Source: Candidatus Saccharimonadota bacterium (lineage in GTDB: Archaea; Nanohalarchaeota; Nanosalinia; Nanosalinales; Nanosalinaceae). From it: 32,000 nt of DNA. The number at the start of each line of letters is the position of its first letter. The first letter of the stretch is position 1. The stretch spans positions 660,001 to 692,000 of the forward strand of contig NZ_CP180230.1 of NCBI RefSeq assembly GCF_047555085.1. The letters run 5' to 3'. The notes under the pieces were generated by a model, which was given only the letters and a program-made list of their open reading frames with translations, did not search any database and was not told the DNA's origin. This document shows positions 1-32,000 of the stretch, piece after piece. The position numbers and the translations under genes were made by a program.

Positions 1-458
1 GCAAGGCCTAAAACTTTCTTTTCTACATCGATATAGTCCAGAACAAGAAAGGCCTGTAGAAACATCCCCAGATGCGACAGAATCAGGAAAATATACATAG
101 GAAGAGTATTGATCGCCATAAATTCAGTTCTGAACTGGAGAAGTACAAAGACTGTCCAGAGGCCGTACTTGATATTTCCTATAAACGCTAGAGCATGGAT
201 AAGATTCTCTGCGTCTTCAGATAATCTTTCGAGGCCTCCAGAGAGTAAAATATACAGCGAAGCCGATAAAAGCAGTGTTGCTATCGGTGAATCAGCTATG
301 AGAGGCCAGAGATAGAACTCTGTAGCGGATAACTGTGGAATATAGTAGTAGACTCCGAACAATGTTCCAGCAAGATTTACAGCGATCAGAATCTGCAGCA
401 GAGGCCTTTTGAGCAGCGTCTCAGTTAATTTTTCCGGGATGGCCTCTGAAAGTCTCAT
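1..458 (-). CDS. Integral membrane protein, possibly DUF1405 family (partial; C-terminus runs off the window start)
   Basis: This ORF is missing from the supplied track because it is truncated at the window edge. The minus-strand ATG at 458-456 opens a frame with no stop down to position 1. I checked this by hand: MRLSEAIPEKLTETLLKRPLLQILIAVNLAGTLFGVYYYIPQLSATEFYLWPLIADSPIATLLLSASLYILLSGGLERL...YGLWTVFVLLQF...MYIFLILSHLGMFLQAFLVLDY. It has several hydrophobic helices and lies 13 nt downstream of the thiI stop on the same strand. The family name is recalled from memory only. Confidence 0.6.
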   Translation of the reverse strand, partial: MRLSEAIPEKLTETLLKRPLLQILIAVNLAGTLFGVYYYIPQLSATEFYLWPLIADSPIATLLLSASLYILLSGGLERLSEDAENLIHALAFIGNIKYGLWTVFVLLQFRTEFMAINTLPMYIFLILSHLGMFLQAFLVLDYIDVEKKVLGL

Positions 459-471
459 AAGTAATTTGTCT

Positions 472-1602
472 CTAGATCTCTTCTTTTCTGGTGTTTTCCA
501 GCGCTTTTTCCACAAGCTCATCGACGTCAATCCTGCGCTTCAGCTTCTCGAAATCTCCGTTTGACATCCTTGTAGCCGGGCTTTCCGGCGCCATCGTCCG
601 GCACGCAGAATCTATCGAGGCCTCCTCAAAAGTTCCCAGTTCCCTGGCTTTCTCCGTTATCTCAGCTTTTCCACGAGTGAGCAAAGGCCTGTGAATCGGG
701 AAATCTGTGGCAGAAGACGTGTTTCTCATGTTGGAGGAAGTCTGTGAAGATTTCTGCGAGAGGGCCTCGCCCGTCACGATCCCCTGCAGATTCTCCTGCT
801 CAGCGATCTTTTCCGCTATCCCGAACATTATATACCGGTGAAGAAGCATTCTCCCACGGCCGATATCCATTAACTCCTCGTTTACTTCCTTCATGTCAAC
901 GATATAGGCCTCCCAGTCTTTAGAGGGATGGAAACGCTTCAGTTTCTCAACTGAGGCCTTGAAACGCATCAGATGATCCTCTGCAGCAATAGGTCTGTTG
1001 TAGAAATATACAGGAGTTATATCAGAGCCTCGCTTCATTACTTCGTAAGCTGCAACAGGAGAATCTATGCCTCCGCTTATCAAAGCAGCCAGAGGATCTG
1101 CTGCACCGACAGGCATCCCTGAAGGACCTTCAAAAGTTTCTGTGTACATGAAAGCTTTCTCATCCCTTACATCAAACTTTATCCATGTCTCTGGATCATC
1201 AAGATCCACCTCTGCACCAGAAAAGTCCTGTACAAATGTGCCTACTTCTCTATTGACATCCATACTGCTGAAATCATGACTTCCAGAACGATTAGTATCT
1301 ATTCCGAAGCTTTCGCCGATTTCGACATCCTCGGCAGCATTTTTCAAGGCCTCGATCTCTGACTCAAGTTCTTTCACGGGAGAGGCTGATGCAACTCCCG
1401 GCAGCTCTGCTACAGCTTCTGAAGCTTCAGGCCTTGCGTTTTTTACAATTAAACGGCCCGGGATATCAGTAACAGAGTCGTATTCTTCATCTTCATACTC
1501 CAGTCGATCTTCTATCCTCTGTCTCAGGATCTTCACCATTCTTCCACGGACAGAAGCTGATTTAGTGCCGATATCTCCGTATCTTACAAGTATGTGATCC
1601 AT
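472..1602 (-). CDS. thiI: tRNA 4-thiouridine synthase ThiI (THUMP + PP-loop ATP pyrophosphatase, no rhodanese domain)
   Basis: The 376-aa ORF has the PP-loop motif SGGIDSPVAA. Its N-terminus (ILVRYGDIGTKSASVRGRMVKIL) is typical of the ThiI ferredoxin-like/THUMP region. The length matches archaeal short ThiI. Confidence 0.88.
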   Translation of the reverse strand: MDHILVRYGDIGTKSASVRGRMVKILRQRIEDRLEYEDEEYDSVTDIPGRLIVKNARPEASEAVAELPGVASASPVKELESEIEALKNAAEDVEIGESFGIDTNRSGSHDFSSMDVNREVGTFVQDFSGAEVDLDDPETWIKFDVRDEKAFMYTETFEGPSGMPVGAADPLAALISGGIDSPVAAYEVMKRGSDITPVYFYNRPIAAEDHLMRFKASVEKLKRFHPSKDWEAYIVDMKEVNEELMDIGRGRMLLHRYIMFGIAEKIAEQENLQGIVTGEALSQKSSQTSSNMRNTSSATDFPIHRPLLTRGKAEITEKARELGTFEEASIDSACRTMAPESPATRMSNGDFEKLKRRIDVDELVEKALENTRKEEI

Positions 1603-1650
1603 AGGCCTCTAGAATTGATTGCCAGAGAAAATTCAAAAACCTTGGATAAG

Positions 1651-2832
1651 TCAGGTGTATCCTTCCAGGACTTTCGTGTAATCCTTCAGAATTTTTCTTG
1701 AGGCCTCTCTTACTTCATCAACTTTTTCATCCGGGGCGTATACCCGTAGCGCCACGTTCCTCCACTCCGCATCAGTCAAAGCATCCGGAATCGGCGATAA
1801 CTCGCTAAGAGGCCTTATATCACCTTTTTTCTTGACTTTGACATCTATATCGCTGATGCCTGGTGTCGACGGTGTATGGATGATCACTTCATCAGGCCTG
1901 GTATCTGCCTCCTCCGCTATCTCTTTTTCAAGCTTCCTCGGCTTCTTGATACGCCGTTCAAGAGACTTCAGGGCCTCTTTTGGAACATCATCTATGTCCC
2001 ATACAAGCGCTCTCTTGTACAGATTTCTGTCCTTGATCCTGCTGTAAAGTTTTCTGGATGATCCTTTCGAGTTGAGGAGCTTGCTGTGGGCCTCATAATC
2101 GTCTAACTGCATCATTTCTTCGACAGCTATGTTTTCTTCTTCGATCAGATTCTCCAGGCTTCTCTGAAGCATCTTCTCTGCGATCAGAGATGTATGATGA
2201 TTGTACAGAGTCTTTATCATGTGGAAGCGAGCGGTGAAAAGCGATTCCAGGGCCTGTACAGCTTTCTCGCTGAATACAAGTCTTCTCGAATCGATCTCTG
2301 CAAGCCTGATTATAGTATCGTAATCGATCTCTCCGTGTTCCAGGCCTGAGGCATGTGAGTCACGCATCAGATAGTCCATCCTGTCTGCATCGATATCTCC
2401 TGCGACGATCTGTCCGATCTCCAGATCTCCCTTTATGATCTTCTTCACTCTCTGGGATTCCACAGAGTACTCGTCCTCAAGCTCATCTATTATCCTGCAG
2501 GAGAAGTCCTCATGCGAAAAACCGTGTTTCTCAGCTACAACTTCGCTGGCATGTGAAAAAGGGCCGTGCCCCGAGTCATGCAGAAGGCCTGCGATACGTA
2601 ACTCCTGACTCCTCTGATCATCCAGATCCAGGCTCTCCGCGAATCTGCCGGCGATATGCATTACTCCGAGAGAGTGCTGGAAACGTGTATGAGTCGCACT
2701 TGGATAGACAAGTGAAGAGAGGCCTAACTGTCTTATCCTCCTCAGACGCTGCATCTGCGCTGAATCAAGAACATTGACTTCCTCACTGTTTAACTCTATG
2801 TATCCATGCAGCGCATCCTGAATATGCTTCAT
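1651..2832 (-). CDS. HD-domain metal-dependent phosphohydrolase (dNTP triphosphohydrolase-like)
   Basis: The 393-aa ORF carries the HD signature: RFQHSLGVMHIAG ... LLHDSGHGPFSH ... DADRMDYLMRD. Confidence 0.85.
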   Translation of the reverse strand: MKHIQDALHGYIELNSEEVNVLDSAQMQRLRRIRQLGLSSLVYPSATHTRFQHSLGVMHIAGRFAESLDLDDQRSQELRIAGLLHDSGHGPFSHASEVVAEKHGFSHEDFSCRIIDELEDEYSVESQRVKKIIKGDLEIGQIVAGDIDADRMDYLMRDSHASGLEHGEIDYDTIIRLAEIDSRRLVFSEKAVQALESLFTARFHMIKTLYNHHTSLIAEKMLQRSLENLIEEENIAVEEMMQLDDYEAHSKLLNSKGSSRKLYSRIKDRNLYKRALVWDIDDVPKEALKSLERRIKKPRKLEKEIAEEADTRPDEVIIHTPSTPGISDIDVKVKKKGDIRPLSELSPIPDALTDAEWRNVALRVYAPDEKVDEVREASRKILKDYTKVLEGYT

Positions 2833-2887
2833 ACAACAGAGAATACGTGTAACAGAAATAAAAAATCCTCAGAAAAACCTCAAGGCC

Positions 2888-3619
2888 TCAGGCCTCAAGA
2901 ATTTTCTCCAGATACTCCCTGCCTACAGAAACATCAAGTTCTTCATCCATCTCCTTCAGAACTTTTTCACGTCTCCGGGCCTCCTCAACAGCTGACAGTA
3001 TACTTTCCTCTTCAATCCTTGGAACATAGGATACAAGGCCCAGATACTTTTCATCGCTCCTGTCCATCTTCCCGTCCTGAATCATCTCCTCAACTTTCTC
3101 ATCGAATTTTTCAGAATACGATTTCTCTGAAGTGTTCTCCTCCAGAAAATCAAGAGCCTCCTCCTCGGAGACATCTTCATCCCCCATCATCTCCTCGAAC
3201 CTCTGATAGGCCTCCCTGAATCCTCTGCTTGTCTCGAAGGCCTCTACAGCTTCTTCAGGATAGCCGAGGAACTTACCGATATCCTTATTCGTTGCCTGTT
3301 CCATCGGCCTCAGCATGTCAAGTCGCTCCTCTTCATCGGTGAAAAATACCGAGCTGCCGGTGATATTTTCGTCCGTCTCGGGATGCGTATCCTCGACATC
3401 CCTGGTCACGTAGAAGAGATCGAACTCATCTGAGAAATCCTCTACAAATTTTTCAAATCCGGGAGAAAGCTTTTCGAAATGTGCTGTAGTTGAGGCCGCT
3501 GGCTTCTCCCCTATAACGAGGAGAAGTAGATCAAGGGCCTCGTTCACTATCATATGATCCAGAGCGTCTTCAAGCAAAAACTTTTCCAGGGCCTCCGGAT
3601 CGATTTTCCCGGTGTTCAT
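2888..3619 (-). CDS. Acidic hypothetical protein
   Basis: This 243-aa ORF is long and uninterrupted. Its strongly acidic composition matches neighbouring genes. I recognised no motif. Confidence 0.6.
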   Translation of the reverse strand: MNTGKIDPEALEKFLLEDALDHMIVNEALDLLLLVIGEKPAASTTAHFEKLSPGFEKFVEDFSDEFDLFYVTRDVEDTHPETDENITGSSVFFTDEEERLDMLRPMEQATNKDIGKFLGYPEEAVEAFETSRGFREAYQRFEEMMGDEDVSEEEALDFLEENTSEKSYSEKFDEKVEEMIQDGKMDRSDEKYLGLVSYVPRIEEESILSAVEEARRREKVLKEMDEELDVSVGREYLEKILEA

Positions 3620-3706
3620 AAGAAGTCTTTGAGGCCTGGAGACTTAACTAGGTAAGGAAAAAGAAGAGGGAAGAGAAAAAATTGTGGGAGGTCTGAAGAA
3701 AATTTT

Positions 3707-4246
3707 TCAGGTCCTTCTGTCGACGAATTCTTCGACGTCTTCCGCGAATGATTCGAAGCGGCCTTCATAGCTTTCATCGATCACTTCTCCGTCTTCGTTG
3801 AGCGTGCTTGATACATTGGATACAGGCAGATCAGGGCCTGGCTGTCCTCCGTACTCGAGCGTGACGTCGTGTAGATGGCTGAGTGCTCGTACTCCGCCGA
3901 ATCCTCCTCCGGAGACTGTGACGTATGCGAACGGTTTCTCGTCGTACTCCGGGTACATGTAGTCGAGTGCCGTCTTCAGGATTCCAGGGTACGAATGATT
4001 GTACTCCGGTACTACAAGGACTATGCAGTCGGCCTCCAGAATTTTCTCCCTGAGATCCTGTATATCTTCCGGTACAGGCCCTTCATCAGTGTAAGTTCTG
4101 TTGCCGACAGGAGGAATATTTTTCTCCTTCAAGTCGTAGAAAAAAGTTTCATGTCCCTGATCCTGGAACACGTTATCGATTTTCCTTGCTGCTCTGATAG
4201 ATTTCCGGCCTTCACGGGCCGTTCCAACGATGTTTAGAAATTTCAT
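3707..4246 (-). CDS. NADPH-dependent FMN reductase family flavoprotein
   Basis: The motif VVPEYNHSYPGILKTALD is typical of the FMN_red family. I place the start at the internal ATG (4246-4244, MKFLNIVGTAREG...), because the 45 upstream codons of the track ORF look non-protein-like. Confidence 0.8.
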   Translation of the reverse strand: MKFLNIVGTAREGRKSIRAARKIDNVFQDQGHETFFYDLKEKNIPPVGNRTYTDEGPVPEDIQDLREKILEADCIVLVVPEYNHSYPGILKTALDYMYPEYDEKPFAYVTVSGGGFGGVRALSHLHDVTLEYGGQPGPDLPVSNVSSTLNEDGEVIDESYEGRFESFAEDVEEFVDRRT

Positions 4247-4527
4247 AAAGTAGACAGAGTTCTGAATTCTTTTAACCTCTCCGAAAACAATAAACAACAT
4301 GACACTGGAAAATCTTGCCTCAGGCCCGATCGGAGCATACATCGTCACAGGCCTCTTCTTCCTGGTACTAACGTTTTTCATACTGAATGAACTGGGCCTC
4401 GTCAGAAACAGTGAAGACGAAACTGAAGATCCTGAAGACTACGAAAGCTAGGAAAAAGTTTAAAAACAGAGAATGTAATACTTTGTATTACGATTGTGCG
4501 GTGCTCTTGTCACCAACATATCTTTCT

Positions 4528-5487
4528 CTATTTTTCAGGCTTCTCAGCGTAGAAATCAAGCTGTGCGAAAAGCTCTTGCTTTCCAGCAACGTACTGATAT
4601 CTTGCAGTAGTCAAAAGATCGTTCAACTGACTATAACGCTTTCTACTGTACTCAAAATCATTTTTATCTCCCAATCCTGTCCTTTCGCTGAATCCGGCTG
4701 CAGCACTTGCCAGCTTCAGTCTTGCCGCCACATAAGGCCTTGACAGAATCGATAATCTGTGTAGATAGCTGGATGTAGGCCTTATCCTATCCTGAATATG
4801 CTGTTGGCGTATATTCTCGAATCCTGCATCTTCCAGGTATTTCCTGAAATCGTCTATGTGCGCAAGATAGTCTACTCCCCATCCTCTATGCATTTTTTCG
4901 GCTATTTTTTCGTCTTCAGCGTCAAAACGTTTTATACGGAAGCCGTCCGAGATTATCAATCTTCCACCAGGATTCAGGGCCTCGTATACCTGTTCCAAGA
5001 GTTTTTCCTCGTCTTCAGAGTGACACTGGCTTTCGATCGCAAAGTAGACATCGAAATCTTTTACAGGAAGTTCATCAAAGTTCCCTACAACAAAACGTGT
5101 CCTTTCCTCGACTCCGTGTTCTTCAGCTTTTCTGCGGGCCTCCTCTATACTTTCTTCATCTATATCAAGGCCTATCACGTCCGCTCCCGTGTTTTCAGCT
5201 ATCCATACAGCGTTTCCTCCTCTCCCGCATCCGGAATCAAGCACGGTATCTTGTTCCGTGATATCTGCTTTCTCTGCCAGGTTCTTCACCCTGTTGACAA
5301 CAGATTCTCTGACTTCTTTTCTTGACACCAGGCCTGTCTTTGAAATAATTTTTTCCGTTAGAGAGCGTTCATAATCCGAGTGATCTCCATAATGCATCAT
5401 GCCGTGTTCCCCGGTACCCATTTTCTCATTGTAGTCCTTGGAGTTCAGATCATAATGCTTTTTCATCCGTTCCTTGTCCTCTGTCAT
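4528..5487 (-). CDS. Class I SAM-dependent methyltransferase
   Basis: The 319-aa ORF has SAM-binding motif I (VLDSGCGRGGNA), followed by GLDIDEESIE and a LNPGGRLIISD post-motif. The substrate is unknown. Confidence 0.8.
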   Translation of the reverse strand: MTEDKERMKKHYDLNSKDYNEKMGTGEHGMMHYGDHSDYERSLTEKIISKTGLVSRKEVRESVVNRVKNLAEKADITEQDTVLDSGCGRGGNAVWIAENTGADVIGLDIDEESIEEARRKAEEHGVEERTRFVVGNFDELPVKDFDVYFAIESQCHSEDEEKLLEQVYEALNPGGRLIISDGFRIKRFDAEDEKIAEKMHRGWGVDYLAHIDDFRKYLEDAGFENIRQQHIQDRIRPTSSYLHRLSILSRPYVAARLKLASAAAGFSERTGLGDKNDFEYSRKRYSQLNDLLTTARYQYVAGKQELFAQLDFYAEKPEK

Positions 5488-5503
5488 AAGTAATGAATAC
5501 CTC

Positions 5504-5710
5504 TCAACCTATTTTTATTCTCCCGCCCTCAGGCCTGAAACGGGCTCCGGATTTGAGTACAATTTTTTCCGCCGTCAGATCAAATACTCCCTGCCAGAGG
5601 CCCGAGATACGGGCTGAACGAGCCACAGATATACTGGCCGGCACCGAAGATGTGAAAATCGAATTTTCCTCCGAAGTGAAATCCGAATCCACATCATAGG
5701 CCTCTAGAAA
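5504..5710 (-). pseudogene. Diverged duplicate of the 3' end (last ~65 codons) of the LamG surface-protein gene
   Basis: The frame is open from 5710 and reads FLEAYDVDSDFTSEENSIFTSSVPASISVARSARISGLWQGVFDLTAEKIVLKSGARFRPEGGRIKIG. This aligns with the C-terminus of the 832-aa protein, GEAYDIDSEFESKSTAVFEAFQNSASISVNSSARISGLWRGIFDLNAERITLTAGARFRPVNGTIRIG. Similarity stops at an in-frame TGA (5713-5711). The only in-frame start is GTG at 5692. Confidence 0.7.
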
Positions 5711-5787
5711 TCATAAAGTGAGAAAAATTAGTGATATGCAAATAGAAAAAATTCTGTGGACTGGTCTCCCAGGCCTCTGTTGAAGCT

Positions 5788-5982
5788 TTAAGCTTCTGTG
5801 ACGTTGACTGCCTTTGGTCCTCGATCTCCTTCTTCCTGATCGAACTCGACTTCAGCTCCTTCTTCAACGCTAAATCCTTCGTCCTGGTCTTCCTTGTGGA
5901 AGAATACGTCATCATCCATCTCTTCAGTTTCTATGAATCCGTAATTCTTCTGATCGTGGAAGAACTTTACTGTACCTTTCAT
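5788..5982 (-). CDS. csp: Cold-shock domain protein (CspA family)
   Basis: MKGTVKFFHDQKNYGFIETEE...DVFFH contains RNP1/RNP2-like motifs (KGFGFI-like, VFFH). I place the start at the ATG at 5982-5980 rather than at the track's upstream start. Confidence 0.88.
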   Translation of the reverse strand: MKGTVKFFHDQKNYGFIETEEMDDDVFFHKEDQDEGFSVEEGAEVEFDQEEGDRGPKAVNVTEA

Positions 5983-6047
5983 AAAATAACACCTCCTTGT
6001 ATAGATAGAGATTAAATCCGAAGCGTTATAATGCAAGACATTAATTT

Positions 6048-8546
6048 CTAGCCAATTCGAATAGTTCCGTTCACAGGCCTGAAACGTGCTCCAGCCGTCA
6101 AAGTAATCCTTTCAGCATTCAAATCAAAGATTCCTCGCCAGAGGCCTGAAATTCTGGCGGAGCTATTTACAGATATGCTGGCAGAATTTTGAAAGGCCTC
6201 AAAGACTGCTGTGCTTTTCGACTCAAACTCCGAGTCTATGTCATAGGCCTCTCCGGATACAGAATGTGTTCTGTTAGATATGCATTTTTCTGACGAGATA
6301 TCGTCACATATGGCAGGTCTTAGACTTCCATCAAGCTGTGTGAAGTACGGTCTCTTGCCTTTCTGTGAGTAGTTGTAGAGATCCTGTATATCTTCCGCTT
6401 TCAGCTTCTTTCTGTAGATCCTGACATCATCTACTGATCCGTTGTAGTAAGTCTCAAGTTCGCTTCCGATTCCAAGCGTGAAGTAGCCGGTATCGTAGTT
6501 GTTGTAAAGAGTTCCAACAGAGTTTCTGTCTACCTGTTGTCCATCCACATAAAGTCTTACGTAATCATCGTCCTCTGCAGTTGCCATCACATGGTGCCAT
6601 TCTCCATCATCCAGAGCTTGATCAGATACAGCTATCTGGTCATTGCCATCGTATCCCCTGAAGACAACTCTTCCGTTGGAATCGATGTAGAACTCTTTTT
6701 CATGGCTTCCACCAAATGGAACATCATCGGAGAAACCGCTGATACTCTGACTTCTCTCAGTAGTCTTTATCCACATCCCTATAGTATAGGCCTCCGGGAG
6801 ATTTCCGACTGTTGCATTGAAGTAAGAACCGTTCCCATCGAAACTGTAGGCCTGATTAACTGCTCCATCAACTTCTGTAGTAACGTTCGTCAGACTTCCG
6901 TTTCTACCTCCTACAGGATCCCAGCCTGTATCGCCGTCAAGAGGCCAGTAAGAGATAAGATTCTTGCCTGTTGGAGGACAGCTGGATATCTTTTCAGGAT
7001 TTGTCTGGAATCCACAAGTCTGAATTTTATTCGCGAACTCGAAACTTTCCTCGGAGTCATAGTAAATCCTTGAGGCCTGTCCGTAGAAATTTTCAGTCTT
7101 CCCGTTTCTATCTATATCGCTCTCCTTTACAGGAAGCACCAGAGTATTTCTCAAATTCTGAGAACTATCTGTGAAGTTTTGCAGCTTTCTGACGTTACTG
7201 TAATCTGTGAAATCGTTTCCTGTCGTGAAACTGTAACTCTGTGTTGACGAGATAAGAGATTCGTTAGAGGACACTGCTTCGGCACTCCAGTTATAGACTG
7301 TATTCGGCTGAAAATTTTCTTCCAGTAACGTGGATGCTCTTCCCTCATCTCCTACCGAAACATTCTCCACAAGACTTCCGGAATTTTTGAAGGCGAGATA
7401 CCCTGAACTATTCGATATATCGTTGTACTTTGCTGACAGATTCAAGGCCTCCAAGGATTCATTGTACCACACAGTGGAGGAATCAGGCGGAGAAGGACTC
7501 GTTGAGTAAGCACCTCCCTGTTTCCTGCCAAAATCTGCGGAAGGCCTCTCTCCCCGAGTTGCATCATAGTAGGCCTGTATCTCGGATTCCGTGAGCGGAG
7601 TATCATATATTCTAACGTCCTCTACTGTACCTGTAAGATATCCTCCAGAAGCATCCTGAGAATGTCCAACAATAGCATACAGCTGGCTCCACTCTCCAGA
7701 CGCACCATTAAAATCAGAAACAGTGTTAGCACCATCCTGAGCAGAGTACTCCGTTCCATCAGCGTACAGATAAGTTGAATCTCCCTCTACAGGCCTGAAA
7801 GTCACGTGATGCCATTCTCCATCAGCAAAATTCCCTGATATACAAGGAACAGCATTATTTGATCCATCATCCCATAGACGGGCACAGAGATCTCCACCAG
7901 AAAGGTAGATATGCCTGTCGTGGCCGTCGGGATTCCCGGGATTAGATGTTCCCTGTACACTGAAGATTCCGCCATCAGAATCTGTAGTCTTGAACCACAG
8001 AGATATAGTGAAATCAGTCCTCAGACGCTTCTCCGAAAAATCCAGCGCCCCGTCATAGGCCGGTATGGAAACGTAATCACCGCCGTTAAAATCAAAGGCC
8101 TCCCCAAATTTTCCAGACACTGACGAAACACCGTTTAAAGAACCGTTCTCACCGTTTATCGCATCCCAGGCCTGTGAGTTATCAAAAGGATAGTATGAAA
8201 CAAGGCCTGTATCCAAATTTTCACAATTTTTCTTCATTTCCGGAGAAGTCTGGAATCCACATCGCTGCCCGGAATTATCTACAAATGCGAAATCTGTATC
8301 ATTGTTGAAGTATATTTCACCGGGCTGGCCGTAGAAAGTCTCATTTACCCCGTTTTCATCGATATCGCTTTCCTGCAACGGGATGATCAGCGAGCTTGTC
8401 GTGTTGTTGACGATATCTCTCCTGAAGTCGTATGTATCAAACCATGCAGCACCCGAGGAACTGAATAATGCAAGAAGTACTGCAAGGCCCAGAAAAATCC
8501 CGAGCCTCGAGCTTTTATCTGCAGAAAATTTCCCCGGAGACTTCAT
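6048..8546 (-). CDS. Secreted/surface protein with two LamG (concanavalin-A-like lectin) modules
   Basis: The 832-aa ORF has an N-terminal hydrophobic signal/anchor (RLGIFLGLAVLLALFSSSGAAW). It contains two homologous ~380-aa modules. Each has a (P)L/V(Q/K)ESDID(E/R)NG...F-YGQ-(5)-Y...CGFQT(S/N)PE segment, followed by a LamG_3-like segment (LVSYYPFD.../LISYWPLDG..., ...SLWFKT/GMWIKT, GEWHHV, DVRIYD/DVRIYR). Confidence 0.85.
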   Translation of the reverse strand: MKSPGKFSADKSSRLGIFLGLAVLLALFSSSGAAWFDTYDFRRDIVNNTTSSLIIPLQESDIDENGVNETFYGQPGEIYFNNDTDFAFVDNSGQRCGFQTSPEMKKNCENLDTGLVSYYPFDNSQAWDAINGENGSLNGVSSVSGKFGEAFDFNGGDYVSIPAYDGALDFSEKRLRTDFTISLWFKTTDSDGGIFSVQGTSNPGNPDGHDRHIYLSGGDLCARLWDDGSNNAVPCISGNFADGEWHHVTFRPVEGDSTYLYADGTEYSAQDGANTVSDFNGASGEWSQLYAIVGHSQDASGGYLTGTVEDVRIYDTPLTESEIQAYYDATRGERPSADFGRKQGGAYSTSPSPPDSSTVWYNESLEALNLSAKYNDISNSSGYLAFKNSGSLVENVSVGDEGRASTLLEENFQPNTVYNWSAEAVSSNESLISSTQSYSFTTGNDFTDYSNVRKLQNFTDSSQNLRNTLVLPVKESDIDRNGKTENFYGQASRIYYDSEESFEFANKIQTCGFQTNPEKISSCPPTGKNLISYWPLDGDTGWDPVGGRNGSLTNVTTEVDGAVNQAYSFDGNGSYFNATVGNLPEAYTIGMWIKTTERSQSISGFSDDVPFGGSHEKEFYIDSNGRVVFRGYDGNDQIAVSDQALDDGEWHHVMATAEDDDYVRLYVDGQQVDRNSVGTLYNNYDTGYFTLGIGSELETYYNGSVDDVRIYRKKLKAEDIQDLYNYSQKGKRPYFTQLDGSLRPAICDDISSEKCISNRTHSVSGEAYDIDSEFESKSTAVFEAFQNSASISVNSSARISGLWRGIFDLNAERITLTAGARFRPVNGTIRIG

Positions 8547-8565
8547 GAAAAGTATTTGGAGGCCT

Positions 8566-8575
8566 ATAAATAAAA
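8566..8575 (-). promoter_or_regulatory. Candidate TATA box for the LamG gene (leaderless-type spacing)
   Basis: The minus strand reads TTTATTTATA, then AGGCCT. The ATG at 8546 lies about 24-25 nt from the box centre. Confidence 0.4.
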
Positions 8576-8722
8576 TGTATAGACTGTTCTAGATAACTTC
8601 TCTCAGGACTCTGAGAAAGTTTCCGTGAGTGATTTTCGCTATCTCTTCTTCCTTGTATCCTCAAAAAAGGAGAAATAAACCTCGACATAGATATTTAACA
8701 GGCCTACGGACAGATGACAGAG

Positions 8723-8730
8723 TATAAAAA
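8723..8730 (+). promoter_or_regulatory. Candidate TATA box for the TauE-like gene
   Basis: TATAAAAA starts 27 nt upstream of the ATG at 8750. This spacing fits a leaderless archaeal transcript. Confidence 0.4.
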
Positions 8731-8749
8731 TTCTCCAGGCCTCAAATAG

Positions 8750-9502
8750 ATGTTGTACATGGAACCACTTCAGATAGGGATTTTACTGGGCGTCCTCGCT
8801 TTCTTCGCTCATATAGTCAAAGGCCTGACGGGATTCGGGCCTGCGATCGTATTCGTATCGATCGGTTCCATGATCTACGATCCTACAAAAGTGATCGTTC
8901 TGGCCTCTTTACTGGATATAATCGGAGGAAGCTACCTCTCAATACTGAACCCTGAATTCTTCGAAAACAAAAAATACTGGGCGCCGATAGGCCTTTTAAT
9001 GGTTACAGGAGCAGTAATCGGAGGAGTAGCACTTTCAGTAATCCCTCCAGGCCTGTTCGAATACCTTCTCGGCGGAGCAATTATCCTGATCTCTTTCTGG
9101 TTCCTCCTCGGAAAATTCAAGCCGGAAGAAGGCTCAGAAGGCACAGAGAAACTCCAGGTACTTGACGGAGCAGTCGGAGCATTCGCCGGATTCTGCGGAG
9201 GCTTCACAGGAATGGGAGGCCCACCACTCGTAGTCTATCTTGGCTCAAAATTCCGGAAAGAACTCTTCCGAGCAGTAGTAGTCCCTATCTTCCTGCTCGC
9301 AGCAATCGCCAGATTCTCTACCTACGGCTACCTCGGAATGATAGACACCTCAAACATCTACCTCTACATACTACCTCCAACAGGAGTAATCCTCGGAAAC
9401 TACCTCGGAAACCAGCTATTCCAAGAAGTCGAACAGAAAAAATTCACAATCCTCATAGGCCTCATACTCATGATCTCAGGCCTCAGACTAATACTCGGAT
9501 AA
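8750..9502 (+). CDS. TauE/SafE (DUF81) family anion exporter, integral membrane protein
   Basis: The 250-aa protein is very hydrophobic with multiple helices. It shows the two-half repeat architecture and G-rich helices (GLTGFGPAIVFV, GFCGGFTGMGGPPLVVYLG) typical of this family. Confidence 0.8.
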   Translation: MLYMEPLQIGILLGVLAFFAHIVKGLTGFGPAIVFVSIGSMIYDPTKVIVLASLLDIIGGSYLSILNPEFFENKKYWAPIGLLMVTGAVIGGVALSVIPPGLFEYLLGGAIILISFWFLLGKFKPEEGSEGTEKLQVLDGAVGAFAGFCGGFTGMGGPPLVVYLGSKFRKELFRAVVVPIFLLAAIARFSTYGYLGMIDTSNIYLYILPPTGVILGNYLGNQLFQEVEQKKFTILIGLILMISGLRLILG

Positions 9503-9540
9503 ACACCAAAAACTCAACGTATAGAGTATAAAGTTGAGAA

Positions 9541-9557
9541 TAAAATTTGGCAGGACC
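9541..9557 (+). repeat. Left copy of direct repeat TAAAATTTGGCAGGACC
   Basis: It matches 11955-11974 (TAAAATTTTTTGGCAGGACC) apart from three extra T. Together the two copies bracket the two minus-strand genes at 9637-11849. Confidence 0.4.
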
Positions 9558-9636
9558 TACAAATGTCCTAGAGAACTTGAGAACTTCGTCAAATCAAGAG
9601 AAATGAAGGCTCCTCCTAGGCCACTTTCAGTTTAAA

Positions 9637-10155
9637 CTATTCGAAAATATCTTCGGTTGTTTGGGCTTCTTTGAAGTCGCCAAGAGTCGTGTACATCAGT
9701 CCTTGCGGATACTTATTACGGTATTCTATTGGGTCTTCTAACCTGTATAAGCTATTTTCTTCAAACACTATCACTTTCTTATCCTCATCATATTGAGCAT
9801 CTTCTGTGTATGACTCTGCTGGCCTTGCTAAGTCAGCTTCATCCACAGGCACAATTTCTTTTACTTTAGCAAAATATTGAACTTCTTTAGCATCTCCCGT
9901 GACATACATCCCCACATAGTTAGGATTCTGACCTACTCTGACGAACCCCCAAGCATTGTTCTCTTTCAAGAAGTTAAGGCCTGATTGACGGGTTGGAAAT
10001 ATGGCAACCTGTTCTTCATTATCTCCTTGAATCTGTGACCTTTTTATTCGACCTACAACTGCATTCGTTTCTGATTCATCATCTTCTGTTTTCTCAGGTA
10101 CTTCTTGTTCTTCATCTAAAATATTATGGCCTTGTTCTTCAATAGACTCTGCAAA
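9637..10155 (-). CDS. Unknown-function domain ORF, probably the frame-shifted C-terminal continuation of the upstream nuclease-like gene
   Basis: The track ORF (9637-9969) starts at TTG. The same frame stays open upstream to 10155 with no ATG or GTG and codes plausible protein (FAESIEEQGHNILDEEQEVPEKTEDDESETNAVVGRIKRSQIQGDNEEQVAIFPTRQSGLNFLKENNAWGF...). It overlaps the end of ORF 10116-10802 by 40 nt in the -1 frame. Confidence 0.55.
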   Translation of the reverse strand, partial: FAESIEEQGHNILDEEQEVPEKTEDDESETNAVVGRIKRSQIQGDNEEQVAIFPTRQSGLNFLKENNAWGFVRVGQNPNYVGMYVTGDAKEVQYFAKVKEIVPVDEADLARPAESYTEDAQYDEDKKVIVFEENSLYRLEDPIEYRNKYPQGLMYTTLGDFKEAQTTEDIFE

Positions 10156-10802
10156 TCATCGATGAACTCTTTTGATTCCTGTTCAACTGTTTGAACAGCG
10201 ATATTTCCAATCTCATTCTTTATGAATCCGGAAATTTCGTTGGCTAAGTCTTCTTTGTTATCTCTAAGCGAATGAACGGAGTCTTCAATTTTGCTTATCC
10301 TTTCTGCAATTTCCTTAGAACTTCCTGATTCCACTGCTTCTTTACTCAGTGCTTCAAGTAATTTCAACTGAGTATCGAGATTGTCATGTGAGACTACCTT
10401 AAGAGACTTTACCTCAACCATTTCGCCATTTACTTCTCTCTTAAGAAACTGGAACTTTTTTCCGTTCGTCAAAATACCCCAGTTAACATTTTGAGTTATC
10501 ATGTACGAAGAGAGTTGTTCCTTATATTTTTCTTTAAGTCTCCTGCTTTCTGGTTTTGCCTCTACAAAAATATCAGGAGATTCACGAGCAATCAACGCAT
10601 AATCTACCTTATTTGTGCCTGAACCTGACTTGACAGAATATTCCAATTCAACATCCGTACTAAATGGCCAATCAAGAACATTCTCAATAAATGGTCTAAT
10701 CAACTTAGCTTTAGTGTTTGCTTCATCCATCTGCTGGTTATCCTCAAGTACCTCACAAGCAGCAGACTGAAACTCCCGGACTTTCCTAATATCCATAATC
10801 AA
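10116..10802 (-). CDS. HSDR_N-like PD-(D/E)xK nuclease-fold protein (type I restriction enzyme R N-terminal-domain family) with coiled-coil tail
   Basis: The N-terminus (EANTKAKLIRPFIENVLDWP ... NKVDYALI ... IFVEAKPES) matches the HSDR_N pattern, with D...(E/V)xK core residues. The C-terminal ~80 aa are helical and acidic. Confidence 0.65.
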   Translation of the reverse strand: MIMDIRKVREFQSAACEVLEDNQQMDEANTKAKLIRPFIENVLDWPFSTDVELEYSVKSGSGTNKVDYALIARESPDIFVEAKPESRRLKEKYKEQLSSYMITQNVNWGILTNGKKFQFLKREVNGEMVEVKSLKVVSHDNLDTQLKLLEALSKEAVESGSSKEIAERISKIEDSVHSLRDNKEDLANEISGFIKNEIGNIAVQTVEQESKEFIDDLQSLLKNKAIIF

Positions 10803-10868
10803 GAATTTACTAACAACTTTACTAAAACTGTTGCCAGTTTATGGAATTTTGAATCCAGTTTTGGATAA

Positions 10869-11849
10869 TTACAAAAGCTCATCTACTAGAATTTCTAATC
10901 TTTCCTTAACATTGATTACATCTGATTTAGCAATATTACCAGTTTTGTGATGAGCTATCCACCTTCTTTCAGCACTATTCATAGTTTTCAACTTACTCAT
11001 GGTTTTCTGTGAAATATCAGCAGTGTTATCCAACTCTTCAACCAATTCCTTAAAATAATAGTAGTCTCCTTCATCTTTTTCTTCTTCGATAATATCTATA
11101 TCATTCTCTTTGTTCAAATAACAGATAATAAGCCATTCTATTGAATGCACATACGAGCTTAAAGCAGAATGCAATAAATTCTCTCGATAACAGGCATTTC
11201 CTTCATCTACATGTGTGGTTACCTTCCCTCCGTACTCTAACTTTTCTAAAGCAGCTCTTTTATCAGAATCAAGAGAACTTTGAATTACTTCTTTTCTTGT
11301 CTGAGGCTCAAGTAAGGGTTCTGCCTCAAAATTAGACATTACCCTAGAAACTACCTGCTTAGTTGTATTGACCACATCTCCTACTCTTTTCCTAGGTATC
11401 TCACTTATTACGCCTTGTCTTCTCTTCTGAAGAATAGATGGCACAGCTGTAACATTTACTTCATAGCCCTCTCTGTCCTCACTCGGAATTGTTTTGAATT
11501 TAATCTCAATTGTAAAAGGCAAATCATTTCTAATAGATTTTAATCTTTCGAAGTACCTCTTATCCGTGAATTCTTTGTCAGAGATGATGTTCAAGAGGTT
11601 TTTTATCTTAAGACCGATGCCTAAATTGGCAGCACTTTGTTCCAAATCCAGTCTAAATTTAATTGACCGACTAGCATCAGCAAACTCTGGAAAATATGGA
11701 TTTATTTCCTCGTCTGGCAAGTATCCTTCTCTGGCCATTTGTTTCGAAATAAGAGTCTTCAACTCCTTGACAGTGTCATTTCCTATCTCTCTATACAAGA
11801 AATATTTCCCTTCTACTATGAGCTCTTCCGGTTCCAAGACATCAGACAT
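10869..11849 (-). CDS. Hypothetical protein with possible C-terminal HEPN-like helical domain
   Basis: This 326-aa ORF ends in ~120 aa that look like a helical bundle. That region holds an Rx4H motif (NSAERRWIAHH) in a position typical of HEPN. I do not recognise the N-terminal ~200 aa. Confidence 0.55.
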   Translation of the reverse strand: MSDVLEPEELIVEGKYFLYREIGNDTVKELKTLISKQMAREGYLPDEEINPYFPEFADASRSIKFRLDLEQSAANLGIGLKIKNLLNIISDKEFTDKRYFERLKSIRNDLPFTIEIKFKTIPSEDREGYEVNVTAVPSILQKRRQGVISEIPRKRVGDVVNTTKQVVSRVMSNFEAEPLLEPQTRKEVIQSSLDSDKRAALEKLEYGGKVTTHVDEGNACYRENLLHSALSSYVHSIEWLIICYLNKENDIDIIEEEKDEGDYYYFKELVEELDNTADISQKTMSKLKTMNSAERRWIAHHKTGNIAKSDVINVKERLEILVDELL

Positions 11850-11954
11850 AATTCTTAGTCTCTAGCAAAGGGTTAACTATCTGTTGGAGCTAAAATCATA
11901 AAATCCAATTTCGAGGTATAGAGGCTGAAAACCAAGAAAATCAACAGCTGATGG

Positions 11955-11974
11955 TAAAATTTTTTGGCAGGACC
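11955..11974 (+). repeat. Right copy of direct repeat TAAAATTTTTTGGCAGGACC
   Basis: See 9541-9557. This copy lies in the divergent intergenic region between genes 10869-11849 (-) and 12172-13245 (+). Confidence 0.4.
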
Positions 11975-12038
11975 CGTCTACTCCACCCGGTCCGGGGAAT
12001 CTTCCTGTAATATACAATAATATTGACTATATTTTTAT

Positions 12039-12056
12039 ACTATTTCCTGAAATAGT
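12039..12056. promoter_or_regulatory. Near-perfect 18-bp palindrome ACTATTTCCTGAAATAGT (candidate operator)
   Basis: 16 of 18 positions are self-complementary. TTGACT hexamers flank it on both sides (about 12023 and 12064). It lies ~115 nt upstream of the ATG at 12172. Confidence 0.35.
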
Positions 12057-12171
12057 TCGGGCGTTGACTCAATAAATAATCATCGAACTATAGAAGTAGC
12101 TAACTCCTATCGGTTGCAATGCTCAGAATAAACAACAACTTTTATTTTGGCCATTTACCCATTCTGACAAT

Positions 12172-13245
12172 ATGTCAAAACAGGGAGGGAGAACTCCTAG
12201 TCCACTCAAGAGCTCAGATAGCCGGTTAAATGAACGCATTAAGGGGAAAAATGAAGTTTTCAAAGTCCTTCTGGAAGAAACGTTTCAACCTACGGGATTT
12301 TTTGGTTCACCTACAGAGCACTCCGAGGACACTGATGAAGTAGAAAATGGTGTTGTCAAGGATGCCGCTAAGAGTTGGTTTGATCCAACAGCAGATACGG
12401 ATGAAGTAGTGGAGAAGGCTGTTTACTTTGATTTAGATGAATGGGAAGACGGTACAAGACTTGGCCGGCCCACGAGAGGGAGATATATCTCTCAAAAACT
12501 TTTGGCTGAGAAGACAGATAAGGATCAAAGTATCGTCTCAAAGGCGAAACATACTTTCAATTCAGATGAGTATTTCGGAGAGGAAGATCTTATAATATCC
12601 AAAAATCCGCCAGAGTATAGGAAAGAATATTTAGCCATTAATACTGATGCCTTTCTAAATTTTATGATTAATCTATTCGAGAAATCTTCCTTCAAAATGT
12701 CTAAAGATGAGAAAGAGGCGTTCAAGAAATTTCTCTCCTCTTTTTACAATCCTGAGAGCATATACGGTAAAATAGATGGTGAACTGCAGTTTCTGGCATT
12801 GAAACGTCTTATATTAGATTGCGAGAATCTTTATTCGGACTATCAGAAAAGAGAGGAAGATGAATACTTTCAGGAATTATATGATAAAGTAGCTGAGCGG
12901 CTATACGAAGAAATCTATGAGCAAGAGGATAAAGTCCAAGTTGATATCGATGGAGAAAAGACGATAGATGACGGTGAATTCGTAGAAGAAGTAATTCCTT
13001 TCGTGAAGAAATTTCTGGCCTTCAGTGAACTTGAACAAATCTTAAATCAAGAGGACTTTCGCCAAGCTGAAGACTCTCTTTTGAACTATATTAGTATGAG
13101 AAAGTGGGGAGATGCTGAGTTAGAAGTAAACGAAGAAAGGAGAGATCAAATAGCCGAAACTATCGTGAAAGAATTCGATGAACACGATGCTTACAATACT
13201 TCAACAGAAAGTTCATTGAAGTCATTTCTAAATTCATTGCTTTGA
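12172..13245 (+). CDS. Acidic hypothetical protein with a possible XRE-like helix-turn-helix
   Basis: This 357-aa ORF contains RYISQKLLAEKTDKDQSIVSKAKH, which resembles an HTH_XRE motif. I do not recognise the rest. Confidence 0.55.
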   Translation: MSKQGGRTPSPLKSSDSRLNERIKGKNEVFKVLLEETFQPTGFFGSPTEHSEDTDEVENGVVKDAAKSWFDPTADTDEVVEKAVYFDLDEWEDGTRLGRPTRGRYISQKLLAEKTDKDQSIVSKAKHTFNSDEYFGEEDLIISKNPPEYRKEYLAINTDAFLNFMINLFEKSSFKMSKDEKEAFKKFLSSFYNPESIYGKIDGELQFLALKRLILDCENLYSDYQKREEDEYFQELYDKVAERLYEEIYEQEDKVQVDIDGEKTIDDGEFVEEVIPFVKKFLAFSELEQILNQEDFRQAEDSLLNYISMRKWGDAELEVNEERRDQIAETIVKEFDEHDAYNTSTESSLKSFLNSLL

Positions 13246-13301
13246 CATTTCAAGTGCTTTTTGTCAATTCCCGGAATTTCGGGGCGTAGAGCTTTGACAA
13301 A
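13239..13301. promoter_or_regulatory. Three TTTGACA(A) half-sites (direct, inverted, direct) with a nested GC hairpin; candidate operator/terminator
   Basis: GCTTTGACA occurs at 13239 and 13291. The inverted copy TTTGTCAA lies at 13260-13267 and is complementary to TTGACAAA at 13294-13301. CCCG-GAATTT-CGGG sits between them. The region lies between the 357-aa gene stop and the wHTH operon. Confidence 0.4.
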
Positions 13302-13327
13302 TATGTTTAGAACTGTCTAAAGATCTC

Positions 13328-13335
13328 TTTATAAA
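13328..13335 (+). promoter_or_regulatory. Candidate TATA box (TTTATAAA) for the small-gene operon
   Basis: It lies ~44 nt upstream of the ATG at 13376. Confidence 0.35.
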
Positions 13336-13375
13336 CTCCTTCTTCTCGAACTGGGGATTCATAAGGTAATCAATT

Positions 13376-13582
13376 ATGGAAAAACTACACCCTAAAGCTG
13401 AGGATCTCCTAGAGATAATCCAAGGTGAGAGCTTTGGCTTATCACAGAGAGAACTTTCGAGAAAATCGAACTATTCCCGTCCCACAGTACGTAAGTACAC
13501 GGAGGAATTATTGCGAGACGGACGGATACGAAAAATTGAAAAGGGGAATATGGCTCTCTACGTGACGAGTCAAGGTGAGTAA
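13376..13582 (+). CDS. Winged helix-turn-helix transcriptional regulator (small, MarR/ArsR-like)
   Basis: In this 68-aa ORF, GLSQRELSRKSNYSRPTVRKYTEELLRDGRIRKIEKG fits an HTH followed by a wing. Confidence 0.7.
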   Translation: MEKLHPKAEDLLEIIQGESFGLSQRELSRKSNYSRPTVRKYTEELLRDGRIRKIEKGNMALYVTSQGE

Positions 13583-13583
13583 G

Positions 13584-13721
13584 ATGGATGAGAAAGTAAA
13601 GGAGATCCGCAGGATCATATCGGAGAACTCAGGGATCGTCGAAGCCTTGTCGCCAGCAGAGCAGAAAATCGTCGAGTCCATTATGGAGGAAGAAGGAGGT
13701 GATTACGATGGAGAAGCTTAA
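13584..13721 (+). CDS. Small acidic hypothetical protein (45 aa)
   Basis: This ORF is not in the track because it is shorter than 60 aa. The ATG sits 1 nt after the preceding stop. It encodes MDEKVKEIRRIISENSGIVEALSPAEQKIVESIMEEEGGDYDGEA and overlaps the next gene, so it fits the tightly packed operon. Confidence 0.45.
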   Translation: MDEKVKEIRRIISENSGIVEALSPAEQKIVESIMEEEGGDYDGEA

Positions 13722-14016
13722 AAGGTCGGTCTCCAGCGACTTCGAAGAGGGGCTACACGGAAAAGATGAAGAGGACTGGCTGAACGTAAACATCTCGATG
13801 AAGCCCCCTCTCCTGAACTTGATAGATGAGGCCTTGGAAGAACAGCCCTTCAGTTCTCGATCACGGCTTATCAGGCGATGGATAAGGCAGAAAGCGAAAG
13901 CCGAGATGGCTGAAGACGGTGACGTTGAGATTGAGGCCGTACTTGACAGAGCCGAGGAAGAGGATTTCGATATCGAAGATTTTGATGACAACAGTGGGGA
14001 TGACGATGAAGCTTAG
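13699..14016 (+). CDS. Ribbon-helix-helix (CopG/Arc/MetJ-like) DNA-binding protein with acidic tail
   Basis: LNVNISMKPPLLNLIDEALEEQPFSSRSRLIRRWIRQ fits the strand-helix-helix pattern. The start could instead be the ATG at 13708. Confidence 0.65.
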   Translation: MITMEKLKRSVSSDFEEGLHGKDEEDWLNVNISMKPPLLNLIDEALEEQPFSSRSRLIRRWIRQKAKAEMAEDGDVEIEAVLDRAEEEDFDIEDFDDNSGDDDEA

Positions 14017-14107
14017 CTGCAGATCCTGTCGTCAGAAGATGACAGAACTTGTGGAAAAAGTCTTCGTCTGTAAGGAATGCGGATGTAAAGTAGAGGTGGA
14101 AATTTAA
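14000..14107 (+). CDS. Small zinc-ribbon protein
   Basis: MTMKLSCRSCRQKMTELVEKVFVCKECGCKVEVEI has two CxxC pairs. It overlaps the previous gene's end, and its stop overlaps the next ATG (TAATG at 14105-14109). Confidence 0.5.
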   Translation: MTMKLSCRSCRQKMTELVEKVFVCKECGCKVEVEI

Positions 14108-14862
14108 TGGAATCAGGAATTGAACATCAGAGTTCTTCTTTCTTGGACGACCGATTAGATGTGGCCGATAGTTGGGAGTTCGTGAAGAGCTGGCGCCCGA
14201 AGGCCTACGAATCTGTTGCGAACAATGAAGGATTTTCAGACATATGCAGGAAACATATAGAGGAAGATGGTTCGTTCCTCGAGATAAAGATTGACCGAAG
14301 TAGGAACGAGCCACCATCCAGAGATAACGCAGCCCAGAGATCAAGCAAGGATGACGAGGAACTGGCAACTAAAGAAGATCTACAGAGGATGAGAGAGCAA
14401 ATTACAGCCATCATTGAAGACAAAATCGAGGAGGAGATGTCATCCCTACGACATACACTGAATAAGAGTACTGCAGACTCTTCTTTCTCAGAAGGGACAG
14501 TTCTCGATCAGTACTCTAAAGATGTAAAGAAGGAGTTCTTGACCAGAGTAAAGGAAGCCGGAAGCAACGGCCTCAAAAAGACAGAAATAATGGAAATTTT
14601 CAATGTTAAAGTCTCCAGAGCGAATGAATTACAGCATCAGCTTGCAGCCGATTTACCCTACATCGAGTACGAACAATCGGGTTCTGATCCGGGCCTCACT
14701 CGACACAAGAAGTCAGCCTACGTAGAGATACTCTCAAAATACACAGATTATTCAGCAGAAGAGTTAAAGAATCAGGAACTTAAGGTACTGGAGAAGAACT
14801 ATGAAAAGTTAAAGAATAATATTCAACAGGGAGGGAAGACAAAGAACATAGCCTTCCTTTGA
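14107..14862 (+). CDS. Hypothetical protein, possible C-terminal wHTH
   Basis: This 251-aa ORF is translationally coupled to the upstream gene. The segment GLKKTEIMEIFNVKVSRANELQHQL looks HTH-like. I recognised no family. Confidence 0.55.
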   Translation: MESGIEHQSSSFLDDRLDVADSWEFVKSWRPKAYESVANNEGFSDICRKHIEEDGSFLEIKIDRSRNEPPSRDNAAQRSSKDDEELATKEDLQRMREQITAIIEDKIEEEMSSLRHTLNKSTADSSFSEGTVLDQYSKDVKKEFLTRVKEAGSNGLKKTEIMEIFNVKVSRANELQHQLAADLPYIEYEQSGSDPGLTRHKKSAYVEILSKYTDYSAEELKNQELKVLEKNYEKLKNNIQQGGKTKNIAFL

Positions 14863-14864
14863 AT

Positions 14865-15274
14865 CTTCCGGTCTCTTCCACCGTAAGAAAGTAAGAGCTG
14901 GGAGGGGGTCCCCCCTTGCCGCAATCTCACACTCTCCATCTGCAACAAAAATTTTGCTTTATAATATAATTATATAACATTGTTATACTATTTTTTCTAA
15001 TATACAAGATTTATTATCTCTCTTTCTTCCACCGTAAGAGACCGGAAGAACATTCTTAGAATATTAAGCTCCATACTATGACATATATACAGCACCTCTC
15101 CGCTACAGTGGATGTAGATGCCCTTCCGAATTAGTATGGTGTGTTACTAGTGTTTCTCCACCATAAGCAATTCTCACTCTCTCATCAGAAACAGCGCCTT
15201 CTTGCATAGGTTCGATAGTCTTGAAAACTCTATGAAGCATATCCTATGATAGCTGAGACGCTTCCACTTCCGGG
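14865..15274 (+). repeat. Array of four TTCCAC-type boxes around an AT-rich core (iteron/ORB-like; candidate origin or element junction)
   Basis: Box 1 is TTCCACCGTAAGA at 14876-14888, and the identical box 2 is at 15027-15039. Box 3 is TCTCCACCATAAG at 15165-15177, and box 4 is CTTCCACTTCCGGG at 15261-15274. All four are on the + strand. CTTCCGGTCTC (14865-14875) is the reverse complement of GAGACCGGAAG (15038-15048). A G-string GGGAGGGGG followed by TCCCCCC lies at 14900-14915. The stretch 14945-15020 is almost pure A/T. The sequence after box 3 (CAATTCTCACTCTCTCATC) matches the sequence 34 nt after box 1 (CAATCTCACACTCTCCATC). Confidence 0.55.
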
Positions 15275-15357
15275 CAAATTAGAAGACTAAGAGTTGTAGA
15301 TTAAATACCAGATACTACAGGAGAGACGTTGAAAGAACGGAAGAAAAGACAGAGAAA

Positions 15358-17388
15358 TTAACTTTCCTCCCTTATACAGCTTAAAATCCATTTTATCGCT
15401 ATTTCGCCATCTTTCCTCACGAACTCGCTAGGATCTCGTTCGTGGTTCACGGCGTTCCTGAAATCGCTGAAGTCTCCGAACCTGTTCTCTACCTCTGCCT
15501 TTGATGGGAAGTCCTCGTTGAACAGATCGTAGTTAGTGTTAATGATCTTGACGTAGTCCATTATGTTACAGTAGTCGAGCCTGTCTCTACCTGTTTCTAT
15601 CTCCAAGTTTGGATTCTTCTTCCTATCATCTCTTACTCTCCCTTTCACTCGTCCTTTAACGTCTTGAGGAGTTTTATCCCAGTAGTCTTCACCGTAGCTT
15701 TCTCTCATCTTTCTGTGAAGGTAGTCTCTAACACGTGTTTCTGTTTCGCTGATTACTTCCTGTGGCTCGGTATCAAGGTCTGACTCAAGATCAGATATGC
15801 TACCTATCAGCCTGTTAATTTCGTTAAGGAATAGTTCTGCTCTTTTCTCCAAAAACTTGTTGTAGTCGTCCTCCCAGATACCTGAGTCTTCCCCATAAGG
15901 CATCATATGAGAAGACATTCTGTCTTCAAACTGTTCTTCAGATAGTCTTTCTTTCAGGCCCCCGAAGTATTCGCTCGGTTTAGTATCCCTGATCTTGTTC
16001 CTGTTGAGATCCTTCGGAATGAAGGTAATATCCATAATGCTCTTTCTCTTGGAGGAACTGAATCCTTCACCTTTCAGGAAGGAATTGGGGAATATATGAT
16101 GATGGTCTATCTTGAAGTCGGAGAAGTAGTTTCCGTCAAGTGTAAGTGTTCCTCCTCCTTCAAAGTGTTTAGGATTTGTTTTGGCAAGGATACAGAGGAA
16201 GACGTTACGTAGACCTGAAGAAGATTTCTTGATGTTGGTGCTGATCAATTTCTCCTTGTTTACCTGTGGAGGGAAATCGATTTCTACGTCTTCTCCAGCT
16301 ATTATTCTGTCGAATAGCTTTCTGTCATCCGTCATAGTAGTCTGGGTTGAGCTTGAGTAGCGTCCAGAAACTGCTGTCTGCCAGAACCAGCGGTCGATGT
16401 AAGTCTTGTGTCCAGCCTCTATGCTGTGATTCTCTGTTTCAAACATATAGTAGGATAGAACAGGTATCATTCCTTCGTAAGGTATGAATGACGCTTGTTT
16501 GACACCCAAGTTATTCTGTAGATAGTTAACTGCTCTAATTATAGCGTCTTTGGTGTCTTTCCAGTTTTCTTTCACTTTTTCAGTTTCAAGATTTCTTTGG
16601 GTGCTGGTTGAACAGTTGCCTTCTATATTAAGTGCTAATGCTTGTGTAACGGCGCCTCTGTCTATTTCACCGAAGCCCTTATCATCCAGTTTCTCCATCA
16701 GGTCTTCGTCTATTCTTTCACGTAAATCGAAGTCTTCATCCCAGACGTTAGCGTTTACAATATCAAATCTGCCAAGTCTCGTTCCTTTCTGGTTGATTCT
16801 TTCAAATATATCAATAACTTCATCCAAGTCTCCTGAATCTACACTTATAGTTGAGATAGGGTAGTCTTTGAGACGGTCTCTACATTCGAGTAGAGCTTCC
16901 TGTCTTTCTCCTTCAAGTTCGTTTATTATTTCTATTCTTTTCTTGTCGTTCCAGATTTCGGATACTTTGACGAGGTGACTGGCTTTTCCGTCTGCCACTT
17001 TGAACTCTTCCTTGTCGAGGTCGAACACAATTCTGCTGTAGTCTGTACCTCCAAAGTCCTTTCCTTTTAGTACGGCGTATAGAGATGTTAGTCTTTGTTG
17101 TCCGTCAAGTACGAAGTTGATTTCTGGTACGGCCATACTGTCTATGTCGGGCTGGTCTAAGTCTTCTATTCTTCTAAAGAATCCCCATTTGTCTTTTGGG
17201 GCTTTCCAGAGGAAGAAACTGCCGATAGGGAAGTGATGGTATACGCTGTCAAGAAGATCAACCACTTCTGTTCTATCCCATACGTATTCTCTTTGGAACT
17301 GTGGAATCCTGTAGATGCCTTTTTCCATATTTTGGACTATGTCAGAAAGATCTCCTCGTCCGGGCTTGAGATTGACCTTCTTACTCAT
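15358..17388 (-). CDS. GmrSD-family type IV (modification-dependent) restriction enzyme: DUF262 + DUF1524 with C-terminal Swt1-like HEPN domain
   Basis: DUF262 motifs are IPQFQREYVW and DGQQRLTSL. The DUF1524 His-Me motif is KIDHHHIFPNSF. The C-terminal region has FRNAVNHERD (RNxxxH, Rx4H) in a helical segment. Confidence 0.85.
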   Translation of the reverse strand: MSKKVNLKPGRGDLSDIVQNMEKGIYRIPQFQREYVWDRTEVVDLLDSVYHHFPIGSFFLWKAPKDKWGFFRRIEDLDQPDIDSMAVPEINFVLDGQQRLTSLYAVLKGKDFGGTDYSRIVFDLDKEEFKVADGKASHLVKVSEIWNDKKRIEIINELEGERQEALLECRDRLKDYPISTISVDSGDLDEVIDIFERINQKGTRLGRFDIVNANVWDEDFDLRERIDEDLMEKLDDKGFGEIDRGAVTQALALNIEGNCSTSTQRNLETEKVKENWKDTKDAIIRAVNYLQNNLGVKQASFIPYEGMIPVLSYYMFETENHSIEAGHKTYIDRWFWQTAVSGRYSSSTQTTMTDDRKLFDRIIAGEDVEIDFPPQVNKEKLISTNIKKSSSGLRNVFLCILAKTNPKHFEGGGTLTLDGNYFSDFKIDHHHIFPNSFLKGEGFSSSKRKSIMDITFIPKDLNRNKIRDTKPSEYFGGLKERLSEEQFEDRMSSHMMPYGEDSGIWEDDYNKFLEKRAELFLNEINRLIGSISDLESDLDTEPQEVISETETRVRDYLHRKMRESYGEDYWDKTPQDVKGRVKGRVRDDRKKNPNLEIETGRDRLDYCNIMDYVKIINTNYDLFNEDFPSKAEVENRFGDFSDFRNAVNHERDPSEFVRKDGEIAIKWILSCIREES

Positions 17389-17548
17389 AATATCTGTTGT
17401 ATCAGCAACCGTTTAGTTTCTTTCTGAAGCTGTGGAACAAATTCTCTCTGATTTTTTGCTCTGAGGCCTAACTCTAATACGAGACCTCATCTGTGGAGAA
17501 GGGGCACAGTATGCCCATATGCGTGCGTGTAGGGGGAGGGCCTCCAAG

Positions 17549-17614
17549 ATGACTCCATATGATGTCATAAATCACCCGGTTATGACGTCATATGAATTCA
17601 TAAATAAAGGCCTA
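17549..17614 (+). repeat. Two tandem ~33-bp units in the GmrSD upstream intergenic region
   Basis: Unit 1 is ATGACTCCATATGATGTCATAAATCACCCGGTT (17549-17581). Unit 2 is ATGACGTCATATGAATTCATAAATAAAGGCCTA (17582-17614). Unit 2 begins with the 12-bp perfect palindrome TATGACGTCATA. CATATG occurs three times within ~80 bp. Confidence 0.6.
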
Positions 17615-17737
17615 GACGGAGAATATTGCTGAATCAAGGCCTGTACAGGTCAAAAATCGGGGAGAGTTTGCAGAGAATATTGCTTGATATAGCGAATAAA
17701 AAGAGGTTTTTCTACGGCTAAGATATAACTCAGGAGG

Positions 17738-18211
17738 TCACTGCGCATTATTTTTGTCGAACTCAGCCTTTACTTGGCCGTAGTAGCTTACGAATGCTAT
17801 TAAGTTAAGAATAGATGCAGATAGATATAGCAGTAAGAATGTGAAGAATCTATAGAGCCATATACTGCCATTAGCTACTGTAGCGAGCCCGACTAGGGTT
17901 GTAAAAATTGCGATATAGGCGTTCCATTCAAAAAGGAATATTAACTGGTCAAAAACCTGTGCTTTATCTTTTAAAAAAGATATAAAGCTTGAATTAGATA
18001 GTGAAACAATTATAGCTAGTCCTGTTAATACTATTGCAATAAGTGAAGAAGTAAAACCAATGCTAGCCTCCAAGAAGCCTAAAGAAGAAGGTATTACGGA
18101 GAAGAAATATAGAGTAGCAAATATTACAGCAGAAACTTTGAAATCGTTAGATGTGAGTAATCTAAGTCCGCCATACTTTTTCAGCCGCGACACAAAAGAC
18201 CTATCCTTCAT
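17738..18211 (-). CDS. Small integral membrane protein, ~4 transmembrane helices
   Basis: The hydrophobic segments are VSAVIFATLYFFSVIPSSLGF, SSLIAIVLTGLAIIVSL, AYIAIFTTLVGLATVA and FFTFLLLYLSASILNLIAFVSYY. I prefer the ATG at 18211 (MKDRSF...), which lies inside the last 11 nt of the upstream ORF (ATGAAGGATAG). The track start at 18232 is a GTG. Confidence 0.7.
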   Translation of the reverse strand: MKDRSFVSRLKKYGGLRLLTSNDFKVSAVIFATLYFFSVIPSSLGFLEASIGFTSSLIAIVLTGLAIIVSLSNSSFISFLKDKAQVFDQLIFLFEWNAYIAIFTTLVGLATVANGSIWLYRFFTFLLLYLSASILNLIAFVSYYGQVKAEFDKNNAQ

Positions 18212-19046
18212 TATTTTCCTCCATTCTTGCACTGATAAAATCCTTCAAGCTGGAAACCTTGTGCTTAAAATCTTCTAAAACTGCAGGCCTCACAATCTCC
18301 TTCCTGATAGGTTTATCGCCGGAAGTTAACGTCTTCCTCTCCCCATCCATAATATAGTCGATAGAGAACTCTCCATATCCTTCTGAAACTAATGCAATGG
18401 CACTGCCCAAAAGACTTCCATCAGTAAACTTTAACGATTCTTCTTCATTCTCAGCTTCCAGCTTCGCACTCTCAGCGTTCATCCCACGAAGCGCATTATC
18501 TATTTTCTTCGACTCTTCCGTAAAATCAGGATTTGTGGGTTCTAATTGCTTGAATCTTGCCTCAGGGATACTAGAGGCCTCAGATAATATTTCTTTGAAC
18601 TCTCCCTTCTGTTCAATAAAGTTAATCTCGAGAAGATCATCAGAATTATAGAAGTTATTGAAGCCTTCTACAAATACGGTTCTGAACTGCTTATGTCCTA
18701 TGTATTTTTTCCGTTCGTACATAATCAGTTTCTCTGAAGGTATTATTGCGAAGTACGAGAAATTGGTGTCCTCGCTATCTTCATACACGAAATCCTTTTC
18801 CTCCTCATCCCAAGTTGGCTCTTCATATTCCCCCGTTAAAATTCTCCCTAACTTCCCATAAATTACTCCATCTTCTACTTCAACTCCACCTATTTTCCAG
18901 TCGCCATCCTCTGTATCAGTATGTATTTCTGGCTCCTCGCAAAAGGTTTTAAGCTGGTCTAATATAGAGTTATCGCTCGTGAAAGAATCTAGCGGTTTAT
19001 GGAAATGAAACCTCCCAAAATAGATGTTTACAGTTTTATCTGTCAA
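18201..19046 (-). CDS. Acidic cytoplasmic hypothetical protein (no recognisable family)
   Basis: This 281-aa ORF is uninterrupted. The only available start is TTG at 19046, preceded by purine-rich GAGAGGGGA. No in-frame ATG occurs until about codon 107. I saw no TM segment, P-loop or nuclease motif. Confidence 0.65.
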   Translation of the reverse strand: MTDKTVNIYFGRFHFHKPLDSFTSDNSILDQLKTFCEEPEIHTDTEDGDWKIGGVEVEDGVIYGKLGRILTGEYEEPTWDEEEKDFVYEDSEDTNFSYFAIIPSEKLIMYERKKYIGHKQFRTVFVEGFNNFYNSDDLLEINFIEQKGEFKEILSEASSIPEARFKQLEPTNPDFTEESKKIDNALRGMNAESAKLEAENEEESLKFTDGSLLGSAIALVSEGYGEFSIDYIMDGERKTLTSGDKPIRKEIVRPAVLEDFKHKVSSLKDFISARMEENNEG

Positions 19047-19120
19047 ATAAAGTCCCCTCTCAGAAAATATTTGTAATTCCTGCCATTTTAAACTAGCCCT
19101 ATGTCCTACACAATAAAACT

Positions 19121-22117
19121 CTATGCTGCAGCGTCACCGTAGAACTGTTCTGCCTGTTTCACGATAGGTTCTACGAGCGGATCGTACTCCGAGGGTTTGA
19201 AACCTCTATTTCTGAGGACAGATTTTACCTGTGAACGCATCTCTGATTTCAAGCTTCTACGATTCGTCCAGTCAATATCAGCCTTATCCTTCAACTGCTT
19301 CTTCAGCTCCGTAGCAATCTCCTTCAATTCCTCATCACTGATCTCCTTGTCACCCTTTTCAGAGATTGCATCATAGAACGCTCGCTCCTCAGGCGTAAGA
19401 TCATCTTCCTCCTCCTTTTCAGCCTCCTCACGCAGTTCATTAGCATACTCCTCCAACTGTGTAATTACTTCCTTAGTTGTCAGAAAGTTCTGATGATACT
19501 TACTGAGCGTCTCATCCAACTTCTCTTCAAACGACTCATACTTCGCCATATTCCTTCCCTTCCTCTCCTCAATCTCATTTTCAACTATACGTTTCAGCAA
19601 CTTCATTCGAACATTCTCCGGCTGCTCCTCAGCCATCTCCTCCATAAAGTCTTGACTTAAAACAGCTCTACGATCATAATCCTGTTCAATACCTACAATA
19701 TCAACCATTTCCTCAACATCAATCTCCTCAGACACCATCTTCTCCATCGCTGTATCAGCTTCTTCCCTGTCCTCTATAGTATAATCATCATCTCCGAGAC
19801 TCTCCACCTTCTTGAGACTGTCCCGTACTGCCTCAAAGAACACCTTATCTTCTTGATACTTCAAGGCCTCTTCGTGAGGACTGATAAGCGTATAGGCCTT
19901 CTCAAAGGCCTTAACATCATCATAAAAGGCCTTTTCCTCTGTAACTTGTTCCAAGACTTCATTTTCCGCTTTCCTGATTAAGCGGGTGAGTTCTTTCCCC
20001 CTCTTGTCTTGCCAGCCTTCATAATCTGTTTTCTGGAAATAGGATGCTACTTGCTCGTGTGCTTTATCAAGCTCCACTACTGCTGTATCGATGTCTTGAA
20101 GTGTTCTCTCACGGACTTCGGACGTGAACTTGTCCATCGCTTGCCGCAGATTATCGCCGATGCCAATGTAATCGACTATCAGGCCTCCCGGCTTATCCTT
20201 ATAGACTCTGTTAACTCGTCCAATAGTCTGCATCAAGTTGTGATTCTTCATCGGACGGTCGATATACATAGTGTGTAGATGTGGCACGTTGAATCCTGTT
20301 GTCCATTTCTCACACACAATCGCTATCTTCAACGGGTCTTCAGGATCTTTAAACCGTTTCTTCAAGGTTCGTTCGCTTTCAGGATCGTCCATAAACTGTT
20401 CCGGATTAGTGATTACTACAGCTGTCTCTGGCGCACCTTCTATCTCATCAATATGCTGCTTGTATTTGTAGGCAGCCTTTCTGCTGATAGCTACAACCAT
20501 TCCCTTTCCCTCTAAGTCCCTGTTGTTGAAATGTTCTACTATATCTTCAGAGATCTTCTGGAAACGTTCATCATTATTCTCTATTATTTTTCGTAGTCTG
20601 CTCCACTTACCCGCCATCTTGTTCTGCAAGTCATCAGACTTACTTTCCATCAAATCATCAAACTGCTGCTTTATTTCTTCATCATTAATCTGAAGCTTAG
20701 CCATCCTCGACTCATAGTATATTGGAACCGTTGAACCGTCTGCTACAGATTGCGGGATTGTGTATTCGCTGATTACATCTCCGAATGCTGTGTATGTAGA
20801 GCGGTCTTCTTTTTCTATTGGTGTTGCCGTGAATCCAAGGAATGAAGCGTTTGGAAGTGCGTATTTCCGCATCTGTTCTGCTAGTGCTTTGTACTGTGTG
20901 CGGTGTGCCTCGTCTGCTATTACGATTACGTTTTCTCTGTCGTTTAGTTCTGGCATATGGTTCTCGTCTTCGTCTGTGTTGAACTTGTGGACGAGTGTGA
21001 AGATGAGGCCTCCTGCTCCAGTCTGCAATAGATCTCGGAGTTCGTCCTTGCTGTCCGCCTGACTGGTTCTGAAACCTGCTGTATCAAATGTTTCCTTTAT
21101 CTGATTGTCAAGTGCTGTTCTGTCCGTTACAACTACGATGGTCGGGTTTTCGAGTTCTTCAAGTCTACGTGCCTTATTTGCGTAGAACACCATCGAAAAG
21201 GATTTCCCTGATCCTTGTGTGTGCCAGACTGTTCCAATTCTTCTGTCTTCTTTCGGTATAGTGTCTCTGGTGGATTGTATGGCTCGTTCTACGGAGTAGT
21301 ATTGGTGGTATGCTGCGAGTATTTTCTTCATCTCGCCATCTTCTTCTGTGAATAGTATGTAGTTCTTGATCAGGTCTGTCATTCTTTCCTTGTCGAATGC
21401 ACCTCTGACTAGGACTTCTGCAGCACTCATTTCTGGATGTGTGTCTCCTTCGTCTTCGATGTAGTTCCAGTTGGAGAACCATTCCCACGGTGTGTCGAGT
21501 GTGCCGATTCTTGCTCCATCCATATCTGCGACGGCTACGAACTCGGTGTAGTGGAATAGTTTTGGTATGTCTCTCTGATACTTATTCATTACCTGCTTGT
21601 AGGCTGTTTTCAGATCTGCTGAATGGTTGGTTGGATCTTTGAGTTCTAGTATTCCTATTGGTAGTCCGTTGAGGAATAGAAGTATGTCTGGTCTTCTGGC
21701 TGTGTTTTCTCCTTGTTTTATTCGGAACTGGTTGACTGCGAGGAAGTCGTTGTCGTTTGCTTCTTCGGCTATTACTTGGACTCTGTCTCCTACTTTTTCT
21801 CCGTTTTGCTCGTACTCTACTTTGACTCCATTCACGAGTTTTTCGTGGAAGTCCTTGTTGTTCTTCATTACTTTTGGCGAGTTTGAGCCGAGAAGGGAGC
21901 TTACAGCGTCGTTTATCGCCTGTTCTGGAACATCGTTGAACTCTTTCAGTTTTCTTTTGAGGCGTTTCCGTAGAACTACCTGTGAGTAGGAGTCTCTTTC
22001 AGGATTTTCTCCATCGGGGCTGATTTCCTGCCCGTGCTTGTACTTATATCCCATCTCCTGAAGATACTCCAGAATTGGGTCTTCTGAAAGCCCGAACTCA
22101 TTCATCGCCATCAACAT
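19121..22117 (-). CDS. hsdR: Type I restriction enzyme R subunit (HsdR)
   Basis: The 998-aa ORF has SF2 helicase motifs TQGSGKSFSMV (Walker A) and VIADEAHRTQ (DEAH). Its N-terminal nuclease region includes PDILLFLNGLPIGILELK. The start overlaps the hsdS stop. Confidence 0.93.
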   Translation of the reverse strand: MLMAMNEFGLSEDPILEYLQEMGYKYKHGQEISPDGENPERDSYSQVVLRKRLKRKLKEFNDVPEQAINDAVSSLLGSNSPKVMKNNKDFHEKLVNGVKVEYEQNGEKVGDRVQVIAEEANDNDFLAVNQFRIKQGENTARRPDILLFLNGLPIGILELKDPTNHSADLKTAYKQVMNKYQRDIPKLFHYTEFVAVADMDGARIGTLDTPWEWFSNWNYIEDEGDTHPEMSAAEVLVRGAFDKERMTDLIKNYILFTEEDGEMKKILAAYHQYYSVERAIQSTRDTIPKEDRRIGTVWHTQGSGKSFSMVFYANKARRLEELENPTIVVVTDRTALDNQIKETFDTAGFRTSQADSKDELRDLLQTGAGGLIFTLVHKFNTDEDENHMPELNDRENVIVIADEAHRTQYKALAEQMRKYALPNASFLGFTATPIEKEDRSTYTAFGDVISEYTIPQSVADGSTVPIYYESRMAKLQINDEEIKQQFDDLMESKSDDLQNKMAGKWSRLRKIIENNDERFQKISEDIVEHFNNRDLEGKGMVVAISRKAAYKYKQHIDEIEGAPETAVVITNPEQFMDDPESERTLKKRFKDPEDPLKIAIVCEKWTTGFNVPHLHTMYIDRPMKNHNLMQTIGRVNRVYKDKPGGLIVDYIGIGDNLRQAMDKFTSEVRERTLQDIDTAVVELDKAHEQVASYFQKTDYEGWQDKRGKELTRLIRKAENEVLEQVTEEKAFYDDVKAFEKAYTLISPHEEALKYQEDKVFFEAVRDSLKKVESLGDDDYTIEDREEADTAMEKMVSEEIDVEEMVDIVGIEQDYDRRAVLSQDFMEEMAEEQPENVRMKLLKRIVENEIEERKGRNMAKYESFEEKLDETLSKYHQNFLTTKEVITQLEEYANELREEAEKEEEDDLTPEERAFYDAISEKGDKEISDEELKEIATELKKQLKDKADIDWTNRRSLKSEMRSQVKSVLRNRGFKPSEYDPLVEPIVKQAEQFYGDAAA

Positions 22118-23321
22118 TCACCCTGATTTCACCAGACATCAATTTCGGAAGCAAAGTATCTCTGAGCTCTTTTAATCTCTTATTCTCTGCTTTGATATTT
22201 TTTATTTGTTCTAAGAGAGGATTTAAAATCCTATTAAACTCCTTTCTTTGATTTTCAGATAAGACTTCAATTTCTATGTTTCCAAATTTCGATTTAGATA
22301 ATATCGGTTGTGCCGAACCTCCTGCGTATTGTTGGAAGGTATTACGCAGAGATTTCATCTTAAAGTAAGTATAGCCACATCCATAGCTTCCAGAGGGAAT
22401 TATGGTATTTATCTGCTGGTTCGTAACACACTCTTGAGAAGTAATTCCTGTCTTGCCTAAATCAGTTCCTATACAAGAAACCATCACCGCATCCTTAGGA
22501 ACTTTCTTTGATTCTACTTCTTTTCTGCCCTCGGGAGTTAATCCTTTCTCTGTTTCATACACTACTATTTTGTTATCAAAATCTGAAACAGTAATAAACG
22601 GAAATTCTCCTCCATAGAATTCATTCTCCTTTGTTGAAGGAGTATTGCCCGTAACTATCTCCCCCATCTCAGATATTTCTATTTTTTCTGTTTCCCTTTC
22701 TTCCTCCATCTTTTGCATCAAAGTAGTTCCAAAGTCCGAAACTACATCTTCAATTTGGTTATTCAATTCGAGTTTGGCATCGAGTGAGTCAAGTATGTCC
22801 ACAATCTTTCTTTGTTCGGGAAGAGAAGGCAGTTTAATCTTCTTTTTGTCAAAAATATCTAAAGGAACTCTTTGCCGTCCAGAAGTTCCAGTCATTCGCT
22901 TAATTGCAAACTGCCGTATTTCTGGTCTACGGGCTGTATAATATACGAACTTAGGAATTGTTTTCTCTGTATCTGAGAGGACTATAAATTCTGTAGAGCC
23001 TATAGCAGCTTCATCTTCGTCCAGAATATCCACGAATGCAGTCTTGCCGTTCTCAAGGCACGGCGTGATTCTTGCCATTAAGGTCTGTCCATTTCTGAAA
23101 CGTGGTCTTGAGTAGGAGTATTCCTTTCTCTCCCAGTTTTGTATCTTTCTCTTATTTCGTGCCACGTCAGACATCCCTACCGACTTATATTCCTCTCCTT
23201 TCTCCACTGAAGGGTAATCATTTATGTCAATAACATCTGAAAATATTGCTTCTTCCCACTCCGATGCTTGTCCCTCCGTTTCCTCGTTAAAACCTTCAAG
23301 TGCTTTTTGTTCAGAACTCAA
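22098..23321 (-). CDS. hsdS: Type I restriction-modification specificity subunit (HsdS), two target-recognition domains
   Basis: The 407-aa ORF has conserved spacer helices (LPSLPEQRKIVDILDSLDAKLELNNQ and NKRLKELRDTLLPKLMSGEI). It sits between hsdM and hsdR, and its start overlaps the hsdM stop. Confidence 0.88.
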   Translation of the reverse strand: MSSEQKALEGFNEETEGQASEWEEAIFSDVIDINDYPSVEKGEEYKSVGMSDVARNKRKIQNWERKEYSYSRPRFRNGQTLMARITPCLENGKTAFVDILDEDEAAIGSTEFIVLSDTEKTIPKFVYYTARRPEIRQFAIKRMTGTSGRQRVPLDIFDKKKIKLPSLPEQRKIVDILDSLDAKLELNNQIEDVVSDFGTTLMQKMEEERETEKIEISEMGEIVTGNTPSTKENEFYGGEFPFITVSDFDNKIVVYETEKGLTPEGRKEVESKKVPKDAVMVSCIGTDLGKTGITSQECVTNQQINTIIPSGSYGCGYTYFKMKSLRNTFQQYAGGSAQPILSKSKFGNIEIEVLSENQRKEFNRILNPLLEQIKNIKAENKRLKELRDTLLPKLMSGEIRVNVDGDE

Positions 23322-24904
23322 AAGCCAATCTCCTCCAGATTCTGTTCGATTTTTTCTTGAAGTTCGTTGGATTTCTGGAAGTTTTCCCGGAGGTCTGCAG
23401 AGAGTCGTTCCATTTTCTGCTCGAATGGTTCATCGTCCCCGTCCTTTTCTTTGACTCCTACGTATCGTCCGGGTGTGACGATGTAGCGGTTGTCAGCTAT
23501 GTCATCAGTTTCTGCTACTTTGCAGAATCCTTTCTCGTCTTCGTATTCGCCTGCTTCGTCTTGTCCTCTGTAGGCTCTAACTGTTTCTGCTATCTTGTTG
23601 ATGTGTTCGTCTTTGAGGACGTTCTGTGTCCTGTCTACGCTTTCGTACATTTCTCTGGCATCGATGAACAAGGTTTCGTTTTCTCTATCCCTGTACTGGT
23701 CTGTGTCTTTTCCTCTGCTGAGAACGAAGATACAGGCAGGAATTGAAGTTGTAAAGAATAATTCTTTTGGTAGGGCGATTACTGCGTCGAATAGGTCGTC
23801 TTCGATTATTTCTTCCCTGATTTCTCCTTCCTGTCCCTGTACGGACATCGCTCCGTTTGCCATTACTGTTGCAGCCATCCCATCATCTTCGTCCAAATGG
23901 TTAATCATATGCTGCATAAAAGCATAGTTGGCATTGTTGCTTGGAGGCATTCCGTATTTGAACCGTGGATCATCATCAGGAATTGTGCTTTTACCCCAGT
24001 CTTCCATATTGAAAGGCGGATTCGTTATGATTCGATCTGCTTTCAGACCTTGATGTTGGTCATCTCTGATGCTATCACCGAGTTTGATTTCTCCGTCCAT
24101 TCCTCGAAGCAGCAGGTTCATCTGGCAGATTTTCCACGTATCTTCCTTAATCTCCTGTCCGTAGATCGAGATGTTGCTGTCATCTTTTCCGTGTTCGTGC
24201 AGGAAGTTCTGGCTCTGGATAAACATTCCTCCTGAACCACAGAAAGGATCAAATAGTCTTCCTTCATATGGTTCGAGGATTTCGACCATCGTTTCTACTA
24301 CGCTTTTTGGAGTGTAGAACTCTCCCCCTTTGCTGCCTTCTTCTTTGGCGAACTTCTTGATGAAGTACTCATAGACTCTACCGAGTAGATCGTGATCCTC
24401 CTTGGCTTCTCCATTTTCATCTTTTCCATTTGAGAAGTCAAGATCTGCGAAAAGGTTGAGTAGTCCTTCTACGGAGTCTGTTGGTATTCGTGAGCGTTCG
24501 TATTTGGTTGGAAGCATTCCCTGTAGTTCAGGGTTTTCTTCCATTATGCCTCGCATCGCATCGTCGATTTTCTTTCCGATGTCTGGCTGTGTGGCGTTTT
24601 TGACGAGGTAGTCCCAGCGGCTTTGTTCCGGGACGAAGAATACGTTTTCTTTGTAGTATTCATCTTTGTCGTTTAGTATGTATTTTCTTTCTTCTTCGTC
24701 TTCTGTGTAGTAGTCCGAGTCTTCGTCTTTCATCAGTTCTTTGAGTTCTTGCTGTCTTTCTTCGAACGCATCGGACATATACTTCTGGAATAGAAGTCCT
24801 AAGACAATATCCCGGTATTCTGTGGAAGGTACTGGTCCTCTGAGTTTGGTTGCTGATTCCCAGAGCTTGTCTTCGAGTTCATTATCTCCGTTATCTAAAG
24901 CCAT
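23318..24904 (-). CDS. hsdM: Type I restriction-modification N6-adenine DNA methyltransferase subunit (HsdM)
   Basis: The 528-aa ORF has the HsdM_N pattern (LWESATKLRGPVPSTEYRDIVLGLLFQKY). It also has the SAM motif DPFCGSGGMF and the catalytic NPPF (IITNPPFN). Confidence 0.93.
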   Translation of the reverse strand: MALDNGDNELEDKLWESATKLRGPVPSTEYRDIVLGLLFQKYMSDAFEERQQELKELMKDEDSDYYTEDEEERKYILNDKDEYYKENVFFVPEQSRWDYLVKNATQPDIGKKIDDAMRGIMEENPELQGMLPTKYERSRIPTDSVEGLLNLFADLDFSNGKDENGEAKEDHDLLGRVYEYFIKKFAKEEGSKGGEFYTPKSVVETMVEILEPYEGRLFDPFCGSGGMFIQSQNFLHEHGKDDSNISIYGQEIKEDTWKICQMNLLLRGMDGEIKLGDSIRDDQHQGLKADRIITNPPFNMEDWGKSTIPDDDPRFKYGMPPSNNANYAFMQHMINHLDEDDGMAATVMANGAMSVQGQEGEIREEIIEDDLFDAVIALPKELFFTTSIPACIFVLSRGKDTDQYRDRENETLFIDAREMYESVDRTQNVLKDEHINKIAETVRAYRGQDEAGEYEDEKGFCKVAETDDIADNRYIVTPGRYVGVKEKDGDDEPFEQKMERLSADLRENFQKSNELQEKIEQNLEEIGF

Positions 24905-25000
24905 ATAATGTAATTAATTAAAGACAGACTTAACAAATTTCGTGGAATTATTCGAAAGAGAACATTAGCGACTTTAAATTGAGGCTCAACTACTTCAACT

Positions 25001-26014
25001 ATGACTGCTTCCAGAAATCAAATTATCTCGGATGCAAGAGTGTTGACAGCTGATTATTTGCCGAATAAACTTGTACATAGAGATGGGGAGAGGCAGGAGA
25101 TTGCAAGGAATTTGAGGCCTCTGATGGATGATGATATTCCTACGGATATGCTTCTTCACGGGCCTCCGGGCACAGGAAAGACAGCAATGGCGAAATACGT
25201 AGTAGAGGAATTACAGAAAGAGGTATTCGTCAATACCAGTTATGTCAACTGCTTCAGCCACAAATCAAGATTTGAGATCTTCTACGAATTACTAGATGAG
25301 AAACTGAAAGTTCCCAGAGACAGCACCTCCACAGAGAAAGTAATTGAAAAATTTGAAGAAAAGGTAAGGAAGAGGCCTACAATCATAATTATTGACGAAG
25401 TTGATCAGATAACGGAAGATGAAGTATTATACGAACTAAGTCGTTTCCAGAAGGCAGGCATCATCTTCATCGCCAATGATGCCAACACCTTCTCACATTT
25501 TGAGGATAGAGTAAGGTCCCGTATCAGTGGAGTAAATAGGATCCGGTTCAAGAGATACAGCAAACAACAGCTCACTGATATACTGAAGCTTCGAAGGAAG
25601 CACGGCCTGAGAGAAGACTCAGTAAAAACATCACAACTGAAGAAGATAGCTTCCAAAGCTGGTGGCGATGCAAGAGTCGCCGTAAACACGTTGCGCTTGG
25701 CGGCAAGAAAAGCTGAAAGCAAAGGCCTAGAAACAATAACAGATGAAATCATCAAAGATGCTGTTAATGATGCTTACGACGAGGAAGAGCTGGAGTCGCT
25801 GGAGCGCTTGAACAGCCATCAAAAGAAGGCCTACAAGCTCCTACAGGAAAACGGCCCTATGCAGATCGGAGAACTTTACGACAAATACGAAGACGACGTT
25901 AATGACAGTAAATCACGGAGACAACTACTCCGATACCTGAAGAAGATGGTGAGTTACAACATCCTTGAGACAGAAGGATCAAAAAGCTCCACAACATACA
26001 GTATAGCAGAATAG
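25001..26014 (+). CDS. orc1: Orc1/Cdc6 AAA+ replication initiator
   Basis: The 337-aa ORF has Walker A (HGPPGTGKTAMAKY), Walker B (IIIIDEVDQ), sensor-2-like GDARVAVNTLRLA and a C-terminal winged helix. Confidence 0.9.
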   Translation: MTASRNQIISDARVLTADYLPNKLVHRDGERQEIARNLRPLMDDDIPTDMLLHGPPGTGKTAMAKYVVEELQKEVFVNTSYVNCFSHKSRFEIFYELLDEKLKVPRDSTSTEKVIEKFEEKVRKRPTIIIIDEVDQITEDEVLYELSRFQKAGIIFIANDANTFSHFEDRVRSRISGVNRIRFKRYSKQQLTDILKLRRKHGLREDSVKTSQLKKIASKAGGDARVAVNTLRLAARKAESKGLETITDEIIKDAVNDAYDEEELESLERLNSHQKKAYKLLQENGPMQIGELYDKYEDDVNDSKSRRQLLRYLKKMVSYNILETEGSKSSTTYSIAE

Positions 26015-26026
26015 GCCTGAACTCCA

Positions 26027-26131
26027 ATGAGTCGAGAAGATGCTAAAAACTATCTCCTCTGGATTATTCTCATCGCTTTCATATTCGCTGTACCGTTCTT
26101 ATCAACTACTGTTCCTACACCTGCTACCTGA
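26027..26131 (+). CDS. Possible 34-aa single-pass membrane peptide
   Basis: This ORF is not in the track. It encodes MSREDAKNYLLWIILIAFIFAVPFLSTTVPTPAT and lies 12 nt after the orc1 stop. The only evidence is the ORF itself and its hydrophobic core. Confidence 0.25.
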   Translation: MSREDAKNYLLWIILIAFIFAVPFLSTTVPTPAT

Positions 26132-26223
26132 GTTACAGAACTCTTTCTACGACACTTACGACACCCGAGAAACGGCTTAAATAGGGTCTCTGCACCAACA
26201 TATACATACAGAAAGAGAAAGTC

Positions 26224-26958
26224 GTGAAGACTGGCCCTCACGACAAGTACGCCTCTGGGGAGGGGATCCTACCAATTTCTTTTTTAGAACAACAAAAGAC
26301 ACAGACCGTTGAAAGAGAATCCGCTGAGAAAGAAGTAATCCTGAAGACAAAACCAGATATAGTCACTGGCATCAATCACGTGAAGAAGGCAAGGGAGTTG
26401 CCTATATTTCAGGCCTTTCTAAGCTCAGAACTCCAAGGAAGCAACGCAAAAGCTGTATGGATAGATACCGGCAACGAGGCCTCCACTTACTCTCTCAGCG
26501 CACTAGGGAATCCACAGCTTTTGGAGCAGGTGGAGATAGGTAGAGCGTTCACAGTTTTCCAACACCATAACTTGATTCATCAACTTGACGAGTTCATTGG
26601 CGAAAATACAGATATCTTGGTGTTGCCGAATTTCGACGAATTGTACTTGGATGGACAGGTGAAGGAGTGGGAGGCTGAGGAGCTCTTCAAGGAAAGCTGG
26701 AAGAAAATCAGGGAGATACAAGAGGAGAAAGAGTTGAAAGTGCTGATCTCTTCCTCAGGGAACTCTAAGATGTCCCATATACTTGAAGCAGATTCCGATA
26801 ACAAGATCGAAGTTGATTCAACGAGTAGTGGCCTCAAATACAGCTCTGAAAACTATCAGCAGATGATGTATAAGGAACAAGGTTCTCTACAGACTACTTT
26901 GCCTTACTGGTCCAGAAAAAACCGTGAAGATGTCAAAGTAACCGCCAGAACGGTGTAG
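26224..26958 (+). CDS. Hypothetical protein with degenerate RecA/RadB-like core (no Walker A)
   Basis: The segment AKAVWIDTGNEASTYSLSALG...VEIGRAFTVFQHHNLIHQLDEFIGENTDILVLPNFDELY resembles the RadA/RadB region from the 'YIDTE' strand to Walker B. No GxxGxGKT is present. It starts with GTG. Confidence 0.5.
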   Translation: MKTGPHDKYASGEGILPISFLEQQKTQTVERESAEKEVILKTKPDIVTGINHVKKARELPIFQAFLSSELQGSNAKAVWIDTGNEASTYSLSALGNPQLLEQVEIGRAFTVFQHHNLIHQLDEFIGENTDILVLPNFDELYLDGQVKEWEAEELFKESWKKIREIQEEKELKVLISSSGNSKMSHILEADSDNKIEVDSTSSGLKYSSENYQQMMYKEQGSLQTTLPYWSRKNREDVKVTARTV

Positions 26959-26964
26959 AGAGTT

Positions 26965-27240
26965 ATGGGGCGTACGAATTCTACTTACAGGAATCATCTG
27001 GATAACTTTATAGATGGATTCAAGCCTTTCAGACAGGCCTTGAGAAAGGAAAACAAGCAGCATCTGGATTCTTTATGGGAGAAAGCGCATCAGTTTGCTC
27101 AAGCAGGCGCCTACTTGAACTCTAGTCAGCCAAGTCTTCCGGCCTTTATCTCGATGATGCTTGGTGTGCAGAAGGAGGCCTCTGAGAACAGAAAGCAGAT
27201 CGAAGAACTGAAGGAGAGAGTGGAGGAGTTGGAGAGTTAA
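26965..27240 (+). CDS. Small helical/coiled-coil protein
   Basis: The 91-aa ORF has a C-terminal heptad-like NRKQIEELKERVEELES. Its stop overlaps the polB ATG (TAATG at 27238-27242). Confidence 0.55.
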   Translation: MGRTNSTYRNHLDNFIDGFKPFRQALRKENKQHLDSLWEKAHQFAQAGAYLNSSQPSLPAFISMMLGVQKEASENRKQIEELKERVEELES

Positions 27241-29336
27241 TGGTTTTCAAGATCGATTTCATAGATGGCGAGACTGTATCTTGGACGAAGACTAAATCAG
27301 GTGTCGAAGCAACACGCCACAGAGAGTACCGGCCCCGGTTCTACTTGGAAGGAAGTAAGTCAAAGCTTCAGAAAGCACGTCCGTGGCTGTCACAGAAAGA
27401 CGGAGTGGTAGCTACCTCTTTCGAGCACTGGAAGCCTACACTATCGAAGCCAGAAAAAGAAGTACTCCGCATAGATGTGGAAGATAATGAAAAATTGAAA
27501 TCAACGGCATATAGATTAAAGAGGAACTTCGGTCGCTCCACATTCAAATTCTACAACGTAGGATTTTCACCGCAGTTCCGCTTCTGCCTTCAAAAAGAGA
27601 TTTGTCCGGTACCTGAAAACGATTTGAACAGAGTTGAACTCAGTCTACATCGGAGACATATCGCAGATCAAGATATATCGCAACTGAAACTGAACGGAGA
27701 ACAAGTTCAAGGAAGCGAAAAAGAGGTGCTTAGTACGCTTCAAAGTTACTGGGAGCGCAGGAATCCTGATATAATCTTAGTGAATCGTAGTCAAGTGCTG
27801 GAGCTTCTCAAGGATAAAATGTCTGAGTACAAGGTCTCTTTTCCGCTTGGACGGATCGACAAGTTTCAGCAACTTGCAGGAGAGAACACAGTCAGCAGCT
27901 ACGGCAGAACAGTACACAGTTCCGCAAGATACAATGTCCCCGGGAGAATAGTAATCGATAAATCAAACAGCTTCCTGCTAGGAGAAGCAACGATTGAAGG
28001 CCTCTGGGATCTTGTCAAGAGAAGCTACAGGCCTATGCAGGAACTAGCGTGGGGGAGCATCGGACGACTATTAACTAGTATCGAAGTCCGGAGAGCCTAT
28101 CTTGAAGAAGATACTTTGACGCCTTGGAAGAACTGGAGTGGTGAAAAACCGAAGAAGGCTTCTACACTGCACAAGGCTGATAGAGGAGGATTCATTTTCA
28201 ATCCAGAGCCCCGGATACATCGAGATGTTTACGAGGCAGACTTCGCAAGCTTGTTCCCCAACATAATGGTGGAGAAGAATATCAGTCCTGAAACGGTATG
28301 CTGCGACTGCTGTGACAATAATAGAACTCCAGAACTAGATTACAGTATCTGCGAGAAACAAAAGGGTTTCATATCGAAAGTATTGAGGCCTTTAGTAGAA
28401 GATCGTCAAGAGATGAAGGAAAAAGTAGATGACATAGAAGATGAAGAGGAACACCGATACATTCAGGGGAGTATAGATGCCATCAAATGGATACTCGTCT
28501 CTTGCTTCGGCTATATGGGTCACAGCCACGCCTCTTACGGTGCTATCAAATGCCATCAGGCTATTCAGGCCTTTGACAGAGACATAATGGTGAGAACAAA
28601 AGAAATGTTCGAAGAATCCGGATACGGCGTCTCTCACGGCATAATCGATAGTATCTGGGTGCAGGAAGAAGAAAACTCCCGAGATTTCGAGGACGTATGC
28701 GAACAGATTTCAGAGGAAATCGGTATCAAGCTGGAGCCAGAGTACAAGTTTGAATGGTGCGCTTTCGTGCCTCGTAGTGGTTCAGAGGCCGATATCGCCA
28801 CACTCAACAGATACTTCGGGAAGAAAGAGAACGGCGAGTTCAAGACAGCAGGCATAGAAACAGAACAGAGATCTACCTGTGAGTTCATCAAAGATGCACA
28901 GATGGAGATGATAAAGGCCTTAGATCAAACAATGTCGGCAGAAAGCGTAATACGTGTAGTCAAAAATCATATCGATATACTTGGAAGCAAGGAAGTAAAT
29001 CCCGAGGCCTTAGTAAAAGAAAAGAGAGTCTCCAAGCCACTAGAGGCCTATAAAGTAGAGAATCGCTCGGTATCAGCATTGAAAAGAGCGGAGCATCACG
29101 GTATTGAAATGAAGCCGGGCCAGTCTATCAACTTCATAGTGAAAGATGATGACGCAGATCCTATCGACAGAACACGACTGGACTTTGAAGCACAACAAGG
29201 AGATTACGATGCATTATTCTATACTACAGAACTGATACGAGCAGCGGAATCAATTCTATCGCCGCTTGGATTAGACAGAGAAGACATAAAGAGAAGGATA
29301 CACGGCGGAAATTCTAAACTGAGAACTTATATTTGA
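27240..29336 (+). CDS. polB: Divergent family-B DNA polymerase (PolB2-like) with degenerate exonuclease and partly degenerate polymerase motifs
   Basis: The archaeal PolB N-terminus is present (FKIDFIDGE...YRPRFYLEG). Motif A (DFASLFPNIM) is intact. Motif B reads KWILVSCFGYMG and motif C reads HGIIDSIWV, which keeps one Asp of DTD. The expected Exo I (FDIET) position reads VELSLH, and Exo II (NxxxFD) reads VNRSQVLELL. The KKRY/RGxxxRRD region reads GKKEN...AGIETEQRS. At 698 aa it is short for a replicative PolB. Confidence 0.8.
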   Translation: MVFKIDFIDGETVSWTKTKSGVEATRHREYRPRFYLEGSKSKLQKARPWLSQKDGVVATSFEHWKPTLSKPEKEVLRIDVEDNEKLKSTAYRLKRNFGRSTFKFYNVGFSPQFRFCLQKEICPVPENDLNRVELSLHRRHIADQDISQLKLNGEQVQGSEKEVLSTLQSYWERRNPDIILVNRSQVLELLKDKMSEYKVSFPLGRIDKFQQLAGENTVSSYGRTVHSSARYNVPGRIVIDKSNSFLLGEATIEGLWDLVKRSYRPMQELAWGSIGRLLTSIEVRRAYLEEDTLTPWKNWSGEKPKKASTLHKADRGGFIFNPEPRIHRDVYEADFASLFPNIMVEKNISPETVCCDCCDNNRTPELDYSICEKQKGFISKVLRPLVEDRQEMKEKVDDIEDEEEHRYIQGSIDAIKWILVSCFGYMGHSHASYGAIKCHQAIQAFDRDIMVRTKEMFEESGYGVSHGIIDSIWVQEEENSRDFEDVCEQISEEIGIKLEPEYKFEWCAFVPRSGSEADIATLNRYFGKKENGEFKTAGIETEQRSTCEFIKDAQMEMIKALDQTMSAESVIRVVKNHIDILGSKEVNPEALVKEKRVSKPLEAYKVENRSVSALKRAEHHGIEMKPGQSINFIVKDDDADPIDRTRLDFEAQQGDYDALFYTTELIRAAESILSPLGLDREDIKRRIHGGNSKLRTYI

Positions 29337-29485
29337 AAAAATGAGGCGTATAGCTGTATGTAAATTTGCATATTTACGCCAGTACCTAAGAGACGTGCTG
29401 AAACGCTTGAAAAACAATCTCCTATTTTTAATATATGGAAATCTAGGGGAATCTCGTAAAAGCTTGTAGTAAAATATTCCTATGT

Positions 29486-30157
29486 ATGATCGAAAGTATT
29501 CTTTCCTCTCTTTCGGGTTCAGTAAGTAATGTGCTTTTGATGATTTTCACAGGATTTCTGGCATTATTCTCACTCCTTCAATTTTGTTCGCTGAGGAAAC
29601 AAGAGGAAATATTAGAGAAAGAATACAAACCCGATCCAGAATTATATTTGGAAGAAAAAGACCGGCCTGTTCTTTGTATCCATAATAATGGTGGAAGTTC
29701 AGCAGTCCGGGTAGAAGTGGAATCTTACAACAACTCTGATGCCGATACCTACGAAATGGATGGAAGAACAGCTGAAATACCTGTAATAGAACCTATGGAG
29801 ACAGTGAAAGTAGAAATAATGCGTTTAAGCAAAGAAGACTCTCTCCTTAAAACACATCCTACGATTCACAAATATGTTGAGAAGGTAGGAGATGGAGACC
29901 TAGATCATTCGGATCTTAATATTACGATAGAAGTTGGCTATAAAGATTCTAGAGGAGAGCATCATATTGAAAGAAGAGAGTTCAATCTAATAGAAGATAT
30001 TTCCACAGAAAATGGAATAATCAGAGAAAAAGACCCTTATAGAGAAATAAGCTATCAATTGAGTGAGTTAGATGATGCTGTCAGGGGTGTAGGGAATGCC
30101 TTGGCGGAATTCAAAAGGTACGTACAGCGAAGAGATTCAGAAAGTTCTGAAAATTAG
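29486..30157 (+). CDS. N-terminally membrane-anchored hypothetical protein
   Basis: The 223-aa ORF has one TM segment (VLLMIFTGFLALFSLLQF) followed by a soluble domain that looks beta-rich. I recognised no family. Confidence 0.55.
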   Translation: MIESILSSLSGSVSNVLLMIFTGFLALFSLLQFCSLRKQEEILEKEYKPDPELYLEEKDRPVLCIHNNGGSSAVRVEVESYNNSDADTYEMDGRTAEIPVIEPMETVKVEIMRLSKEDSLLKTHPTIHKYVEKVGDGDLDHSDLNITIEVGYKDSRGEHHIERREFNLIEDISTENGIIREKDPYREISYQLSELDDAVRGVGNALAEFKRYVQRRDSESSEN

Positions 30158-30311
30158 ATATTTGGTAGATTTTAGCTCAACATATTTGGCTCTAAGCCGG
30201 AAGGCCTCTGGGAGCTTCCTGTTTTTCATACCTTAGAGAGAATTCCAGTACTCCGATAGATATAGTCCCTCCCTGTCAATATAGGAAGATTATCCTCTAT
30301 CAGATATTTTT

Positions 30312-30542
30312 ATGTCATTAGAATACTGCCCGAACTGTGGAGAAGATCTCACCCAGTACAGAAGTGAGGACGAGGAAGAAACCTCGATCTCGGATCTCGA
30401 TATGTCAAAGGAAGAAGTTAGAGCATTCCTCCATCTCGCCATAATGAAGCGTGAAAGAGCCGAGGAGCTGAACGAGAGAGTTGATAACGATAAGATACTC
30501 GAATGGAAAGACGCTATAGAGGAGAAAATAGAGAAAAAATAA
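30312..30542 (+). CDS. Small acidic protein with N-terminal CxxC motif
   Basis: The 76-aa ORF begins MSLEYCPNCGEDL and has a helical acidic tail. Only one CxxC pair is present, so the zinc-ribbon call is tentative. Confidence 0.45.
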   Translation: MSLEYCPNCGEDLTQYRSEDEEETSISDLDMSKEEVRAFLHLAIMKRERAEELNERVDNDKILEWKDAIEEKIEKK

Positions 30543-30554
30543 GGGAGTCGCCCG

Positions 30555-31976
30555 TCATATACTTCCCTTTAACTCCTCGATCACGCCTTTTTCTTCTATA
30601 TAATCACTTATTGCTTCCTCCAGCTTCTGTTTCTCTTCATATGCATCTCCTCCAGATTCGGATCTGTTGTGGCACTTTAACTCTTCGTCAGCTTCCTCTC
30701 CACAGTCTGGACAGTATTTCTGTAGGTCCGAAACCAGTTTTCCGCAACTACATTCCCACGGCTTCAAGCTGTTGTCATTGAACTTTCTCTCACTTTCAGT
30801 CAACTCTTCTCCGTAGTCTTCTCTTACACCTGCAAGAACACTCTCCTGCATTAATTCGATGTAGTGCTTAGGAGCATCTGAAGTCTTACTCCACCCAAAA
30901 AATGCTCGAAGAAAGTTCTCGTTTTTATCCTGTGCCGCCCAGTATAGGGCTCGAGCATCTCTCCAGAACCAGTGTGGCTTCTTCGTAAGTTGGTCAGGAA
31001 CTATATCTTCTCGTTTGGCCTGTTTCAAAATTCTCTGTAATACCTGTCTCATATCGTTTCCTGTCATAGGCTTCCTTCTTTTATCCGCCTCGGCCGCTTT
31101 ACCTTTCCAAGAGCAACCATCTCCCTGACAATGATACGTTCTCCGGTGGTATGCAGTATTCCTGTCAGCGTCTAAATCTTTGGTACCGCATTTCGGACAT
31201 CGATTCTCCTGATTATTCTGCTGGAAAACAGGTTCTGAAAGATCTGGATTTTCCCTATTTTGCAGCTGCTTCATAACGGGCATTGAGGCCCGTACAGGGA
31301 TTTCTCTTTCACCGCTTTTACCTCGAAGTGTTACATACATCTCGCTGCCATCGAATCTGATGTCCTTCCACTTAATCGGCTCTGGATGCTGGTGGTGGTC
31401 GGCTGTTTTACCCATTTCTCCTATCCTTGCTCCTGTTGCCCATCCGAAAAGTATCAGACAACGGTCACGAATGTTATTTGCCTGCTCTGCCACCAACTTG
31501 ACGTGTTCTGGAGTAGGCCGAGTATGGATGTCAATAGTAGTAGAAAGATCTACATTTACATCGAGGTCATCGACTAGTTCAGGGCCATCAAGCTCTTTGT
31601 TAAATCCTTTGCCCTGCTTCTTGATGAATTTGTTGTAGAAAACTCTTACAGCTTTCCAGAAATCATTCTTACTGTGGTCACTGTAACACTCTCCGTTCAT
31701 CTTCCTTAATCCATCAGTGTTCAATGCGTTGACGATCCCCTCAATATCTTTCTTTTCAGCTTGATCGAGAGGAAAGTCAATCAGTTCGGCGAGTCTGTTG
31801 AACCGGCTTGCATAATCTTTCAATGCAGTTTGTCCGGTCCCTTTGCTCCCCATCTTGCGGAAGAACTCGTTAAGGACTTGTTTGTTGTGATTGCTGATTT
31901 TAGAATTTTCAGAAAGTTTACGGTGGTTCTGTTCTACAGAGTCGAATGTCATATTGTCCGGTTCTTGGGTCGCCAT
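30555..31976 (-). CDS. int: Tyrosine recombinase/integrase with one internal and one C-terminal zinc-ribbon motif
   Basis: The 473-aa ORF has Arg-I in WATGARIGE, a beta-hairpin Lys region (LRGKSGEREIPV), PHWFWRDARALYW (H..R region) and FGWSKTSDAPKHY (W/H + catalytic Tyr). The Cys clusters are CPKCG...CQGDGC (inserted within the catalytic domain) and CSCG...CPDCG (C-terminal, after the catalytic Tyr). Confidence 0.8.
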   Translation of the reverse strand: MATQEPDNMTFDSVEQNHRKLSENSKISNHNKQVLNEFFRKMGSKGTGQTALKDYASRFNRLAELIDFPLDQAEKKDIEGIVNALNTDGLRKMNGECYSDHSKNDFWKAVRVFYNKFIKKQGKGFNKELDGPELVDDLDVNVDLSTTIDIHTRPTPEHVKLVAEQANNIRDRCLILFGWATGARIGEMGKTADHHQHPEPIKWKDIRFDGSEMYVTLRGKSGEREIPVRASMPVMKQLQNRENPDLSEPVFQQNNQENRCPKCGTKDLDADRNTAYHRRTYHCQGDGCSWKGKAAEADKRRKPMTGNDMRQVLQRILKQAKREDIVPDQLTKKPHWFWRDARALYWAAQDKNENFLRAFFGWSKTSDAPKHYIELMQESVLAGVREDYGEELTESERKFNDNSLKPWECSCGKLVSDLQKYCPDCGEEADEELKCHNRSESGGDAYEEKQKLEEAISDYIEEKGVIEELKGSI

Positions 31977-32000
31977 ATGTTAGATTTCGAAAGGTTCCTC

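Follow-up and report, generated by a model that had tools for sequence, protein, structure and literature searches.

Organization of the locus

The window analyzed here is the whole 32,000-nt stretch of DNA from VS9-1, a Candidatus Nanosalina sp. and nanohaloarchaeon of the DPANN group; it is a mosaic of segments that differ in their content of the hexameric palindrome AGGCCT. Positions 1–9560 form a native chromosomal segment, syntenic with the related loci L002, L004, L006, and L010, which carries 52 copies (5.4/kb) and encodes a DUF1405 fragment, ThiI, an HD hydrolase, hyp243, an FMN reductase, a SAM methyltransferase, a LamG protein, and TauE. The adjoining segment A (9561–17400) is a motif-poor island with 3 copies versus 42.6 expected at the core rate; its genes encode hyp110, an HSDR_N-type nuclease-domain protein, three hypothetical proteins, and a GmrSD type IV restriction enzyme. 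Segment B (17401–21100) is intermediate, with 11 copies (3.0/kb), and contains an intergenic stretch, hyp164, a DUF4747 protein, and the C-terminal two thirds of hsdR; copies cluster within this part of hsdR at 19864–19932, and the hsdR sites at 19906, 20181, and 21006 are common to a related cassette in L131. Segment C (21101–25000, minus strand), comprising the N-terminal third of hsdR, hsdS, and hsdM, has no copy of AGGCCT (21.2 expected at the core rate), and it also lacks GGCC (4.9 expected) and CATG (11.3 expected). Segment D (25001–29400, plus strand) is host-like, with 16 copies (3.6/kb) across orc1/cdc6, hyp244, a DUF8156-like ORF (26965–27240), and the gene for a type B DNA polymerase. 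The motif-poor segment E (29401–32000), with hyp223 and a tyrosine integrase (30555–31976, minus strand), has a single copy versus 14.1 expected at the core rate.

The shortfall against the core rate is highly significant for segments A, C, and E (Poisson P = 4e-15, 6e-10, and 1e-5, respectively); segments B and D greatly exceed chance (P = 2e-10 and 7e-16) and fall only slightly short of the core rate. A preliminary sequence-only reading had estimated about 60, 3, about 11, none, about 17, and one copies for native, A, B, C, D, and E DNA; the exact counts of 52, 3, 11, 0, 16, and 1 reproduce this mosaic and exclude a uniform density. The same reading took absence of the motif as a marker of foreign DNA, and the gene content agrees: motif-poor stretches encode defence genes and an integrase (the HSDR_N protein, GmrSD, and type I HsdM/HsdS), the GC content of part of this DNA is lower (0.36–0.40), and the named relatives of HsdM are Halobacteria (65–72% identity). 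For ThiI and PolB, all named relatives among the matches listed are nanohaloarchaeal. The defence island, which came from lineages not subject to the force behind AGGCCT, lacks the motif. The further proposal, that the orc1-polB block is either chromosomal or a long-standing resident, is supported for polB: PolB scores above the NCBIfam threshold for type B DNA polymerase, hyp-DUF8156-PolB lies 3.7 kb from the ThiI-HD cluster in L010, and four of its seven AGGCCT sites are common to L010. Because of this synteny, the hyp-DUF8156-PolB part is assigned to the native chromosome.

Over-representation of AGGCCT

An exact search finds 83 copies of AGGCCT in the window, compared with 5.87 expected (standard deviation 2.41, maximum 13) from 100 dinucleotide-preserving shuffles. 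It is the top-ranked hexamer of the window by frequency, and its zero-order observed/expected ratio of 15 compares with at most 2.6 for every other hexameric palindrome. Shuffling of synonymous codons within each gene, which preserves amino-acid sequence and codon usage, yields 12.1 copies (maximum 22) versus the 61 observed in genes. The claim of strong over-representation would have failed had the ratio fallen to about one after control for codon usage and dinucleotide composition; it survives because the synonymous shuffle accounts for so few of the genic copies. As also claimed, the motif occurs in all codon phases (15, 30, and 16 copies) and between genes, with 22 copies outside the listed ORFs. 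The flanking sequence is not conserved, and the motif thus consists of the hexamer alone. AGGCCT goes unflagged by a maximal-order Markov model because the pentamers AGGCC and GGCCT consist almost wholly of motif copies.

An artefact of base composition, codon usage, or a Glu-Ala-rich acidic proteome might be suspected from phase 1 (xAG GCC Txx, mostly Glu-Ala-x), which is about twice as common as either other phase. Both kinds of shuffle rule this out, and the excess does not come from codon usage. All phases and noncoding DNA are enriched, relatives of the same lifestyle and similar GC content have about the expected number of copies or none, and island genes, although their proteome is just as acidic, have none; the artefact is refuted, with a negligible residual chance of being correct.

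AGGCCT sites near gene starts

Several copies lie immediately upstream of genes, including the examples singled out in the sequence-only reading, which were correctly placed. The site at 1603–1608 abuts the thiI start codon, and the orthologous loci L002 and L006 have kept a site 0–12 nt ahead of thiI; another (3632–3637) lies 12 nt upstream of the hyp243 ATG and occupies the same position in L002. The site at 8560–8565 falls between a TATA-like box (ttttatttat) and the LamG start codon. TauE is preceded by two sites (8700–8742), the second of which has tataaaaa on one side and the ATG on the other. Orthologous loci have kept the sites that precede ileS, thiI, and hyp243. The spacing between TATA-like box and site varies, ranging from 0 nt to 13 nt or beyond. 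Immediately before start codons, the 30-nt bin contains 18 copies, versus 3–13 in each of the nine remaining 30-nt bins that lie less than 150 nt from starts. A double site, AGGCCTcAGGCCT (2883–2895), separates the HD gene start from the hyp243 stop and is one of the few closely spaced pairs.

Conservation and saturation in related genomes

Pooled core DNA of the clade (62.6 kb) contains 298 copies versus 11–19 expected, and AGGCCT reaches 10–23 times expectation in related genomes. Density is higher in intergenic than in coding DNA (6.9/kb versus 4.5/kb) despite an intergenic GC content of only 34–40%. At homologous positions AGGCCT is conserved 2–3.5 times as often as control hexamers; between L002 and L006 the values are 56% and 17% (p = 1e-8), and where the amino acids are identical 83–100% of copies are retained, versus 29–46% of controls. 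Amino-acid contexts able to encode the motif (R-P; [E/K/Q]-A-[amino acid with a T-starting codon]; x-G-L) are occupied by it in 66–100% of cases in enriched genomes, compared with 1 of 27 in the island genes of the window and 0 of 49 in the non-enriched relative L007; for R-P pairs, Arg AGG and Pro CCT are chosen in 70–100%. The suggestion that selection or a generating mechanism operates in the host lineage is supported by this conservation, by sites nearly frozen at the synonymous level, and by the context occupancy. The force is directional, operates at the level of the DNA, and recognizes the hexamer in full; it covers all resident DNA, in three codon phases and in noncoding sequence, preserves existing sites, and has converted nearly every context able to encode AGGCCT.

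The proteins themselves have also been altered. Orthologous proteins contain 14–18 compatible contexts per 1000 amino acids in enriched genomes versus about 10 in non-enriched ones, an increase brought about by the force; new sites mostly alter protein sequence, and they accumulate in variable, tolerant protein parts. Pairs less than about 20 bp apart are scarce (6 observed, about 20 expected). Variants that differ at one outer position (GGGCCT/AGGCCC) number 67 versus about 14 expected, and inner-position variants have not accumulated. The inner variants AGGTCT/AGACCT number 22, compared with 43 under a first-order and 19 under a second-order background, and with 54 in equal lengths of DNA from non-enriched relatives.

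Distribution across the Nanohaloarchaeota

Among 45 low-GC loci, AGGCCT is present at 10 or more times expectation in 17, at 3–10 times in 3, near expectation in 17, and below half of it in 8; the trait is nearly bimodal, close to on/off, and patchy across the Nanohaloarchaeota. Enriched lineages are interleaved with others in a ThiI tree, a single-gene neighbour-joining tree without support values. The enriched state is common to whole clades that have diverged to 54–64% ThiI identity, and sites shared across this depth imply long persistence. Loci of the depleted class together have 2 copies versus 21.6 expected. L133 has no AGGCCT (4.7 expected) and normal GGCC; GGCC itself is depleted in L007 (9 versus 56 expected) and L148 (3 versus 24.8 expected). 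Such avoidance of AGGCCT or GGCC in some nanohaloarchaeal lineages is what restriction usually leaves behind. High-GC DNA of haloarchaeal-host type (650 kb) contains AGGCCT at 0.125/kb versus about 5/kb for the symbiont, roughly a 40-fold difference.

Possible origins of the AGGCCT excess

The best explanation, which is held with about even confidence, is that AGGCCT is a highly iterated palindrome of a subset of Nanohaloarchaeota including VS9-1, an archaeal counterpart of cyanobacterial HIP1 and the "alternate HIPs", with a StuI-type methyltransferase inferred as its reader. AGGCCT, a 6-bp palindrome, is the StuI specificity. The reader is inferred to be a dimeric, type-II-like enzyme, most plausibly a StuI-type DNA methyltransferase with no active cognate endonuclease on self DNA, although no methylation data are available. 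Densely methylated AGGCCT, if methylated it is, could serve as a self or kin mark in repair, recombination, or DNA uptake, and selection or methylation-coupled biased repair may then favour each additional site. A determinant that is gained and lost among lineages, as is inferred, would account for the patchy on/off spread and for sister lineages that avoid AGGCCT or GGCC as restriction targets. Alcanivorax borkumensis has a documented, active AGGCCT restriction-modification system that methylates cytosine (PMC12128166), and Ca. Nanohalococcus occultus SVXNc has an active Dcm-like cytosine methyltransferase of another specificity, GDGcHC (PMC11001535). No AGGCCT methyltransferase was found in the 32-kb window, where the only DNA methyltransferase is type I HsdM and the SAM methyltransferase (4528–5487) is of the small-molecule type; nor did a motif screen of about 45 low-GC loci, which did not extend to whole genomes, yield a candidate in the enriched genomes. 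Two further points count against a methyltransferase reader: AGGTCT/AGACCT depletion, the expected mark of methyl-cytosine repair, is lost under the second-order background, and the island GmrSD-family enzyme would sit awkwardly with about five modified sites per kb. Some GmrSD-family members attack DNA with modified cytosine.

The motif might instead be a functionless by-product of biased repair, in which a methyltransferase and mismatch correction (a very-short-patch endonuclease, a Mig-type T/G glycosylase, or Elhai's methyl-directed ratchet) convert near-sites. Saturation of compatible contexts is what a per-site conversion bias would produce, and AGGTCT/AGACCT is halved relative to non-enriched relatives (22 versus 54). 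There is also an archaeal precedent, a GGCC methylase coupled with the T/G glycosylase Mig.Mth on plasmid pFV1; Mig.Mth is reportedly the subject of a 1996 paper by Horst and Fritz. One-off variants pile up at outer rather than inner positions, as the ratchet predicts (PMC4390886). However, correction at the methylated cytosine alone cannot set all six positions, including the outer A and T fixed by the Arg and Pro codons of R-P pairs; a 20-fold excess drawn from one neighbour should, by inference, nearly erase that neighbour, which is not seen; and a purely local conversion bias does not predict the deficit of close sites. Biased repair alone is considered unlikely. Selection for function and a neutral repair ratchet are inseparable in the present data, a limit on the leading explanation.

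Slightly less likely again is molecular drive through preferential uptake or recombination of AGGCCT-bearing DNA, on the model of the uptake sequences of Neisseria and Haemophilus, by which the symbiont would tell its own or kin DNA from host DNA. Density in the core with absence from recently acquired DNA, placement in variable, tolerant protein parts with amino-acid change, and the contrast with host-type DNA all fit, and HIP1 has now been proposed as a methylation-dependent uptake signal (preprint 10.64898/2026.06.24.733823). Against this, known uptake signals are 9–12 nt long and not palindromic, and a hexamer gives low specificity; no competence or uptake system is known in nanohaloarchaea. 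Neisserial uptake signals often occur in inverted pairs at terminators, whereas close AGGCCT pairs are under-represented. That shortage of gaps of 20 bp or less does match the footprint of an abundant non-methylating DNA-binding protein (nucleoid-organizing, segregation, or global transcription factor) under weak positive selection per site. A palindrome would fit a dimeric binder, site density peaks in intergenic DNA and in the last 30 nt ahead of starts, sites upstream of ileS, thiI, and hyp243 are conserved, and a nucleoid role was favoured for HIP1 by Xu et al. (PMC5861425). This possibility is nonetheless the most doubtful of those not refuted: 85% of sites are intragenic without a positional rule, their distance from TATA-like boxes varies, and the on/off spread with avoidance in sister lineages points to restriction-modification-type enzymes and not to a chromatin protein.

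Comparison with known systems

HIP1 (GCGATCGC) of cyanobacteria is, like AGGCCT, a GC-rich palindrome found within and between genes; it is 15–300 times over-represented (PMC5861425), its sites are conserved between genomes beyond background, and its one-off variants are skewed to outer positions (PMC4390886). The literature, including Elhai (PMC4390886), links HIP1 to cognate methyltransferases, a link only inferred for AGGCCT, and HIP1 function is still debated. AGGCCT differs in being a hexamer rather than an octamer, in its archaeal (DPANN) host, in near saturation of coding contexts, and in a density of about 5 per kb versus a ceiling of about 1 per kb for HIP1 in Elhai's model (PMC4390886). 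The alternate HIPs, GGCGCC in Calothrix PCC 7103, rCCGGy in Oscillatoria PCC 10802, and GCsGC in Cyanothece PCC 7822 (PMC4390886), are 5–6 nt palindromes that are likewise type II restriction-modification specificities of sporadic phylogenetic spread; GGCGCC has an observed/expected ratio of 15.5 in Calothrix D253 (PMC4390886), similar in size to the AGGCCT excess. The same methyltransferases in other cyanobacterial strains accompany site avoidance (PMC4390886), a parallel to the sister nanohaloarchaea that avoid AGGCCT or GGCC. The alternate HIPs are single-strain cases, whereas the AGGCCT state is common to whole clades.

DNA uptake sequences (USS of Pasteurellaceae, DUS of Neisseriaceae) are also dense in the core and rare in recent acquisitions, but at 9–12 nt they are non-palindromic, occur about once per kb, and rely on an identified uptake receptor. 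Like AGGCCT, they build up where proteins tolerate change, and they alter peptide composition. With Dcm/Vsr at CCWGG in E. coli and with the GGCC methylase M.MthTI paired with the T/G glycosylase Mig.Mth, methyl-cytosine repair drives sequences toward the methylated word, as it may at AGGCCT; the known very-short-patch-type effects are less than about 2-fold and limited to the methylated cytosine, whereas the AGGCCT effect is about 20-fold and involves all six positions. The archaeal system M.MthTI/Mig.Mth acts on GGCC, the core of AGGCCT. The StuI-type system of Alcanivorax borkumensis SK2 recognizes the same word, cytosine-methylated on both strands; the genome has 1674 sites (PMC12128166), so there is no hyper-abundance there. 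Site avoidance is the usual outcome of active restriction-modification, and the opposite is seen in VS9-1. At about one copy per 200 bases, in genes and spacers, AGGCCT in this group of small, salt-loving symbiotic archaea resembles the unexplained HIP1 of cyanobacteria, and recently imported DNA is conspicuous without it.

Excess and mosaic distribution of AGGCCT

AGGCCT is the commonest of all hexamers in the window, with 83 copies where dinucleotide-preserving shuffles give 5.87 (14-fold; standard deviation 2.41, maximum 13). By zero-order expectation its observed/expected ratio is 15, and no other 6-bp palindrome exceeds 2.6. The sequence-only reading had claimed both this over-representation and a mosaic spread, from approximate counts of about 60, 3, about 11, none, about 17 and one copies along the window; exact counting gives 52 copies in the core (1-9560; 5.4/kb), 3 in 9561-17400, 11 in 17401-21100, 0 in 21101-25000, 16 in 25001-29400, and 1 in 29401-32000. 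At the core rate, 43, 21, and 14 copies would be expected in 9561-17400, 21101-25000, and 29401-32000, respectively (Poisson P = 4e-15, 6e-10, and 1e-5); a uniform density, which would have refuted the claim, is not what is found. In 17401-21100 and 25001-29400 the count greatly exceeds chance and falls only a little short of the core rate. The finding stands as real and strong, and the interpretation first placed on it is supported. The 12 bases on each side of the copies show no conservation, so the unit is the bare hexamer, and an origin as part of a longer motif or of a mobile mini-element is ruled out.

The first 9.5 kb contain thiI and genes for an HD hydrolase, an FMN reductase, a SAM methyltransferase, a LamG-domain protein, and TauE. 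The ThiI encoded there matches that of Candidatus Nanosalina sp. VS9-1, a DPANN nanohaloarchaeon, at 100% identity. Between 9.6 and 25 kb lie genes for an HSDR_N nuclease-domain protein, GmrSD, a DUF4747 protein, and a type I hsdR-hsdS-hsdM operon; orc1/cdc6, a hypothetical gene, a DUF8156-like ORF, and the gene for a type B DNA polymerase occupy 25-29.4 kb, and a hypothetical gene and a tyrosine integrase gene complete the window (29.4-32 kb). The convergent ends of hyp251 and GmrSD flank an inverted repeat at 14864-15049, whose 33-nt arms are 79% complementary and 120 nt apart; it may represent a terminator or a small mobile element. The HD-domain gene is found between hyp243 and thiI in the window and in three loci from relatives (L002, L006, and L010); it is missing from a fourth (L004), which has a gap of just 285 nt at that place (4918-5203).

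Coding context, sequence variants, and spacing

Every codon phase is used, as had been noted from the sequence, with 15, 30, and 16 copies in the listed ORFs, read as R-P, E/K/Q-A-x, and x-G-L. Permutation of synonymous codons within each gene, which preserves both protein sequence and codon usage, yields 12.1 copies (maximum 22) against the 61 observed. When the window core (1-9560) is pooled with three related loci (L002, L004, and L006; 62.6 kb in total), AGGCCT occurs at 6.9/kb in intergenic and 4.5/kb in coding DNA; the intergenic GC content is only 34-40%, yet the motif is denser there. A codon or dipeptide artefact is ruled out by the dinucleotide and synonymous shuffles together with this intergenic density.

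Promoter-proximal copies had also been pointed out and are present: one adjoins the thiI ATG, and the LamG and TauE genes carry AGGCCT between their TATA-like box and start codon. In orthologous loci, thiI, hyp243, and ileS are again preceded by a site. The 560-nt gap between the SAM methyltransferase and LamG genes (5488-6047) holds three AGGCCT sites and only short ORFs of at most 82 amino acids; it has no Rfam match.

The pooled loci contain 298 copies of AGGCCT where the various background models predict 11-19. One-off variants with a changed outer base are also in excess (GGGCCT/AGGCCC, 67 versus about 14 expected; CGGCCT/AGGCCG, 35 versus 13-25), and those with a change at one of the four inner positions are as numerous as expected or fewer (0.5- to 1.2-fold); GGCC without the A...T frame is not enriched. 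Local spacing, over stretches of up to 32 kb, is near-Poisson (coefficient of variation 0.96), and pairs closer than about 20 bp are scarce in the pooled loci (6 versus about 20 expected, impossible overlaps excluded). Other palindromes also deviate: GCGC and CGCG are halved in the pooled loci of the enriched clade (50 versus about 100 expected) and not in non-enriched relatives, and CTAG stands at 0.33-fold in enriched and non-enriched groups alike.

Conservation and saturation of sites

In codon alignments of ten orthologous genes, positional matches of AGGCCT were compared with those of control hexamers. Sites are conserved at 74% from L002 to L004 (controls 31-34%), 56% from L002 to L006 (controls 17%; p = 1e-8), 64% from the window to L002 (controls 24%), and 57% from the window to L006 (controls 15%). 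When only positions with the same amino acid in both species are considered, which removes protein-level constraint, AGGCCT is retained at 83-100% and control hexamers at 29-46% (for example, 21/22 versus 0.29; p = 9e-11). The motif is also close to saturation: in enriched genomes 66-100% of compatible amino-acid contexts are written as AGGCCT, and R-P is encoded AGG-CCT in 70-100% of cases; occupancy is 1/27 in the motif-poor island genes of the window, 0/49 in L007, and 11/42 in L008 (both loci from relatives outside the enriched group).

The same orthologous proteins offer 14-18 compatible contexts per 1000 residues in enriched genomes (82-86% occupied) and about 10 in non-enriched ones, and lineage-specific sites mostly coincide with amino-acid replacements in variable stretches, such as E-K-F to E-A-F. 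The surplus of contexts and the replacements at new sites imply that pressure on the DNA word has altered proteins. Taken together, the data demonstrate a directional force at the DNA level that acts on the whole hexamer, is lineage-specific, and works on all resident DNA.

Turnover of sites is not visible in the pairs L002/L003 and L004/L005, which are 99.97-100% identical. Where L002 and L006 do not share a site, differences at three or four of the six positions are commoner than in controls; L002 and L004 are closer to each other, and there 6/10 differences are single changes, as in controls. Multi-nucleotide "writing" of AGGCCT was dropped as an explanation, since these single changes indicate that ordinary point mutation is enough.

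Distribution among relatives

AGGCCT density was determined in loci of relatives syntenic with the thiI region. It is the top hexamer in L002/L003 (ThiI 81% identical to that of the window; 5.1-5.6/kb), L004/L005 (79%; 3.7-3.9/kb), and L006 (65%; 5.0/kb), and L010 (ThiI 54-56%) has 78 copies in 22 kb; within the clade of the window, core segments reach 19-23 times expectation. Enrichment is weak in L001, a Nanohalobium (ThiI 55%; 4.7-fold by base composition, 4.0-fold by dinucleotide expectation), and in L008 (ThiI 59%; 2-fold). All five AGGCCT sites in ileS of L008 (13225-16290) are at positions common to the enriched clade, though the locus as a whole is only about 2-fold enriched; these sites may be a relic of an earlier enriched state or reflect a weaker force.

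The survey was extended to 80 further metagenomic loci drawn with the ThiI alignment, and observed/expected classes were assigned for 45 low-GC, nanohaloarchaeal-type loci. The ratio is at least 10 in 17/45, 3-10 in only 3, 0.5-3 in another 17, and below 0.5 in 8, which together hold 2 copies against 21.6 expected; the state of AGGCCT among these loci is nearly bimodal. In 45 high-GC loci (650 kb of haloarchaeal-type DNA), the count matches expectation (81 versus 84.6; 0.125/kb).

Avoidance of AGGCCT as a restriction target is not seen in the clade of the window (about 20-fold enriched) and is seen in three loci of sister lineages. L133 (1-21122) has no copy where 4.7 are expected and normal GGCC (35 versus 39.6), so avoidance there targets the hexamer itself. 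GGCC as a whole is avoided in L148 (1-21122; 3 versus 24.8 expected) and in L007 (1-21149; 9 versus 56), which has a ThiI 58% identical to that of the window and a single AGGCCT in 21 kb. In a neighbour-joining tree of ThiI, the group comprising the window, L002, L004, L006, L010, L135, and L137 is enriched throughout (10- to 23-fold), and another three enriched clusters are interspersed with neutral or avoiding lineages. The tree rests on one gene and carries no support values, and gains and losses cannot be counted reliably from it; switching of state between fairly close relatives is evident.

AGGCCT was also sought in viral contigs. L069 (IMGVR_UViG_2791354938_000002; 1-11862, GC 0.43) carries 26 scattered copies in 11.9 kb and encodes a tailed-phage structural module (terminase, portal, protease, major capsid, and tape measure proteins); it has no match among reference phages. 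A scan of IMG/VR for a three-site AGGCCT pattern, as a search for viruses of the clade, returned chance matches and tandem arrays. In two of these arrays AGGCCT recurs with the repeat unit, at intervals of about 73 nt and as pairs spaced by 6 nt in L128 (6700-8430) and every 63 nt in L121 (588-1092); both are unrelated to the dispersed motif.

An imported island beside a native polymerase block

The suggestion that the orc1-polB block is chromosomal or an old resident is borne out for PolB. The protein scores above the NCBIfam cut-off for the type B DNA polymerase model, and all named relatives among the matches listed are nanohaloarchaeal (45-76% identity). L010 has the hypothetical-DUF8156-PolB unit as well, at 3.7 kb from its ThiI-HD cluster, and 4/7 AGGCCT sites of polB are common to the window and L010. 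Judged by these comparisons, PolB belongs to the native chromosome, and the stretch from TauE to orc1 (about 9.6-25 kb) is therefore an insertion in an old neighbourhood.

That absence of AGGCCT marks foreign DNA also finds support, in that the island genes are of defence type, part of the island has a GC content of 0.36-0.40, and the named relatives of its HsdM are Halobacteria (65-72% identity, including Haloferax volcanii at 67%). The island (about 9.6-25 kb) is inferred from gene content, composition, and homology to be imported. HsdM is native-like in GC (0.445) and codon usage, yet there is no AGGCCT and no GGCC in 3.9 kb; AGGCCT density is in these genomes a sharper marker of imported versus native DNA than either GC or codon usage. 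The island borders show neither convincing direct repeats nor a tRNA or Rfam match, and the integrase of the window has no relative in IMG/VR.

The segment with the N-terminal third of hsdR, hsdS, and hsdM (21101-25000) lacks GGCC (0 versus 4.9 expected) and CATG (0 versus 11.3), which suggests that the cassette evolved under active GGCC- and CATG-cutting enzymes. The hsdMSR cassette (window 19121-24904) is 79-84% identical in nucleotide sequence to L131 (452-6008), a 6-kb contig of assembly GCA_001563825.1. In L131, hsdM and hsdS are likewise site-free, and its three hsdR sites are homologous to those at 19906, 20181, and 21006 of the window; the split within hsdR is thus older than the VS9-1 genome. 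The likeness of the cassettes and the Halobacteria relatives of HsdM suggest that the host and symbiont groups have exchanged defence genes.

Candidate mechanisms

The molecular cause of the excess is unproven. AGGCCT would be read by a type-II-like enzyme, most likely a methyltransferase unaccompanied by an endonuclease that acts on self DNA; this is inferred from the identity of the palindrome to the StuI site, from the avoidance of AGGCCT or of its GGCC core in relatives, and from an on/off pattern as patchy as that of restriction-modification genes. Neither the window nor about 45 low-GC flanking loci yielded an AGGCCT methyltransferase; a catalytic-motif screen of all low-GC loci returned only HsdM-type matches and two unrelated ORFs, the latter in non-enriched loci. 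The SAM methyltransferase at 4528-5487 is ruled out as the enzyme, as it matches small-molecule methyltransferases only. The literature searched contains no methylation data for VS9-1; the sole nanohaloarchaeon with a published methylome methylates GDGcHC (PMC11001535). Elhai found that unusual hyper-abundant palindromes each accompany cognate methyltransferases, with one-off variants clustered at the outer positions, and proposed a repair ratchet (PMC4390886); selection on HIP1, the highly iterated palindrome of cyanobacteria, was argued from the same kind of conservation test as that used here (Xu et al.; PMC5861425), and HIP1 has also been proposed as a methylation-dependent DNA uptake signal (preprint 10.64898/2026.06.24.733823).

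The data cannot settle whether AGGCCT is selected or is a by-product of methyl-coupled repair, since any strong directional force would produce conservation and saturation alike. The narrower possibility that enrichment is driven by repair bias at a single methyl-cytosine (very-short-patch or T:G repair) is insufficient: synonymous choice is directed at all six positions, the outer A and T included, and not at the methylated cytosine alone. Such repair should leave its mark on the C-to-T neighbour, and AGGTCT/AGACCT indeed falls short of first-order expectation (22 versus 43) but not of second-order expectation (22 versus 19), so this signature depends on the background; the word is not erased, and AGGCTT/AAGCCT is not depleted.

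An uptake-type tag remains speculation. Like DNA uptake sequences, AGGCCT is frequent in core DNA and scarce in DNA of recent acquisition, and the roughly 40-fold contrast between symbiont and host-type DNA would make such a tag usable; against this, uptake sequences (USS/DUS) are non-palindromic words of 9-12 nt, and AGGCCT is a 6-nt palindrome with unconserved flanks. A broader proposal, which we regard as a long shot, is that AGGCCT serves a DPANN symbiont as a methylated self or kin tag, a functional analogue in Archaea of HIP1 or an uptake signal, that tells own DNA (about 5/kb) from the haloarchaeal host DNA (about 0.1/kb) that is contacted or scavenged; its spread through recombination or repair would be self-driven and strong enough to reshape proteins, and its determinant would hop between lineages, switching them between hyper-accumulation and avoidance.

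Comparison with highly iterated palindromes

To our knowledge, 30 years of work on hyper-abundant palindromes have dealt almost exclusively with cyanobacteria and have not ended the dispute over what causes them. The explanations on offer are selection for nucleoid structure, methyl-directed repair that leaves them as a by-product, and a role as DNA uptake signal. For nanohaloarchaea, a literature search turned up no paper that mentions the abundance of AGGCCT. In practical terms, AGGCCT density could aid the binning of nanohaloarchaeal contigs from hypersaline metagenomes.

AGGCCT shares four of the features by which HIP1 and the alternate HIPs (other hyper-abundant palindromes of single cyanobacterial strains) are recognized: a palindrome excess of an order of magnitude (14-fold in the window, 19- to 23-fold in the clade core); occurrence in all codon phases and in non-coding DNA that codon usage does not explain; conservation of sites beyond that of control words; and one-off variants concentrated at the two outermost positions. 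We would class it as a new instance of the highly-iterated-palindrome phenomenon, in Archaea, unusually dense and on or off among relatives. As a hyper-abundant palindrome in another domain of life, it offers a second system for an old problem, and a stronger one, with about 5 sites/kb and near saturation of permissive coding contexts; on/off switching and avoidance in sister lineages permit comparative tests of which gene co-varies with the motif, how fast sites build up in acquired DNA, and whether alleles that create them are favoured.

Follow-up and report, generated by a model that had tools for sequence, protein, structure and literature searches.

In the 32,000-nt stretch of DNA analysed here (the window), two overlapping genes lie between a type I restriction–modification (R-M) operon and a GmrSD-like gene, raising the question of whether they form an antiviral module and, if so, of what kind. 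An earlier note on this DNA had called the pair unrecognisable and had proposed it as an undescribed defence or abortive-infection system. The analysis presented below retains a cytoplasmic sensor paired with a membrane effector, and hence an abortive-infection candidate, as the best-supported reading, whereas the novelty claimed for the pair does not survive. We consider it rather probable that the two genes constitute an abortive-infection module of the RexAB type, the first from an archaeon in the literature searched.

Anatomy and genomic setting of the cassette

Both genes are encoded on the minus strand. Gene A (18201..19046) encodes a 281-aa acidic protein (22% Asp plus Glu against 12% Lys plus Arg), a putative cytoplasmic DNA-binding sensor of the DUF4747 / RexA–RdgC fold, and is 100% identical to ACK3SF_03995 of Ca. 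Nanosalina sp. VS9-1. Its TTG start is supported by conservation: a Y-F-G-R motif near the N terminus begins at residue 9, and the two close homologues (78–79% identity) likewise use TTG. Gene B (17738..18211) encodes a protein with four transmembrane helices and a putative role as a RexB-like membrane effector, which NCBI calls at 157 aa (ACK3SF_03990). Hydropathy analysis placed its four hydrophobic segments at residues ~24–40, 55–71, 97–113 and 125–141, and the AF2 model of B is a helical bundle (pLDDT 83). A 164-aa reading of B from a GTG codon was rejected, as NCBI annotates 157 aa and the B gene of the related locus L003 starts at the corresponding ATG.

Direct reading of the junction confirmed that the ATG of B (18211) lies within the last codons of A, in an overlap of 11 nt (18201..18211, minus strand; ATGAAGGATAG), which implies translational coupling of the two genes. 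The B start is preceded by TGCAAGAATGGAGGAAAATA, followed immediately by the ATG, and a Shine–Dalgarno-like GGAGG (18218..18222, minus strand), located inside gene A and 6 nt upstream of this ATG, may serve in the initiation of B. Upstream of A, a spacer of 74 nt (19047..19120, minus strand) separates the hsdR stop (19121) from the A start (19046) and contains the A/T-rich TTTAAAA (19086-19092, minus strand), a candidate archaeal TATA box, and GAGGGG (19054-19059, minus strand), a candidate ribosome-binding site. Judged from these motifs, A may have its own promoter in the spacer, with co-transcription with hsdR as the alternative. A sigma-70 promoter scan of the window was set aside because the host is an archaeon.

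On the other side, the 349 nt between the B stop (17738) and the start of the GmrSD-like gene (17388) contain an inverted repeat without strand assignment (17549..17601), positioned 137 nt beyond the end of gene B and 161 nt before the GmrSD-like gene begins, with 22-nt arms that are 86% complementary, a 9-nt spacer and two TATGAYGTCATA palindromes. Within the window, this palindrome is confined to the pair of sites in the repeat (4 strand-matches against 0.21 expected), and the repeat may act as an operator or form a hairpin at a transcript end. The layout described in the earlier note therefore stands throughout, including the two overlapping genes with their coordinates and their co-orientation with hsdM-hsdS-hsdR, the gaps of 74 nt and ~350 nt, the position of the B ATG in the last 11 nt of A, the TTG start and the four hydrophobic helices of the partner.

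The flanks that had been proposed were likewise confirmed by Pfam domains: hsdM, hsdS and hsdR upstream of the cassette match type I R-M domains, and its 676-aa neighbour carries GmrSD_N. The window also encodes an integrase (30555-31976), with genes for Cdc6 (Cdc6/Orc1) and PolB nearby, a location that supports the cassette being cargo of an integrated mobile element. Direct repeats that might delimit such an element were looked for, but no convincing att pair emerged, and the window contains no tRNA genes.

Family and predicted fold of the two proteins

The statement that no motif could be assigned to protein A proved not quite right, since A gives a sub-threshold match to Pfam DUF4747 (PF15931; 25.1 bits against a cut-off of 27 bits, E 1.4e-5, profile positions 117-254 of 257). 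PF15931 is also listed for A and its close homologues in the precomputed Pfam column of the protein database, and 48 of 136 relatives of A matched DUF4747 at E<0.01, the best at 9e-14. Weak HHpred matches to DUF4747 have been published for lambda RexA, Sbash gp30, CarolAnn gp44 and Butters gp30 (PMC6426596, PMC6426606, PMC7542560). At the level of sequence, the closest relationship of A appears to be with DUF4747 proteins such as HMT_3 of Clostridium phage HM T, which scores 25.7 bits against DUF4747 (A, 25.1 bits) and 56.9 bits against the archaeal A family profile.

The AF2 model of A (pLDDT 89.9, pTM 0.81) consists of an N-terminal beta-rich domain extending to residue ~135, an inserted alpha/beta domain (~139-252) and a long C-terminal helix (257-280), an order of domains that mirrors the published description of RexA, and the two proteins are 281 aa and 279 aa long, respectively. 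A Foldseek search of this model covering 350,542 PDB chains returned only two proteins below E 0.01, with lambda RexA as the top match (8TWQ_B; E 1.4e-4, prob 1.00, 317 aligned columns, near full length) and E. coli RdgC as the runner-up (2OWL; E 1.2e-3); RexA and RdgC have been described as structural homologues of each other (PMC11077077). The global TM-score between A and RexA is 0.36 (rmsd 13.7 Å), which is not strong and is compatible with a two-domain protein in a different conformation. On the basis of the predicted model and a flexible two-domain comparison, A is thus predicted to have the RexA (RdgC-like) two-domain fold. With a near-threshold DUF4747 match and RexA as its top fold match in the PDB, A can no longer be termed unrecognisable. 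Nor did a match to a well-characterised non-defence family emerge, the finding by which the earlier note would have had its proposal overturned; A matches a defence-associated family.

Other searches of the two proteins were negative within their scope. Scanning both proteins against NCBIfam and PHROGs gave nothing meaningful, Pfam and NCBIfam scans revealed no recognisable nuclease or other toxic domain in A, and neither cassette protein matched Pfam RexA (PF15969) or RexB (PF15968) at E<=1. Searches of PDB chains by sequence with A profiles of 3 and 136 sequences produced only noise (E>0.4), as did tblastn of A against 50,697 phage records, and the IMG/VR viral contigs scanned contained no relative.

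The four-TM topology of B is common, by the same hydropathy method, to RexB, gp31 and gp43, and the proteins fall into one size class (157 aa for B, 144 aa for RexB, 165 aa for Sbash gp31 and 178 aa for CarolAnn gp43). The top viral matches of B in Foldseek include Sbash gp31 (TM 0.59/0.56) and a protein of Siphoviridae ctylc9, which also supplies one of the best A-like matches; the structural matches of B have E values of 0.05-0.55, and a four-helix membrane bundle is a common shape. Homologues of B show conserved loop motifs, among them VSxSxxxFxxFLK in the loop between TM2 and TM3.

Comparison of profiles did not connect either protein to the characterised Rex proteins. Using hhalign, the A family was aligned with lambda RexA as a single sequence (probability <1%), a 25-member RexA family profile (0.4%), CarolAnn gp44 (0.15%) and an alignment of the actinophage RexA-like proteins of CarolAnn, Sbash and Sejanus (0.5%), the B family with RexB (0.4%) and the B profile with gp43/gp31/gp45 (0.1%), while hmmsearch with the archaeal A and B profiles against actinophage Rex-like proteins gave ~0 bits. 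Because all of these comparisons are insignificant, we make no claim of sequence homology to characterised Rex proteins, and the link to them is one of fold and architecture only. PADLOC (v2), its RexA and RexB models included, did not match A or B; this result is uninformative because the same models also miss the validated CarolAnn gp44/43 pair.

Conservation of the pair in related loci

The A family comprises at least 206 cluster representatives at E<1e-3, mostly metagenomic, and the taxonomic spread of the metagenomic homologues was deduced from contig content; a narrower-alignment locus search yielded two genome loci and one metagenome locus. Haloarchaea, a nanohaloarchaeon and a pleolipovirus-like element all carry members. 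Of 13 distinct related loci, 11 (L003, L005, L006, L007, L010-L013, L015, L016 and Clostridium phage HM T) preserve the arrangement of A followed by B, so the linked TM gene that the earlier note expected in homologues is indeed conserved, and an overlap of 0-14 nt or abutment of A and B is kept in all 10 of the other tabulated loci of this type. A and B are real genes and not chance ORFs: A has many homologues, and at nearly every locus examined a B homologue comes after the A homologue. In Haloferax sp. DFSO60 (L014) an A homologue occurs without B, and in L002, a close homologue, B is frameshifted.

The surroundings of the pair are mostly integrases and proviruses. An integrase lies at most 4 kb away in L002, L010, L011, L014 and L015, the contig of L006 is pleolipovirus-like, with a spike protein 59% identical to the HRPV-9 spike, and the temperate Clostridium phage HM T carries the pair near its recombinase gene and a Zn peptidase gene. 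An R-M system and HicAB adjoin the pair in L007, and known defence genes stand beside it in only 2 of 13 related loci, plus the window. Enrichment near defence genes, which had been predicted for homologues of the pair, is therefore unsupported, since such genes sit in only a minority of loci.

Candidate functions and comparison with known Rex systems

By analogy with characterised Rex systems, a RexAB-type module would operate as follows. Protein A would be a cytoplasmic RexA/RdgC-fold protein, probably dimeric and DNA-binding, that senses an infection cue, for example the DNA or a protein of the virus, or intermediates of replication or recombination. Through interaction with B, it would then activate its membrane partner, which would oligomerise into a channel or pore; membrane potential and ATP would be lost, growth would stop and the infection would be aborted, giving the antiviral effect. 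The weak TTG of A, together with translational coupling of B, would set the ratio of A to B, a critical parameter in lambda Rex.

A wider proposal, which we rate as just short of probable, is that the cassette belongs to a functional archaeal Rex-type branch that travels on integrative elements of haloarchaea and nanohaloarchaea and on pleolipovirus-like proviruses and that operates in a genome-reduced DPANN episymbiont. If functional, such a branch would extend Rex-type immunity to archaea and DPANN symbionts, would supply very divergent sequences for finding the conserved core of the A–B interface, and would show that current defence annotation under-counts the Rex class, this clade being missed by PADLOC-DB v2. 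Rex was the earliest abortive-infection system observed. If the proposal is true, viruses and mobile elements of bacteria and of archaea would share the oldest known abortive-infection mechanism, in which a RexA-fold sensor opens a 4-TM channel, and the search for the Rex trigger would gain from an archaeal homologue that is experimentally tractable.

Integrases or proviruses, and not defence genes, accompany the pair most consistently, which is what would be expected of a mobile-element housekeeping pair, in which an RdgC/RexA-fold DNA binder, tethered or regulated by its membrane partner, modulates recombination, replication or the switch between the integrated and the active state. We regard this alternative as unlikely, even though the second-best structural match of A is the recombination-associated RdgC, the island in the window also encodes Cdc6/Orc1 and PolB, and lambda RexA without RexB is reported to act on the lysis–lysogeny switch (PMC11077077). 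The integrase context does not discriminate between the two readings, because prophage-borne defence genes adjoin integrases as a rule. Moreover, the hallmark of exclusion is a small, strictly coupled 4-TM partner, whereas E. coli RdgC, a recombination-associated nucleoid protein with no sequence similarity to A, acts alone and has no membrane partner gene, and in the window and in L007 the pair is placed directly between R-M, GmrSD-like and TA genes.

An inversion of the roles of the two proteins is known from the fifth Rex-like system, Butters gp30/gp31, in which gp30 defends alone and gp31 binds gp30 (PMC7542560, PMC12894663). Applied to the cassette, it would make A the antiviral or toxic effector and B a protein that sequesters or tempers A until infection. 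The loci that keep A without B (L014) or with a frameshifted B (L002) suggest that A can persist alone; however, B is retained alongside A in 11 of 13 loci and has conserved loop motifs, which speaks against a purely accessory role, the scans above recognised no nuclease or other toxic domain in A, and the membrane protein is the effector in four of the five characterised systems (PMC12894663), which leaves the inversion improbable. Similarly improbable is an unrelated novel sensor plus membrane-effector system with a convergent or chance likeness to Rex, a reading that accords with the failure of sequence and profile comparisons to link the pair to a characterised Rex protein, the TM-score of 0.36 to RexA and the missing PADLOC match, but not with RexA and RdgC being the only chains below E 0.01 among 350,542, matched over nearly their full length, with DUF4747 being the family that HHpred reports for RexA, gp30 and gp44, or with the coincidence with Rex in size, gene order, overlap, 4-TM partner and mobile-element location.

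The RexAB-type reading places the cassette beside systems that are already known. In E. coli, Mycobacterium, Gordonia and P. putida, RexAB-type pairs exclude phages and cause membrane damage that depends on RexB (PMC12894663), and the five characterised Rex-like systems are all bacterial and prophage-borne (PMC12894663, 2026). In the first DefenseFinder survey RexAB was confined to Proteobacteria because the models used were narrow Pfam RexA/RexB HMMs (PMC9090908). The module is not undescribed, as the earlier note had it, since the architecture of a DUF4747/RexA-like protein with a 4-TM partner has been published for lambda RexAB, Sbash gp30/31, CarolAnn gp44/43, Butters gp30/31 and P. putida RexAB (PMC6426596, PMC6426606, PMC7542560, PMC12894663), and 'DUF4747/CarolAnn' was already named as an immune operon type in 2026 (PMC13373217).

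Like the cassette, lambda RexA/RexB (PF15969/PF15968, 8TWQ) has the cytoplasmic gene first and the 4-TM gene second; it resides on an integrated element, as the cassette probably does, and for both the logic proposed is that of a sensor switching on a membrane channel. By contrast, rexA and rexB are 15 nt apart without overlap, whereas A and B overlap by 11 nt; the hosts also differ, a DPANN archaeon as opposed to an enterobacterium, and protein A is strongly acidic. Sbash gp30/31 and CarolAnn gp44/43 share with the cassette a cytoplasmic gene followed by an overlapping 4-TM gene (overlaps of 41 nt and 26 nt, respectively), although the actinophage A proteins, at 356-372 aa, are ~90 aa longer than the gene A product and, in our own Pfam scan, fall short of DUF4747 altogether. 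Expression of the actinophage systems, that of Butters included, takes place from integrated elements. In Clostridium phage HM T, the 4-TM neighbour of HMT_3, HMT_4, lies 16 nt from it, is longer than B (238 aa) and gives an insignificant 10 bits against the B profile. Set beside these systems, the cassette looks like a distant relative of RexA/RexB in an archaeon and hence like a divergent representative of an established kind of defence system, not like a new kind.

Gene anatomy and conservation of the pair

The cassette consists of two minus-strand genes: gene A (19046-18201), encoding an acidic 281-aa protein (D+E 22%, K+R 12%) from a TTG start, and gene B (ATG at 18211 to 17738), encoding a 157-aa protein, the length also given by the NCBI annotation. 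The start codon of gene B lies within the final 11 nt of gene A (ATGAAGGATAG), with GGAGG 6 nt 5′ of the ATG. The hsdR stop is separated from the gene A start by 74 nt, and the end of gene B from the start of the GmrSD_N-domain gene by 349 nt. Hydropathy analysis revealed four hydrophobic segments in protein B, which AF2 modelled as a purely helical bundle (pLDDT 83). Re-reading of the gene anatomy and B topology therefore confirmed the earlier note's observation in every detail. The TTG start is credible because a YFGR motif conserved near the N-terminus starts at residue 9 and both close A homologues (78–79% identity) also start with TTG. Protein A matches ACK3SF_03995 of the nanohaloarchaeon Candidatus Nanosalina sp. 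VS9-1, carried on a 1,046,238-bp contig, with 100% identity. Between gene B and the GmrSD-like gene lies an inverted repeat (17549-17601, 22-nt arms) with two TATGAYGTCATA palindromes; within the window this motif is confined to the repeat (4 strand-matches versus 0.21 expected by chance), which could serve as an operator or form a hairpin at the end of a transcript.

A B homologue directly follows A in 11 of 13 distinct related loci (L007 and L008 are the same element and were counted once), so the downstream transmembrane gene that the earlier note had linked to A is indeed kept with A homologues. The pair is present in eight metagenome contigs (L003, L005, L006, L007, L010, L011, L012 and L013), Natrialba aegyptia DSM 13077 (L015), a non-halophilic metagenome contig (L016) and the temperate Clostridium phage HM T (L019), and in the ten pair-bearing loci of this type A and B overlap or abut by 0–14 nt. 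The window B protein matched eight of these B proteins at E 1e-14 to 2e-72 (phmmer, small set), and the B-family profile scored 127 bits for L015 and 49 bits for L016. Four hydrophobic segments were found in all B proteins except that of L006 (three above the threshold used), and a TM2–TM3 loop motif, VSxSxxxFIxFLKxxxVYDxIxFxFE, is common to them. In phage HM T, the DUF4747-like, unannotated HMT_3 scored 56.9 bits against the archaeal A profile and is followed, after a 16-nt gap, by HMT_4, a 238-aa four-TM protein (2174-3842); the two genes adjoin a Zn peptidase gene, with a recombinase gene further on, and constitute a candidate Rex-like system of a cultured temperate phage with a tractable bacterial host.

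Two loci are exceptions. In L002 (JGI Ga0466667_0027385), the relative nearest to the window cassette (A 79% identical), a frameshift splits B (1169-1648) into 74-aa and 33-aa fragments, the result of either pseudogenization or an assembly error. In Haloferax sp. DFSO60 (L014, 8004-9529), gene B is missing beside the A homologue, whose last 4 nt are shared with a convergent gene for a 223-aa protein with one N-terminal TM helix; this protein could be an alternative partner, or the system could have decayed.

Predicted fold of protein A and proposed relation to Rex systems

Protein A gave a single Pfam match, DUF4747 (PF15931; E 1.4e-5, 25.1 bits, slightly below the 27-bit cut-off), and NCBIfam, PHROGs and PADLOC scans of the cassette proteins returned nothing useful. 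When 1.84 billion cluster representatives were searched exhaustively with HMMER, 206 relatives emerged at E<1e-3, almost all of them of 270–310 aa. DUF4747 was matched at E<0.01 by 48 of the 136 aligned full-length family members, window protein included (best 9e-14). The AlphaFold2 model built from this alignment was confident (pLDDT 89.9, pTM 0.81), and Foldseek comparison with 350,542 PDB chains placed lambda RexA first (8TWQ_B, E 1.4e-4, prob 1.00, 317 aligned columns) and E. coli RdgC second (E 1.2e-3), with no other chain at E <0.01; RdgC was reported as a structural homologue of RexA by Adams et al. (PMC11077077). The model comprises a beta-rich N-terminal domain (to ~135), an alpha/beta middle (~139-252) and a long C-terminal helix (257-280), a predicted order of elements that matches the published description of RexA, in which a dimerisation domain is inserted into a globular domain that ends with helix alpha8. 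The global TM-score against RexA is low (0.36, rmsd 13.7 Å), which we tentatively attribute to a differing inter-domain angle. Comparison with predicted viral structures matched A to five phage proteins of 277–322 aa, all uncharacterised, at E 4e-8 to 3e-12.

According to three papers from the Hatfull and Ware laboratories (PMC6426596, PMC6426606, PMC7542560), HHpred matches lambda RexA, Sbash gp30, CarolAnn gp44 and Butters gp30 weakly to DUF4747, and the partner of each is a protein that crosses the membrane four times (RexB, gp31, gp43 and gp31, respectively); the architecture of the cassette is therefore the defining one of a known class. A 2026 EMBO J paper names a ‘DUF4747/CarolAnn prophage system’ as an immune operon (PMC13373217). 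The description of the cassette as an undescribed module is thus not supported, because its kind is already known.

Extrapolating from the lambda, Sbash, CarolAnn and P. putida systems, we infer each step of a mechanism in which protein A, probably a dimer, would sense viral DNA, replication intermediates or a viral protein and activate oligomeric B, which would permeabilise or depolarise the membrane, stopping growth of the infected cell and aborting infection. Over-expressed RexA causes membrane damage that depends on RexB, and the A:B ratio is critical in lambda Rex (PMC12894663); here the weak TTG start and conserved stop–start overlap might hold that ratio. The TTG start is limited to the Nanosalina-like clade, with ATG mostly used at other loci. 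That the pair serves recombination or switch control of the element rather than defence, which would fit the RdgC match and the RexB-independent role of RexA, is unlikely, and a Butters-like reversal in which protein A is itself the effector is less likely still.

The link between the cassette and the Rex systems is one of fold and architecture, not sequence. The 136-member A family gave hhalign probabilities below 1% against lambda RexA, a 25-member RexA family alignment, CarolAnn gp44 and a CarolAnn/Sbash/Sejanus alignment, and B profiles had no match to RexB, gp43, gp31 or gp45, so that profile comparisons of A and B found no sequence-level bridge to characterised Rex proteins; that the cassette is a convergent system unrelated to Rex is nevertheless quite improbable, given the shared architecture and predicted fold. 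In the Pfam scan lambda RexA matched PF15969 only, and CarolAnn gp44, Sbash gp30 and Sejanus gp46 had no match. The PADLOC RexA/RexB models recognised lambda and missed the validated CarolAnn pair; PADLOC silence on A and B is therefore uninformative. Foldseek viral matches of B were statistically weak (E 0.05–0.55) and included Sbash gp31 (165 aa, TM 0.59/0.56, prob 0.94). Another match was a 172-aa protein of Siphoviridae ctylc9, the virus that is also the source of one of the best A-like structure matches, a coincidence that lends support to the idea that A-like and B-like proteins are paired in bacterial phages as well.

Genomic setting

In the window the pair is flanked by hsdMSR and the GmrSD_N gene. 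Beyond hsdM lie genes for a Cdc6/Orc1 AAA+ protein (25001-26014), a family-B DNA polymerase (27240-29336) and, on the minus strand, a tyrosine integrase with a C-terminal zinc ribbon (30555-31976), interspersed with three unassigned ORFs. Genes at 1–9.5 kb are housekeeping, and G+C drops from ~0.45 to 0.36–0.38 at 10–13 kb. Because of these replication and integrase genes and the fall in G+C past the housekeeping genes, the defence genes probably ride on an integrated element, and the arrangement suggests that the entire defence island sits on a self-replicating one; searches of the window for att repeats and for a tRNA target were negative.

Other genes of the window merit description. The GmrSD-like neighbour (15358-17388, minus strand) has a GmrSD_N/DUF262 domain (E 9e-34), no Pfam or PADLOC match to the canonical GmrSD C-terminal nuclease domain, and a C-terminus with weak HEPN matches only (Swt1-like, E 1e-3) and matches to the PADLOC candidate models PDC-M55C, HEC-05 and PDC-M34B; it may be a DUF262–HEPN fusion rather than a classical type IV enzyme. 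The lowest-G+C stretch (10116-13245, 0.36–0.38) encodes a 228-aa protein whose sole domain is HSDR_N_2 nuclease-like (10116-10802) and ORFs of 326 and 357 aa without Pfam match, which may represent additional cargo of the defence or mobile-element type. An 832-aa protein (6048-8546, minus strand) with two Laminin_G_3/concanavalin-like lectin domains is probably a surface protein, of a type of interest to nanohaloarchaeal host attachment.

Among the related loci, known defence genes adjoin the pair in two of 13 (L007; L016 marginally) and in the window, so that the enrichment near defence genes raised by the earlier note is not statistically claimable. In L007, a C5 methylase and EcoRII-C lie upstream, and a PD-(D/E)xK protein and HicAB downstream. 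Association with mobile elements and proviruses is robust. An integrase lies within 4 kb of the pair or A in L002, L010, L011, L014 (1.4 kb away) and L015; that of L002, directly after the split B, is homologous to the window integrase (E 5e-26). L006 (ENA KOPF15-1 scaffold_5453, 1-9485) is pleolipovirus-like: its spike protein shares 59% identity, over 93% of its length, with the counterpart in Halorubrum pleomorphic virus 9 (HRPV-9). The contig carries the pair as cargo (5210-6608), and immediately upstream of the pair is a 139-aa gene that the contig listing gives as PDDEXK_16 and for which a Pfam scan at E<=0.001 was empty. The phage collection searched contained no A+B pair in isolated haloviruses.

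The novelty of the cassette is its setting, not its kind: an archaeal clade spanning a DPANN nanohaloarchaeon, cultured haloarchaea and a pleolipovirus-like element, whose pair PADLOC-DB v2 does not detect. The literature searched, of partial coverage, yielded no paper describing an archaeal Rex-like system. The bacterial Rex systems are mostly prophage-borne (PMC9090908), and the archaeal pair is likewise tied to mobile elements and proviruses.
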